Assembly: GCF_001194135.2 (NCBI RefSeq)
Contig: NC_069010.1
Location: 9,440,720-9,504,719, forward strand
Length of the DNA: 64,000 nt
Source: Octopus bimaculoides
Lineage: Eukaryota
Direction of reading: 5' to 3'
The notes below the pieces were generated by a model that worked only from the letters and a program-made list of their open reading frames with translations, was not told the origin of the DNA and searched no databases. A program made the position numbers and the translations under genes. Below, piece after piece: positions 1 to 64,000 of this stretch; the first letter of the stretch is position 1; every line of letters begins with the position of its first letter.

Positions 1-1
1 T

Positions 2-1186
2 GAAGGAAGTGGCTTAGTTATTCACAAACGAATTCATACAGGAGAAAAACCATACGAGTGTGACGTCTGTGGTAGATTATTCGCTCAAATCAGCCGATTA
101 ACCAGACACAAACGCATTCACACAGGGGAGAAACCGTATCAGTGTGATATCTGTGGTAAATCATTTTCCTTGATCACGACCTTAACTAAGCACAATCATA
201 TTCACACAGGCGAGAAGCCGTATCTTTGCAACATTTGTGGTAAATCTTTTTCTCTTCTAGGTAGCTTAACCACTCACAAACGCAGTCATACAGGAGAGAA
301 ACCATATCACTGTGATGTCTGTGGTAAATATTTCTCAGTAATAAGTAACTTGACTAAACACAAACTCACTCATACGGGAGAGAAACCACACCACTGTGAT
401 ATCTGTAATAAATCATTCTCTCAGAAAGGGCATTTGATTACACATCAATATATACATACAGGAGAGAAACCATATCACTGTGATATGTGCGGGAAATCGT
501 TTGCTTCCAGGAGTCACTTAACAAAACACTATCGCATTCACACCGGTGAGAAACCGTACCGCTGCAATATCTGTGGTAGATCTTTCGCTGCAAGTAACAC
601 TTTAAATGCTCATAGAAACACTCATACGGGTAAGAATTCATGCCATTATGGGAGGTCGTCCTCCGTAAGAAGTGCCTTGGCTAAGCACAAATGCATTAAT
701 AATGCACGAGACAAACCGTTTCGCTGCGACGTCTGTGGGAAATCGTTCTCTACAGGAACTATCTTAACCACGCATAAACGTATTCACACTGGGGAGAGAC
801 CTTATGATTGCGATATCTGTGGTAAATCGTTCTCGCAAAAAGAAAACTTAATTAATCATAAACGTGTTCACACAGGAGAGAAGCCATATCGCTGTGATAT
901 CTGTGGTAAATCGTTCTCTGAACGCAGCAGCTTAACTAAACACAAGCGTATTCATACAGGAGAGAAACCATATCATTGTGATGCCTGTAATAAATCATTC
1001 TCTCAGATAAGTCACTTAACTAAACACAAATTCACTCATACAGGAGAGAAACCATTTCATTGTGATGCCTGTAATAAATCATTCTCTCAGATAAGTCACT
1101 TAACTAAACACAAATTCACTCATACGGGGAGAGAAACCATATCACTGATGTCTGTGATAAATCATTCTCGGAAAACTCAAATTTGA
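2..1186 (+). CDS. C2H2 zinc-finger array protein (ZNF gene 1), 5'-truncated by the window edge
   Basis: Open frame from base 2 ([23 protein letters not shown]...) to TGA at 1184-1186. It has 12 complete CxxC-x12-HxxxH fingers with TGEKP linkers, one partial finger at the edge and one zinc-less internal finger. The last ~18 codons are out of finger frame after a +1 slip near 1127-1131. Confidence 0.9.
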
Positions 1187-1257
1187 CAAGACACAAAGAT
1201 ATTCACAGAGAAGAAAGACCATGTCACTGTTGACATGTGTGGTAGAATGTTCTTTAA

Positions 1258-1753
1258 CCCTTTAGCATTTAAACCAGGCCCAAATATTTCTGTTTATTCT
1301 ATGTTGAAACTAACCAGATCTTACCTCTCACACCTACCTTGCAATGTCATTTCTAAAGGTAAACTATCATCATCATCATTGTTTAACGTCCGCTTTCCAT
1401 GCTAGCATGGGTTGGACGATTTGACTGAGGACTGGTGAAACCAGATGGCTGCACCAGGCTCCAATCTGATCTGGCAGAGTTTCTACAGCTGGATGCCCTT
1501 CCTAACGCCAACCACTCAGAGAGTGTAGTGGGTGCTTTTACGTGCCACCAGCACGAAGGCCAGTCAGGCGGTACTGGCAACGGCCACGCTCAAAATGGTG
1601 TATTTTACATGCCACCTGCACAGGAGCCAGTCCAGCGGCACTGGCACGATCTCGCTTGATGAAATCTTAAAGCTATGAAATAATGCATGATTAATTCTAA
1701 ACAGTTTGAATAAATAAGCATTACATTTGACAGAGTATCTGAATATTAAAGAA
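1258..1753 (+). mobile_element. piggyBac-like (TTAA) MITE with a nested SINE
   Basis: TTAA-CCCTTTAG start at 1254 and a degenerate TAAAGAA-TTAA end at 1757. Both halves align with the intact copy at 53868-54088. A SINE occupies ~1367-1660. Confidence 0.8.
1367..1660 (-). mobile_element. SINE family B ((GAT)n tail, GGCGTTAGGAAGGGCATCCAGC core, Nin-domain-like)
   Basis: Near-identical copies at ~2108-2445(-), 15395-15560(+) and 26285-26570(+); partial copies at ~39945-40140, 58540-58805 and 59560-59750. The family name is from memory and is tentative. Confidence 0.75.
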
Positions 1754-3629
1754 TTAATGGAAGTACCTCAACTAAACCCACATTTATTCATTACAAGACA
1801 GAAACCATATCACTGTGATAAAACGTTCTCTCTGTTAAGTCTCTTCCCTTCGGACAGCTACATTGATAAAGGAGAGAAGCCATATCAATGTAATTCTTTC
1901 TCTCAGAATGACTTAAGCCAGTGGCTCTCAACCGGGGTCTATATAAGATTTTTGAGGATCCATGCAACAAAATAGGTAAATTGAGGATCCATGATGGTAT
2001 TTTAAGGGACCCTGAAAAAATTTTATTTTAGCTGTATGTATTCTTTTCAAATAAACATTGGATCATACCAAATTTATTTGTTTCTCATTATTTCTACTAA
2101 CAATAATCATCATCATCGTTTAACGTCCGCTTTCCATGCTAGCATGGGTTGGACGATTTGACTGAGGACTGGTGAAACCGGATGGCAACACCAGGCTCCA
2201 ATCTGATCTGGCAGAGTTTCTACAGCTGGATGCCCTTCCTAACGCCAACCACTCGAAAACGGCCACGCTCGAAATGGTGTCTTTTATGTGCCACCCGCAC
2301 AAGAGCCAGTCCAGGGGCACTGGCAACGATCTCGCTCGAAAACCCTACAAAGGCCAGTCAGGCGGTACTGGCAATGGTCACGCTCAAGATGGTACATCTT
2401 ATGTGCCACCCGCACAAGAGCTAGTCCAGGGGCACTGGCAACGATATATATNNNNNNNNNNNNNNNNNNNNNNNNNNNNNNNNNNNNNNNNNNNNNNNNN
2501 NNNNNNNNNNNNNNNNNNNNNNNNNNNNNNNNNNNNNNNNNNNNNNNNNNNNNNNNNNNNNNNNNNNNNNNNNNNNNNNNNNNNNNNNNNNNNNNNNNNN
2601 NNNNNNNNNNNNNNNNNNNNNNNNNNNNNNNNNNNNNNNNNNNNNNNNNNNNNNNNNNNNNNNNNNNNNNNNNNNNNNNNNNNNNNNNNNNNNNNNNNNN
2701 NNNNNNNNNNNNNNNNNNNNNNNNNNNNNNNNNNNNNNNNNNNNNNNNNNNNNNNNNNNNNNNNNNNNNNNNNNNNNNNNNNNNNNNNNNNNNNNNNNNN
2801 NNNNNNNNNNNNNNNNNNNNNNNNNNNNNNNNNNNNNNNNNNNNNNNNNNNNNNNNNNNNNNNNNNNNNNNNNATATATATAATAATATTAGGGACAAAA
2901 TCCCAAATTACAGGTAAAAACTCAATTAAAATCAATTTATAAAAAATTGAAATTAAATTGAGCTTTATAGATGAAATATATATTATACTAATTTATTGTG
3001 CTTTTAATTGTTAATTTTTCTATCTGTGATAGTGGATTTTCATCGATGAGTTCTTGAAACTCGGTTATTTTCCCTAAAACTATATATATATATATATACA
3101 CACACACCACTGAACAAGTGACATTGACAAGAAAAGAATTTCATTGCGTGCACGCGAGAGATAACAAAATTTTAAAATTTGTTAATGGCAAAGCTGAAAT
3201 AATATTGGCACCATTGTTCTAACAATTTCCCTGGTATTCTATTCTATTCTATTCTAAACCATTGGCTAAATCCAATGGAAAATAAACAACGGTCCCTTTA
3301 TAAGGACCATTGGCGCCATATTAATATAGTTGGCATAAGTGTGGCTGTGTGATTAAAAAGCTTTCTTCCTGACCACATGGTGTCAATTTCGATCCCACTG
3401 TGGCATCTTGGGTAAAGGTCTTTTAGACCCACGACTGACACAAAGACGTGAGTAGATGTGGTAGACAGAAACTGGAAGAAGCTGTTGTAAATGTACGCTT
3501 GGTGTTTGTATATATACCCTTGGTCTTGTGTCATAGGATGGTTCTAAATAAGCATTGTTCTCATGTAAATAAAAATCCCATTTCCTATTTTCCGTGAAAA
3601 CTGTCTCCCATTGTGCAGAATATTCTTTA

Positions 3630-4010
3630 TTCTTTTACTTGTTTCAGTCATTTGACTGTGGCCATGCTGGAGCACTGCCTTTAGTCGAGAAAATCGACCC
3701 CCGGAGCTTATTCTTTGTAAGCCTAGTACTTATTCTATCGGTCTCTCTTTTGCCGAACCGCTAAGTTACGGGGACGTAAACACACCAGCATCGGTTGTCA
3801 AGCAATGCTAGGGGGGCAAACACAGACACACACACACACACACACATATATACGATGGGCTTCTTTCAGTTTCCGTCTACCAAATCCACTCACAAGGCTT
3901 TGGTCGGTCCGAGGCTATAGCAGAAGACACTTGCCCAAGGTGCCACACAGTGGGACTGAACCCGGAACCATGTGGTAAGCAAGCTACTTACCACACAGCT
4001 ACTCCTGCAC
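3630..4010 (-). mobile_element. tRNA-derived SINE family A (most abundant repeat in the window)
   Basis: The head has a B-box-like GGTTCAGTCCC followed by GGCACCTTGGGCAAGTGTCTT; the 3' end is GGTGCTCCAGCATGGCCGCAGTCAAATGACTGAAACAAGTAAAAGAGT. Other copies at about 8090-8500, 20270-20625, 31905-32295, 37340-37675, 40520-41030, 44705-45100, 52665-52830, 53300-53625, 59130-59350, 60040-60210 and 63675-64000. Confidence 0.85.
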
Positions 4011-4058
4011 CTATAGCAGACATTAAGACAATGGTGATGGTGTATCCGGGGGTTTATC

Positions 4059-4200
4059 CACTAGCGTGGATAGATGTGGGCAGTGTGGGCAGCACCACCT
4101 CTGGGTCTGCTGTAGGCAATATGTATCTCTTATGGGGACCTGGAGGTGGCAAAAGTAGGGCTGACCCAGGTGGCACACACACACACTAGCTATGCTTGTG
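4059..4200. mobile_element. hAT-type MITE
   Basis: Termini CACTAGCGTGG...CTAGCTATGCTTGTG with an 8-bp TSD GGTTTATC/GGTTTGTC. The same family occurs at 24477-24641. Confidence 0.7.
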
Positions 4201-4661
4201 GGTTTGTCTTCACAAAGATGTTAAAATATTTCTTCTGTTGTATCTCAACATTTAAAATACCCTCCATACTTTAAACTGTTTCTCTTTATTTCAGAATACC
4301 AAATTACTGGAATTAACGAATGTTGTTTTTACCTTGGGAACATTATCATATTTAAAATACTAAAGAGAGATGTTGGCGAGAATAGATGTCTGCTGTTTCT
4401 ATAAATCTTTAGTAGAATTAGCATGGAATATTTTCTCTTACCAGCAACATTTCCAAACTTGCATATCTGAAATGTGTACAAGATGGTTTTGTATTCACAC
4501 TGAGTTTGGATTACACTGAAGTTTGTGACGTTTTCATATATTGACTGAAAATCACAGTTGATGGAAATATAGCAGATGAAATATTTGTTATGAATTAAAT
4601 ATAAAACCAGGAAGAAGAAGAAGAAATATCTATTTTATGCAATGAGAGATAAAGATATATC

Positions 4662-5762
4662 ATGGAAAATGAATTGTGTGAGGAGAAAATTAAATGTGAA
4701 CAAAAATGTAATTGGGATGATTTCCCCGATGAGATGCCAAATAAAACAGAAAAACCAAACTCCTGTGAGTCATTCTCTCAAAAAGATGACCAAGTTTTTC
4801 ACAGACAAATTCATACAGGAGAGAAGACACATCACTGTAATATCTGTGGTAAATCATTCTCTGCAGAAAGAAAATTAAGAAGACACAGAAGTATTCATAC
4901 AGCAGAAAGACTTTATCACTGTGAAATCTGTGGTCGATCATTTTCTGCAAGAGGTAAATTAAATAGACACAAACGGATCCATACAGGAGAGAAGCCATAT
5001 CACTGTGATATTTGTGGCAAAGCATTCTCTGAAGGAAGCAGCTTAACTAAACACAAACGTGTTCATACAGGAGAGAAGCCATATTATTGTGATGTATGTG
5101 GTAAATCATTCTCTATAAATGGTGATTTAACTCGACACAAACGCATTCATACAGGAGAGAGACCATATCACTGTAATGTGTGTGGCAAAGCATTCTCCCA
5201 AAGATGTCACTTAATTACACATCAATATATTCATACAGGAGAGAGACCCTACCACTGTAATATCTGTGGTAAATCATTTTCTGATGGCGGTCACTTAATT
5301 ACTCACAAGCGTACACATACAGGAGAGAAACCATATCCCTGTGATATCTGTGGTAAATCGTTCTCTTCAGGGAGCAACTTAACGAATCACAAACGTATTC
5401 ACACAGGAGAGAAACCGCATCGTTGTGATATCTGCGACAAGTCATTTGCTCAGAGGGGTCACTTGACAACACACCAATATATTCATGCAGGAAAGAAGCC
5501 GTATGCCTGTGATATCTGTGATAAATCATTCTCTCTATTAGGTTTGTTAACTTCACACAAACACGTTCACACAGGAGAGAAACCATATCAGTGTGAAGTC
5601 TGCGGTAAATCATTTGCCCAAAATTCGAATTTAACTCAACACGAACACACTCACAGAGGAGAGAGACCATATCACTGTGAGATATGTGGTAAAGCTTTCT
5701 CTCGAAATGATTATTTAACTACACACAAACACATTCATACAGAAGATAAACTGCACAACTAA
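4662..5762 (+). CDS. C2H2 zinc-finger protein (ZNF gene 2), 366 aa, 11 intact fingers, short acidic leader, no KRAB/SCAN domain
   Basis: ATG 4662 to TAA 5762 in one exon. A candidate acceptor TTTCAG|AATACCAA (exon start 4295) is shared with gene 3. Confidence 0.93.
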
Positions 5763-7099
5763 CACCTGTGATAAATCATTTGTTGATGAACTCTTTTGAT
5801 ACGATCCCACCTGAAATCATCCCTGACTCTATGATACAGACTCCCTGTTTTGATTTAAGAAATATATGTGTAAACCATGAAAAAAACTATCTCTCACTGT
5901 ACAATGATAAACATCTTGTTTTCTGCATCATCATTTCTATTCCACTGCTCCACACTATGGCACCTTTTACTCCCTCACTCCCCGGTCTCCCTGCCCTATT
6001 TATTCCTACCCACCTTGTGCCTTCAATGGCCACCCTGAATACTTCATTACCACTTATGAAATTTTTTCTCTTCTCATTTTCTTTATGTAAAACAGATCGA
6101 GTTTTTCAGCGGGCCATTTAGCTTAATTTATAGAGAGTGCAAAAATGTTTCTTCTAAGCAAACAACTCTAGACTTGTTTTTTGAAAAGACATCCACAAGT
6201 CTGTCTACGAGTGCTTGTGAATCGGCGATCGTGTCTACAAGTGATGGTGTGCATGAGTCTAGTGTGAGTGAAAGTGATGCAGAAAATGATTATAATAAAA
6301 ATATTTTTCATTATAAATAATCTTGAAGTTCTTTTTTACTTTACATAAATTCTTCTTTACATTCTACTGCTGTTTTATTGCCATTTATTTATGAGTATTA
6401 TAAAATTTTATAGGTAAAACATTTTTTCTGGGAATGAATTAAGACTGTCCGTAAAGAAAATTCAAAAAATTTCTTTTTAAATATTTTTTTTTTTAATTTC
6501 GAAAAATTAAATTAAATATTTTTTTCATAATTGTATCAATTCCCATGTGTAGAACACAAATTCGCAAAAATTTTCTGAAAATTCCAAATAACGAAAAAGT
6601 TATGAGGGTTTATGTGAGGGGTGGGGTGCTTAAAGCAGAAATTCCGACAATTCTTTAAAATATTTGATTATAAAATGTAATAGGATTTTTTTTCTTAACA
6701 TCAAATGGCTCGGTGGGTCCACCTGAACAGAAGTGCAATGAAAGGGGTCCATAAAAATGGTTGAGATACCCAGGTCCAGACGGGGAAAGCACTCCCCCCC
6801 CCGGTCCCCAACCACATTGACATTTCGTAATCACCTGACATAAGCTGACCAATGACAATCCAGTTCTACTTAACCGAGCTAGCTTTGTCTCTCTCTCTCT
6901 CTCTCTCACAATTTCTTCCTCTCTCTCACTCACACTCATTCACTCTCTGTCTGTCTCTCTCTCACTCACACTCATTGTCTCTCTGTCTCTGTCTCTCTCT
7001 CTCATTCACTCTCTGTCTGTCTTTCTCTCACTCACACTCATTCTCTCTCTCTCTCTCTCTCTCATTCTCACTTACACTCATTCACCCTCTCTCTCTTTA

Positions 7100-7200
7100 T
7101 TGCAGTCGCCATATTCGCTCCTTTCTCTAACCCCGATTACCGTTTAACGTCTATCGAGAGACCCAGGGAGCTTCTTTCCGCCTCCGTAGATTCGCATCAA
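7100..7200 (+). promoter_or_regulatory. Candidate non-coding first exon / promoter of ZNF gene 3
   Basis: CpG-containing patch after a CT-rich tract, with CGCCATATT (YY1-like) at 7107-7115 and donor-like CAA|GTAGGT at 7201. The downstream acceptor gives an exon start at 9005. Confidence 0.4.
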
Positions 7201-9261
7201 GTAGGTTCTTTTGTTATTTTCTTACATTCAATCGTGTTTCCTTCGTCAATATCATGTTTACTTGTGTTCGATCTGTCCATGGATTAACGTAACAACTGTG
7301 ATCATAGATCTGCTCAGTCAGGCATGTCCTAGGGTTAAACAACAACAACAAACAGACGTAAATATCAACGTGATCGCTTGATCTCCTAGAAATAGATGCC
7401 ATGTTTACCTCAAATTACACGTCTCGGAGTTGACAATCCGAGATCGTGTCATAATGTAATTCTAGACGTATACTAACGTGAGATCAGTCAAGCATGACCA
7501 GTTGTTAAGCAGTAACAACAATCACCAGATTGGAACATCAACATGGTCGTTCGACCTTCCAGAAATAGTAGCCAAATTCCAGATATACTGTGAGAAGGCG
7601 GGCACAGTCGGGGCTGAGTTAAATAAATAATCAGATGAAATGTCAAGAAATCGTCAAGTTTATCTCTAAATGTTCCAATCTAGGAAATTGAAAACTACAT
7701 TAAATGATGTATTCCTAGATATACTATGACAAAGGGAAGACCAGAATAATTGTGGAGCGGAATTCTGGTTCAAGAATTCTATAAAACTTTTTTAATTTTT
7801 TAAAATTTTCGGAAAATTTTTTTCCGAACTTGTGTTCTTTCTATACGATTATGAAAAAAAAGAATGTTGTTTCTGTGTGTGATTTAAGGAAGATTTAGCT
7901 GTTATTTTTAGTACATCTCACGACCACCTGTATACCTTTCTCCTTTCTTTGTGACTGACATGTTTTTTTTTTAATATTCTCCCCTCCCCCCACCCTCCAT
8001 AAACACATCTAATGGAATGATGATGCACCCAGGGGTGATCCACTCGGAAAAATTTTCTGGAAATTCCAAAAAATAAAAAAAGTTATAGGCACAAGAGTGG
8101 CTGTGTGGNNNNNNNNNNNNNNNNNNNNNNNNNNNNNNNNNNNNNNNNNNNNNNNNNNNNNNNNNNNNNNNNNNNNNNNNNNNNNNNNNNNNNNNNNNNN
8201 NNNNNNNNNNNNNNNNNNNNNNNNNNNNNNNNNNNNNNNNNNNNNNNNNNNNNNNNNNNNTTGATCTTCTAGAAACAGTAGCCAAGTTTACCTGTCGTAT
8301 ATATGTATATATATGTAAGTGTGTCTGTGTTTGTCCCCCCAACATCGCTTGACAACCAATGCTGGTGTGTTTACGTCTCCGTAACTTAGCGGTTCAGCAA
8401 AAGACACCGATAGAATAAGTACTAGGCTTACAAAGAATAAGTCCTGGGGTCGATTTGCTTGACTAAAGGCGGTGCTCCAGCATGGCCGCAGCCAAATGGC
8501 TGAAAACAAGTAAAAGAGGGGGTTATATTGGTTGCTTAAACCGGAATTCCACCCATAGGCATGGCCTGTGGTTAAACATCAACATCAACTCATCCAATGT
8601 GACACGAACGTGGTTGTTTAGCCTTCCAGAAATGGCAGTCAAGTTTACACCTCTTTTTTTAGGGAAGGACGTGCACAGGCAGGCCTAAACCTGGGGTTTA
8701 AAACAACCATAAAATGACAGATGCTGCTTCTGCAACTAGAAGAAATTTTATTAACCCCTATTTCTGTAATTAAACCAATTTACTCTTTTACTTGTTTCAG
8801 TCATTTGCCTTTAGTCGAGCAAATCGACCCCCAGGACTTATTCTTTGTAAGCCTGGTACTTATTCTATCGGTCTCTCTTTTGCCGAACTGGAAAATGGAG
8901 TTTAAATGATAATGATGATTATTATCATAGGAATTTTGTAATATTTCTGCTGTTGTATGTATATATAATTTTCTCTAGTTTTCACTGTTTGTCTTTTATT
9001 TCAGAATACCAAGCATCAGAGTTTGGAATTGCGGTGAAATAACTTTCCCTGACTGAGTTTACGAATGAAACCTCCCTTGTTCTCTTTCTGGAGAAATATA
9101 CAGAGCGCGACTGAAGTTTGCAAATGTATTCATGTATTGACTAAAATCACAGCTGACGAAATACAGCAAACGAAATGTTTGTTATGAATAAAACATACAA
9201 CCAGAAAGAAGAAAGATATCACTGAATCGTATTGAGGAGAGAAAGAGACAAAAAAGAAAAC

Positions 9262-10844
9262 ATGGAAAATGAATTGCGTGAGGAGAAAGTCAAATGTGAG
9301 CAAGAATCAGAGAGATGTGATTTTCCAGATGAGACAACGAAAAATACAGAAGAGCCATCATTTCCCTGCGAGATTTGTAACAAAACATTTAATCAGAAAC
9401 GTAAACTCACTATACACAAGCGGACCCATACAGGCGAGAGACCATATCACTGTGATATCTGTGGCAGAATGTTCTCGAAAACTAGCCACTTGAGTCGGCA
9501 CAAATATATTCATACCGGAGAGAAACCATACGAGTGTGATATCTGTGGTAAATTATTTACGGTGGTAAGTAACTTGAGTAGACATAAGCGTATACATACG
9601 GGAGAGAAACCACACCACTGTGATATCTGTGGGAAGGCGTTCTCTGAAGCAAGTAACTTGACTAGACATATACGCATACATACGGGAGAGAAGCCATATC
9701 ACTGCGATATTTGTGGTAAATCATTCACCACAGATGGCGACTTAACTCGGCACAAGCGCATTCATACAGGAGAGAAACCATATCACTGTGATATCTGTGG
9801 TAAATCTTACTCTCAGAATTATGACTTAACTGTACACAGACGAGTTCATACAGGAGAAAAGCCATATCACTGTAATACCTGCGGTAAGTCATTCACTCAG
9901 AATCATGATTTAACTATACACGAACATATTCATACGGGAGAGAAACCATATCACTGTGATATTTGTGGCAAGGTGTTCACTGTAGTAAGCAACTTAACCA
10001 GACACAAACGCATTCATACAGGAGAGAAACCATATCATTGTGATATCTGTGGTAAGTCGTTCTCTCAGAATTATCAGTTAACTAGCCATATATACGTTCA
10101 TACGGGAGAGAAGCCATATCATTGTGATATCTGTGGGAAATCATACCCTGAGGGAAGCACCTTAAATAAACACAGACGTATTCACACAGGAGAGAAACCA
10201 TATCATTGTGTTATCTGTGGTAAATCATTCTCACAATTAAGTTACTTAACTCGACACAAATACAGTCACACAGGAGAGAAGCCATATCGCTGTGATATCT
10301 GTGGTAAATCTATGTCCTCTCTAACTAACTTAACTAATCACAGGCATATTCACACAGGGGAAAAACCATATCAGTGTGATATCTGTGGTAAGTCCTTTTC
10401 CGATGGGAGTCACTTGGCTGGGCACAAACGCATTCATACAGGAGAGAAACCATACCCTTGTGATATCTGTGGTAAATCGTTCTCTGAAAGAAGTAACTTG
10501 ACTAAGCACAAACGTGTTCACACAGGAGAGAAACCACATCACTGTGATATCTGTGGAAGATCTTTCTCTCAGAAAATTCACTTAACTACTCACAAATACA
10601 TGCATACAGGTGAGAAGCCATATCCATGCGATATCTGTGGTAGATCATTCTCATCTGGGAGTCACCTAACTAAGCATTATCGTATTCACACGGGAGAAAA
10701 ACCATATCAGTGTGACATCTGCGGTAAAGCTTTCTCCAGACGAAGTACCTTGATTTCGCATAAATACATCCATACAGGTGAAAAGCCGAATCACAGTGAT
10801 AAATCATCGTCTGTGAGGAATGCCTTGACCGATTACAGACAAAT
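9262..10844 (+). CDS. C2H2 zinc-finger protein (ZNF gene 3), at least 17 intact fingers; 3' end lost in an assembly gap
   Basis: ATG at 9262 ([14 protein letters not shown], paralogous to the gene 2 leader). The frame is open into the N-run at 10845. The stop at 10977 in the ORF track lies beyond the gap and is unreliable. Confidence 0.92.
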
Positions 10845-11099
10845 NNNNNNNNNNNNNNNNNNNNNNNNNNNNNNNNNNNNNNNNNNNNNNNNNNNNNNNN
10901 NNNNNNNNNNNNNNNNNNNNNNNNNNNNNNNNNNNNNNNNNNNNAAAAACCCAAGAAATAGCAAAATAAAATGTTAAAAATACAACCTCCTCTCTTCCTG
11001 TTTTTCACCATTGTGGGCCAATGAGAAAGCCTCTATAGGATTAATTGATATGCTAGAAATAGCAGTTAAGTTACAGGCTGTTGTCATAAAAATAGGAAG

Positions 11100-11560
11100 G
11101 ACTGATTGGATAATGTAGTCAATGGGATGGTCACAGCTGGAGCATATTTAATCAGAACTGACATGGAAGTTAAACATGACACCAGCAATATGTAGTCCTA
11201 GATGCACTATGCCTGAATAAGAGATGGGATGGTTACAGCTGAAACATCTTTGGTCCTAGGTCTGCTGGATCAGGACTGGCCTGGGGTTAAACAACAATAA
11301 AGAAGGACACATTAAATAATGTAGTCCTAGATACACTATGTCTGACTAAAAGACAGGATGGTCATAGTTGAAACATCTTTGATCATAGGTCTCCTGGATC
11401 AGGACTGACCTGGGGTTAAACAATAACAGGGAAAGTCACATTAGATAATGTAGTCCTAGGTATGCTACAAATGTAAGACAGGAGAGTCACAGCTGGAACG
11501 TCTGATCTAACTGAAGCTGACCAAGGCCTCAACAACAACAGGGAATCTCTCTGGTTATTC
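11100..11560 (+). repeat. Tandem array of a ~120-bp dispersed repeat unit
   Basis: About 4 diverged copies of ...CTAGATACACTATG..GGATGGTCACAGCTGGAACATCTTTGATC..GGATCAGGACTGACCTGGGGTTAAACAACAA. A second array lies at ~34830-35400, with single copies at ~44470-44680 and 63230-63300. Confidence 0.7.
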
Positions 11561-11859
11561 AACCTGCTAGAAATAGCAGCAATACCATTAAAACAAAGGA
11601 CAAACGAGACAACAGAGTCCTCCCACTTCTCTAATACTTTGTCCCCCCAGCATAAAGCTGACCACCACCCCTAACTCCTTCCAGGGTTTATCATCCTGTA
11701 AATCGGAATGGTAACATCAACAGTTCTGGTGCCATGAAAAAAGTACCCAGAATACACTGTGGCAGTTGACATTAGGAAGGGCCCCCAGCCATAGAAACCA
11801 TATTAAATAAGAAACGTTAGGAAAAAAAATAGGGGGCGGCAAGCTGTCCAAAAACGTTA

Positions 11860-12070
11860 GGGGGCCGGGCGAAATGCTTAGCGGTATTTCGTCTGCCGCT
11901 ACGTTCTGAGTTCAAATTCCGCCGAGGTCGACTTTGCTTTTCATCCTTTCGGGGGGTTGATTAAATAAGTACCAGTTATGCACTGGCGTTGATATAATCG
12001 ACTTAATTCGTTTGTCTGCCTTTGTTTGTCCTCTCTGTGTGTAGCCCCTTGTGAGCAGTAAAGAAATAAG
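11860..12070 (+). mobile_element. SINE family C (tRNA-like head plus GCCTTTCATCCTTTCGGGGTCGAT core, Meta-domain-like)
   Basis: Copies at about 14640-14810, 21010-21190, 28210-28420, 35720-35870, 52990-53170, 54430-54620 and 62770-62910(-). The family name is tentative. Confidence 0.7.
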
Positions 12071-12403
12071 GGAGGAATTTCAACCATGTTTCGTGGTCTG
12101 CTACCACAACAGCTCCTTTATAGGATCCAGTTAGCTCAAGACATCATCAGGAGGAACCACGTCCGGTTTCGGCCCCTACTCCTCTACCGTTTTGACGTGG
12201 CGGGGCCACCCCCTTTCGGAGGTGTCTTCAGCTCTGGTGTTGGGTGCATGTCTTCTTTCTTCTATTCCCTGGCCTCTTCGATGCAGCACCAACGTCCGAC
12301 CATACTAAAGCAGACATTGGGGGTCACAATGCAATGCAGTCCCTGGTGCCAGTGGTCCCTGTGAAACTGTCCAGACTCATGGCAGCATGGAACACAGACA
12401 GCA

Positions 12404-12442
<39 letters not shown>

Positions 12443-13570
12443 TTAGGGTAATAAATTGTCTGTTAGCTGTCCAATTGTGGAGGATGTGGCGGCAGAGGTG
12501 GAGGAGGTAATGTGGCTGACTTATGGCTAAACGGATAAGAACAACGGTGACTGCGACAGCAGCAGTACTTGAATTACAATGAATGCAAATGTTTGTTTTG
12601 CGTCTAATATAATCCCAGATTAAGCTGCTACTCTGCCATGATGTTATGAAAATTCAATAGGTAGACGGACGGACAGACAGACAAGGCAACCAAGACGTTC
12701 ACATATGTCACTTGTGAGGCCTCAGTTTACCAAATGCTACAACAGAAGCGAGTTGGCACAAAGTGTCATACAGAGGGACGGAACCTGAAAGCACAGAATT
12801 GGGGAAATTAACCCCTCACACAACCACGCTTCTAGCTTCCACAAATTTCTGAAAATATTTCAGCAAAATTCATTTCCTTACAGATGTGTGTGTGTGTGTG
12901 TGTNNNNNNNNNNGTGTGTGTGTGTGTGTGTGATCTTTTGACGTCCTATATGATGCTATAGTTTAGGAGCTGGGTGGGGGGATGGGCACATGTTAAACAA
13001 ACACTTAGAGATCTGCTTTCATAAACAGAAAAAAAGCTTCAAAACACTTGCTGTATGAAGTCACTTGACCTACAAGAAATAGCAGCAGAATTCCCAACAT
13101 AGCTTAACGTTTTTAAACAAAGAACAGGAGACAATGTAATCTTAGACACAGGTCTAAAAGTGGGATGGTCATCATTGGAGTGAGTACAATCACTAGTCTA
13201 CTCCAGTGGTGCTGTCCTGGGGCTAAACAACAGCAGCACTGGCATTGCCACTACAATCATCATCATCATCAAAAATAATTTGGGAGTCAGTACATAGTTG
13301 TTTGACCTGGTAGAAATAGCAGCCAAATCTCCCTCAAATCACACCCTACTCTTTTATGTATGTAAGTATGAGCCAATGAGTGAGGACACCTGCGCTGGAT
13401 TATCTTCGTTTGTGGGCGTATACAGCATGTGTGTGTGTATAGTAGTTGCTAGCACTTTATTTAATCCTGCCAGCACCTGGTCAGCCTCAATCCAGTTGCC
13501 TTGTGATCACAAATGCTCCAGCTGAGACCAGCTGTGTCCATCAATCCTTTTTTTATATACAGTATGTGCA

Positions 13571-13618
<48 letters not shown>

Positions 13619-16157
13619 NNNNNNNNNNNNNNNNNNNNNNNNNNNNNNNNNNNNNNNNNNNNNNNNNNNNNNNNNNNNNNNNNNNNNNNNNNNNNNNNNN
13701 NNNNNNNNNNNNNNNNNNNNNNNNNNNNNNNNNNNNNNNNNNNNNNNNNNNNNNNNNNNNNNNNNNNNNNNNNNNNNNNNNNNNNNNNNNNNNNNNNNNN
13801 NNNNNNNNNNNNNNNNNNNNNNNNNNNNNNNNNNNNNNNNNNNNNNNNNNNNNNNNNNNNNNNNNNNNNNNNNNNNNNNNNNNNNNNNNNNNNNNNNNNN
13901 NNNNNNNNNNNNNNNNNNNNNNNNNNNNNNNNNNNNNNNNNNNNNNNNNNNNNNNNNNNNNNNNNNNNNNNNNNNNNNNNNNNNNNNNNNNNNNNNNNNN
14001 NNNNNNNNNNNNNNNNNNNNNNNNNNNNNNNNNNNNNNNNNNNNNNNNNNNNNNNNNNNNNNNNNNNNNNNNNNNNNNNNNNNNNNNNNNNNNNNNNNNN
14101 NNNNNNNNNNNNNNNNNNNNATATATACACATACACAGTTTTGCATGCTTTGCACAGTTTCCAGCTTCCAAGATACAACGTGATGATCTTAAAAATCAAT
14201 GAATCACAAACACTACTTCTCCCTAAAACAGAAAAGAACCAGAACTTACCATACTATTGTATAAAATCCTTGAATCTCAGTAAGACTCGCTCTCTTTTTT
14301 TACAGTAGGGGCTGCATATGCCTATGTAGAGATTTATATACAGTTCCAAGTGTGTGTGTGTATATATATATATTTTTATATAGATTTATACACTTTTATC
14401 TGTAAAATTCCAAAGACATAATCATAATTTCCGTTATTTAGGCAAATCCCAAATTAATCCAATTCGTTTGTTGTAATCCAATATTCCAAATGAGATTCTT
14501 TAATTAAAAAGAAATAGAAATGTATAAATTAATTGCAGTATTAAATTAATTCAGATTTTTAAAAAATATCATATTTAAAAAAAAAACTTCAATTTCAAAA
14601 CCAGCGACATTTTTAATAATTTGTAGTATAGGCAAAAAGCTTGAAATTTTGTGAGGAGGGGCTAGTTGATAATATCAATCTCAGTGCCTAACTGGTACTT
14701 ATTTATCAACCCCAAAACGATGAAAGGCAGAATAAACCTCAGTGGAATTTGAACTCAGAACGCAAAGTCGTAAGAAATACTGCTAAGCATTTTGTCCAGC
14801 ATGCCAATGATTCTGCCAGAATTTGGTTTTCATAAGAATCCTTTCAAGTTTAGAAACATTCGGTAAATACTTGAAACAAGTGGGATTCATTTCAGTTTCA
14901 GAAGTGACACGAGTACGTGACAATTGATAAGCTGTAGCAACAGGGAGCGGTGGGGGTGAAGAAATTCGTTTTGCCAAGACTCTGGAGTACATTGCATGAT
15001 TTTAACAGGATACATTTATAAAACATCTTCCCCTTGTGAGTACACACACACATATATATATAATAATATATAATTATACTGCAAGTCACAATGTTCTCCT
15101 TCACATTGCTGTCGCTTTCTGTTGATACCAACTTGCAGGTTAGGCGAGCAGGCCAACACTCACCCTGAATGGAATGCCAGTCCATTGCAGCGTTCACCTA
15201 TTTACAGTTGAGCAGACTGAAACAGGGTGGAATGAAGTGTTCTGCTCAAGAAAACAACACATCACCGGTCTGAGAATTGAAACCATGATCCTGTGATCAT
15301 GAGTACCACACCCTTAACCAATAGGCCATGTGCCTTCACATATACAGAATATATAGTTCTTTTTGGGAAGAACATTGGTTTTGGAAACATATTCTCTCTG
15401 AGTGGTTGGCGTTAGGAAGGGCATCCAGCTGTAGAAACTCTGCCAAATTTAGATTGGAGCCTGGTGTTGCCATCCGGTTTCACCAGTCCTCAGTCAAATC
15501 GTCCAACCCATGCTAGCATGGAAAGCGGACGTTAAACGACGATGATGATGATGATGATGATTCTATAAATAACAGTGTAATCCAAAGAGGCCTTTTTTTT
15601 CAGCTCAATATTTACCCAATGTTATTTATAGCTTATCTGCTTTGAGATCCACTATTCCGAAAAATAATTATTTCATGTTCTCTTGAAGTTTATAAATCCT
15701 TCTGGTGTCAACGAGAACAGATAACTGTTATCTGACCTCATTAAGATAAAACAAAACAAAAAAAAAATCCATAATTTTTAGCACAAAATACATAAAGCAC
15801 TCATTTCATCATGGTTAGAGTTGTAAGTATTGTTTTAATAATAGCAATAATTATATTTAGATATGTATGTATATTATATATATATATATATATCTATACT
15901 ATATATAAAACAGAGATGTGTGTGTAATCGCTTATCACGTGAAAACGGCTTCACCATTTACTTCCATACTTGTATATATATATATATTGACAGTAATGGT
16001 AAGACAAAAGAATGAAAGAGACCTTGATATTATGTAAATAGAGGAATTTATCTGTAAATATATGTGACAATTATTCGGTAGCCATGACATCCGAAACTCG
16101 GAGCTTTATCATGGCTACCAAATAATTGTCACATATTATATCTACAGATATATCTAC

Positions 16158-16207
<50 letters not shown>

Positions 16208-19200
16208 AGTCAAAGCAAGGAGACAGATACATATGCATATACACGACAGGCTTCTTTCAGTTTCCATCTACCAAATCCAAAGACAACGCTTTGGTCAGTC
16301 CAAAGCTACAGTAGAAGACACTTGGCCACGGTGTCATGCAGTAGGACTGAACCCCAGGGATCAACAATTTGGTCTCCAAGTTCTAGGTGGACAACAGTGT
16401 GAAACCTACACTTTGTTGGCCCCATGTATCCCTTAAGGTGAAGGCACGTGGTTGAGTGGCTAGGGTAATTGGCTCGTGATCCTAAAGTCAGGAGTTCAAT
16501 TCCCAGCAGCATGTTGTTTCCTTAAGCAAGATGTTTTATTTCACATTGCTCCAGTCCACTCAGCTGACAAAAATGAGGTGTGCCTGAAATTCAAAGGGGC
16601 CAGCTTTCTCATATTTTGTATCATGCAATGGAAGCAGCTCTATAGTAAAAATACTATGAACATAACAATGTATGTGTGTAGTTGAATTTGCAGTGCTCAT
16701 CCATTTACACGTTCGTTTCACAAGCAGGCTGTTCCATGGATTGGATCAACTGGAACCCCATGTCGTCATCGTAAATAAGAGAGAGCCAGTCAGGGTTTGC
16801 GACAGGGGCCTCAGCTGCAGAGACAAACCTGAGGGTTGCACCTGCTTGTTTGTTGGCCTCAATGCATGCATGTCATATGAGCATGTTTGATTCGTGCTGA
16901 ACTGAGGACCATCACATCATGTTGGTCCTTGATTGACAAAGAAACAGGCTGGACATTGGAGAGAGTACAACATGTCCAGACTGCAGCACTGACCACTGCA
17001 CGTGATGATATGCAATATGATACTCGACTGACCAATAGAAACACACTGCAAAATGGAGACAGCTTAGACTACCACACAGCAACGTGTGTGTGTGTGTGTG
17101 TGTAGGGATTCTCATAACCTAGCAGGTGATGAGACAAAGGCATTTTCACAGACCCAGAGCCTTATTTAACGAGGATTATAACCCAGGTGATAATTTGTGA
17201 CTCCTTCACACCAGTACTTGTGTGTGTGTGTCAATGTATGCATAGAAATGTGTGTATATAAGCGTTTATACGTGTATGTATCTTGACATGTGGTTATGTC
17301 CATACGCATGTCTATGCACACACCACACGTTTGTGTGTGTGTGTGTAGGCGAAAGTAAAGAATACGTACACTCGGTGTTCAGGGTTAGGGGTCTAGTGTT
17401 AAGGTTTTTGTTACGCCGAAAACGGGTGGTGTATGTATTCTGAACCTCTGCCATGTGTGTGTATTTATGAGAACTATAAAGATTCCTTCATTGATATAAA
17501 AATGAGAGAGAGAGAGACAAGAGAGGGGAGAAAGAGTGCGAAAACAAGATAAGGTTTAGTACGTATTATTGACGAGAAAGCTAAGCATTTGCAAATATAT
17601 ACTTATGAGGGGAAACACCTAAACTTGTGGTCGTTTCGAGATGTCTTTTCCTACTTTACATCGTTTTTTATTTTTTTATTTTTGTAAGAAATTAACGGAA
17701 AAAAATAAATAAATCTCAACTCTGAACCGATCTATCCGTCTTCCACGTCGGCCTCATCGGACGGATTTCAAAGCATAAAAAAATAAAGGACACAAAAACA
17801 CTGGACGATCAAATGAAGCAAACGTGAAAACACGAAGAAACCGTTTATTAACAGATATAAAAGCTAATAAAGTTTTTTTTTTTATAAATGATATTTCGTG
17901 TTACGTCGGTTTGCGAGTAAAACCAATTACCGACGTAAGTTGAGGTATACGTGTGTATACATGCACACTTAATTGGAAAGAGACAATTGTTTAATGCAAA
18001 GTCGGTTAGTTGTGAATGGGCGGGCATGGCTGAAGGGCCCACGAGGCTTTCCAGCTGGGACCATCCTGTCTTGTTATTTTTTCCTTGCCAGGGTACTAAG
18101 GACTTATTTATTATCCAATACTTTCCTGTTTTAAGACAGCTGCTATTTCTAGCGGATCCCATCGCTGGCTCGGGGAAAGTAGGTAAGAGAAGAAAGCGGG
18201 AGTGTGTGTGGTGGGGGGGAGAAGTGAAAGGTAAGGTAAGTGGAGAAAGGGAGATAGAGCTAAAGGAAGGGAGAGAGAGTAATAGAGAGAGGGTTAGGGA
18301 GGTAACCAAAAACCAAAGGGGGGAGGTAAGGGATGAAATTAACGAGAGAAAAAAGATGGGGAGGAAGACAGAAGGCGTGATAGAGAGTGAAAGAGTAAGC
18401 TAGAGAGAGAGAGGGAAAGGCAGAAGCATTCATATAGGAGGGGAGAGTGAAATATGAAGTGAGAGAAAGTCAAAACGTGTATGAGAGAGTGAGTGAGAGA
18501 AAGAAAGAAAGAAAGTAAAATTATTCAAGGAAATGAGAGCGAGAGGAAGATATATATACAGAAAAAGAGAGAGGGGGGAATACGAGAGTGAGAGAGAGAG
18601 AGGAAGAAAATGTAAGGGAGAGGGAGGAAGGGAGAAACGATATGGAGATATACATAATATATACGTACGTCCACGCGCGCGCAAGAAAATATATACTTTT
18701 TTTTTTCCACACGCACACACATAATGGTGGGGGCAGGGTTTGGTGTGGAAAATACCGTTGAACGAAAGTACTCAATACCGTTAGGCAGAGTGGAATAGCT
18801 CTATTTTTCCTCTTTGCATCACCAAACATATGTATACGTGTATATATGTGTGTATATATATCTATGTATATATATATATATATATATATAGACTATCTTT
18901 CGCCATATATATATTATACGCATGCAGGATATAGAAAGAATTAGAGACAGAAAGAATAGCGAATATGAATAGAGAAATAGTAATAATATTTTAACACACA
19001 AATTGCTATATATTAGTTATGGTGTCTTTGTGACTTGTTAGCTTTTTTGGCATTATTTCTAAACCCCTAAAATGTCTTTGCCTGTGTTGTCGGGTCAACT
19101 TTCATCCAATTTATTGTTAGGGGTCACTTATTTTTATTTAGTTATTTTTGTGTTTTTAATGAGGACCTGTCTGCGGTTTCCTGATGTCATTAGAGACACA

Positions 19201-19249
19201 GAGAGACACAGAAATATAAACAGATTGAAAGAGACTAAGATCTGTGTAC

Positions 19250-19306
<57 letters not shown>

Positions 19307-19581
19307 NNNNNNNNNNNNNNNNNNNNNNNNNNNNNNNNNNNNNNNNNNNNNNNNNNNNNNNNNNNNNNNNNNNNNNNNNNNNNNNNNNNNNNNNNNNNNN
19401 NNNNNNNNNNNNNNNNNNNNNNNNNNNNNNNNNNNNNNNNNNNNNNNNNNNNNNNNNNNNNNNNNNNNNNNGTAAAAACTCAATTAAAATCAATTTATAA
19501 ACTCGATGAGTTCTTGAAACTTGGTTATTTTCCCTAAAACTATATACATATATATATATATATAAACAAATAGTAAATGAG

Positions 19582-19613
<32 letters not shown>

Positions 19614-20372
19614 GGCATATGTATATGTATATATAATCTGAGAAGCGTGTGTGTATAAAATTCAGAGAAGTTCGTGTATATACCTATATATGCAGAAAAA
19701 ACGTATATATAGAGAGGTGTGCGTATACATATTATATATATAGCCCATGTCTGTGTTTGCTATTAATAATTATCATTCGTCATTAGTAAATTTTAACTGA
19801 AAGTAATTAATTCGATGGAATCGTCAGAGCAATAGGCTGTTGAAAGCTCCAAGTTCAAATTCCGCCCAGGTCAACTTTGCCTTTTCATATCTTTCCGGGG
19901 GTCAATAAAATGAAGTACCGGTCAAGTACCGAGGTCCGTTGTAAACGACAAACCACTCCTCCCGGCAAAATTAGTGGCCACATGCCTCAATTAAAAACAG
20001 TTATTAAATATTTTCCACTTAAAGATCTCTGTGTTGTTGGGCCAACTTTCACCCATTTATTGTACTGGTCAGTTATTTCTTTTTTAGCGGCCTTGGTTGG
20101 GTCATCTGGTCTTACCAGAGACAGACAAATATAAACACACGCACAGATTATATACATTAAATATTTATATATATATACACGTTTATGTGAAACAGCAATA
20201 TAGTCACGTTGTACATTGGAAAGATATATCACCATTATTTGTGTGATGTCGCTATGGCATTGATTATTATTATTATTTGTCGTGGCACCTTGGGCAAGTG
20301 TCTTCTGGGCCGACCAAAGCCTTGTGAGTGAATCTGGTAGACGGAAACTAAAAGAAGCCCGTCGTATTTATG

Positions 20373-20405
<33 letters not shown>

Positions 20406-21909
20406 CTGTGTGTGTGTGTGTGTGTGTTTGTCCCCCTTGCATCGCTTGACAACCGATGCTGGTGTGTTTACGTTCCCGTAAGTAACTTAGCGGTTCGGCA
20501 AAAGAGAGACCGATAGAATAAGTACTAGGCTTACAAAGATTAAGTTCTGGGGCCGATTTGCTCGACTAAAAGGCGGTGCTCCAGCATGGCCGCAGTCAAA
20601 ACGACTGAAACAAGTAAAAGAGTATAATCGACTGAGATTTGTCTGCATGGAGTGAGTGCCCGGTCAAACTCCCATCCGATTTATTATTGCAAGGGTCAGT
20701 CAGTGTTGAAGCTTGTTTTATTTATTTTGTTTTTGTTTTTTTTTAGCGGCCCTTGGTCGTCTCACCTCCCAAAACACAAACGAATATAAATTTTGCGAGA
20801 GAATGAATGAAAAGGAAAGTCGAACAACATTAAAGAAAAACGGATTATAAAGAACAGATCATGTTGTATTATATATATACATACATATATNNNNNNNNNN
20901 NNNNNNNNNNNNNNNNNNNNNNNNNNNNNNNNNNNNNNNNNNNNNNNNNNNNNNNNNNNNNNNNNNNTATATATATATATATATATGTATATGTATATAT
21001 GTGTGTGGTGATTTCGCCTGCCGTTACGTTCTGAGTTCAAATTCCGCCGAGGTCGACTTTGCCTTTCATCCTTTCGGGGTCGATTGAATAAGTACCAGTT
21101 ACGCACTGGGGTCGATGTAATCGACTTAATCCCTTTGTCTGTCCTTGTTTGTCCCCTCTATGTTTAGCCCCTTGTGGGCAATAAAGAATTAATTAATATA
21201 TATATATATATATATGTGGTGATCTTTCGGTACGAGTTCCTAAATATAAGCATTACTGTTTGTGTTGTCCATGTATGTTTGTTATTAATAAACATTATCG
21301 CTCGTTATTATTAAATATTATTGACTGAAATTTCTCTACCAGGAGTGTCTGGTCAACTTTATCCAATTCTCATTGTAAAGATCGGTTTTTTTCTTTCTTT
21401 AGTGGCCCTGTTTGGATCGTCTGGTCTCGCAAGGGAGACACACAAAGAAATGTAAATATTTATAATTTTCGAAAGGGAATGAATGAAAACAAAGTTAAGG
21501 AAATCCCTTAACAACAAACAGAAAAGGGTGTACATATATATACAGACAGTAAATCATGTATAATGATATATATTTATATCACCATTACTATGTTATGCGG
21601 CGATCCATGTCGCTGTTTATGTTATTAATAATAACCATTGTTCGTCGTTATTATGAAATTCAAATGATTGAAATTTCTTTACCTGGGTTGTCTGGTCAAA
21701 TTAAATCCAATTTAATGTAGGGGTCAGTCCTGGCTGGGGTCTTTTGTGTGCCTCTTTCATGTCGTCTGTTCTCGCCACACAAATATTTGAACCGTGTGTT
21801 GTTGTGTCGTCTTCGCCGGCGGTTGGACCAGCAGGGAGGGAGTGCGCATGTCAGAGAGAAGGGGGAGCGGTGCGGTGTGAACGTAAGGATGGTTGAGAGA
21901 GGGGGAGAA

Positions 21910-22115
21910 AGAGAGAGAGAGAGAGAGAAGCGATAGAAAAGAACTAGTAATGAGAAAGAGAGAGAGAAGCGATAGGAAAGAACTAGTAATGAGAAAGAGA
22001 GAGAGAGAAGCGATAGAAAATAACTAGTAATGAGAAAGAGAGAGAGAGAAGCGATAGGAAAGAACTAGTAATGAGAAAGAGAGAGAGAGAAGCGATAGGA
22101 AAGAACTAGTAATGA
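21910..22115. repeat. Minisatellite, 5 copies of 39-41 bp
   Basis: Unit (GA)nAGCGATAG(A/G)AAAGAACTAGTAATGAGAAA, with starts near 21927, 21966, 22007, 22048 and 22089. Confidence 0.9.
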
Positions 22116-22295
22116 AAGGGAGAGGAATAGGAAGGTCTAGCTAAATCGAGAGAGAGAGGGGGGAACGGGAACTGAGAGAGAGAGAGCAAAAAGAGAATGA
22201 TAGAAAAGAGGGAGTAATATAAGAGAGAAATAGGGGTTTGTATGTATGTATGCATCCTTCTCTCTCACTCTCTCTCTTTATATATATACATACAC

Positions 22296-22350
<55 letters not shown>

Positions 22351-23328
22351 NNNNNNNNNNNNNNNNNNNNNNNNNNNNNNNNNNNNNNNNNNNNNNNNNN
22401 NNNNNNNNNNNNNNNNNNNNNNNNNNNNNNNNNNNNNNNNNNNNNNNNNNNNNNNNNNNNNNNNNNNNNNNNNNNNNNNNNNNNNNNNNNNNNNNNNNNN
22501 NNNNNNNNNNNNNNNNNNNNNNNNNNNNNNNNNNNNNNNNNNNNNNNNNNNNNNNNNNNNNNNNNNNNNNNNNNNNNNNNNNNNNNNNNNNNNNNNNNNN
22601 NNNNNNNNNNNNNNNNNNNNNNNNNNNNNNNNNNNNNNNNNNNNNNNNNNNNNNNNNNNNNNNNNNNNNNNNNNNNNNNNNNNNNNNNNNNNNNNNNNNN
22701 NNNNNNNNNNNNNNNNNNNNNNNNNNNNNNNNNNNNNNNNNNNNNNNNNNNNNNNNNNNNNNNNNNNNNNNNNACACACACACACATGCATGTATATATG
22801 TATATATTCTGTACACAGTGGCCTTACAAAAGGTTATGAGGTTATACATATATCCACACATACACACATATAGATATGCATATGTGTACATCGGTATGTA
22901 TGTTTGTGCATATGTATATACGCATGTATGTATATATGTATGTGTGTGTGTGTGTGTATGTATGTATGTACCTATGTATGTATGCATGCATGTACGTACG
23001 TAAGGACGTACACATGTATGTATGTATGAGAATGTCTACACACACACATCGAGAGGAGTGGTGTCAATCTGTGGGGGGGGGGTGACAGGGGACACCAAAA
23101 TGTCAACAGGATATATCTTACTGTCACAGTGGTGAGGTGGTGGTGGTGGTCATGGCAGTAAGAGTCGATTTGCTGGTAGTAATTGATATAGTGATGCTCA
23201 TGATGATGGTGGTGGCAATTTTAGTGGTAATGGTAGTGGTGGAGGGTGTTGGTNNNNNNNNNNGGTGGTGGCAATTTTAGTGGTAATGGTAGTGGTGGAG
23301 GGTGTTGGTGGCATGGCAGTAGTAGTGG

Positions 23329-23363
<35 letters not shown>

Positions 23364-23527
23364 GTGGTGATGGTGGTGGTAGTTGTGGTGGCGGTAGTAG
23401 TGCTGGAGGCAGGTCGTGGTGGCAGCTGTGGTTGTGGTTGTTGTTGTGGTTATGGTTATGGGGGGGTGATGGTGATAGCAGTGCTGATGGTTCTGGTGGT
23501 GGTGGTGGTAGTGGTACTGCTGCTGCT

Positions 23528-24654
23528 GAAGATGATCCAAGATCTGGACATTCCACAATGGCCACCACCAAAGAAAACACCGATCGTGTTCACCACAGGG
23601 ATGGCATACAGGTGATTGACCATAAATCGAATAACCAATGCTATTAGCATATTATGCGAGGGAGTTGAGAATATTCTGCACAATGAACTCAGCATGACAA
23701 AGGTTTCAGATCAGTGGCTGCCATGTTTTCTGACATCCGATTAAAAGCATTCCAGGAGGATCACATTATGGGAAAAATCTGACACTGACTGAGGCAGATC
23801 CAGCTGGTTTCCTTGGGTGTTTCCTAAGCCAGGATGAGTGTTGGGTTCATCACTTTGAGCCAGAGACAAAGGGACAATCCTTGAAATCAGTGGAAACATT
23901 CCCCCCTCACCTGCTCCAAAGAAGGCCAAGGTGCTTTCATCTGCAGGGATGGCCTCAGTTGTTTGGGATGCAAAAGACATTGAGTTTATTGACCACCTTC
24001 AAATGAGCCACACCATCAATGGAGAATAATCTGCCAGCTTTCTGAGGCAGTTACGAAAGATTATCAAGACCAAACGCCCAAGAAAACTGACGAAAGGGAT
24101 CTTGTTTCATCTGGACAATGCTCCAGTTCTTGCTTTCAATGGCTGCTGAATTTATTGTGGTTTTAAAGGGGTTGATCAGCCACCCTATTCTCCTGATTTG
24201 GCCGCCCTCTGACTATCATCTGTTCCCCAACATGAGAAAAAAAAACACTTAGATGGGAACCAGTGTCACAGTGAATATAATGTCATGTCTGCTGTTGATG
24301 ACATTTCTGTCCAAAATGACGAAGGCTCTGCAGAACCAATGGGGTCCACGCTCTTCAGGACCAAGGGAAGAAGTGTGTGCACCAGTATGGGAACTGACTA
24401 GGGTGTAAAATAAACCTCATTTGGTGACAATCCATGAAAGGATCTTGGTCAGCCTAAAGAACTTTTCAGCTGACCCCACTAGCATAGCAAGGGGACGCAG
24501 TAGAGGCGGTCTGCCCCGGGCAGCACTTTTAAAGGGGCATCACTTTTGGGTCTGCTGTAGACAATATGTGTTTTTTTGTGGGGTCTGGGGAGCCAAATGG
24601 AAGGGCTGCCCCGGGTGGGACACACTCTAGCTACGCTAGTGGCAGACCCTCATA
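23528..24654 (+). mobile_element. Degenerate mariner transposon (transposase pseudogene, 3' TIR retained)
   Basis: Broken frames give DDPRSGH..T.ENTDRVH, DECWVHHFEPETK, HLDNAP and PPYSPDLA.SDYHLFP. The 3' end is AACTTTTCAGCTGACCC[MITE]TCATA. Confidence 0.85.
24477..24641. mobile_element. hAT-type MITE inserted in the mariner TIR
   Basis: TIRs CACTAGCATAGC / GCTACGCTAGTG with an 8-bp TSD GCTGACCC/GCAGACCC. Confidence 0.75.
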
Positions 24655-24722
24655 TATGGAAGTTGATGTTGATGATGGTGGTGATGAAGATGAAGATGGT
24701 GGTAGTGGTGGTGGTGATGATG

Positions 24723-24754
<32 letters not shown>

Positions 24755-25339
24755 GATGATGATATCAGTCACCAAGAATACTTTGGCACTATTAAATTCA
24801 CCATTTACAGCAGACTAACAGTGCTTTTTTTTACACATCATGTTTATTGATTTGTCCTGTGCTGGAATTTACTCTGTGGCATTATTTGGTCAGCAGAGAT
24901 TACCATAAATGGTGCCATAGGTCTTTGAATAATAAATATTAGTCTGAAAACTGTATACATGAGTCAGCTTTTCAATGAGATCGTCACAAATGGATCGGTG
25001 GTTTAAAATATTTTAGTACCGTTTTCAAAACACTACGACGACAGACTTAACAGTCCTGCGTCTACAACACCATCCAAACAACATCGACTCTCCAAATACT
25101 ATTGCAAGAATCTTGTTCTATATATTCCTGGGGGTTGATGAGCCAATGGGGACAGCCATGTGTGGTTGCCTGATGAGTGAGAAATAGCTGCTAAACCTCC
25201 CTCAAGTCACATCCTACTCTCTTATGTAGGTGCAGTCATGGATACCGGTGAAGGCATGGTTGTTTGGTAAGAAGTTTGCCTCCCAACTACATTGTTCTGG
25301 GTTCTGTCCCACTGTGTGGCACCTTGGGCAAGTCTCCCT

Positions 25340-25660
25340 CATTGGCTCATACATACATATATACATAGATAAGAGAGTTGGGTGTGATCTGAGGGAGATT
25401 CAGTTGCTATTTCTAGCAGGTCTGGCTACCATGTAGAGCTCTCCCTTATTGGCTCATACATACGTATGTACATAGATAAGAGAGTAGGGTGTGATTTGAG
25501 GGAGATTTGGCTGCTATTTCTAGCAGGTCTAGCTACCATGTAGAGGTCTCCCTCATTGGCTCATACATAAGACAAGAGGGTGTATTCTGAAGGAGATTTG
25601 GCTGCTATTTCTACCAGGTCTAGCTATCATGTAGAGGTCACCTCGCCCCCACCATTGACT
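25340..25660. repeat. Tandem repeat, ~3 copies of ~107 bp
   Basis: CATTGGCTCATACATA...GAGGGAGATTTGGCTGCTATTTCTAGCAGGTCTAGCTACCATGTAGAG repeated three times. Confidence 0.75.
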
Positions 25661-25702
25661 CATAAAAATGAACTTATTGTACAGATTGCTCAGGTGCACT
25701 AC

Positions 25703-25734
<32 letters not shown>

Positions 25735-28519
25735 ATATATCCATAAAGACAAGGCATGATTTGAGGGTGAGTTGGCTGTGCAGCGTGTGTGTGTGTGTCT
25801 TTTAGTCCCCACCCCCCCTTGCTGCTATCAATTGAGGCCCAGCTGCGACATTCTTCAAATGTTTATGCGAACAGCTGCACCTCTTCCATAGAATGAATGT
25901 CCTGTGAGGGGAGGGGAGGGGGAGCTGAGGGAGGGTAAACGGTGGAGAGGGAGAGGGAGGGGGTTAAGTGAGGGAGAGAGGGAGGAGGAAGAGTGAAAAG
26001 GAAATAAAAAAAAGGAAGAAAAAAGACCAAAAAAAAAGTAGTTTTAAATGGAAAAAAAAGAAACAAATAAATTTTAATGTTAAAAAATGGAAAAGACAAA
26101 AGAAAAATAATGAAGAGAAAGGCAAAAAGAAAGAGAAAGGAAAGAAGGAAGGAAAAAATGAGTATATAAAAGGAAAAAAGGGGACAATAATAATGATTTC
26201 ACATTTTGGCACAAGGCCTGCAATTGTTATTTTTTGGGTATGATTTTATTATATATATATATATTAAATTATATCGAATTAAAATGTCGATGCCAGTGCC
26301 GCTGGACTGGCTCCTGTGCAGGTGGCACGTAAAATACACCATTTCAAGCGTGGCCATCGCCAGTACCGCCTGACTGGCCTTCGTGCCAGTGGCACGTAAA
26401 AGCACCCACTACACTCTCGGAGTGGTTGGCGTTAGGAAGGGCATCCAGCTGTAGAAACTCTGCCAAATCAGATTGGAGCCTGGTGTTGCCATCTGGTTTC
26501 ACCAGTCCTCAGTCAAATCGTCCAACCCATGCTAGCATGGAAAGCGGACGTTAAATGATGATGATGATGATATATATATATATATACAAATAATATGTGA
26601 GTATATGCATATATACGTACAAGTATGTACATACCTACATCTACCTGTATATATAGATGCATATCTGGGTACAGGACGTTGCAAACAAAACGTAGACAAA
26701 ATGATAAACAGAGTACAGAAAACACACAGGCCACATAGAGAACATTTCCTTCATCAGCTACCCNNNNNNNNNNNNNNNNNNNNNNNNNNNNNNNNNNNNN
26801 NNNNNNNNNNNNNNNNNNNNNNNNNNNNNNNNNNNNNNNNNNNNNNNNNNNNNNNNNNNNNNNNNNNNNNNNNNNNNNNNNNNNNNNNNNNNNNNNNNNN
26901 NNNNNNNNNNNNNNNNNNNNNNNNNNNNNNNNNNNNNNNNNNNNNNNNNNNNNNNNNNNNNNNNNNNNNNNNNNNNNNNNNNNNNNNNNNNNNNNNNNNN
27001 NNNNNNNNNNNNNNNNNNNNNNNNNNNNNNNNNNNNNNNNNNNNNNNNNNNNNNNNNNNNNNNNNGATAAATTAACAATTATCATTGCATTGTGTGTATA
27101 AGTGTGTGAACTCAAGCAAGACTGCAGTCCAATGACTTCAGCAAGTGAAAGATGTGAATATATACACACACACACACACATAAACATACATGCATATGTA
27201 TGCACGTTTACGTGCACACATATATATATATATATACAAATAATATGTGAGTATATGCATATATACGTACAAGTATGTACATACCTACATCTACCTGTAT
27301 ATATAGATGCATATCTGGGTACAGGACGTTGCAAACAAAACGTAGACAAAATGATAAACAGAGTACAGAAAACACACAGGCCACATAGAGAACATTTCCT
27401 TCATCAGCTACCCCCATTCTAACACTGGTGTTTCAAAGAGTTAGATACACACACCCATCTTGGCTTTAAGAGTTCAGTTAAATGAAAGCTAATAAAAAAT
27501 TATCCAAAATTCTGACTGCCTCCTTTTACTTAATATACAATATACAATATCTGTACACCTTTTCAAACACTCTACAAACACACACACATATATATATATA
27601 CCCCGTTTTATTCTACACCCGTAACAGTTAGCATGTGAGAAGGTGTAACATCACAGTTGCGATATAAGGGATATAACTCTCACATCAACTTCATTGAATT
27701 ATTTTTTTTTTCTGTTTTGCAAAACAAACCTGATATTTATTACAGTTCCATTCACATCAAATCAATCCCTGGCTAGCATTTATACAAAAAAAAAACCCAG
27801 ACCAGGGTAACAGATTAAGGAAACTGTCAAAGTATCTTGCAGTGGCTGTTCCTGCATTTTGTGTGTTGACTGTAGACTGCAAATCCTGTGACTCCACTTG
27901 CAAAGAACTGCGTCAGCCACTGCCCTTTTCTCTCGGATATCATTGGATGTATGCAGAGGGGAGACATGTATGGGCAAGAAAAAGCCAGCCCCGCCCCACC
28001 AAAATCTTCCAATAAAACCCTTGCACCTTAAAGAGGAACTTTCTAGGTACAAACGCCTCAAAGTTGTACAAGACAAATACGGAGAGCACATATATGTGTG
28101 TTGCTGTTGTTTGTGTCTACATCTGTGTTTAAGTTTACCGACATCAAGTTATGTCCCCGTGAAATATACAGCTTAGCCACTTGATAACGAGAGACAGATA
28201 AAATGGTTTTGAATTTTGGCTCAAGGCCAGCAATGTTAGGAGGAGGAGGTAAGCCAATTACATTGACCCCCAGCGCTCAACTGGTATTTAATTTTAACAA
28301 CCTTGAAAGGATGACAGGCTAAGTCGACCTTGGTTGTATTTGAACCGACAAAGTAAAGCATGAAGAAGTGCCACAAAGCATTTTTGCCTGGCATGCTAAT
28401 GATTCTGCCATCTTGCTGCCTTAAAATAAGAACCCGTAAAGGCGGTGCTGTAGCATGGCCAAAGTCTGATTAAACCAAAACCAGTAAAAGCATGAAAGAA
28501 GGTTTACGATCTGAATGTT

Positions 28520-29756
28520 CTAGAACTGAAAGAATCGTAGATAAAATCCAATGAGGCGGATTTTCAGTAAATACCAGCTGAGTCGGAGCCTGACTTTCAG
28601 TTTACACATGATTGAGTCGCAGAATAATTCTTCGGCTTGAGCAATGGCTCGTACGCAATATCGAGACATCGCAAGAAGCGATTCCGCCCCTTTGCTGATC
28701 TGCAGCTTTGATTCGATGCCACGTAAGACGTCGTTGGTTTTCAGGACGAGCAACATTTCGCGAGGGATCCGGTTGAGGACGTCGGAGATTTCTACAATGT
28801 ACCTGGTTGCGTTGTCTCGGATTTGCTCAATCTGGAGGAAGAAAGAGAAAAATGGAGAGAATGGAAACGATATGAGGAACGAGACGTGGTTGAAGGAACG
28901 AGGTGAGTGAAGGAACGAGATGTTGAAGGAACGAGATGTTGAAGGAACGAGGTGGTTGAAGGAATGAGGTGAGTGAAGGAACGAGATGTTGAAGGAACAA
29001 GATGATTTAGATTAATAAATGAGTGAGTGAAAGAAAGAAAGAAGAAAAATGAAAGAGTAATGAATGACTAGGTGGAGTAACGAATGAATGAATTAGTAAA
29101 AGAGGGGGCAGTGAATGAATGAAGGGGTGGATCAAAGAATGAGTGAATTATTGAGTGAAAGACGGGAAAGTAAATGAATGATAATCAGAGAGTGAAAGAA
29201 GGAAAAAGGGAAAGAAGAATACTGAATGAATGAATGAATGGAGGAGATTGAGTGAGTGAAAGAAGGAAACTAATTGTAAGAATAATGACTAAGTGAAAGA
29301 AGTGAAAAATGAAAAATGAATGAGGGAGAGAATGAGTGGATGGGAAAAAAAATTGAATGAAGGCAAAATGAATAAGTCAGGAAGGGGATGAGTGGATGAA
29401 GGAAATCGAATGAAAGAAAAGTGAATGAGTGAGGGAGGGATAAGTGGACGAAGGAAGTTGAATGAAAGAAAAATGAATGAGTGCGGGGAGAAGTGAAAGG
29501 AAAAACCCAAAGGAAACCAATGTATTTACCTCTGATTGCGATGTTGGTTTCTTCTTAATTCCGTGCAGAATTGCGTCCCAGGATCTTGCGGTGACGATGC
29601 AGGAGAAGAGGCCATAGAGCTCGCCACAGTTGAGATTGGAAGCTGCCTGGCGAATGGCTGGGACATCGGCGTTGATGAGGGACATCCAGAGATAGGAGTA
29701 GTTCAGCCTGAACTCATCAGAGAGAGTCTGGAGAGAAGGAGAGAAGGAGAGTTGAG

Positions 29757-29793
<37 letters not shown>

Positions 29794-30989
29794 TTATGAT
29801 GTACAACTTCTCATCCGTTACTGTTATATCTGAACTGTTATAATATCAAACATTCCTGCGGTTCCCTTATTATTCTCCAACTGTGTATCTTCCACGATAT
29901 CTCTATTCAATAATTCTTACGACAATAACAAGGGCAGAAACAAAGACAAAGACAACAGCCCTTAATTAGACGAACTAAAGGTGACCTCTTACCTGATACA
30001 AGCCGTGATCTAAAAGGGTTATTTGTGTGGTTCCGTTCTTCATTTTGTTAACGAGTAAATTACCAGGATGCGGGTCGCAGTGAACATAGCCATGAGCGAA
30101 AATCATTTCACTGAACACCTCACCTAGCTTTTGGGAGACCTGTGGGAGAGAGAAGAGTGAATAGAGAGATCAAGGTTCAAATAGAAGTCGCAGCTGATGT
30201 ATTTATGTTAACATGTATGAATATATACATACGTATATACATACATATATACATACAGGCCGAATCAGACAGAGAAGTCTGGTTGTGGCTCCTACCTGGC
30301 CAGCCCCTGTCAAACTATCCAACACATCTCCGCACCGAAGGAGGACGTTAAATGATGCTGCTGATGATCATCTGACACAAGATCACCTCAAAACATGTCC
30401 CTGTAAACCAGGGGTTCCCAACCAGTGGTCCCCCGCCTCCGGGGGTCACGAAGCCTTGGCAGGGGGCATGTTACATAGCCTTGCTAGAAGTGGCTTGGGA
30501 TGACATTAAATTCAACTATCAACTGATAGTAGGGGGTCGCGTGTGTTTCAAGCTTTTGGGTCAGGGGGTCGTGAATGCAAAAACATTGGGAACCACTGCC
30601 GTAAACAAACTGAAAGGATGTATGTATGTATGTATAAAGGGCTGCATGTGGTGTATAGAGATATGAGGATATTTGTGTATGGGGGTGTAATGTGATGCAG
30701 AAAACGGTACCTGACTGTACCTCATTCACTGATATTTTGTTGTTCTTCATGAATTCCTGGTCATCGATGGTTGCCCCTTGGCAGAATTCCATGGTGAGAA
30801 TCTTGTCAGAAGAATACTTCCAGTATATCTTGGGAATCTGTTGAAAGAATTGGTAAAATCTTTTGAGACATGAAATTTAGGATGTAACAACAACAACAGG
30901 ACACAATAACATCCAGAACAAAGAAATCAATACAATATTTATATAACAACATAGCCTCATGGATACAGGCATGGGTCTGCTACATAAAT

Positions 30990-31042
<53 letters not shown>

Positions 31043-33545
31043 NNNNNNNNNNNNNNNNNNNNNNNNNNNNNNNNNNNNNNNNNNNNNNNNNNNNNNNNNN
31101 NNNNNNNNNNNNNNNNNNNNNNNNNNNNNNNNNNNNNNNNNNNNNNNNNNNNNNNNNNNNNNNNNNNNNNNNNNNNNNNNNNNNNNNNNNNNNNNNNNNN
31201 NNNNNNNNNNNNNNNNNNNNNNNNNNNNNNNNNNNNNNNNNNNNNNNNNNNNNNNNNNNNNNNNNNNNNNNNNNNNNNNNNNNNNNNNNNNNNNNNNNNN
31301 NNNNNNNNNNNNNNNNNNNNNNNNNNNNNNNNATTTTGCAGAGAAAAGTGTAGGTGGCTAGCTGTGGACGCGAACTCACATCCCCGTGATTACATGTCAC
31401 GATGCTTTGACTGATTAAGCTAAACTACCCACTACAAATTCCTCAGCCACATACACTTTTCTCTGCAAAATAGGGGTAGTTTATCCTGTTCAGGCTATAT
31501 TATTAGTATATATTATATATATTATATAAATATGATGATGACGATGATGACGATGATGATGTGATGATGTGTATGTATGTTTATACACAAGGTAAATCAT
31601 AACCACAAGAGCTACACTTACTTTTAAAAAACTGAAGTGTTGAAGCATTTTGGAGACTTTTTCACAGTTTTTGCCTTCTTGAAGGAAATCCAATTCCAGT
31701 GGCAGATTCTTCTCTGTTTCTTGAGCCAACCAAGTGTATTTGAAACCAGGGAAAATGTATTTTATGGCTTTCACTAAAAACTGGGAGAAAGACAAAAATA
31801 TCGAATTAATTAGAAACTGATTCAGTTACATACGTATGTGCATGTGAATGTGTGTATGTATGTACATACACACACACACACAAACATATATATACATATA
31901 TTCTTTATTCTTTTCTTTTATTTGTGTCAGTCATTTGACTGTGGCCATGCTGGAGCACCGCCTTTAGTTGAGCAAACCGACCCTAGGACTTATTCTTTGT
32001 AAGCCTAGTACTTATTCTATCAGTCGCTTTTTGCCGAACTGCTTAGTGACAGGGACGTAAACACACCAGCATCAGTTGTCAAGTGATGTTGGGGGAACAA
32101 ACACACACACACACAAACATATATATATATATATATATACGATGGGCTTCTTTCAGTTTCCATCTACCAAATCCACTCACAAGGCTTTGGTCAGCTTGAT
32201 GCTAAAGTAGAAGACACTTGCCCAAGATGACAAGAAGTGGAACTGAACCTGGATGCATGTGGCTGGGAAGAAAACTTCTTACCACACAGCCATACATACT
32301 CATGCAAAATTCCCCACAGGATGTCTCACCCTCTCATCCACAAACCCTAACCCTAACCCTAACCCTGATCCTTCTGCAATCCTACCAACCCCTAATCCCG
32401 CCCCTGACAGCCCGACTTACCGTCATGGTCTTTATGTCGACGTACGATCTTGCTTTCACCTGAGGGTATTGTATCTTCACGGCGACGTCTGTGCCATCTT
32501 TCAACTGCGCCTTGTAGACCTGAGACAGGGATGCTGAGCCAATTGGGTTGGGGTCAATGTAAGAAAACACATCTTTGGGCTGGACAAACAGAACAAAAAC
32601 AAAGAAATTATGTCTGTGTGTGTGTGTATAACACATACTATAAGAAATTATTATTTTTTATATTTAATTGTTTATGTTATGATTTTATTTACTCCATGTA
32701 CCCAGACCTTGTGGACACCCTATATATATATATATATACAGGGTGTCCACAAAGTCTGGGTACATGGGGATTAACACATCCTTTAAGAAATTATTATTTC
32801 TTATATTTAATTGTTTATGTTATGATTTTATTTATTCCATGTACCCATACCTTGTGGACACCCTGTATAACGGACAAATGCTGGTGCTATGTTAAAAGCA
32901 TCGAAGACACTCTGTAAAGTGGTTGGTGCTAGGAGGGGCATCAAGCTGTAGAAACCTTGCCAAAACAGACAATTGGCGCCTGGTGGTTCTCTTTGGTTGG
33001 CCAGCTCCTGCCAAACTATCCAACCTGTAGCAGCATGTAAGAAAGGGATGCTAAATAATGATGATGATGATGATGCCTACAACATAAATATTCACAACAA
33101 AATTATATGCTCTTACCTCTTGGTTGAATTCTTTCTTGAAAACGGCAAACATTTTATCAACTGGGGTGATAGGTACCTTGTCGTAGAGCAATGCCATTGT
33201 GCTTACGTATTCCTTGGGCAACAGGTAGTCCAGTGATCCGATATGTTGTCCCACTTTGATGAAGACACCTCCATTGTCCAAACAGACGTTGCGTAGTCTC
33301 TCTGCAGACCTGGTGTGGATGCTCGACTTAATGGCTTCGTAATCTTTGGCATTTGTGTCTAAGTTCCATAGGGACATTTTGTAGTCACAAGCAATGTACA
33401 GAGCAGCGAGCCCTGCCCTGCTGAATCGAAAGACACCGAGTGATGACACTTCCCAGCCATTCTGTTGGAGCAGGACTGCGGTTGTAGCGACGGTGCCACA
33501 AGCAAAACCGACCTTTAATGTTCGTCTCAGAAACCCCGACACCAT
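28520..33545 (-). CDS. ADCK1: aarF domain-containing protein kinase 1 (ABC1/UbiB atypical kinase), 506 aa, 7 coding exons
   Basis: Exons on the - strand, all GT-AG and phase 0: 33545-33117, 32579-32421, 31780-31622, 30837-30721, 30139-29993, 29727-29530, 28831-28520 (TAG). Motifs: FIKVGQH (KxGQ), ASLSQVY, VAVKIQ, LPLELDF, HCDPHPGN, LLDHGLY, TARSW and MLLVLKTNDVLR. They follow the order I recall for human ADCK1. A UTR acceptor lies at 33553. Confidence 0.95.
30409..30598. mobile_element. hAT-type MITE in an ADCK1 intron
   Basis: TIRs CAGGGGTTCCCAA / TTGGGAACCACTG with an 8-bp TSD CTGTAAAC/CCGTAAAC. Confidence 0.85.
32739..32865. mobile_element. Tc1/mariner-type MITE (TA TSD), with an adjacent partial copy at ~32639-32720
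   Basis: TA-CAGGGTGTCCACAAAGTCTGGGTACATGG...CCATGTACCCATACCTTGTGGACACCCTG-TA. Confidence 0.85.
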
Positions 33546-33654
33546 AAAGAACCTGTGAGAAGGAGATCAAGAGAAAAATAAGGGAGGAGAAAAAAAAGGA
33601 CCAAACAATTACTTGTTGTTCCCTCACCTACTTTTGTCTTTTGTTTTCAGTACA

Positions 33655-33687
<33 letters not shown>

Positions 33688-34225
33688 NNNNNNNNNNNNN
33701 NNNNNNNNNNNNNNNNNNNNNNNNNNNNNNNNNNNNNNNNNNNNNNNNNNNNNNNNNNNNNNNNNNNNNNNNNNNNNNNNNNNNNNNNNNNNNNNNNNNN
33801 NNNNNNNNNNNNNNNNNNNNNNNNNNNNNNNNNNNNNNNNNNNNNNNNNNNNNNNNNNNNNNNNNNNNNNNNNNNNNNNNNNNNNNNNNNNNNNNNNNNN
33901 NNNNNNNNNNNNNNNNNNNNNNNNNNNNNNNNNNNNNNNNNNNNNNNNNNNNNNNNNNNNNNNNNNNNNNNNNNNNNNNNNNNNNNNNNNNNNNNNNNNN
34001 NNNNNNNNNNNNNNNNNNNNNNNNNNNNNNNNNNNNNNNNNNNNNNNNNNNNNNNNNNNNNNNNNNNNNNNNNNNNNNNNNNNNNNNNNNNNNNNNNNNN
34101 NNNNNNNNNNNNNNNGAACACACTACTGCCGTTTAGCCCTAGGAAGCTGGACCGCTTCCTGTCGGCCTTGACACAATTACTGTGTCCTTAAGTTTGCGAA
34201 GGGGAGACAAGCTCCCCCACCCAGC

Positions 34226-34260
<35 letters not shown>

Positions 34261-36437
34261 TAGACTAGACTACCCATGACCTGTTGGGTCACTGGGAAAC
34301 TGTTGTTGCCATGGTAGCAAGGTGTGATACGCTAAATGCACTGAGCTTACAAACGGGTCTAAAGTGGTTATCAGGTATTTAGAGAGAGAGAGAAAGAGGG
34401 GGTTGTCCACTACCGCCACCACCACCTGATAACCGATGTTGTTTGTGTACGTCGCCCTAACTTAGCAGTTCGGCAAAAAGCGATAGACAAAATAAGCAGC
34501 GGGTTTGGAAAGAAAAAAAAAGGTACTGGAGTCCGTTTGTTCGGCTAAACTCTTTAAAGCGGTGCTCCAGCGTGGCCGCAGTCTAACGACTGAAACAAGT
34601 GAATGATAAAAGATTCCAGGAACCAATTTTATTTCGAAATCGAATATTTCGCTCTCATCACTGGATCGGTGATCGATGTGTTGACACGAAAATAACTAAG
34701 TTAGACCAACGTAAAAAGTTATTCTTAAACACCACGAGGTATTTTCAGGATATTCCTTTGTTTTGTTTACGAATGAGTTTACAAATCATTATTATAAATT
34801 TATTAACAAAATTCCTAGAAATAGTAACCAAATCTCCACTGACCTCGCAGCCTGTCTTTAACAGAGGAAGGGCACATTATATAACGCAAGCCTGGATGTA
34901 ATTTATTTGAATAACGAGCGTGATTGTCACAGCTTAGACATCTTTGATCAGAGGTCGACCAGATCACAGCTGTCTTGAGGACAAACAACTGCGACAAGGG
35001 AAGACACATTAAATCACCTTGTCCTAGATACACTATGCCTGAATAAAGGATAGCATGATCACAGCTGGATCTCCCTTGATTATCGGTCTGATGGATCAGG
35101 GCTGACCTAGAGCCAAACAACAACAACGAACACGATAGATAATTCAGTCTCAGGTACTCTATGCCCGAATAAAGGACAGGGTGGCCACAGTTGGAACATC
35201 TTTGATCACAGGTCTGCTCGATCAGGATCGACCTGGGGCTAAACTACTACTACTACTACTACTACTACTACAACAACAAGGAATGATACATTACATAACG
35301 TCGTCCTAGATACAGTATATTTGAATTTTAAGACAGGATGGTCACAGCTGGAACACCACTGGTCATCGGTCTGATAGCTCAGGGCTGACAAACAAGCATA
35401 AACGATCTTCTACATCGTCTTTTCTTTTGTAATTTCGTTGACATATAAGGATATTTTCTAGCAATATTAAATCTATTCCAGTACAGGTATGGTATCGCTA
35501 GCAGTCATTGGTTTTTCGATTATATAACCCCTAAACATCGTCTCCCAGCAAACACAAACAAACACGGTCAGATTATGACATGTAATGAAACATCGACAAA
35601 ACTTTAGGGTAGATATTACAATAAGAGATCTGTTGAGGAATATGAGTGTTCTTTATGGCCCTGACATATCCGGAGATTCTCCCTGGAGTCATAAGCCCTA
35701 TCCGTATTATTGGTTTCAAATTTCGGTACAAGGCCAGCAAATTCGGGGCAGGGAGTAAGGCGATTACATCGATCCCCAGTGCTTAACTGGTACTTATTAC
35801 ATCGGCCCCGAAAGGATGAAAGGTGAAGTCGACTTCGGAGAAATTTCAACTCAGAACGTAGAGACGTACGAAATGACAATAAACTTTTTGTCCGGTGCTA
35901 ACAATCAATTCTGCCTCGGACGCTGCTCATATTATCGATATCACACACACACACACACACGCACACACACATACATACATACATACATACATGCAGACAC
36001 AAGTCACAATTGTTTTCGAAATTTCAAGTTTCATTTTGTAGGTATATATGATGTATGGGCGATCTTGTTTCGAAATATCGCCGATGTATTTTAGTATATA
36101 TATATGTGTACAGTTCACCGATTTTGTTATGAGGCAACAAAATCGGCGATGGGGGTGGTGGAGGTTTACACATGTGGAGGTATGCCTAAAGAGGAGAGAC
36201 TACGGCGTGTGAATATATATCGCGATCTGTGTTAGGATGGGCCACTCACGGACATGCGATTATAGAAAAGTTATAGATAATCGGAGATCAAGGTATAAAA
36301 TTAATGAGAGTTGAAGATCAAAGGCTTCAAGTAACTCACGAGGTTGTCCCAGTGGGGTGAATTACGGGTAGAAATATAATGAGGGATGATGAAAAGACAA
36401 AATAACAAACAACGACGGACGAAAACGGGGAGCTTAC

Positions 36438-36495
36438 CGTCTTGCTGTGTGGTAAACGTAGTTTACTGGTTTTGATGACGTTTCGAAAGTGATGT
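36438..36495 (-). promoter_or_regulatory. Candidate non-coding first exon of ADCK1
   Basis: CpG-containing patch. The - strand reads ...CAGCAAGACG|GTAAGC with the donor at 36437. It would splice to the acceptor just upstream of the ADCK1 ATG. Confidence 0.45.
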
Positions 36496-37912
36496 AAGAA
36501 GAGAACAGAGAAAGTAGAATTGAGTGAGAAAGAAGGAAGGAAGAGAAAGAGAGAGAATAGAATGAATAGATAGAGAGAGGGTGGAGAGAAAAGGTGAAAG
36601 GGAATATGATAGAGAGAGTGTAAATTAGAAAGAAAATATAATGAAAAGAGAGAGGAGAGAAAGAGAGGGAGACCGAGGATAACAGAGACAAAGTACAATG
36701 AGAAAAGTACGTAGATGAATTGATAGAGAGAAAAGAGGGGGTTATGATAGGGAGAGAAAACAGGCAATAAAGAGAAAGAGTGTGAGAGAAATTTGATAGA
36801 TAGAGAGCGAAAAGAGAGGGAGAACGGAGAGAAAAGGGAGTAGTGAGAGCTGGAGGGGGATTGTACACTTGTGATAAGCGTTAGAGAAAGAGGATGGGGA
36901 GGAAGGGAAGTAAAAGAGATAGACTTATAGAGAGTAAAAGAGTAAACTAGTGAAAAAGAGAGAGAGGGGGGAAGTAATACTGAAAGAGAGAGAGAGAAAC
37001 GAAGGCTGAAAGGTGACCCGAGTTAAGGAGTTCTTAAAACTTTCGTTGAATGATTGAAGAGAGTAAAAGAAAAAAGAGGGGGCGAATGTTAATGAAGGGG
37101 AGGAATAAATAGACGAGTCATTAGAGCATGGGAGAGAAAATAGCTGGAGGTAATTAGTTCGGGTTCACGATGCTTAGAGTTCAAATTCTGCCAAGGTTAA
37201 CTTCACAGTTTCGCGTTTCATTGGTTGATGTAAAAATAAATGGTAAATTTTCTGATTAACACCCGCACGATTTTCACTAGGGTGTTAGGGCTAGGGTTAC
37301 GGTTTTAGGGTTACGGTTAGGGTTAGGGACGGAATTCCCACCTTGTCCCACTGCGTGGCACCTTGGGCAAGTGTCTTCTACTATAGCCTCGGGCCTTGTG
37401 AGTGGATTTGGTAGACGGAAAATGAAAGAAGCCCGTCGTATATATGTATGTGTGTGTATACGTTTGTGTGTCTGCGTTTGTCCACCAACATCGCTTGACA
37501 ACCGATGCTGGTGTGTTTACCTCCCCGTAACTTAGCGGTTCGGCAAAAGAGAGACCGATAGAATAAGTACTAGGCTTACAAAGAATAAGTCCTGGGGTCG
37601 ATTTGCTCGACTAAAAGGCGGTGCTCCAGCATGGCTGCAGTCAAATGACTGAAACAGGTAAAAGAGAGTAAAAGAGAGGATTGCTTCCAACTGGGGAAAA
37701 CGTGCCTGGATCGATGGATTGCTTCAAATGGAGAATTCTTTGAATGCGATAGAAGCGTAAACAAGTCGCCTATGACTGACTTAGGGCTTCACCAAATCTG
37801 TCTCGAGCATTCAAGATCATTATATACCAGTGGGGACTATTTTTTCCCCCGGACACCGTAGATCGCTTCACCGTTAAACTTCTTCCGGCCACATGTTGTT
37901 GCCAAAACAGAA

Positions 37913-38045
37913 ATGTTTTCAGACGACACAAAACCGCAATTATTGGAGTATATCAGGGACAGCCTTGATCGGAACGTCTTCACTGGACCTTATGGTCAAA
38001 GACAAGGTATACATATGTCTCTTTGTGTGTATATGTATAAATATG

Positions 38046-38101
<56 letters not shown>

Positions 38102-38581
38102 GGATTGTGTAGGGGTATATGTATGTTTGTATGATCGAATCCCCTGCGAGTTAACAAGTTAACTGGGGGTTTTTTGACCCTGAAAGGATCTAAGGAAAAA
38201 TCAACTTGCCGTGTTGGGCGATCTTTCGTTTTTGATTACATTTTACGTCGTTTCTAATCCACGTGCCTTTGTTTATGTTTCCGTAAAAGGGTTTTAGGGT
38301 TAGGGTTACGGTTACGGTTGGGGTTAGGGACGGAATTCCCTAACCCTAACCCTAAAACCCTTTTACGGAAAGCGACGATCTTGTTCAGAATTGTAATCAA
38401 AACGAAAGATCGCCGAATGGATGTCATTTCTCGTTAAAATATGTTTCTGTTTCCTGGTTTTCATCATCATCATCATCATCATCATCATTGTCAACATCGT
38501 TTATAACATTATCTTTCATTGTTGTCAACATCATCACTACCATCATCATCATTGTCCTTGATCATCGTTATCAACACCACC

Positions 38582-38613
<32 letters not shown>

Positions 38614-38708
38614 TTAAATGTGTTCTTTATTTCTCTCTCATTTTTTTTTTCTCCCTTTCAGTTCTCTATTTGGATTACGTTGCATCTGGAAGGTAAGTGA
38701 AAGCACAT

Positions 38709-38745
<37 letters not shown>

Positions 38746-38757
38746 ANNNNNNNNNNT

Positions 38758-38792
<35 letters not shown>

Positions 38793-41700
38793 AATCAGTA
38801 TATTTAAGCACCACCACCACCACCACCACCACCACCACCATCATCATCATCACCGTCATAGTATTCTGAGTTTGTACGGGTCAGATGGAATTTGTTTGAA
38901 GGAGATGTTTTCCACGGCTGGATCCCCTTCTTGTCACCAACCCTCACCTCTTTCCAAGCAAAGTAATGTTTCCACATGGCCAGACATGTTTTTGCGGAAG
39001 ATCGGAAATGAAGGACACCTCTTGCATTACAGTGACTCTTGTTTACAGCTATCATGTGCAGTCAGGACAAGGAGAAACCTACACACACACATGTCCATCT
39101 GTCTATTAGTCTAACTGTCCGTCTATCAACACATACACATACATACACAAGATGCATTCTAGAAGTTGCCTGACTTTTTTTTTAGGGAGAGACATTTATT
39201 CATTTCAAACAAGTACAAAACTCTAATCTTCAACGTAGGGTCCTCTGATTTCAATGCACTTTGTGTTGTGTTCCAGCCCCTTTGTGAAGGCCCTATGGAA
39301 GACCTTCAAAGTGAAAAGGTCCAGGACCCTTGTCACAACCTCCTTCATCAAAAAGGAGTAATACCTGTAATTCAAAGGGGCCAGCCATATCATACTCTGT
39401 GTCATGTTGAATCTCCCTGAGAACTACGTTGGGTGTACACGTGTCTGTGGAGTGCTCAGCCATTTGCATGTTAATTTCACGAGCAAGCTGTTCCATTGAC
39501 CGTATCAGCTGGGACCCTCGTCGTCGTAAGCGACAAAGTGCTCCTTTGCTCTGCCATCCTCAGACCGCTTCTTCCAGTGTTTGTTGTTAGTTTGCTTTTG
39601 TCCCTGTCACCTAGCAGTTCAATAGAAGAGACCAATGAAGTAAGTTATTAAAAGACGATGCCTTCCCTGTTTCATTCCAGAGCTCTGTCTTTCATTGAAG
39701 AATACGTAAGGAATGAAGTGTTACCCGACTATGGAAATACTCACACCACCACCAGCATAACCTCCCTGCAGACCACTTTGTATCGACACGAAGCAAGGTA
39801 AGTCATGGCACCACCGTCTTGGAGAATCAATCTCTTTCTAAATTTCCTGAGATTTGTAGAGCATCGATGAAATGGAAATTATAATTTTTATGGGGTTTTT
39901 TATTATTATTAACGAAGGCATTGTTTTCTTTACATTTTTCATCATCATCATCATTTAATGTCTGTTTTCCATGCTGGTATGGGTTGGCCAGTTTTACAGA
40001 AGCTGGTTAGACAGGAGACTGTGCCAGGCTTCTCTGTCTGTTTTAGCAGGGGTTTTATGGCTGGATGCCCTTTCTTCCTAACACCAACCACATTACAGAG
40101 TGGATTGGGTGCTTTCTATGTGCCACCAGCACCATAGCTACTGATATTTGAGTTGCTTTACCAGTTCCAGTCAAACCATCCAACCCATGCCAGCATGGTC
40201 AACTGCCCCGTGTGCCACCAGTGGTTCATCACAAACTTCACACATCTGCCGTCTCATCAAACCCATGCAGGCATTGAAAAATAGACATAAAACAAAATCA
40301 CAAAACCTATATTACTAATGTGATGTTTGTATTTCTCATTCCAGGGATATCATACGAAATGCTGCTAACGCCAGCGAACATGATGCTGTCATATTTGTGG
40401 GCAGTGGTACCACTGCTGCCGTTCACAAACTCATTTTCTCACTGGACCTTAAGGAACCCCCTGTAAGTCCTTATAACTTTTGTAGAAAATTTTTATTGGT
40501 ATTTTCTATATTTTATTTTGTTAAGCTACTTAATTCCTGACCGCATGGTTCTGGGTTCAGTCCCACTGCATGGCACCTTGGGCAAGTATCTCCTGCTATA
40601 GTCTTGTGAGTGGATTTGGTAGACAGAAATTGGGTGAAAGCCAATCTTATCTTTTATCTTTTATCTTTTACTTGTTTCAGTCATTAGACTGCGGCCATGC
40701 TGGGGCACTGACTCGAAAAAATTTTAGTCGAATGAATCAACCCCAGTACTTCTTTATTTAAGCCTGATACTTATTCTGCAGATCTCTTTTTGCTGAACTG
40801 CTAAGTCACGATGTGTGTGTGTGTCCTTGTGTCAATGTTTGCCCCTTACTGCAGAATAAGTATCAGGCTTAAATAAAGAAGTACTGGGGTTGATTCATTC
40901 CACTCACAAGGCTTTGGTCGGCCTGAGGCTATAGTAGAAGACACTTGACCAAGGTGCCACGCAGTGGGACTGAATCCGGAACCATGTGGCTGGTAAGAAA
41001 GCTACTTACCACACAGCCACTCCTATAGCTATATTTACAGTTTTGTATATTTATTGATTCTCGTTTTTGTTTTCCTTCAAGGTCATCTTTGCGGGACCGT
41101 TTGAGCATCACTCCAATCTTTTACCGTGGAGAGAAATTGGATCAGAGGTAAGTGAGGACAGTCTAAGGACGAGAAGAAGAAGAAGGAAAAGAAAAATACC
41201 TCTTAAAATGGTTTTAAATGTTGGAGTAGAAATTCTTTAGTTACACACATGTCCCTGAAAAGACCTGACCACCCCTCTACTTCTCTCTCTTACTGTATAG
41301 TTATGTCCCTCCTCTATAGCAAGACACCTATTTCTGCCCCCTATTTCTCAGTTACACTCTAACCTTTCATCATTTGATACTGGATCACCTCCTCCAATGT
41401 CCCCTCTGTTGTGGCAAGGCACTGGCTCCTGTCCCTCTGTCACACTCTAACCTTTCATCTTCTGACAAAAGTTCCCCTCCTCAAATGCCCTGCCCTTCTC
41501 ATAATTCCTTGTCTTGTGAGTTACTTGGTGACCCTGCCAGTGCTGGTGCCATGTTAAAAGCATCCAGTTCACACTGTAATGTGGTTGGCATATTTGGAAG
41601 GGCATCCAGCAATAAAAACCCTGCCAAAACAAACACAGAAGCCTCGGGTAGTTTCTAGCTGGCTCCTGTCAACTGCCCTACCCAGGCATACATGGAAAAT

Positions 41701-41912
41701 GGACGTTAAATGATATATATTTGTATATTTATGTATTTATGAAGTTCTCTGGTATGTGAGTGTGAAATCTTCATCTTCTTCTGTTCTTAGGTGATACAAA
41801 TCAAGACAAACAGCCATGGCTCTGTTGATATTGGCGATTTGGAGAGGAACCTTCAGGTAAGCAATCGGCTCCAGAATTTCCATCCTTACCACTTTCTCTC
41901 CCTCTCAACAAT

Positions 41913-41961
<49 letters not shown>

Positions 41962-44900
41962 CTCTTAATCTCCCTCTTCTCTCTCTCTCTCCACATCAAT
42001 ACACACACACACACACACACACACTATCTCTCTCTCTCCCTCCAACAATATTCACACTCTCTCTACCTCTTTACAATACACTCCCTCTCTATCTCTCTCT
42101 CTCTACCAATACACACTTTCTCTCTCTCTCTCACTCCATCAATATTCTCCACCCTATCTCCTTCACTAATACTCTCTCTCTCGCTCTCTCTACCATTTTC
42201 AGGAATTCTCGACCAAGAACTGTCAAATGATTGGCTCTTTCAGCGCTGCTTCCAATATCACTGGCGTCCTCACCAACGCCGACGCAGTATCTGCCTGTCT
42301 CCACAGATATGGGGCTTTGGCGTTCTGGGATTATGCCACAGCTGCCCCCTACCTCACCATCGACATGAATCCAGTTGTCCCTGGGTATGTAACAATCCAT
42401 GCCACACATCATCATCATCACAAGCTGGCAGAATTGTTAGCATGCTGGACGAAATGCTTAGCAGTATTTTCCTTGACGCTACATTCCAAGTTCAAATTCC
42501 ACCGATTTCATCTTTGCTGACCAACTCCTGTCAAACCATCCAACTTATGCCAGCATGGAAATAAATGTTAGATGATGATGATGTTGATATTAGATGTAAA
42601 TTAACACACACATTGAATTTCCATTTTACACACACACATATATATACACATATATGTAATTAATAAATTCAATAATGGGATAAAAATCTTTTACAAGAAT
42701 TTTATCAGGAAGCTAGTGTGTAAAAAATTCATAAGGCAAATTTCTATTCCCAAGAATATAATTATTCGTTTATATTTATATAAGGGCATTACTACAGAAT
42801 AAAGCCACACACTAGACTTCCCAAATAAACACATTTTATTACCGATAATGTGTTTATTTGGGAAGTCTAGTGTGTGGCATTATTCTGTAGTAATGCCTTA
42901 TATAAATATAAATACACATATATGTATGTAGAATAGATTATAAAATGCTTAAGTAAGCATTCTATAGATAGTCACCAAGATCCTGTTCTTTGTCTCTCTG
43001 GGTTTCCTGTCTTTCTCAATGGTTCTGTCTTTGATTTCTTTCAGACCAGATCAGCGCTATGTCTATAAAGATGCAGTTTATTTCTCACCACATAAGTTCG
43101 TTGGAGGCATTTCTACCCCAGGTGGGTATTGATTAACTTGGTTGTGTGGTGGGAGAGGCATGTGTGTTTTTTATGAATATATATATTTAGAGGCGCTGGA
43201 GTGGCTGTGTGGTAAGTAGCTTGCTTACCAACCACATGGTTCCAAGTTCAGTCCCACTGTGTGGCACCTTGGGCAAGTGTCTTCTACTATAGCCTCGGGT
43301 TGACCAAAGCTTTGTGAGTGGATTTGGCAGACGGAAACTGTATATATATATATATATATACAGTCTGAGGAGTTAGGTGGCCAGATGTTGGCAGTGATGT
43401 GGTCACAGAAATTGTCTCATGGCCATGACTGGGTTCTCTTTGTGTGATATGGTGCAGAGTCCTGTTGCCAGACATGGGTTCTTTCAGCAGCCACCCTCTT
43501 CACCCAGGGCAGCACTACCTCCTCCAGGCACTTGATGTAGCTCTCTGCATGAAGTGTCAAGCCATGTGGGAAGATGAACGGAGGCATAATGTGGCCATCA
43601 CTAGTGATTACCCCAAACACCATGATGTGGACTGGATGTTTGATTTTTATCACTTTCAGTACATGTCCTCAGATTGACACCCAAACACTCTGAAATGTTC
43701 ATATTTGACCTTCTGGCGTGAATGCCAGGCAGTGCAGCATATGTCCGAATTTCTGGTTGAGTGAATTGCGTCATGGTGCTGTTTTTCTCACACCCAAAAG
43801 TAAAAATATAAAATGGTAACAATTTACCTGTCGCACCCTGTTTATAAAAAGAAAGTATGTCTGTATATAATCCTTTGTTTCTTTCTGTACCCTTTTTTAT
43901 TTATTTCATTTTGTAATCCCATAAACCCTTATTTCTGTAACTGTTCACTGCCAGGAATTCTCATTGCCAAGAAGTACCTCTTCAAGAACTCAACTCCAGA
44001 AGGCTGTGGTGGAGGCACAATATTCTTCGTGAGTATCCTCCTTGGCATGTCTTGAGATGTATGAGTGGAACTGCTTACTCGTGTGCCAGTGGTTGCTCAT
44101 GCATCACGGTTTGTGTGAGTGTGTGTGTGTGTGTATATATATTATTTTGTGTTTGTGATTTTAACTTTTTGTGTTTTTCTTTCTGTTCCTTACTGTTCAC
44201 CTCACTCTACCAACGTTTAAAATATAACAGGTGCGTCGAGAGAACCACCGTTTTCTACACGAACCAGAAATGAGAGAAGAAGGTGGAACTCCTGATATTG
44301 TCGGTTCCATTCGTGCCGGTTTGGTGATGCAGCTGAAGCTGGCTATTGGCACTGATGTCGTTGCACAGAGAGATCAACAACTTCTTAAGTAAGACTTTCA
44401 ACTCTCCCAACACCAAAATAATTTTGTTGTTGTATTTTTATTAATTATTTACCAAAAATCATGTTGGGATGGTGACATTTGGAAAGCTCTTCATCATAGG
44501 TCTACTGGATCAGGGCTGACCTGGGGTTAAACAACAATTTAGGAAGGATACTTTAAATAACCTAATCTTACATTTGACTGGTTGAAATAGCAACTAAATC
44601 TCCCTCAAAGTGCTTTTAGCAATCTTATAACAGTGAAGGCTACATTAGGTCATGTAGTCCTAGATACACTATGCTTGATTAAAAGACACAAACACACACG
44701 TAAATATCTGTTACTTGTTTCATTCATTAGACTGTGGCCATGCTGGGGCACTACTTTGAAGAATTTTTAATTTGAATGAATTGACCACAGTGTTTATTGT
44801 TTTTTTTTTAAGACTGTTACTTATTCTATCAGTCTCTTTTGCTGAACCACTAAGTTATGGGGATGTAAACACACCAACACCAGTTGTCAAGCGGTGGTGG

Positions 44901-47900
44901 GGGACAAACACAGACACAAAGACACACACACATACACATATATGACAGGCTTCTTTCAGTTTCCATCAACCAAGTCCAATGACAAAATTTTGGTCAGCCT
45001 GAGACTGTTGTACAAGACACTTGCCCAAGGTGCCATATAGTGGGACTGAACCCAGAACCACATGGTTGCTAAGTAAGCTTCTTACCCACACGGCCATGCT
45101 GCACCACTTGTCTGGCTTTGCTGGTTTTTGTGTGAATGTTTTTCTTTTTTTGTATTTCAGAAAAGCCACCGACTGCTGGAAGAAATGCAAGAATTTGGTA
45201 ATTTTAGGGACCCAATCTGTCCCCTCATTACCAATATATTCCTTCCTTATTTATCACCCGCAGACTGGCCGATTCCTCCATCACAATTACGTCACGGCAC
45301 TGCTTAATGATGTCTTTGGGATCCAATCAAGAGGGGGCTGTGCTTGCGCTGGTCCTTATGCTGAAGTGAGCCCCTTCTTTTTTTACTTAATACATATTTA
45401 TGTGTGTGTGTGTGTATGTNNNNNNNNNNNNNNNNNNNNNNNNNNNNNNNNNNNNNNNNNNNNNNNNNNNNNNNNNNNNNNNNNNNNNNNNNNNNNNNNN
45501 NNNNNNNNNNNNNNNNNNNNNNNNNNNNNNNNNNNNNNNNNNNNNNNNNNNNNNNNNNNNNNNNNNNNNNNNNNNNNNNNNNNNNNNNNNNNNNNNNNNN
45601 NNNNNNNNNNNNNNNNNNNNNNNNNNNNNNNNNNNNNNNNNNNNNNNNNNNNNNNNNNNNNNNNNNNNNNNNNNNNNNNNNNNNNNNNNNNNNNNNNNNN
45701 NNNNNNNNNNNNNNNNNNNNNNNNNNNNNNNNNNNNNNNNNNNNNNNNNNNNNNNNNNNNNNNNNNNNNNNNNNNNNNNNNNNNNNNNNNNNNNNNNNNN
45801 NNNNNNNNNNNNNNNNNNNNNNNNNNNNNNNNNNNNNNNNNNNNNNNNNNNNNNNNNNNNNNNNNNNNNNNNNNNNNNNNNNNNNNNNNNNNNNNNNNNN
45901 NNNNNNNNNNNNNNNNNNNNNNNNNNNNNNNNNNNNNNNNNNNNNNNNNNNNNNNNNNNNNNNNNNNNNNNNNNNNNNNNNNNNNNNNNNNNNNNNNNNN
46001 NNNNNNNNNNNNNNNNNNNNNNNNNNNNNNNNNNNNNNNNNNNNATATATATATATATATATACATATATATATGTAGGTGCAGGTGTGGCCAGAAGCTT
46101 CATGCAGTAGTGATACGATGAAGTAGTTGTATGCTGTCAACTTAATGTGACAGTCCCCTGAAGGGAATAATACTACTGTTGGTTAGACCTAGGAAGCTGC
46201 ACCGCTTCCTGTCAGCCTTGACACAGTTCCTGTGTCCTTATGTTTACAAGGGGGAGACAAGCACCTCCACCCAGCCAAGCCTGCATCCAGAGACATGTTT
46301 TTGAGTCTTTGTTATTTTTCTTAAATGTTTGTTATTTTGTTATTTTTCTTAAACGTTTCTTTGAAGGATCTGTTAGGAATATCAGAAGAGAAAGCAAAGG
46401 AATTTGAAAATGTTCTCACTGAAGACAGGTTGGTAGATCGTCCTCTATATCAGTGGTTCTCAATTGGTGGGGGGGGGGATCCATNNNNNNNNNNAGTGGT
46501 TCTCAATTGGTGGGGGGGGGGATCCATGTGACCCTTATTTTGTTGTTAAAATTTATCTGTAATAAATAAGCGATATTTCTACAAATTGCAGAATATTTAA
46601 CTATTTTTGTTTTTCTACAGTTCTTAATAATATTTAATTCTAAAACGGCAGAAAGATTTTTTTAAGCATTAAATGGCTATGAGGGTCCACTTGGAGTCCT
46701 TGGTTAAAAATGGTCGAGTACCATTGCTCTACATGCATATTACCTTTCCACCTATAATCCTCTATATACACAACTATACACCATCTTACATCTTATACAC
46801 AATCCTCTATATTCATTACCATACACCATTGTACATTTTATATGCACTCCCTATATAGTCCTCTATACACAATATATATATTGTTCATCTCATTATGCTT
46901 TCTCTTCCAGCCGTCTTGACCGAGTACATTTGAAACGATACCGGGAGTATTCACCAATGGAAATCCTCAGGTGAGTCACCCGAACACTCCTCAGTCGAGT
47001 CATCAGGATGAAATGAGCTCAAGGATACATGTAGAGTAGCAGTTCCTGTCCTAGGGTTGGCAGATAGCCTAAGATCCCACAAATGGGATTGGGATTAGAA
47101 TGTTGCAGAATCAACAAAATTGATTCTCCAGGCAGAGCCTGAAGCGTCAGAATAACTAAAAGTAGACCAAAATTGAAATGGTTGGATAATATCCAGAGTT
47201 TTCAGGGATTCTCTCCAAGTCGAGCAACTTCTTTTGTGCATTGAGAGATTACAGGAATATCACAAGATGGATTCTTCAAGCCAAGCCAGCCAGCAGCAGA
47301 CTTGGTGGTAGACCAAAATATTTGGATAAGATCCATCGTCTCAGTGGATCACACTTGGGAATCCAACTGGAAAATGTAATGATGGATGCTTCTGATAGGA
47401 CCCTAGAGAAGAGGAGGGGTCTGACCCTCCCAGGAATTGTGGGTGGAAAAGATGGAACAATCCTTGACCAATTCTAATGTTTTCCTCAAATTTTCGTCAT
47501 CTTCTTCCACCATTTTTCTTTGCAGACCAGGATTCACCCGGCTAAATTTACCATTCTTTGTTGACAATGAAACTTTGGATTTTGTCATCCAAGCTGTAGA
47601 GTTGGTTGCAGAATTTGGTTGGCATCTGCTTCCTCAGGTAAAGATTGAGTCAATTTTAATAGGTTTCAAACAGTGGAATAGCCCTGTCTTTCTCTCCCCC
47701 CCCTCTCTCTCTTAGAAGACATCATCATCATCTTAATATTCACTTAACATTCCGAGCTCTCAGATGTTGGATGGTATTTGTGGAGGTGGAGTTTCTACAG
47801 CTGGATGCCTTTCCTGTTGCTAACCCTCACCTGTTGCCAAGCAAGCTAACATTTCCCCAGAGTTAGACATAATTTTCATGGAAGACTGGCAAAAAAATAA

Positions 47901-48159
47901 AAAGACACTGCTTGCATAACAGTGAAACTCATTTACAGCTGCCATATGATGTCAAGGGAAGCAGGGAGTAACATTAATATCATCAACATTTACTGCTTCA
48001 TATCAAGTCATTTATTATTCTGTGTTATTCCAAAATAGAAAAGAAAGAAATCTTTATCATAAAAATGTTTTAAGTGTTTTTCCTCATGAATTCTTCTTCC
48101 TTATTTTACAGTACAGGTTCAATCCGGAGACTGGAGAATGGAGACACAAGGATCTTCAG
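37913..48159 (+). CDS. N-terminal module of the fusion: PLP-dependent cysteine desulfurase, SufS/CsdA-like (group II)
   Basis: [50 protein letters not shown] (PLP lysine codon 43094-43096), CGGGT, EEGGTP and [10 protein letters not shown] (putative catalytic Cys codon 45345-45347). Confidence 0.87.
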
Positions 48160-48164
48160 GTTAC

Positions 48165-48229
<65 letters not shown>

Positions 48230-49589
48230 TTATGTTTGACTTTTGTTTTGCATTTGTACAAGTTGGATCCAAGTCTCACCCAGAGACCTCAAGAGACAAC
48301 AAGTTAGAAGTTCATGTAGGTGTTATGCCTAGGGTACCATATATTTGGATTTGTACGTAGTGTGTTGTTCTAGAGAATGTTTAAGAAATCATAAGAAAAT
48401 TATGTGTTTGCTTTAAAATTTGAGATCACATAGACAGTATTTTACGTAGGATATNNNNNNNNNNNNNNNNNNNNNNNNNNNNNNNNNNNNNNNNNNNNNN
48501 NNNNNNNNNNNNNNNNNNNNNNNNNNNNNNNNNNNNNNNNNNNNNNNNNNNNNNNNNNNNNNNNNNNNNNNNNNNNNNNNNNNNNNNNNNNNNNNNNNNN
48601 NNNNNNNNNNNNNNNNNNNNNNNNNNNNNNNNNNNNNNNNNNNNNNNNNNNNNNNNNNNNNNNNNNNNNNNNNNNNNNNNNNNNNNNNNNNNNNNNNNNN
48701 NNNNNNNNNNNNNNNNNNNNNNNNNNNNNNNNNNNNNNNTTCCTCAGGTGCCATGAAATACAGATCTCAAAAGAATGGTTATGGCAATTCTTCAGTACCA
48801 GATTACCAGGTACGTGAACTGAAGCTGTCATCACCATCACCATCACCATCATCATTTGTCATTATCATCATCATCAACAACATCAAACCCAGCACCTTCA
48901 TCACCACCACCACCACCACCACCACCACCACCACTATCACCACCATCTCCACATCTACCACCTCCACTAATACTACTACTACCACCACCACCACCACCAC
49001 CATCATACAATACTAAATCATGTTCTCCTTTCTCTCTTCTTCTGTCTCTCCATCATCCATGAAACTCCAGGAGTGTTTAAGAGAAGCGAAAGACTTGTTC
49101 AAGACTGCTGAAAAGGTATGTAACACTCTCTGATTAATAAACAGTCAGTCTTTGCATCAGAACTACCGCTTTGTACTGACATGAAGGTTTCTGGTTCAAT
49201 CCCACCTGCGGCTAGTATCTTCTATAATATAGAAAAGTTTTATGAAAGAAGTCAAAGATTTTGAGTCAAAATAAGGAAATATGGTTAAAGAGACTGATAA
49301 AGTTAGTACTAGGTTTAAGAAAATGAAAATAAATACTGGGGCGGAATTGTTTCATTGAAATTCTTCAGGGCAGTTCCCTGACGTGGCCTTAGTCTCTTGA
49401 CTGGAACAAGTAAATGATAAGAGACACACATAAACGTATGTATGTGTTTGTGTTTAGCTGTAGGTATATATATATATATATAATATATATGGATATATAA
49501 ATGTATATTGTCTGTGTACATGTATGTGTGTGTTTACATATATATATAAATACAAGTATATCTAATCATACACACGCACACACACACAC

Positions 49590-49620
<31 letters not shown>

Positions 49621-51168
49621 GACATACACACACACACATACAGCTTTTTAATTTATCTTTGCAGATGAAAATATCACTTCCCGATCAGAGTCTACTCTTT
49701 GAGAATGGCACCCAGCATCTGAGGTGGTTCCTGCTGCCGTGTGAAGCTTACACCTGTATCTCTGAAGGGACTTTCACAAACTTCATCTCGTTAGATGCTC
49801 TACCGTTTGTTCCAAAATCTTTTGCAAACGCCAACCGACAGGAAGAAAGTTCCGATCTCACCGTGGTCGCGGGAAATAACAGAAAAGATGGTGTTGGAGA
49901 AGAAGGAGATGGAGGGAGAGGAGATGGAAAACCGGGAGACCAAGAAGTGGAAGAAGAAATAGAAGTTAAGCAAGAATGTGAAGAAGAAGAAAGTGGTACC
50001 AACAAAATTGCTGCAAGTGTGCCACAGGTGGCAGCACAAAATGCGATTCATGAGAGTTCTTTATGTGACACTGGTATGAGCCATAGTGAAGAGTTCTGTA
50101 AATCGATTAAGAATTTCCTGGAGAGGGGATTTTCGTTTGGTCATTGTGATGATCTGTCGGTCAGTTTTGACAAAACATTGGTCTTGTCTGAGAGTGGACA
50201 TGGATCTGACAATTTGGACGTTAATCCTACCTGCACTCCAGTTGGTACTACTCTCGATGCTGCTTTTAATCCTCTTAATCCATATCTCTATCCAAATCCA
50301 GTTACAAATTCTCATCTTTCTGATGCTACTAATGTTAGTCCTAATCTTAAGTTATATCATGATCCTGGTCTTAGCTTAAATCCTAATCCTAATCCTGATC
50401 CTAATCTTAACACTAGCCATAACCCTAACCTTAATTTAAATCCTAATCCTAATTTTAATCCCAGTGTTAACCCTATTCATAATCCCAATCATAACTCTAA
50501 TCCGAGTTTTAACAACTCTAATCTTAATCGTAATCACACGCCCAGTTATAATTTTAATCCTAATCGCCAAATCTCTAGCTTCGAAAATTACAAACTGAAG
50601 TCCTCATCGAAGTTCCAGAGATCGACAACAACAACAACAGCAGCAATGACCGCAGAGGGGAGGGGAAAAGAGGAGGAGGAGGAGAAAGGGGTGGCTAATG
50701 TGAACAGTTCCTTTCCGAGCAATCGGGACGAAAGAGAGGAGAGTTGCAATGAAACTCCAGAAGGGGTGATGGATAAAACTGGAGTGGGAGTTAACAGTGT
50801 TGGACTTGCAGTAACGCAGCGCAGTGGCTGTTGTCATTGCAGTAACAACAATAATGCAGGACATGGTGCAACACAGTGCAGTTGTCACGGCAACGATAAT
50901 GATACAAATAAGGAATGTAGGGACTGCTGTTGCAGGTCCCTTAGTGAAACTACAACCTTGACGAAACCGTCGATGACACCACTGTCTGAAAAGGGACCGG
51001 ATGTCACTGCTACTGGGGCTGCGGGTTCTAAGGCAGAGCCACAGATGACCCAGTGTTGTCTGCGCAAAGCAAAGTTGAAGACTGACCAGCGGAAAGTGAC
51101 CAAGAAGGGCAATTTGTGGGTTTCACCACCGAAAGAGTTGTTCACTCCAGTCATTGAGGTAAGTAGAA

Positions 51169-51216
<48 letters not shown>

Positions 51217-54200
51217 ATATATAAATATATATATATATTCATATATCAATGTATACATCCAGATATATAAATACATATGTGTGTGTGTGTCTATATAACT
51301 TCATATTTTTGATATGAATACATTTCTAACCACATGGTTCCGGGATCAGTCCCACTGCTTGGCACCTTGGGCAAGTATCTTCTACTACAGCCTCGGGCTG
51401 ACCAAAGCCTTGTGAATGGATTTGGTAGACACAGTCATCATCATTTAATGTCTGAGTGTGGAACCAGCCCTTAGCCACTGTTGTTCTTAGGTCTTCTCTG
51501 ACTCAGAGTAGTAACACCTGTCAGGTTAGCAGCTGTGGGTTAATTAATGTGTTTTGGAAGCAGTTCAAATGCTCAAACCCTTGTTGTGTGTCCCCTGGGA
51601 AAGGAGAAGTTTCGCGGAATCAACGTCGACAGCAAATTAAAAAGTGGAGTTCCTCGAGTGGTCCAGTGCCCTATTTGACACCTGTCTGAGAACTCTAGGG
51701 TAGATGTAGCTCTCCAGCCCAGAAAGGCAATTCTTCTACAAGAAGACCACACCAGTTTAAAGCCTACAGCTTGCTGGTCACTGCAGCCGTCTTAGACCAC
51801 CAAGCCATTGTGGTCAGACCTTCAGATTTAAAGAGTCTGACAGGATTGTATTCATTGACTCTCACTTTANNNNNNNNNNAAAGAGTCTGACAGGATTGTA
51901 TTCATTGACTCTCACTTTAAAGCTACTAAACACAGGCAGGAACAAAAGCCCTGCAACATGAAGGACCATTTTTACATAGCTACATGAAGCCATGTTGCTC
52001 TTTCCTCATGGTCTTCAGATACGAAGGACCTGCCCTCATCATACCCCCCACCACACTGTTCTTTTACTGTAATATGTATGTATTTCTATCTCTATTGCTC
52101 CAGGCTATTGCAGACTACAATATGATACAAGATGGGGATCGAATATTGTTGTGCCTTTCTGGGGGTAAAGATTCCCTCTCCATGTTGCATATTCTTCATC
52201 AATATCAGTTCTATGCTAAAAGCAAGGTAAAATCCTATTTTATTATTATCATTGTTACTACCACTACTAGCACCAAAACCTCTTCCATCTTCTCTTACTC
52301 TTTAGAAATTCCCTCCCACATCTTTTCGCCATTTTAAAATTTTTTAGAAAAATATTTTTCTCCTTATTCATTTTTATTTTAGGGAACTCGCTTTGATATT
52401 GGTGCTGTGACAGTTGATCCCCAGACCCCTTCTTATAATCCCAGTCCTTTGAAGAAATATCTAAGCTGTTTGGGTGTCCCATATTTCTTTGAATCTCAAG
52501 GTTTGTATTACAAACATACTTGTATTTATGTTTTTTTTTAATGTTATTATTGTTGTTATTCCTTGAACCCTTTCGAGGGATGCTGTCCTGTACTTGGCTC
52601 TTAGAGTACAAGGCATACAAGTGAATACAAGCAACAGGGTGTTAACCCCTTTGGTTAAGGCGCAGGAGTGGCTGTGTGGTAAGTAGCTTGCTGACCAACC
52701 ACATGGTTCCGGGTTCATTCCCACTGCGTGGTACCTTGGGCAAGTGTCTTCTACTATAGCCTAGGGCCGAGCAATGCCTTGTGAGTGGATTTGGTAGACG
52801 GAAACTGAAAGAAGCTCGTCATATATAAATATATATATATATATAATGTGTATGGAGGTCAAACACGTCTGAAACCCATTTGGANNNNNNNNNNAACCCA
52901 TTTGGACGGATCGAAATGATTGTCCATTCTGTTGGCGCATTCCTTACTACAATATTTTGGTGATAAAAAGGCAGTCAGCTGGCAGAAAGGTTAGCACACC
53001 GGGCGAAATGCTTAGTGGTATTTCGTCTGTCTTTACGTTCTGAGTTCAAATTCCGCCGAGATGGACTTTGCCTTTCATCCTTCCGGGGTCGATAAATTAA
53101 GTACCAGTTCCGTACTGAGGTTGATGTAATCGACTGCTCTCCCCTACTCCAAAATTTCGGGCCTTGTGCTTCGAGAAGAAAACATTTTCGTGATAAAAAT
53201 AGCAGTTCTTACGAAGTTACTTCCCTTCAATTGTGTGTTACCAAAATTTCCTCCTTTGAATCCAGTTGGGATTTTCTTCTCTGGCGTTGAGAATCGTTTA
53301 CCTTTTGCTGGTTTTCAATCGTTAGACTGCGGCCATGCTGCTGCATCGTCTTGAAGAATTTTACTCCAATGTATCGACCCCAGTCACGGTGATGTAAACA
53401 CACCAACATTGATTCTCAAGCATTGGTGGGACACACACACATAGGCGCTCGTGCACACACACAGCAAGTTTCTTTCAGTTTCCATCTACCAAATCCACTC
53501 AAGGCATTGATTGGCCCATGGCTATAGTAGAAGACACTTGCCCAAGGTGCCATGCAGCGGGACTGAACCCAGAACCATGTGGTTGAGAAGGAAGCTGCTG
53601 ACCACACAGCCACGTCTGCGCCTACACAGTTAATGCATAATTAATTAAAAACAGTGTAAATTATTAAATAAGCATTAGACTCGAGAGAGTAACCTGCATA
53701 TTAAATGGTAAAATTCTTCAGATTTCTTTGCAAATATATATTTTCTTTGAGTAATTTTCTGTTAAAACCTAGCTTCAGCTTGTAAAGTGGCCAAAGTAGC
53801 CCCTCCCACCAAATAATTTGCCCCTTGGTTACATCTTTCCTCTTCCTCACTACAAAGAAATATTTAACCCATTAGCATTTAAACCGGCCATATCCAGCCG
53901 AAAGTATTCTGCTTGTTTTATGTTCAAACTGGCCAAATCTGGTCTCTCACACCAACCCTACAATATCGTTTTAAAAATTAACAGCTACCTCATCAAAATC
54001 TCATAGCTACGAGATAATGCATGATTAGTTCAAAACAATGTGGATGAAAAAGCATTAATTTTGGTAGAATAATGCAGACACTAAAGGGTTAAAGAAGTTT
54101 GTCTGACAGCCTCCTCAGTTGCTAAAATGGCGAAGGCGCTGCTCTGGACGATGGCAGGGGAGATACCATTCTTGTTTAGCATTAGGTCAGTCATGACCAA

Positions 54201-54648
54201 CCTGTGTTTTATTCAGACATAGTGTATCTTGGACTAAATTATCTAATGTGTCCTCCTTTGTTGTAATTTAGCCCCTGGTCATTCCTGATTTAGTAGACAC
54301 CTGTGAACAAAGTATTCCAGGTGTGACCATTCCATTTTTTATACAGATATAGTATACCGAGGACTTGTGACAAAAATTTGAAATAATAATAATAATGATT
54401 ATAATAATGATAATTATTATTAGTGTTAAGGCTATGAACTGGCAGATTTGTTAGCATTCTGGGTGAAATGCTTTGCGGTATTTTGTCTGTCTTTATGTTC
54501 TGAGTTCAAGTTCTGTCAAGGGTCAGCTTTGCCTTTCATGCTTTAAGGAGTTGATAAAGTCGAGTATAGGGGTCAATGTAATCAACTTAGTCCCTCCCCC
54601 AAAATTGTTTGCCTTGTACCAAAATTTGAAATTATTGATATTATTGTT

Positions 54649-54692
<44 letters not shown>

Positions 54693-56346
54693 TTACTTCC
54701 AGGTATAATGGACACAGCCTCCAACCTCCCGTACAAATGTGAGTCGATTTGCAGCTTCTGTAGTCGTATGAAGCGGGGACGTATCTATATGTGTGCCCGG
54801 CGAGAGGGCTACAATGTTGTGTCCCTGGGACAACACTTGGACGACCTCGCTGAAAGGTAAAGTTTCAAACTGACAGTCCTTCATTGTATTTCCCACCACC
54901 ATCCTCCTCCTCCTCATCATCATCATCGCTATTGCCCATGTTGTCATCATCAACATCATCACCATCATTACCACCACCACCACCACCACCATTATCTACA
55001 TCAACTGTTTTGCATTAGCCATATTACAGTGGTCCATGCATTATAAAGCCACACAACTTATATCTTCTATAGTTACACTGTATATTGCAAAATGTGACTC
55101 CTATCTATGTTTTCTACATTACAATCTCTGTATTTCAAAATGTGACCCCCACATATCTGTCTTTTCTAGTTACACTCTCTGTATTACAAAATGTGACCCC
55201 CATATATCTGTCTTCTACATTACAGTCTCTGCATTACAAAATACGACCCCCCCCCCACATATCTGTCTTTTCTAGTTACAGTCTCTGTATTACAAAATGT
55301 GACCCCCACATAACTATGTCCTCCACAAGTTAAATAATATTCTATGTTCTTTAAATCTTTCTCTCTTCTCTTTTACAGTTTCCTTATGTCTTTCTTCCAC
55401 AATGGAATCATGAGGACCATGAAGGCTCATTACACAGTTCAGTGAGTACAATACAATCTCCTGCCTTTGGTGTTTCTTTGTGTGTGTGTGTGTGTATAAA
55501 TATATGTATATTAATTTTTAAGTCAAGTAATATTTAAAAACAATTTTACACTAAACTGAAGAATTACTCAATACTTTTTGTAGAGTAAATATTTATACTT
55601 CTTCCAGAAGAGTGGTGATGATAGTGACTTCGCAGTTTCATCCTGCTAGCTTTTATCAGCTAACCGGCCGAAACTTTGAAGTTTCTGTGGACATTAAATG
55701 ATAGTGATGATGATAGTATAATTCTGGTCTTGCAGGGATAACGACCTCCGAGTTATTCGACCTTTGGTTTATGTCAGAGAAAAGAACTTACGAAGGTTTG
55801 CTGAAAAGGTAAAAACTAGAGAACATCCCTCTTTCAGTACATCTATTTGTCTGTTTGTCTATTTGTCTGTTTGTCTATTTGTCTGTTTGTCTATTTGTCT
55901 CTCCATTTATATATAGGTCAGACTATTTCTGTCTGTTTCTACAGCTGGATGCCCTTCCTAATTCCAGCCACTCTGAGAGTGTAGGGGCTGCTTTTTATGT
56001 GCCTCCAGCACACTGGTTGTCAAGTAGTGATGGGGGGGGGACAAACACAGACACATTCACTCCCTCTCCATACAAACACACCCTCACACCCCCTCTCATA
56101 CACACACACACCCTCACACCGACACACACAATGAACTGCTTCCAGGTTCCATCTGCCCTAAACCCACTCACAAGGCCCTTCATTGGTTTAGGGCTGTATT
56201 AAAGATGCTTGCCCAAGGTGCCACACGGTGGGATTGAACCTGAAACCATGCAAGCTTCTTACCACACAGCCATACCTGCCCCTATATTTACTTTACATAT
56301 GCTCTTTGCCAGCATCTCCAGTGACATCATGTGACCGACCATGTGA

Positions 56347-56384
<38 letters not shown>

Positions 56385-57327
56385 GAATCAACTTCCTGTC
56401 ATCAGTGAGAATTGTCCAGCCTGTTTCGAAGCACCAAAGGTAAGATGGTGGTCACAGAATTGAGGGTGGGAGGTGTTTTTTTTTCTTTTTAGCACAATGT
56501 ATCTAGGATTACATTATCCAATGTGTGTTGCTAGGTTTTACCAGGTTCATGGTGAAAAATTATAATAAATTATAATAAATTATAATAAATTAGGTTGGGG
56601 CTGCAGGTGTTATCTGTTATCTTGTTACTTGTTTCAGTCGTTAGACTGTGGCCATGCTGGGGTACAGCCTTCACGAATTTCAATCGAATGAATCAAGCCC
56701 AGGACTTATTTTTGGTTTTTAAACCTGGCACTATCAATCTCTTTAGCCAAACTGCTATGTTATGGGGATGTAAACACACCAACAGCGGTTTTCATGTGAT
56801 GGTGGGGGACAAACGCAGATACAAAGACACACACACGGTAGGGTTCTTTCAGAGCATATACACTCGAATCGTGTGGTCCATTCATGGCACTTGATTTATA
56901 ACTCAGAGATGTGAGTTCAAATCCTAGGTCTCAGTACATGTGTATTTTGCTTTTTATTTTTTGCTGTTATTTCTAAAAGGCCTTACCTCCATGTAGAGCA
57001 AGGATGGGTAACCTTCTTTAAGATGTGGGCCACAGGAGATGTGGTTCTTCAGGCCACACTATTGTAGAAGTTTCCCCTGTGTTGTTGCTGTCTCCTCTGT
57101 CGTATAGATAGTGTCGTGTTAATGTCTTGCGACTTTTATTGCAGGAACGTCACCGAATGAAACAACTGTTGGCAGCACAAGAACTCCTCTTCCCGAAGAT
57201 CTACAACAGCATGAGGTCTGCAATGACACCTATTATGGCTATCAACAAAACTGGCTTTAGTTCCAAGGAGCTGTTTGGAGTGATGCACAGACAGGAAAAT
57301 GGTGATGAAGAAGAAGACGATGATTGA
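37913..57327 (+). CDS. Fusion protein: class V aminotransferase (group II cysteine desulfurase-like) + long linker + TtcA-like tRNA 2-thiocytidine sulfurtransferase; ~1,290 aa, 25 coding exons
   Basis: GT-AG exons with consistent phases: 37913-38006, 38662-38692, 39681-39797, 40345-40462, 41082-41147, 41791-41856, 42203-42384, 43045-43121, 43955-44028, 44231-44388, 45161-45365, 46367-46428, 46911-46970, 47526-47637, 48112-48159, (gap)48741-48809, 49071-49115, 49665-51158, 52104-52226, 52383-52500, 54703-54856, 55379-55441, 55736-55808, 56386-56439, 57145-57327 (TGA). The visible CDS totals 3,846 nt. Confidence 0.88.
43358..43840 (-). mobile_element. Tc1/mariner-superfamily transposase fragment with one terminus, in intron 8 of the fusion gene
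   Basis: The - strand frame [39 protein letters not shown] has a DDE-type second Asp motif. The terminus is CAGGGTGCGACAGGTAAATTGTTACCATTT at 43840. Confidence 0.75.
46451..46726. mobile_element. hAT-type MITE (contains a small gap-associated duplication)
   Basis: TIRs CAGTGGTTCTCAA / GGTCGAGTACCATTG with an 8-bp TSD CTCTATAT/CTCTACAT. Related fragments lie at ~1920-2030 and ~6690-6775. Confidence 0.75.
51100..57327 (+). CDS. ttcA: C-terminal module of the fusion: TtcA-like PP-loop tRNA sulfurtransferase
   Basis: [25 protein letters not shown] (E. coli TtcA as I recall it: [25 protein letters not shown]), [28 protein letters not shown] and NCPAC. This gives a PP-loop plus two CxxC motifs. 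Confidence 0.85.
53868..54088 (+). mobile_element. Intact piggyBac-like MITE
   Basis: TTAA-CCCATTAG...CTAAAGGG-TTAA, 221 bp. Confidence 0.85.
55075..55310. repeat. Minisatellite, ~5 copies of ~45-48 bp
   Basis: TGTATTACAAAATGTGACCCC(C)ACATATCTGTCTTTTCTAGTTACA.TCTC repeated in intron 21. Confidence 0.85.
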
Positions 57328-59101
57328 GTACCATGGAGAGAGCAATTCAGCGGAAATCTACAGAAGCAGCACGAGATGTGTAATGAGATGTATCGAGGTT
57401 ATTAATCAGACTGGATTTAGTATGAGCGAATTACAGTATTTGTTGGCATAAGAGACTCATTGCTGTATAAAATGCACTGCAATTTCAGCAGAACAGTCAG
57501 GAAAAAAAGATTTTAGAGTAATAAAGCCTATGGGAGATGCGACTTTGCATATAGGACCTGGGGTAATTTTTTGGTAAAGTATGGTAATTAACCAGCAGCA
57601 TCGCTAGGGTTGATGGTGTGACACCTGGTGCTGTAATTCTTAAACTTTTGTACTGATTTTTCTTTCTATAAATCTCTCAGTCCTCTTAAGAACTAGAGAT
57701 TTTAGTGAAATGCAGTTTGTCCAATAAAAAAAGTATTGAACGAATGTGAATAAAATTTGGTCATACAATCTAATGACTGCACCATGTTACAGGATTTTTG
57801 TCCTTGGCTAGCAACTGTTATTTCCACATTTGCTGACCCCCTAGAAAGTATGAAAAAATGGTTAATATTTCCTTCAAACTTTGCTATTGTTACAATATTC
57901 ATTCAAACCTCAAAGAATCCCTTTCAACACATGGTTATGATGCTCCCCCTCTACTCCTCTTCATGATCAGAGATGCATATATCGTCAGCCACCAAGGGAC
58001 ATGCTCAACTGGTTATGGTCAAGTGACTGACAAGCAAATCTGTGGTATTGAGCAGAATAGTTGCTATAACGATATTTCTGCTTCAGCAACTCAGCATTGT
58101 ATCTGTGTGAAATGTAATGGGAAATAGGTCAGTTTGAAAACATTGATGTGCAGGGTGACAAAAGCAGAGTTTGAAGGAAATAAAAGTCATTTCCTTTGGT
58201 TACCAGATAAAAATCAAATAAGAAATAACACTTATTGACCAAAGACGAATAATAATAAAAATTTTATTACACTATGCTGGTGGTGTACATCGTGAATGTG
58301 GTTTTTTTCTTGTTGTTCTTTGCCTGTTGTCATGTCATTTTCACCTGTCCAGGTAGGTTGAATACAGATAAAGTGATTACACAGAAATGTTTTCACATAT
58401 TTTTACAGCATTGATTCCTGGGCCTCAGTTTCCTAATTAAATCGTTAATAAATTATTAATAAATAATGCCACTGACTTCTTAATCATTGCTTGAGATATT
58501 AATTTTATTCAGTAGTTTTTTTTTCGACTTCACTGGTGCCAGTGGTATGAGAAAAAAACACCCAATACCCTCTGTAAAGTGGCTGGCATTAGGATGGGCA
58601 TCCAACCATGGAAACTATGGTGAAGTAGACAATGGAGCATGATGCAGCTCACTGGATCTTGTCAAACCATCCAACCCATGCCAGCATGATGTGTGTGTAT
58701 ATATATGTGTGTGTCGTGTATCCGGTTTCACCAGTCCTCAGTCAAATCGTCCAACCCATGCTAGCATGGAAAGCGGACGTTAAACGATGATGATGATGAT
58801 GATGATATATATATAATCAAATTAAAACATAGGGTAAAAAATCATATATTAATTAATATCGATTTATTACCAGGAAGCTAGCACATTTAAAGAATCAGAG
58901 ATTCAGAAAAAATATCTGAGATCTTAGGGGATTAAAGTATATTTTTATATATAACGATGACCACTGAAGTGGACATTTAATGTGCTAGAAATGGACCACA
59001 TGTGTCTACTAAGACCTAAATTGTTCAGGTCTTAGTAGATGCATGTGGTCCATTTCTAGCACATTAAATGTCCACTTTAGTGGTCAACATTATATATAAA
59101 A

Positions 59102-59141
<40 letters not shown>

Positions 59142-59359
59142 TTGTCTCTCCATCACTGCTTGAAAACCTGCTGTTGTTGTGTTTACTTCCCCCATAGCTT
59201 AGTCGTTTAGCACAAAAAGACAGACGGAATAAGTACGAGGCTTTAAAAAAAAGTCCTGGTGTTGATTTGTGTGACTGAAACAAAAAAAAACATTCAAGGT
59301 GGTGCTCCAGCATGGCCGCAGTCAAATGACTGAAACAAATGAAAGAGTAAAAGGATATA

Positions 59360-59390
<31 letters not shown>

Positions 59391-61914
59391 TAGGCCTCAC
59401 GTAAGGGACAACAAGGGGACGCAAATTCTGGTGGTTTGCTGTGCCTGAGAAGACAACAAGCTAAGTAAATACGTGGACACCCTTGCATACAGGTATGTCT
59501 CCTGCATCCCTGTCCTAATCTTAAGGGCTCATGGTTGCCGGTACCCCATAAAAAGCATCCTTGCTGGTGCTGTGTAAAAGCACTCAGTACCCTCTGTAAA
59601 GTGGTTGGCCCTAGGATGGACATCCAGTCATAGAAACCATGCCAAGACAAACGCTTGGAACCGAGGCAGGTCTTCAGCTGGCCAGCTCCTGTCAAACCGT
59701 CCAACCCATGCCTGCTTGGAAAAACAGACGTTAGAAGATGATAATGATGTCCAGCCAGCCACCACGATCAACCGCTAGCCACTAGAGCATTTTTTATTCG
59801 CTGTTCATTGGTGTTCCTTTCTGTCGAAGAGCATAGTCCCAAAAGGTAAGAGACTTTCTCATTTTCTCGAGCGTTAGACTAATACATCTGTTTGTTGTTT
59901 ATACACCTGTCTTCGTCTTTTATTTATTATTTTTTTTGTAAATTCCAACTATATATATATACATATTGTAGCAAGTCAAAAAAGCCGGCAATATGGCGTA
60001 ATGGTCGTCTGCTCAAACAAGCATAATTGTTGATAATCCCATTGGTTTGTGTGATAAGTAGCTTGCTTACCAACCTCATGGTTCCAGGTTCAGTCCCACT
60101 GCGTGGCATCTTGGGCAAGTGTCTTCTACTATAGCCTCGGGCCGACAAAAGCCTTGTGAGTGGATTTGGCAGACGGAAACTGAAAGAAGCCCGTCGTATA
60201 TATGTATATATATATATATATATATATNNNNNNNNNNNNNNNNNNNNNNNNNNNNNNNNNNNNNNNNNNNNNNNNNNNNNNNNNNNNNNNNNNNNNNNNN
60301 NNNNNNNNNNNNNNNNNNNNNNNNNNNNNNNNNNNNNNNNNNNNNNNNNNNNNNNNNNNNNNNNNNNNNNNNNNNNNNNNNNNNNNNNNNNNNNNNNNNN
60401 NNNNNNNNNNNNNNNNNNNNNNNNNNNNNNNNNNNNNNNNNNNNNNNNNNNNNNNNNNNNNNNNNNNNNNNNNNNNNNNNNNNNNNNNNNNNNNNNNNNN
60501 NNNNNNNNNNNNNNNNNNNNNNNNNNNNNNNNNNNNNNNNNNNNNNNNNNNNNNNNNNNNNNNNNNNNNNNNNNNNNNNNNNNNNNNNNNNNNNNNNNNN
60601 NNNNNNNNNNNNNNNNNNNNNNNNNNNNNNNNNNNNNNNNNNNNNNNNNNNNNNNNNNNNNNNNNNNNNNNNNNNNNNNNNNNNNNNNNNNNNNNNNNNN
60701 NNNNNNNNNNNNNNNNNNNNNNNNNNNNNNNNNNNNNNNNNNNNNNNNNNNNNNNNNNNNNNNNNNNNNNNNNNNNNNNNNNNNNNNNNNNNNNNNNNNN
60801 NNNNNNNNNNNNNNNNNNNNNNNNNNNNNNNNNNNNNNNNNNNNNNNNNNNNNNNNNNNNNNNNNNNNNNNNNNNNNNNNNNNNNNNNNNNNNNNNNNNN
60901 NNNNNNNNNNNNNNNNNNNNNNNNNNNNNNNNNNNTCATTAATTACACCAGAAAAATTGTCAATTTTGCAAAAAAAAAATCAACAAAAAACAATCAAATC
61001 AATCAATCTCTCCACACGAAATCGAAGGGTACAAGTTACCCGCTTAAAATTTGGGCGCCAAAAAATTGATCGCTGAAGGACAAAACTGTCTTGCAACTGA
61101 GGTCTTATACATCCTTGGATCTCTACATCCAGTGATTTTAGTAGGTAAGTAAACGATATTGTTTTAATACGCTTTGACTTGTTTCACACAAACACTAACA
61201 TGGTTTTTGTTTTGTCCAGACATCGTTACCACNNNNNNNNNNTGTGTGTGTGTATATGTGTGTGTGTGTGCATGCGGATCTTGCAGGCACGGCGTGGATT
61301 CGATCCTCGATCGTCAAATTTCGGTTAATGTTTACAGCTTCACCCGGAAATGAAAATCCCCAAAATATACTGGTATGGGTGTAAAACAATGTGTAGGAAA
61401 CGAATATGAAACAAATAGGCGCAAAGCAACGGGAGAGGACTTCGGAAAATTCAAAAGATCCGAGCTTTTCCCTCATAACTTTTAGGAAAATGGTTTATTT
61501 TTTTCAATGAAATTTCATAGAAATACCATTCAAACGGCAAGCATTACGACTATTAAGAAATTTGTGGGGGGGGGGGAATCTTTTCCAAGAGGGTGTGGAG
61601 AGTACTTGGGAAAATTCACAAGATCCGAGCTTTTCCTTCGTAATTTTGAGGCAAATGGCGGTTTGTTTTCAATGAAATTTTATACAAATACCATTCAAAC
61701 GGCATACATGACGATTATAAAGAAATTTGGGTTAATGTTTACATCTTGACCCGGAAATGAAAACCCCCAAATATATACTGGACAAAAATATTTGATAATA
61801 AAGGTTGAAGAAATTATAAGAACTGCACTTTCTTCTAGCAAATTAAAATGATATTTCATAGCTAGAAAATATTAAAGGGTTTGAAGTGTTTTATTTTGAT
61901 GGAGGATGTATGCA

Positions 61915-62430
61915 AGATTCTATGACAGTTTGGCCTCCTGTTTGGACGGGAGATACCCTTATCTGGTTTGATCAATTAGAAGCAAGTTTTGAGCAAACAG
62001 AGGCACAAAAGTATAACATGATGTTAGGTAACTTAGCACCACCTCTGAGTGGTGGTATTTTATTTTATCTGATCGCTGTATTAAGCCATGATCGTTTGAT
62101 TTTCTGAACAATAATAAAAGGTCGAGAAACTTTTCAATCACAGATTAGACCCGACGAAATCTGTGGACAACTTCATAAAAAGTCTTAGTGAATACAAGAG
62201 CAACTTGTTCTATTTGGCCTTTTGAAAGAGAAACCCAAGCCTGCTTATTTGACTCTACAAGCGGTTTAATTAGTCTGACATCCTCCAAACATTTGGAGAA
62301 ATCACTTTAACTCTCGATTTGCATTTCAGGAGAGAATATAAGTGGATTTTCATGGTAGCAGATTTGCCTTATCCGATATTGGGGGAAGATTTTCTTTCCC
62401 ATTACAGTTTAATGGTAGATGTTACCTTCT
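61915..62430 (+). mobile_element. Degenerate Ty3/Gypsy-like LTR retrotransposon gag-protease remnant
   Basis: VWPPVWTGDTLIWFDQLEASF resembles the gag LPxFW..P..WF.Q.E.F motif. TFGEITLTLDLHFRREYKWIFMVADLPYPILGEDFL resembles the protease C-terminal ILG.DFL region. Stops and frameshifts lie between them. Confidence 0.7.
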
Positions 62431-63894
62431 TCTTGCCTTTAACCCTCCAACACGGAGTATAGGCCACTTATAATTGAATTCCATGTCGGATAATTTTTCT
62501 CTTCTGTACTTATTATCTGCCATGAATGTCCCCCTTTCTCTAGTTCCTTTTGTGTTGATCTATGTTACCAGTTCTTAGGCCTACCCCTCTTTCTATATCC
62601 ATACGGATTCCACTGTNNNNNNNNNNNNNNNNNNNNNNNNNNNNNNNNNNNNNNNNNNNNNNNNNNNNNNNNNNNNNNNNNNNNNNNNNNNNNNNNNNNN
62701 NNNNNNNNNNNNNNNNTTTCTACTACAGGAAAAAATGCCTGAAATTTTCGTAAAGGGTCCTTGTCAACTGCACTAATTCCTAGGACTTGACTAGGATTCA
62801 TTTTACTAACCCTGAAGGGATGAAGGGTAAAGTCGATCTTGGCAGGATTTGAACCGTAAAGAGATGGAAGAAATGCTGTTCTAAGAGTTTTGTCTGAAGG
62901 GTGATAAAATTCTTCCAGCTCACTCCCAAATAACAAATAAATTATAAAAAACAAACAAGGAGTATATTATTCTCAGTATTTTATTGACAACACAAATACA
63001 TTCTATAGGGATTTGCTTTCTATATAACTCAGAGTTTCAAAAATACTCAAAGAAACATGCTATATTTGGCCGTTTTGAAATACATTGAGCCACTGAATAA
63101 TCTCTCTGTGGTCGCTTGGCTTGCTAGAAATAACAGCCAAAATCGCTCTAGGCATAAGCCAGAAATAAGAAGAATGTATTGTAAATAGTTATTTTTAGAT
63201 TTATAATTTTTGAATAAAAGATAGGACAATCACGGACAGAAATACATTTGATCATTGATCAGCTGGATCAGGGCTGACCTAGGGCTAAACAATAAACAAA
63301 AACATCAATAGCACAGTATATTATATCGTTATCCAAATAACACGGGGCCTGTTTTGCATTTAAATTCAAGTATAAATATAATGTGTGTGTGTGTCTGCGG
63401 GCGTGTGTTTATCAACTTTTACAAAGGAAAGGGTGACAGTGACTTCGAAGTAACTGTCAGCTTTTGCCTTGTAAAAGTTGATAAACCTATATTCCACTGA
63501 AATGTATTTAGAAATCCTTCATTAATATATTGAATTGTTTATATGTCTGATTTCAGCTAAAGATAAGCATTAACACACACACACACACACACATAGATGT
63601 ATAAGTATATATTTATGTATATATATATATATATGTGTGTGTGTGTCTATATGTATACATACATGGAAAGATATCTCTTTTACTCTTTTACTCTTTTACT
63701 TGTTTCAGTCATTTGACTGCGGCCATGCTGGAGCACCGCCTTTTAGTCGAGCAAATCGACCCCCCCCCCAGGACTTATTCTTTGTAAGCCTAGTACTTAT
63801 TCTACCTACTCTTTTTGCCGAACCGCTAAGTTACGGGGACGTACGTAAACACACCAGCATNNNNNNNNNNGGACAAACACAGACACACAAACAT

Positions 63895-63925
<31 letters not shown>

Positions 63926-64000
63926 CATATATTCGACGGGCTTCTTTCAGTTTCCGTCTACCAAATCCACTCACAAGGCTTTGGTCGGCCCAAGGCTATA

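What the first reader, a model, noticed from the sequence alone, without database searches (positions are those of the whole stretch)
37913..57327. Animal gene fusing a cysteine desulfurase to a TtcA-type tRNA thiolase: a candidate one-protein sulfur relay
Seen in sequence: 25 phase-compatible GT-AG exons join an intact desulfurase (SPHK, RGGCACA) to an intact TtcA domain (SGGKDS, CSFC, CPAC) in one frame. The ORF track misses this because most exons are 31-205 nt. Established: bacterial TtcA makes s2C32 in tRNA using a [4Fe-4S] cluster and depends on a separate desulfurase (IscS) for sulfur. The known eukaryotic cytosolic tRNA thiolation route (NFS1-MOCS3-URM1-CTU1/CTU2) makes s2U34 instead. 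Inference: this fusion may mobilise sulfur from cysteine and install it on RNA (or build its own cluster) without NFS1/URM1, implying an uncharacterised animal thiolation pathway. The 24 spliceosomal introns argue against bacterial contamination. I cannot tell whether similar architectures are already auto-annotated elsewhere, and I know of no functional study.
Basis: partly seen in the sequence, partly recalled or inferred. Interest (0 to 1): 0.92.

Follow-up and report, generated by a model that had tools for sequence, protein, structure and literature searches.

The report
Octopus desulfurase–TtcA fusion gene, already described
This octopus gene really does encode one protein joining a cysteine-desulfurase-like enzyme to a bacterial-type tRNA cytidine-thiolating enzyme, but the fusion is already annotated in hundreds of eukaryotes and a September 2026 preprint links it to the first 2-thiocytidine found in an animal tRNA; its function is still untested.

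Summary
Window 37913-57327 (+) is Octopus bimaculoides LOC106878996. It has 25 exons and encodes about 1294 aa: an N-terminal class-V PLP enzyme, a long low-complexity linker, and a C-terminal TtcA-type PP-loop domain.

- **One mRNA.** Two RNA contigs from different studies (4148 and 4178 nt) carry the whole ORF, and raw RNA-seq reads cross the critical junctions. The two-gene alternative is refuted.
- **Gaps.** Five of the six assembly gaps are intronic. Gap 48455-48739 hides the first 38 nt of exon 16, so the NCBI model lacks 14 aa.
- **Not new.** A bioRxiv preprint (28 Sep 2026) reports s2C32 in Aplysia tRNA-Lys and describes the orthologous "CsdA-TtcA" fusion across molluscs.

What I add:
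- The desulfurase is SufS/CsdA type II, not IscS-like. The SufS catalytic Cys aligns with the second Cys of the invariant GGCAC motif.
- The fusion is not animal-specific. It occurs from sponges to tunicates and throughout stramenopiles, sometimes with an added thioredoxin domain.
- Bacteria hold standalone homologues of the desulfurase module. In the 80 loci examined these sit next to Lrp/AsnC regulators, with no ttcA within 5 kb.

Independence from NFS1 is unproven and unlikely for cluster assembly. No enzymology or genetics exists.

The parts
37913..38006 (+). Exon 1 (ATG at 37913; 94 nt)
   Evidence: Donor GT. X8 contig positions 1-143 = 37864-38006, so there are 49 nt of 5'UTR. An in-frame stop lies 51 nt upstream.
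38662..38692 (+). Exon 2 (31 nt; LYLDYVASG)
   Evidence: AG/GT. Contig arithmetic.
39681..39797 (+). Exon 3 (117 nt; YGNTHTTTS motif)
   Evidence: AG/GT. This motif was one of the two patterns that retrieved bacterial homologues.
40345..40462 (+). Exon 4 (118 nt)
   Evidence: AG/GT.
41082..41147 (+). Exon 5 (66 nt; FEHHSN at 41100-41117, His129/His130)
   Evidence: AG/GT. Both His are invariant in 36 orthologues and align with EHHAN of SufS.
41791..41856 (+). Exon 6 (66 nt)
   Evidence: AG/GT.
42203..42384 (+). Exon 7 (182 nt)
   Evidence: AG/GT. Its words are present in RNA and DNA runs of the organism.
43045..43121 (+). Exon 8 (77 nt; SPHK 43085-43096, PLP-binding Lys242 codon 43094-43096)
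   Evidence: AG/GT. S239/H241/K242 are invariant and align with SGHK of SufS.
43955..44028 (+). Exon 9 (74 nt)
   Evidence: AG/GT.
44231..44388 (+). Exon 10 (158 nt)
   Evidence: AG/GT.
45161..45365 (+). Exon 11 (205 nt; [10 protein letters not shown] 45330-45359; Cys388 codon 45339-45341, Cys390 codon 45345-45347)
   Evidence: AG/GT. R385, G387, C388, C390, A391, G392, P393 and Y394 are invariant. Cys390 aligns with the catalytic Cys of SufS, RaGhhCAqP.
46367..46428 (+). Exon 12 (62 nt)
   Evidence: Joint 46428>46911 GT..AG in raw reads and two contigs. The loose end before 46367 reads ...GCTGGTCCTTATGCTGAA, which is the end of exon 11.
46911..46970 (+). Exon 13 (60 nt; [20 protein letters not shown])
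   Evidence: Joints 46428>46911 and 46970>47526. Present in XP_014783863.1.
47526..47637 (+). Exon 14 (112 nt)
   Evidence: Joints 46970>47526 and 47637>48112.
48112..48159 (+). Exon 15 (48 nt; end of the SufS-like core, ...GEWRHKDLQ)
   Evidence: Joint 47637>48112. The loose end behind it reads GTACAAAGACAGAAAATGGCTTGGCAATAT.
48740..48809 (+). Visible 70 nt of exon 16 (108 nt in the mRNA). Its first 38 nt and its acceptor lie in gap 48455-48739.
   Evidence: X8 contig positions 1520-1557 have no counterpart in the window, and 1558-1627 = 48740-48809. 15+7 raw reads join 48809 to exon 17. The hidden part encodes VYKDRKWLGNI.., which is conserved in orthologues.
49071..49115 (+). Exon 17 (45 nt; [15 protein letters not shown])
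   Evidence: The loose end at 48810 reads AGTGTTTAAGAGAAGCG. The loose end before 49663 reads AAGCGAAAGACTTGTTCAAGACTGCTGAAA.
49665..51158 (+). Exon 18 (1494 nt). It encodes three things in turn: the last part of the desulfurase module ([10 protein letters not shown] 49719-49748; LPFVPKSF 49800-49823); a low-complexity linker of about 425 aa; and the first residues of the TtcA module ([14 protein letters not shown] 51102-51143).
   Evidence: One open exon, contiguous in both RNA contigs. RWF..P.EA closes the protein in the closest bacterial standalone homologues and is invariant or nearly so in eukaryotes. The fusion point therefore lies inside this exon.
52104..52226 (+). Exon 19 (123 nt; PP-loop SGGKDS 52158-52175)
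   Evidence: 15+10 raw reads and 2 contigs run from 51158 into CTATTGCAGACTACAATATGATACAAGATG, which is the sequence at 52105 onward. SGGKDS is invariant.
52383..52500 (+). Exon 20 (118 nt)
   Evidence: AG/GT. Contig arithmetic 3167-3751 = 585 nt = exons 19-24.
54703..54856 (+). Exon 21 (154 nt; CSFC 54750-54761 = Cys1122/Cys1125)
   Evidence: AG/GT. It aligns with the cluster ligands Cys130/Cys133 of TtuA and with E. coli TtcA Cys122/Cys125 (PMC4081106). It is nearly invariant among the animals, where the one exception is a Phytophthora gene model lacking this part, and invariant in alignment A3.
55379..55441 (+). Exon 22 (63 nt)
   Evidence: AG/GT.
55736..55808 (+). Exon 23 (73 nt)
   Evidence: AG/GT.
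56386..56439 (+). Exon 24 (54 nt; CPAC 56413-56424 = Cys1212/Cys1215)
   Evidence: AG/GT. Both Cys are invariant. The second corresponds to E. coli TtcA Cys222, the third cluster ligand.
57145..57327 (+). Exon 25 coding part (stop TGA 57325-57327). The 3'UTR continues to at least 57571.
   Evidence: The loose end before 57143 reads AGAATTGTCCAGCCTGTTTCGAAGCACCAA, which is exon 24. X8 contig positions 3750-4178 = 57143-57571.

Best explanation
LOC106878996 of Octopus bimaculoides encodes one polypeptide of about 1294 aa that most likely acts as a self-supplying tRNA cytidine-32 2-thiolase. It is the octopus orthologue of the CsdA-TtcA fusion recently described in Aplysia.

Proposed mechanism:
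1. The N-terminal module (residues 1 to about 575) is a type-II, SufS/CsdA-like PLP enzyme. It binds L-cysteine on PLP-Lys242 and transfers the sulfur to Cys390 as a persulfide.
2. The C-terminal TtcA-type module holds a [4Fe-4S] cluster on Cys1122, Cys1125 and Cys1215. It uses ATP at its PP-loop (SGGKDS) to adenylate C32 of cytosolic tRNA.
3. The mobilised sulfur is captured on the cluster's free iron and replaces the activated O2, giving s2C32.
4. The variable, low-complexity linker (about 90 aa in Oscarella sponges, about 500 aa in octopus) only tethers the two modules.

Shown here: gene structure, a single mRNA, orthology, conservation of every catalytic residue, and the fold.

Shown by others: the TtcA chemistry in E. 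coli, and s2C32 in Aplysia tRNA-Lys.

Inferred: desulfurase activity, sulfur hand-over in cis, the tRNA target in octopus, and cytosolic location.

The [4Fe-4S] cluster itself is probably still delivered by the normal cytosolic Fe-S assembly route. The pathway would then bypass MOCS3/URM1 but probably not NFS1 altogether.
For: - **One mRNA.** Contigs of 4148 and 4178 nt from two studies span from 49 nt upstream of the ATG to 244 nt past the stop. Raw reads cross 48809>49071 and 51158>52104, and the contigs also cross 49115>49665.
- **Orthology.** XP_014783863.1 is 98% identical with 100% coverage. Aplysia LOC101861551 is among the best hits.
- **Desulfurase module.** The best NCBIfam hit is the SufS family (E=3e-33). 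PDB hits are all SufS/CsdA/Nfs2. The SufS catalytic Cys aligns with Cys390. The AlphaFold model of the compact Oscarella orthologue (pLDDT 84, pTM 0.71) matches SufS-type structures at target-normalised TM 0.83-0.89. K242, H129/H130, R385, C388 and C390 are invariant.
- **TtcA module.** NCBIfam TtcA scores 216.6 bits over profile positions 22-272 of 295, against 51 bits for TtuA and 32 for NcsA. The PP-loop is invariant in both alignments. The three ligand Cys are invariant in A3; in A1 CPAC is invariant and CSFC nearly so. The E. coli ligands are C122, C125 and C222, and E. coli TtcA needs a cysteine desulfurase, ATP and DTT in vitro (PMC4081106).
- **Cluster role.** In related thiolases the fourth iron of the cluster binds the sulfur species (PMC10067955).
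- **Selection for the fusion.** It is kept from sponges to tunicates and in stramenopiles, with linkers as short as about 90 aa. Some environmental eukaryotic versions add a C-terminal thioredoxin domain, which fits persulfide chemistry needing a reductant.
- **Product in a mollusc.** s2C32 was detected in Aplysia tRNA-Lys-UUU.
Against: - No enzyme assay, mutant or knock-down exists for any member.
- Both domains score below the curated NCBIfam cut-offs: TtcA 216.6 against 272, SufS 115 against 475. Neither is a certified equivalog.
- In the 80 loci examined, the bacterial homologues of the desulfurase module have no ttcA within 5 kb. 78 of the 80 have a divergent Lrp/AsnC-type regulator alongside. 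That context suggests amino-acid metabolism rather than RNA thiolation, so the module's ancestral substrate is unknown.
- SufS has GHHCA where this family has GGCAC.
- According to the preprint, s2C was not reported in the squid tRNA-Lys sequenced earlier. There are no tRNA data for octopus.
- The tool gives no inter-domain error estimate or coordinates, so I could not test docking of Cys390 onto the cluster site.
Confidence: 0.62

Rival explanations
1. Two adjacent genes, a desulfurase and a TtcA with its own promoter and the ATG at 49665, have been wrongly joined. Alternatively the join is an artefact of the gapped assembly.
For: Exon 18 begins with ATG. Six gaps lie in the locus. The linker is low-complexity.
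Against: - Single RNA contigs from two studies cover the whole ORF.
- Raw reads and contigs cross every junction examined, and no cluster of read starts was seen in 49645-51160.
- Exon 18 itself encodes the conserved end of the desulfurase module and the start of the TtcA module.
- Intron-free transcript contigs from many other species carry both domains.
Confidence: 0.01
2. The desulfurase module does not donate the sulfur that ends up in RNA. It builds or repairs the oxygen-labile [4Fe-4S] cluster of its own TtcA module, and the transferred sulfur comes from elsewhere.
For: The E. coli TtcA cluster is oxygen-sensitive and decays to [2Fe-2S]. IscS plus cysteine is used both to reconstitute the cluster and as sulfur source in the assay (PMC4081106).
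Against: No scaffold (IscU/SufU/SufE-like) domain was detected in the protein. Type-II desulfurases normally hand sulfur to a partner rather than assemble clusters alone, which is general knowledge and was not tested here. This reading is not exclusive of the main explanation.
Confidence: 0.14
3. The PLP module is not a cysteine desulfurase. It may be a selenocysteine lyase, a cysteine-sulfinate desulfinase or another beta/gamma-lyase. The fusion would then couple TtcA to a different metabolite, or be regulatory.
For: - The score is far below every curated desulfurase cut-off, and selenocysteine lyase SclA also hits.
- GGCAC replaces GHHCA.
- 78 of the 80 bacterial loci examined have a divergent Lrp/AsnC amino-acid-type regulator alongside, and none has sulfur-relay genes among the conserved neighbours.
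Against: - The PLP Lys, the His pair, the substrate Arg and the active-site Cys are all invariant.
- All the best structural matches listed (top 50) are SufS-type desulfurases or selenocysteine lyases.
- The fusion partner needs exactly the product of a desulfurase.
Confidence: 0.1
4. The TtcA-type module modifies something other than C32 of cytosolic tRNA: another position, another nucleoside, an organellar tRNA or a non-tRNA substrate.
For: The score is below the TtcA equivalog cut-off. Eukaryotic members have an extra conserved Cys upstream (C-x3-CSFC) and an N-terminal W..PPK..F motif absent from my recollection of E. coli TtcA. There is no direct link between the gene and s2C32.
Against: TtcA is by far the best family match, over nearly the full profile. 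s2C32 occurs in a mollusc that has this gene, and the preprint's blastp with E. coli TtcA reports only this protein. In most orthologues the N-terminus carries a conserved G.RKFY motif rather than a variable presequence, which argues against organellar targeting. That is inference.
Confidence: 0.08
5. The polypeptide is cleaved in the linker, so the two enzymes act as separate proteins. The fusion would only ensure co-expression, as the preprint suggests as one option.
For: The linker is long, poorly conserved and low-complexity in octopus. The preprint raises this possibility.
Against: In the Oscarella sponges only about 90 residues separate the end of the desulfurase module from the PP-loop. 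The model has only a short low-confidence segment of 19 residues there, with pTM 0.71. The fusion is kept across more than a billion years of divergence (general knowledge for animals versus stramenopiles).
Confidence: 0.05

Closest known systems
Aplysia californica LOC101861551, the 'IscS/CsdA-TtcA' fusion (bioRxiv 10.64898/2026.09.27.754811, 28 Sep 2026)
   Same: - Orthologue: among the top hits of the octopus protein, about 56% identical in the aligned parts.
- Same domain order, same SPHK, GGCAC, SGGKDS, CSFC and CPAC motifs, and a variable linker.
- The preprint's alignment of 28 mollusc species includes Cephalopoda.
   Different: - The octopus linker is longer (about 500 aa between the RWF motif and the PP-loop) and full of Asn-Pro repeats.
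- Cephalopod proteins lack the N-terminal G.RKFY segment.
- The preprint calls the domain IscS-like and could not place the catalytic Cys. Here it is SufS-type with Cys390.
- The preprint did not look outside animals.
Escherichia coli / Salmonella TtcA, tRNA-cytidine(32) 2-sulfurtransferase (PMC4081106)
   Same: PP-loop, three [4Fe-4S] Cys ligands, and a match over nearly the full length of the family profile.
   Different: Bacterial TtcA is a standalone protein of about 300 aa that receives sulfur from a separate IscS. The octopus domain scores below the equivalog cut-off and is the C-terminal quarter of a 1294-aa protein.
SufS / CsdA / plastid Nfs2, type-II cysteine desulfurases (e.g. PDB 8d8s, 4q75, 1kmk)
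   Same: Fold (target-normalised TM 0.83-0.89), PLP Lys, His pair, Arg, and an active-site Cys on the short loop.
   Different: - Only about 20% identity.
- GGCAC in place of GHHCA.
- An extra conserved C-terminal extension of about 100 aa that ends in LRWF.LP.E.
- No SufE, SufU or CsdE partner identified.
Bacterial standalone homologues of the desulfurase module (Limnocylindrales, Polyangiales, Actinomycetota, Rhodobacterales, Deinococcus; loci L001-L080)
   Same: 38-49% identical over the whole module, with the GCACAGPY motif. The closest ones have the same C-terminal extension ending in LRWFPLP.E.
   Different: Not fused to TtcA, and none of the 80 loci has ttcA within 5 kb. 78 of the 80 have a divergent Lrp/AsnC regulator alongside. 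Function unknown.
NFS1-MOCS3-URM1-CTU1/CTU2 cytosolic s2U34 pathway
   Same: CTU1 is a related [4Fe-4S] PP-loop thiolase (PMC10067955). Both act on the anticodon loop.
   Different: It has a different target (U34), and sulfur arrives through a ubiquitin-like thiocarboxylate relay. The octopus domain scores 32 bits on NcsA against 216.6 bits on TtcA.
ThiI (s4U8 synthase), a PP-loop enzyme with a fused rhodanese persulfide carrier
   Same: An analogy for a sulfur-carrying domain fused in cis to a PP-loop thiolase. ThiI-SSH is mentioned in PMC4081106; the domain fusion is my own knowledge.
   Different: ThiI carries sulfur but still needs IscS to mobilise it. Here the mobilising enzyme itself is fused.

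Membership tests
CsdA-TtcA fusion family (Aplysia LOC101861551 type) | Aminotran_5 and PP-loop (ATP_bind_3) domains in one ORF, in that order | tested here: met
   Pfam on the joined protein: residues 34-395 and 1017-1186. Same in Aplysia and Oscarella.
CsdA-TtcA fusion family (Aplysia LOC101861551 type) | Both domains on a single mature mRNA | tested here: met
   4148- and 4178-nt RNA contigs and junction-spanning raw reads.
CsdA-TtcA fusion family (Aplysia LOC101861551 type) | Orthology to the described Aplysia protein | tested here: met
   P0014/P0132 = XP_005111426.3 is the 14th-best hit, 1167 bits.
TtcA (tRNA-cytidine(32) 2-sulfurtransferase) | PP-loop SGGxDS | tested here: met
   SGGKDS at 52158-52175, invariant in 36-39 orthologues.
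TtcA (tRNA-cytidine(32) 2-sulfurtransferase) | Three Cys ligands of the [4Fe-4S] cluster (E. coli C122, C125, C222) | tested here: met
   CSFC and CPAC are conserved. CSFC aligns with the TtuA ligands. Ligand identity comes from PMC4081106. Cluster binding itself was not tested.
TtcA (tRNA-cytidine(32) 2-sulfurtransferase) | Score above the curated equivalog cut-off (NCBIfam NF007972, 272 bits) | tested here: not met
   216.6 bits over profile positions 22-272 of 295. It is still the best family by more than 150 bits. I therefore call it TtcA-type, not a certified equivalog.
TtcA (tRNA-cytidine(32) 2-sulfurtransferase) | Forms s2C32 in tRNA | not testable with these tools
   Indirect only: s2C32 in Aplysia tRNA-Lys-UUU.
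Type-II cysteine desulfurase (SufS/CsdA) | PLP-binding Lys in S-x-H-K, and the His before it in E-H-H | tested here: met
   SPHK and FEHHSN, invariant and aligned to SufS.
Type-II cysteine desulfurase (SufS/CsdA) | Catalytic Cys on the short loop R-x-G-x-x-C-A-x-P | tested here: met
   RGGCAC390AGP aligns with RAGHHCAQP of S. aureus SufS (8d8s). It is invariant.
Type-II cysteine desulfurase (SufS/CsdA) | SufS fold | tested here: met
   Foldseek against the PDB: the 50 best matches listed are all SufS-type desulfurases or selenocysteine lyases, target-normalised TM 0.83-0.89. The model is of the Oscarella orthologue, pLDDT 84.
Type-II cysteine desulfurase (SufS/CsdA) | Score above curated family cut-offs (SufS 475 bits, CsdA 494-607 bits) | tested here: not met
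   115 and 57 bits. This is a separate, unnamed subfamily.
Type-II cysteine desulfurase (SufS/CsdA) | Cysteine to alanine plus enzyme persulfide activity; dedicated acceptor protein | not testable with these tools
No SufE/SufU-like domain was found by Pfam.
Type-I cysteine desulfurase (IscS/NFS1), the preprint's label | IscS-family profile match and the long flexible Cys loop | tested here: not met
   The IscS subfamily profile gives E=3e-4, 19.8 bits, over residues 33-220 only. The preprint itself could not find the IscS Cys328 equivalent.
CTU1/Ncs6/NcsA s2U34 thiolases | Best profile match to NcsA/Ncs6 | tested here: not met
   NcsA 32 bits against TtcA 216.6 bits.

The most novel reading that the evidence does not exclude
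The fusion is an ancient, eukaryote-wide (animals plus stramenopiles) self-contained cytosolic sulfur-mobilising RNA thiolase. A SufS-type desulfurase, recruited from a bacterial Lrp-regulated enzyme family of unknown function, would hand persulfide sulfur directly to the [4Fe-4S] cluster of its own TtcA domain, independently of the MOCS3-URM1 relay. That would make it the first dedicated extramitochondrial cysteine desulfurase for RNA modification in animals. It would have been overlooked because it did not appear in any vertebrate, fly, nematode, fungus or plant among the best hits of three searches.
Probability: 0.4. Interest if true: 0.7.

Novelty: already known. Interest (0 to 1): 0.45.

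Why it matters
s2C32 was thought to be confined to bacteria and archaea. If this protein makes it, many invertebrates carry an anticodon-loop modification and a cytosolic sulfur-mobilising enzyme that the standard model organisms apparently lack. The carriers include Ciona, Nematostella, Daphnia, ticks and hemipteran pests. All oomycete plant and animal pathogens carry it too.

The fusion also gives a natural one-protein system for studying how a desulfurase feeds a [4Fe-4S]-dependent thiolase. With separate bacterial proteins that step is still unclear.

For this scan the practical result is narrower.

Tried and rejected
- I switched to short repeat-free stretches and used loose ends and contig coordinates instead.
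- **My first gene model.** It missed exon 13 (46911-46970) and placed the end of exon 16 one base too far. Both were corrected against XP_014783863.1 and the reads.
- **An apparent 66-nt intron inside exon 11.** Rejected, because read-through gives the conserved LVILG...LPIYSF segment.
- **Bacterial operon origin.** I tested whether the fusion derives from a bacterial desulfurase-ttcA operon. tblastn of the TtcA domain against 80 bacterial loci (±5 kb) found nothing.
- **Vertebrate, Drosophila, nematode, fungal or plant members.** None appeared in the top 120 of three searches. Lists are capped at 120, so absence is not proven. The preprint mentions bird hits that I could not check.
- **tRNA scan of the window.** None found.
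- **Bacterial promoter/terminator scan of intron 17.** Uninformative for a eukaryote.
- **Pfam on the ORF at 33051-33545.** No hit.
- **Inter-domain docking.** The structure tool gives no inter-domain error estimate or coordinates, so docking could not be assessed beyond pTM 0.71.

Full report
**What is there.** Starting from stop-free stretches and splice-site inspection, I built a gene model. I then corrected it against the best database hit and against RNA reads. The final model has 25 exons from 37913 to 57327 and a 3885-nt CDS encoding 1294 aa. All readable splice sites are GT-AG. Pfam finds Aminotran_5 (residues 34-395, E=7e-34) and the PP-loop family ATP_bind_3 (1017-1186, E=4e-11) in the joined protein.

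**Identity.** The protein is Octopus bimaculoides XP_014783863.1, "uncharacterized protein LOC106878996", at 98% identity and 100% coverage. The differences were two faults of mine and one of the NCBI model. I had missed exon 13 (46911-46970). I had also placed the exon 16 donor one base too far. The NCBI model lacks 14 residues that lie in an assembly gap.

**Gaps, tested first.** Two RNA contigs from different studies, 4148 nt in run X5 and 4178 nt in run X8, lie on the locus. In X8 the anchors are:
- positions 1-143 = 37864-38006
- position 1238 = 46367
- position 1673 = 49665
- position 3166 = 51158
- position 3752 = 57145
- position 4178 = 57571.

The intervals between anchors equal the summed lengths of exons 2-11 (1094 nt) and exons 19-24 (585 nt). 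Gaps 38747-38756, 45420-46044, 51870-51879 and 52885-52894 are therefore purely intronic. Orthologues are also collinear across those points. Gap 46485-46494 is intronic too. It is flanked by the same 32 nt on both sides, which marks an unmerged overlap, and the joint 46428>46911 is seen in reads.

Gap 48455-48739 is the exception. X8 positions 1520-1557 (38 nt) have no counterpart in the window. The reads leaving exon 15 continue GTGTACAAAGACAGAAAATGGCTTGGCAATAT, which encodes VYKDRKWLGNI. This is the conserved VYKDRKWLGNISY segment of other cephalopods and of animals generally. Exon 16 is thus 108 nt, of which 70 nt (48740-48809) are visible. The frame is preserved.

**One gene or two.**
- Raw RNA-seq reads of two 2026 runs cross 48809>49071 (15 and 7 reads) and 51158>52104 (15 and 10 reads).
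- Both contigs also cross 49115>49665. Four further loose-end rows of that call were not displayed.
- No cluster of read starts was reported in 49645-51160.
- The 1494-nt exon 18 begins with the conserved end of the desulfurase module (LPDQ..LLF....LRWFLLPxEA....PFxP). It ends with the conserved start of the TtcA module (W..PPK.IF.P), with no stop between.
- In the closest bacterial homologues of the desulfurase, the protein ends a few residues after LRWFPLPxE.

The fusion point therefore lies inside a single exon. The two-gene reading is refuted.

**The N-terminal module.** The preprint discussed below calls it IscS-like and could not find the catalytic cysteine.
- In NCBIfam the best match is the SufS family (E=3e-33), followed by an encapsulin cargo desulfurase, SufS, CsdA and selenocysteine lyase. 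IscS-type profiles are marginal at E=3e-4.
- All PDB sequence matches are SufS, CsdA or plastid Nfs2.
- In the alignment to S. aureus SufS, the PLP lysine (SGHK) falls on SPHK, EHHAN falls on FEHHSN, and the catalytic loop RAGHHCAQP falls on RGGCACAGP. The catalytic Cys therefore corresponds to Cys390, the second Cys of GGCAC.
- K242, H129, H130, R385, C388 and C390 are invariant in 36 animal sequences. They are also invariant in 39 sequences that include stramenopiles.
- An AlphaFold2 model of the compact Oscarella orthologue (898 aa; pLDDT 84.2, pTM 0.71; only residues 617-635 are disordered between the modules) matches SufS-type structures with target-normalised TM 0.83-0.89.
- All scores are far below the curated cut-offs. 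This is a distinct, unnamed subfamily of type-II-like enzymes. Its activity is inferred, not shown.

**The C-terminal module.** The best NCBIfam family is TtcA: 216.6 bits over profile positions 22-272 of 295, against a cut-off of 272. TilS-N scores 57 bits, TtuA 51 and NcsA 32. The PP-loop SGGKDS is invariant in both alignments. CPAC is also invariant in both. CSFC is invariant in A3 and nearly so in A1, where the one exception is a Phytophthora gene model lacking that part. [quoted passage not shown] No TtcA structure is in the PDB by sequence; the nearest is TtuA.

**Prior knowledge.** A full-text search found one directly relevant paper. It is bioRxiv 10.64898/2026.09.27.754811, dated 28 Sep 2026.
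- It reports s2C at position 32 of Aplysia californica tRNA-Lys-UUU, described as the first s2C in a eukaryote.
- It identifies LOC101861551 (1177 aa) as a "CsdA/IscS-TtcA" fusion and notes RNA-seq continuity.
- It aligns homologues from 28 mollusc species, including Cephalopoda, and mentions unshown hits in birds and insects.
- It proposes that the fusion is dedicated to s2C synthesis.

That Aplysia protein is among the top hits of the octopus protein.

1. The module is SufS-type, and Cys390 is assigned as the catalytic Cys, as set out above.
2. Distribution in animals. The top 120 hits of the octopus query all carry both Pfam domains except one mis-modelled Phytophthora entry. They cover sponges, Trichoplax, cnidarians, molluscs, annelids, nemerteans, brachiopods, chelicerates, crustaceans, hemimetabolous insects, tardigrades, echinoderms, hemichordates, amphioxus and tunicates. 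Many come from intron-free transcript contigs. A tunicate query adds Ciona, Daphnia, Sycon and a springtail.
3. Distribution outside animals. A Phytophthora query shows the same fusion in all the oomycete genera listed, in the brown alga Pylaiella, in Chrysoparadoxa, in the labyrinthulids Hondaea and Mucochytrium, and in many environmental eukaryotic transcripts. The fusion is therefore not an animal invention. No vertebrate, dipteran, nematode, fungus or plant appeared, but the lists are capped at 120, so absence is not proven.
4. Two environmental clusters (12 and 10 member sequences) append a thioredoxin-like domain after the TtcA domain. This fits a persulfide step that needs a reductant.
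5. Linker length. The distance from the RWF motif to the PP-loop ranges from 89 aa in Oscarella to 567 aa in Periplaneta, and is 497 aa in octopus. The long Asn-Pro-rich, acidic and Cys-rich octopus linker is lineage-specific padding.
6. Bacterial relatives. At least 554 loci encode standalone homologues of the desulfurase module, 38-49% identical over its full length. None of the 80 retrieved has ttcA within 5 kb. In 78 of the 80, a divergent Lrp/AsnC-type regulator sits alongside. This weakens any claim that the module evolved for tRNA thiolation and leaves its native substrate open.

**Mechanism and its limits.** The most likely working is a tethered sulfur relay. PLP-dependent desulfuration of cysteine would place a persulfide on Cys390. 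The sulfur would pass to the free iron of the TtcA [4Fe-4S] cluster. ATP-dependent adenylation of C32 would follow, then substitution to give s2C32.
- Shown here: the gene, the mRNA, the residues and the fold.
- Shown by others: the bacterial chemistry, and the presence of s2C32 in one mollusc.
- Inferred: everything that links the two.

The cluster itself must be assembled, and from general knowledge cytosolic clusters depend on the CIA pathway and mitochondrial NFS1. Bypass of MOCS3/URM1 is plausible. Most orthologues have a conserved N-terminal motif rather than a variable presequence, and the Aplysia substrate is a cytosolic tRNA. The cytosol is therefore the likely location, by inference.

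**Verdict.** Interest is moderate: the biology is real and testable, but the novelty now lies in experiments, not in the sequence.

Noticed in passing
window 48455-48739 (gap) and 48740-48809: The NCBI model XP_014783863.1 joins ...HKDLQ directly to SGAMKY... and so lacks 14 residues (VYKDRKWLGNxxxS). Their codons sit in the assembly gap, but the mRNA contigs contain them.
   Followed up: yes
window 46453-46484 and 46495-46526: The 10-N gap at 46485-46494 is flanked by the same 32-nt sequence (AGTGGTTCTCAATTGGTGGGGGGGGGGATCCAT) on both sides. This is an unmerged contig overlap rather than missing sequence.
   Followed up: partly
window 37614-37666: A segment of about 50 nt, roughly 250 nt upstream of the gene's ATG, attracts thousands of RNA reads at 95-99% identity and hundreds of contigs (word depth up to about 6x10^5). 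It is a copy of a very abundant transcribed repeat, not part of this mRNA, which starts near 37864.
   Followed up: no
window 170-1186, 4662-5762, 9232-10977 (+): Three long ORFs encode tandem C2H2 zinc-finger arrays. Pfam zf-H2C2_2 gives E=2e-92 for the second one. This looks like a local cluster of ZNF genes upstream of the fusion gene.
   Followed up: partly
window 33051-33545 (-): A 164-aa ORF on the opposite strand, about 4.4 kb upstream and head-to-head with the fusion gene, reads like the first coding exon of another gene. From memory, ...NGGVFIKVGQHIGSLDYLLPKEY... resembles ABC1/ADCK-type kinases, but Pfam gave no hit.
   Followed up: partly
loci L001-L080 (bacterial genome contigs), about 100-700 nt upstream of the match, opposite strand: 78 of the 80 bacterial loci encoding a homologue of the desulfurase module have a divergently transcribed Lrp/AsnC-type regulator next to it (Pfam AsnC_trans_reg E=5e-18). 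None has ttcA within 5 kb. The family's bacterial role is unknown and looks like amino-acid metabolism.
   Followed up: partly
proteins P0200 and P0203 (environmental eukaryotic contigs, JGI/ENA): Triple fusions with the order Aminotran_5, PP-loop, then a C-terminal Thioredoxin_8 domain (E about 1e-23). There are 12 and 10 member sequences.
   Followed up: partly
protein P0104 (Phytophthora cactorum KAF1795533.1, 1995 aa): This model contains two desulfurase modules (two RWFVYP.EA motifs) and a TtcA domain lacking its CSFC part. It is probably two tandem genes merged with an exon missed. A normal 1057-aa version (P0140) exists in the same species.
   Followed up: partly
window 50374 and 50730 (exon 18): G>A differences in RNA reads of one or the other run. 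At 50730, 12 of 16 reads in X20 show it. The contigs of two other runs show the reference base. These are probably polymorphisms in the linker and are not A-to-G editing.
   Followed up: no
proteins P0121-P0127 (Octopus sinensis / O. vulgaris LOC115226226): Annotated isoforms of 955-1288 aa exist for the orthologue in sister species. I did not examine which parts they lack, or whether a TtcA-less or desulfurase-less isoform is real.
   Followed up: no
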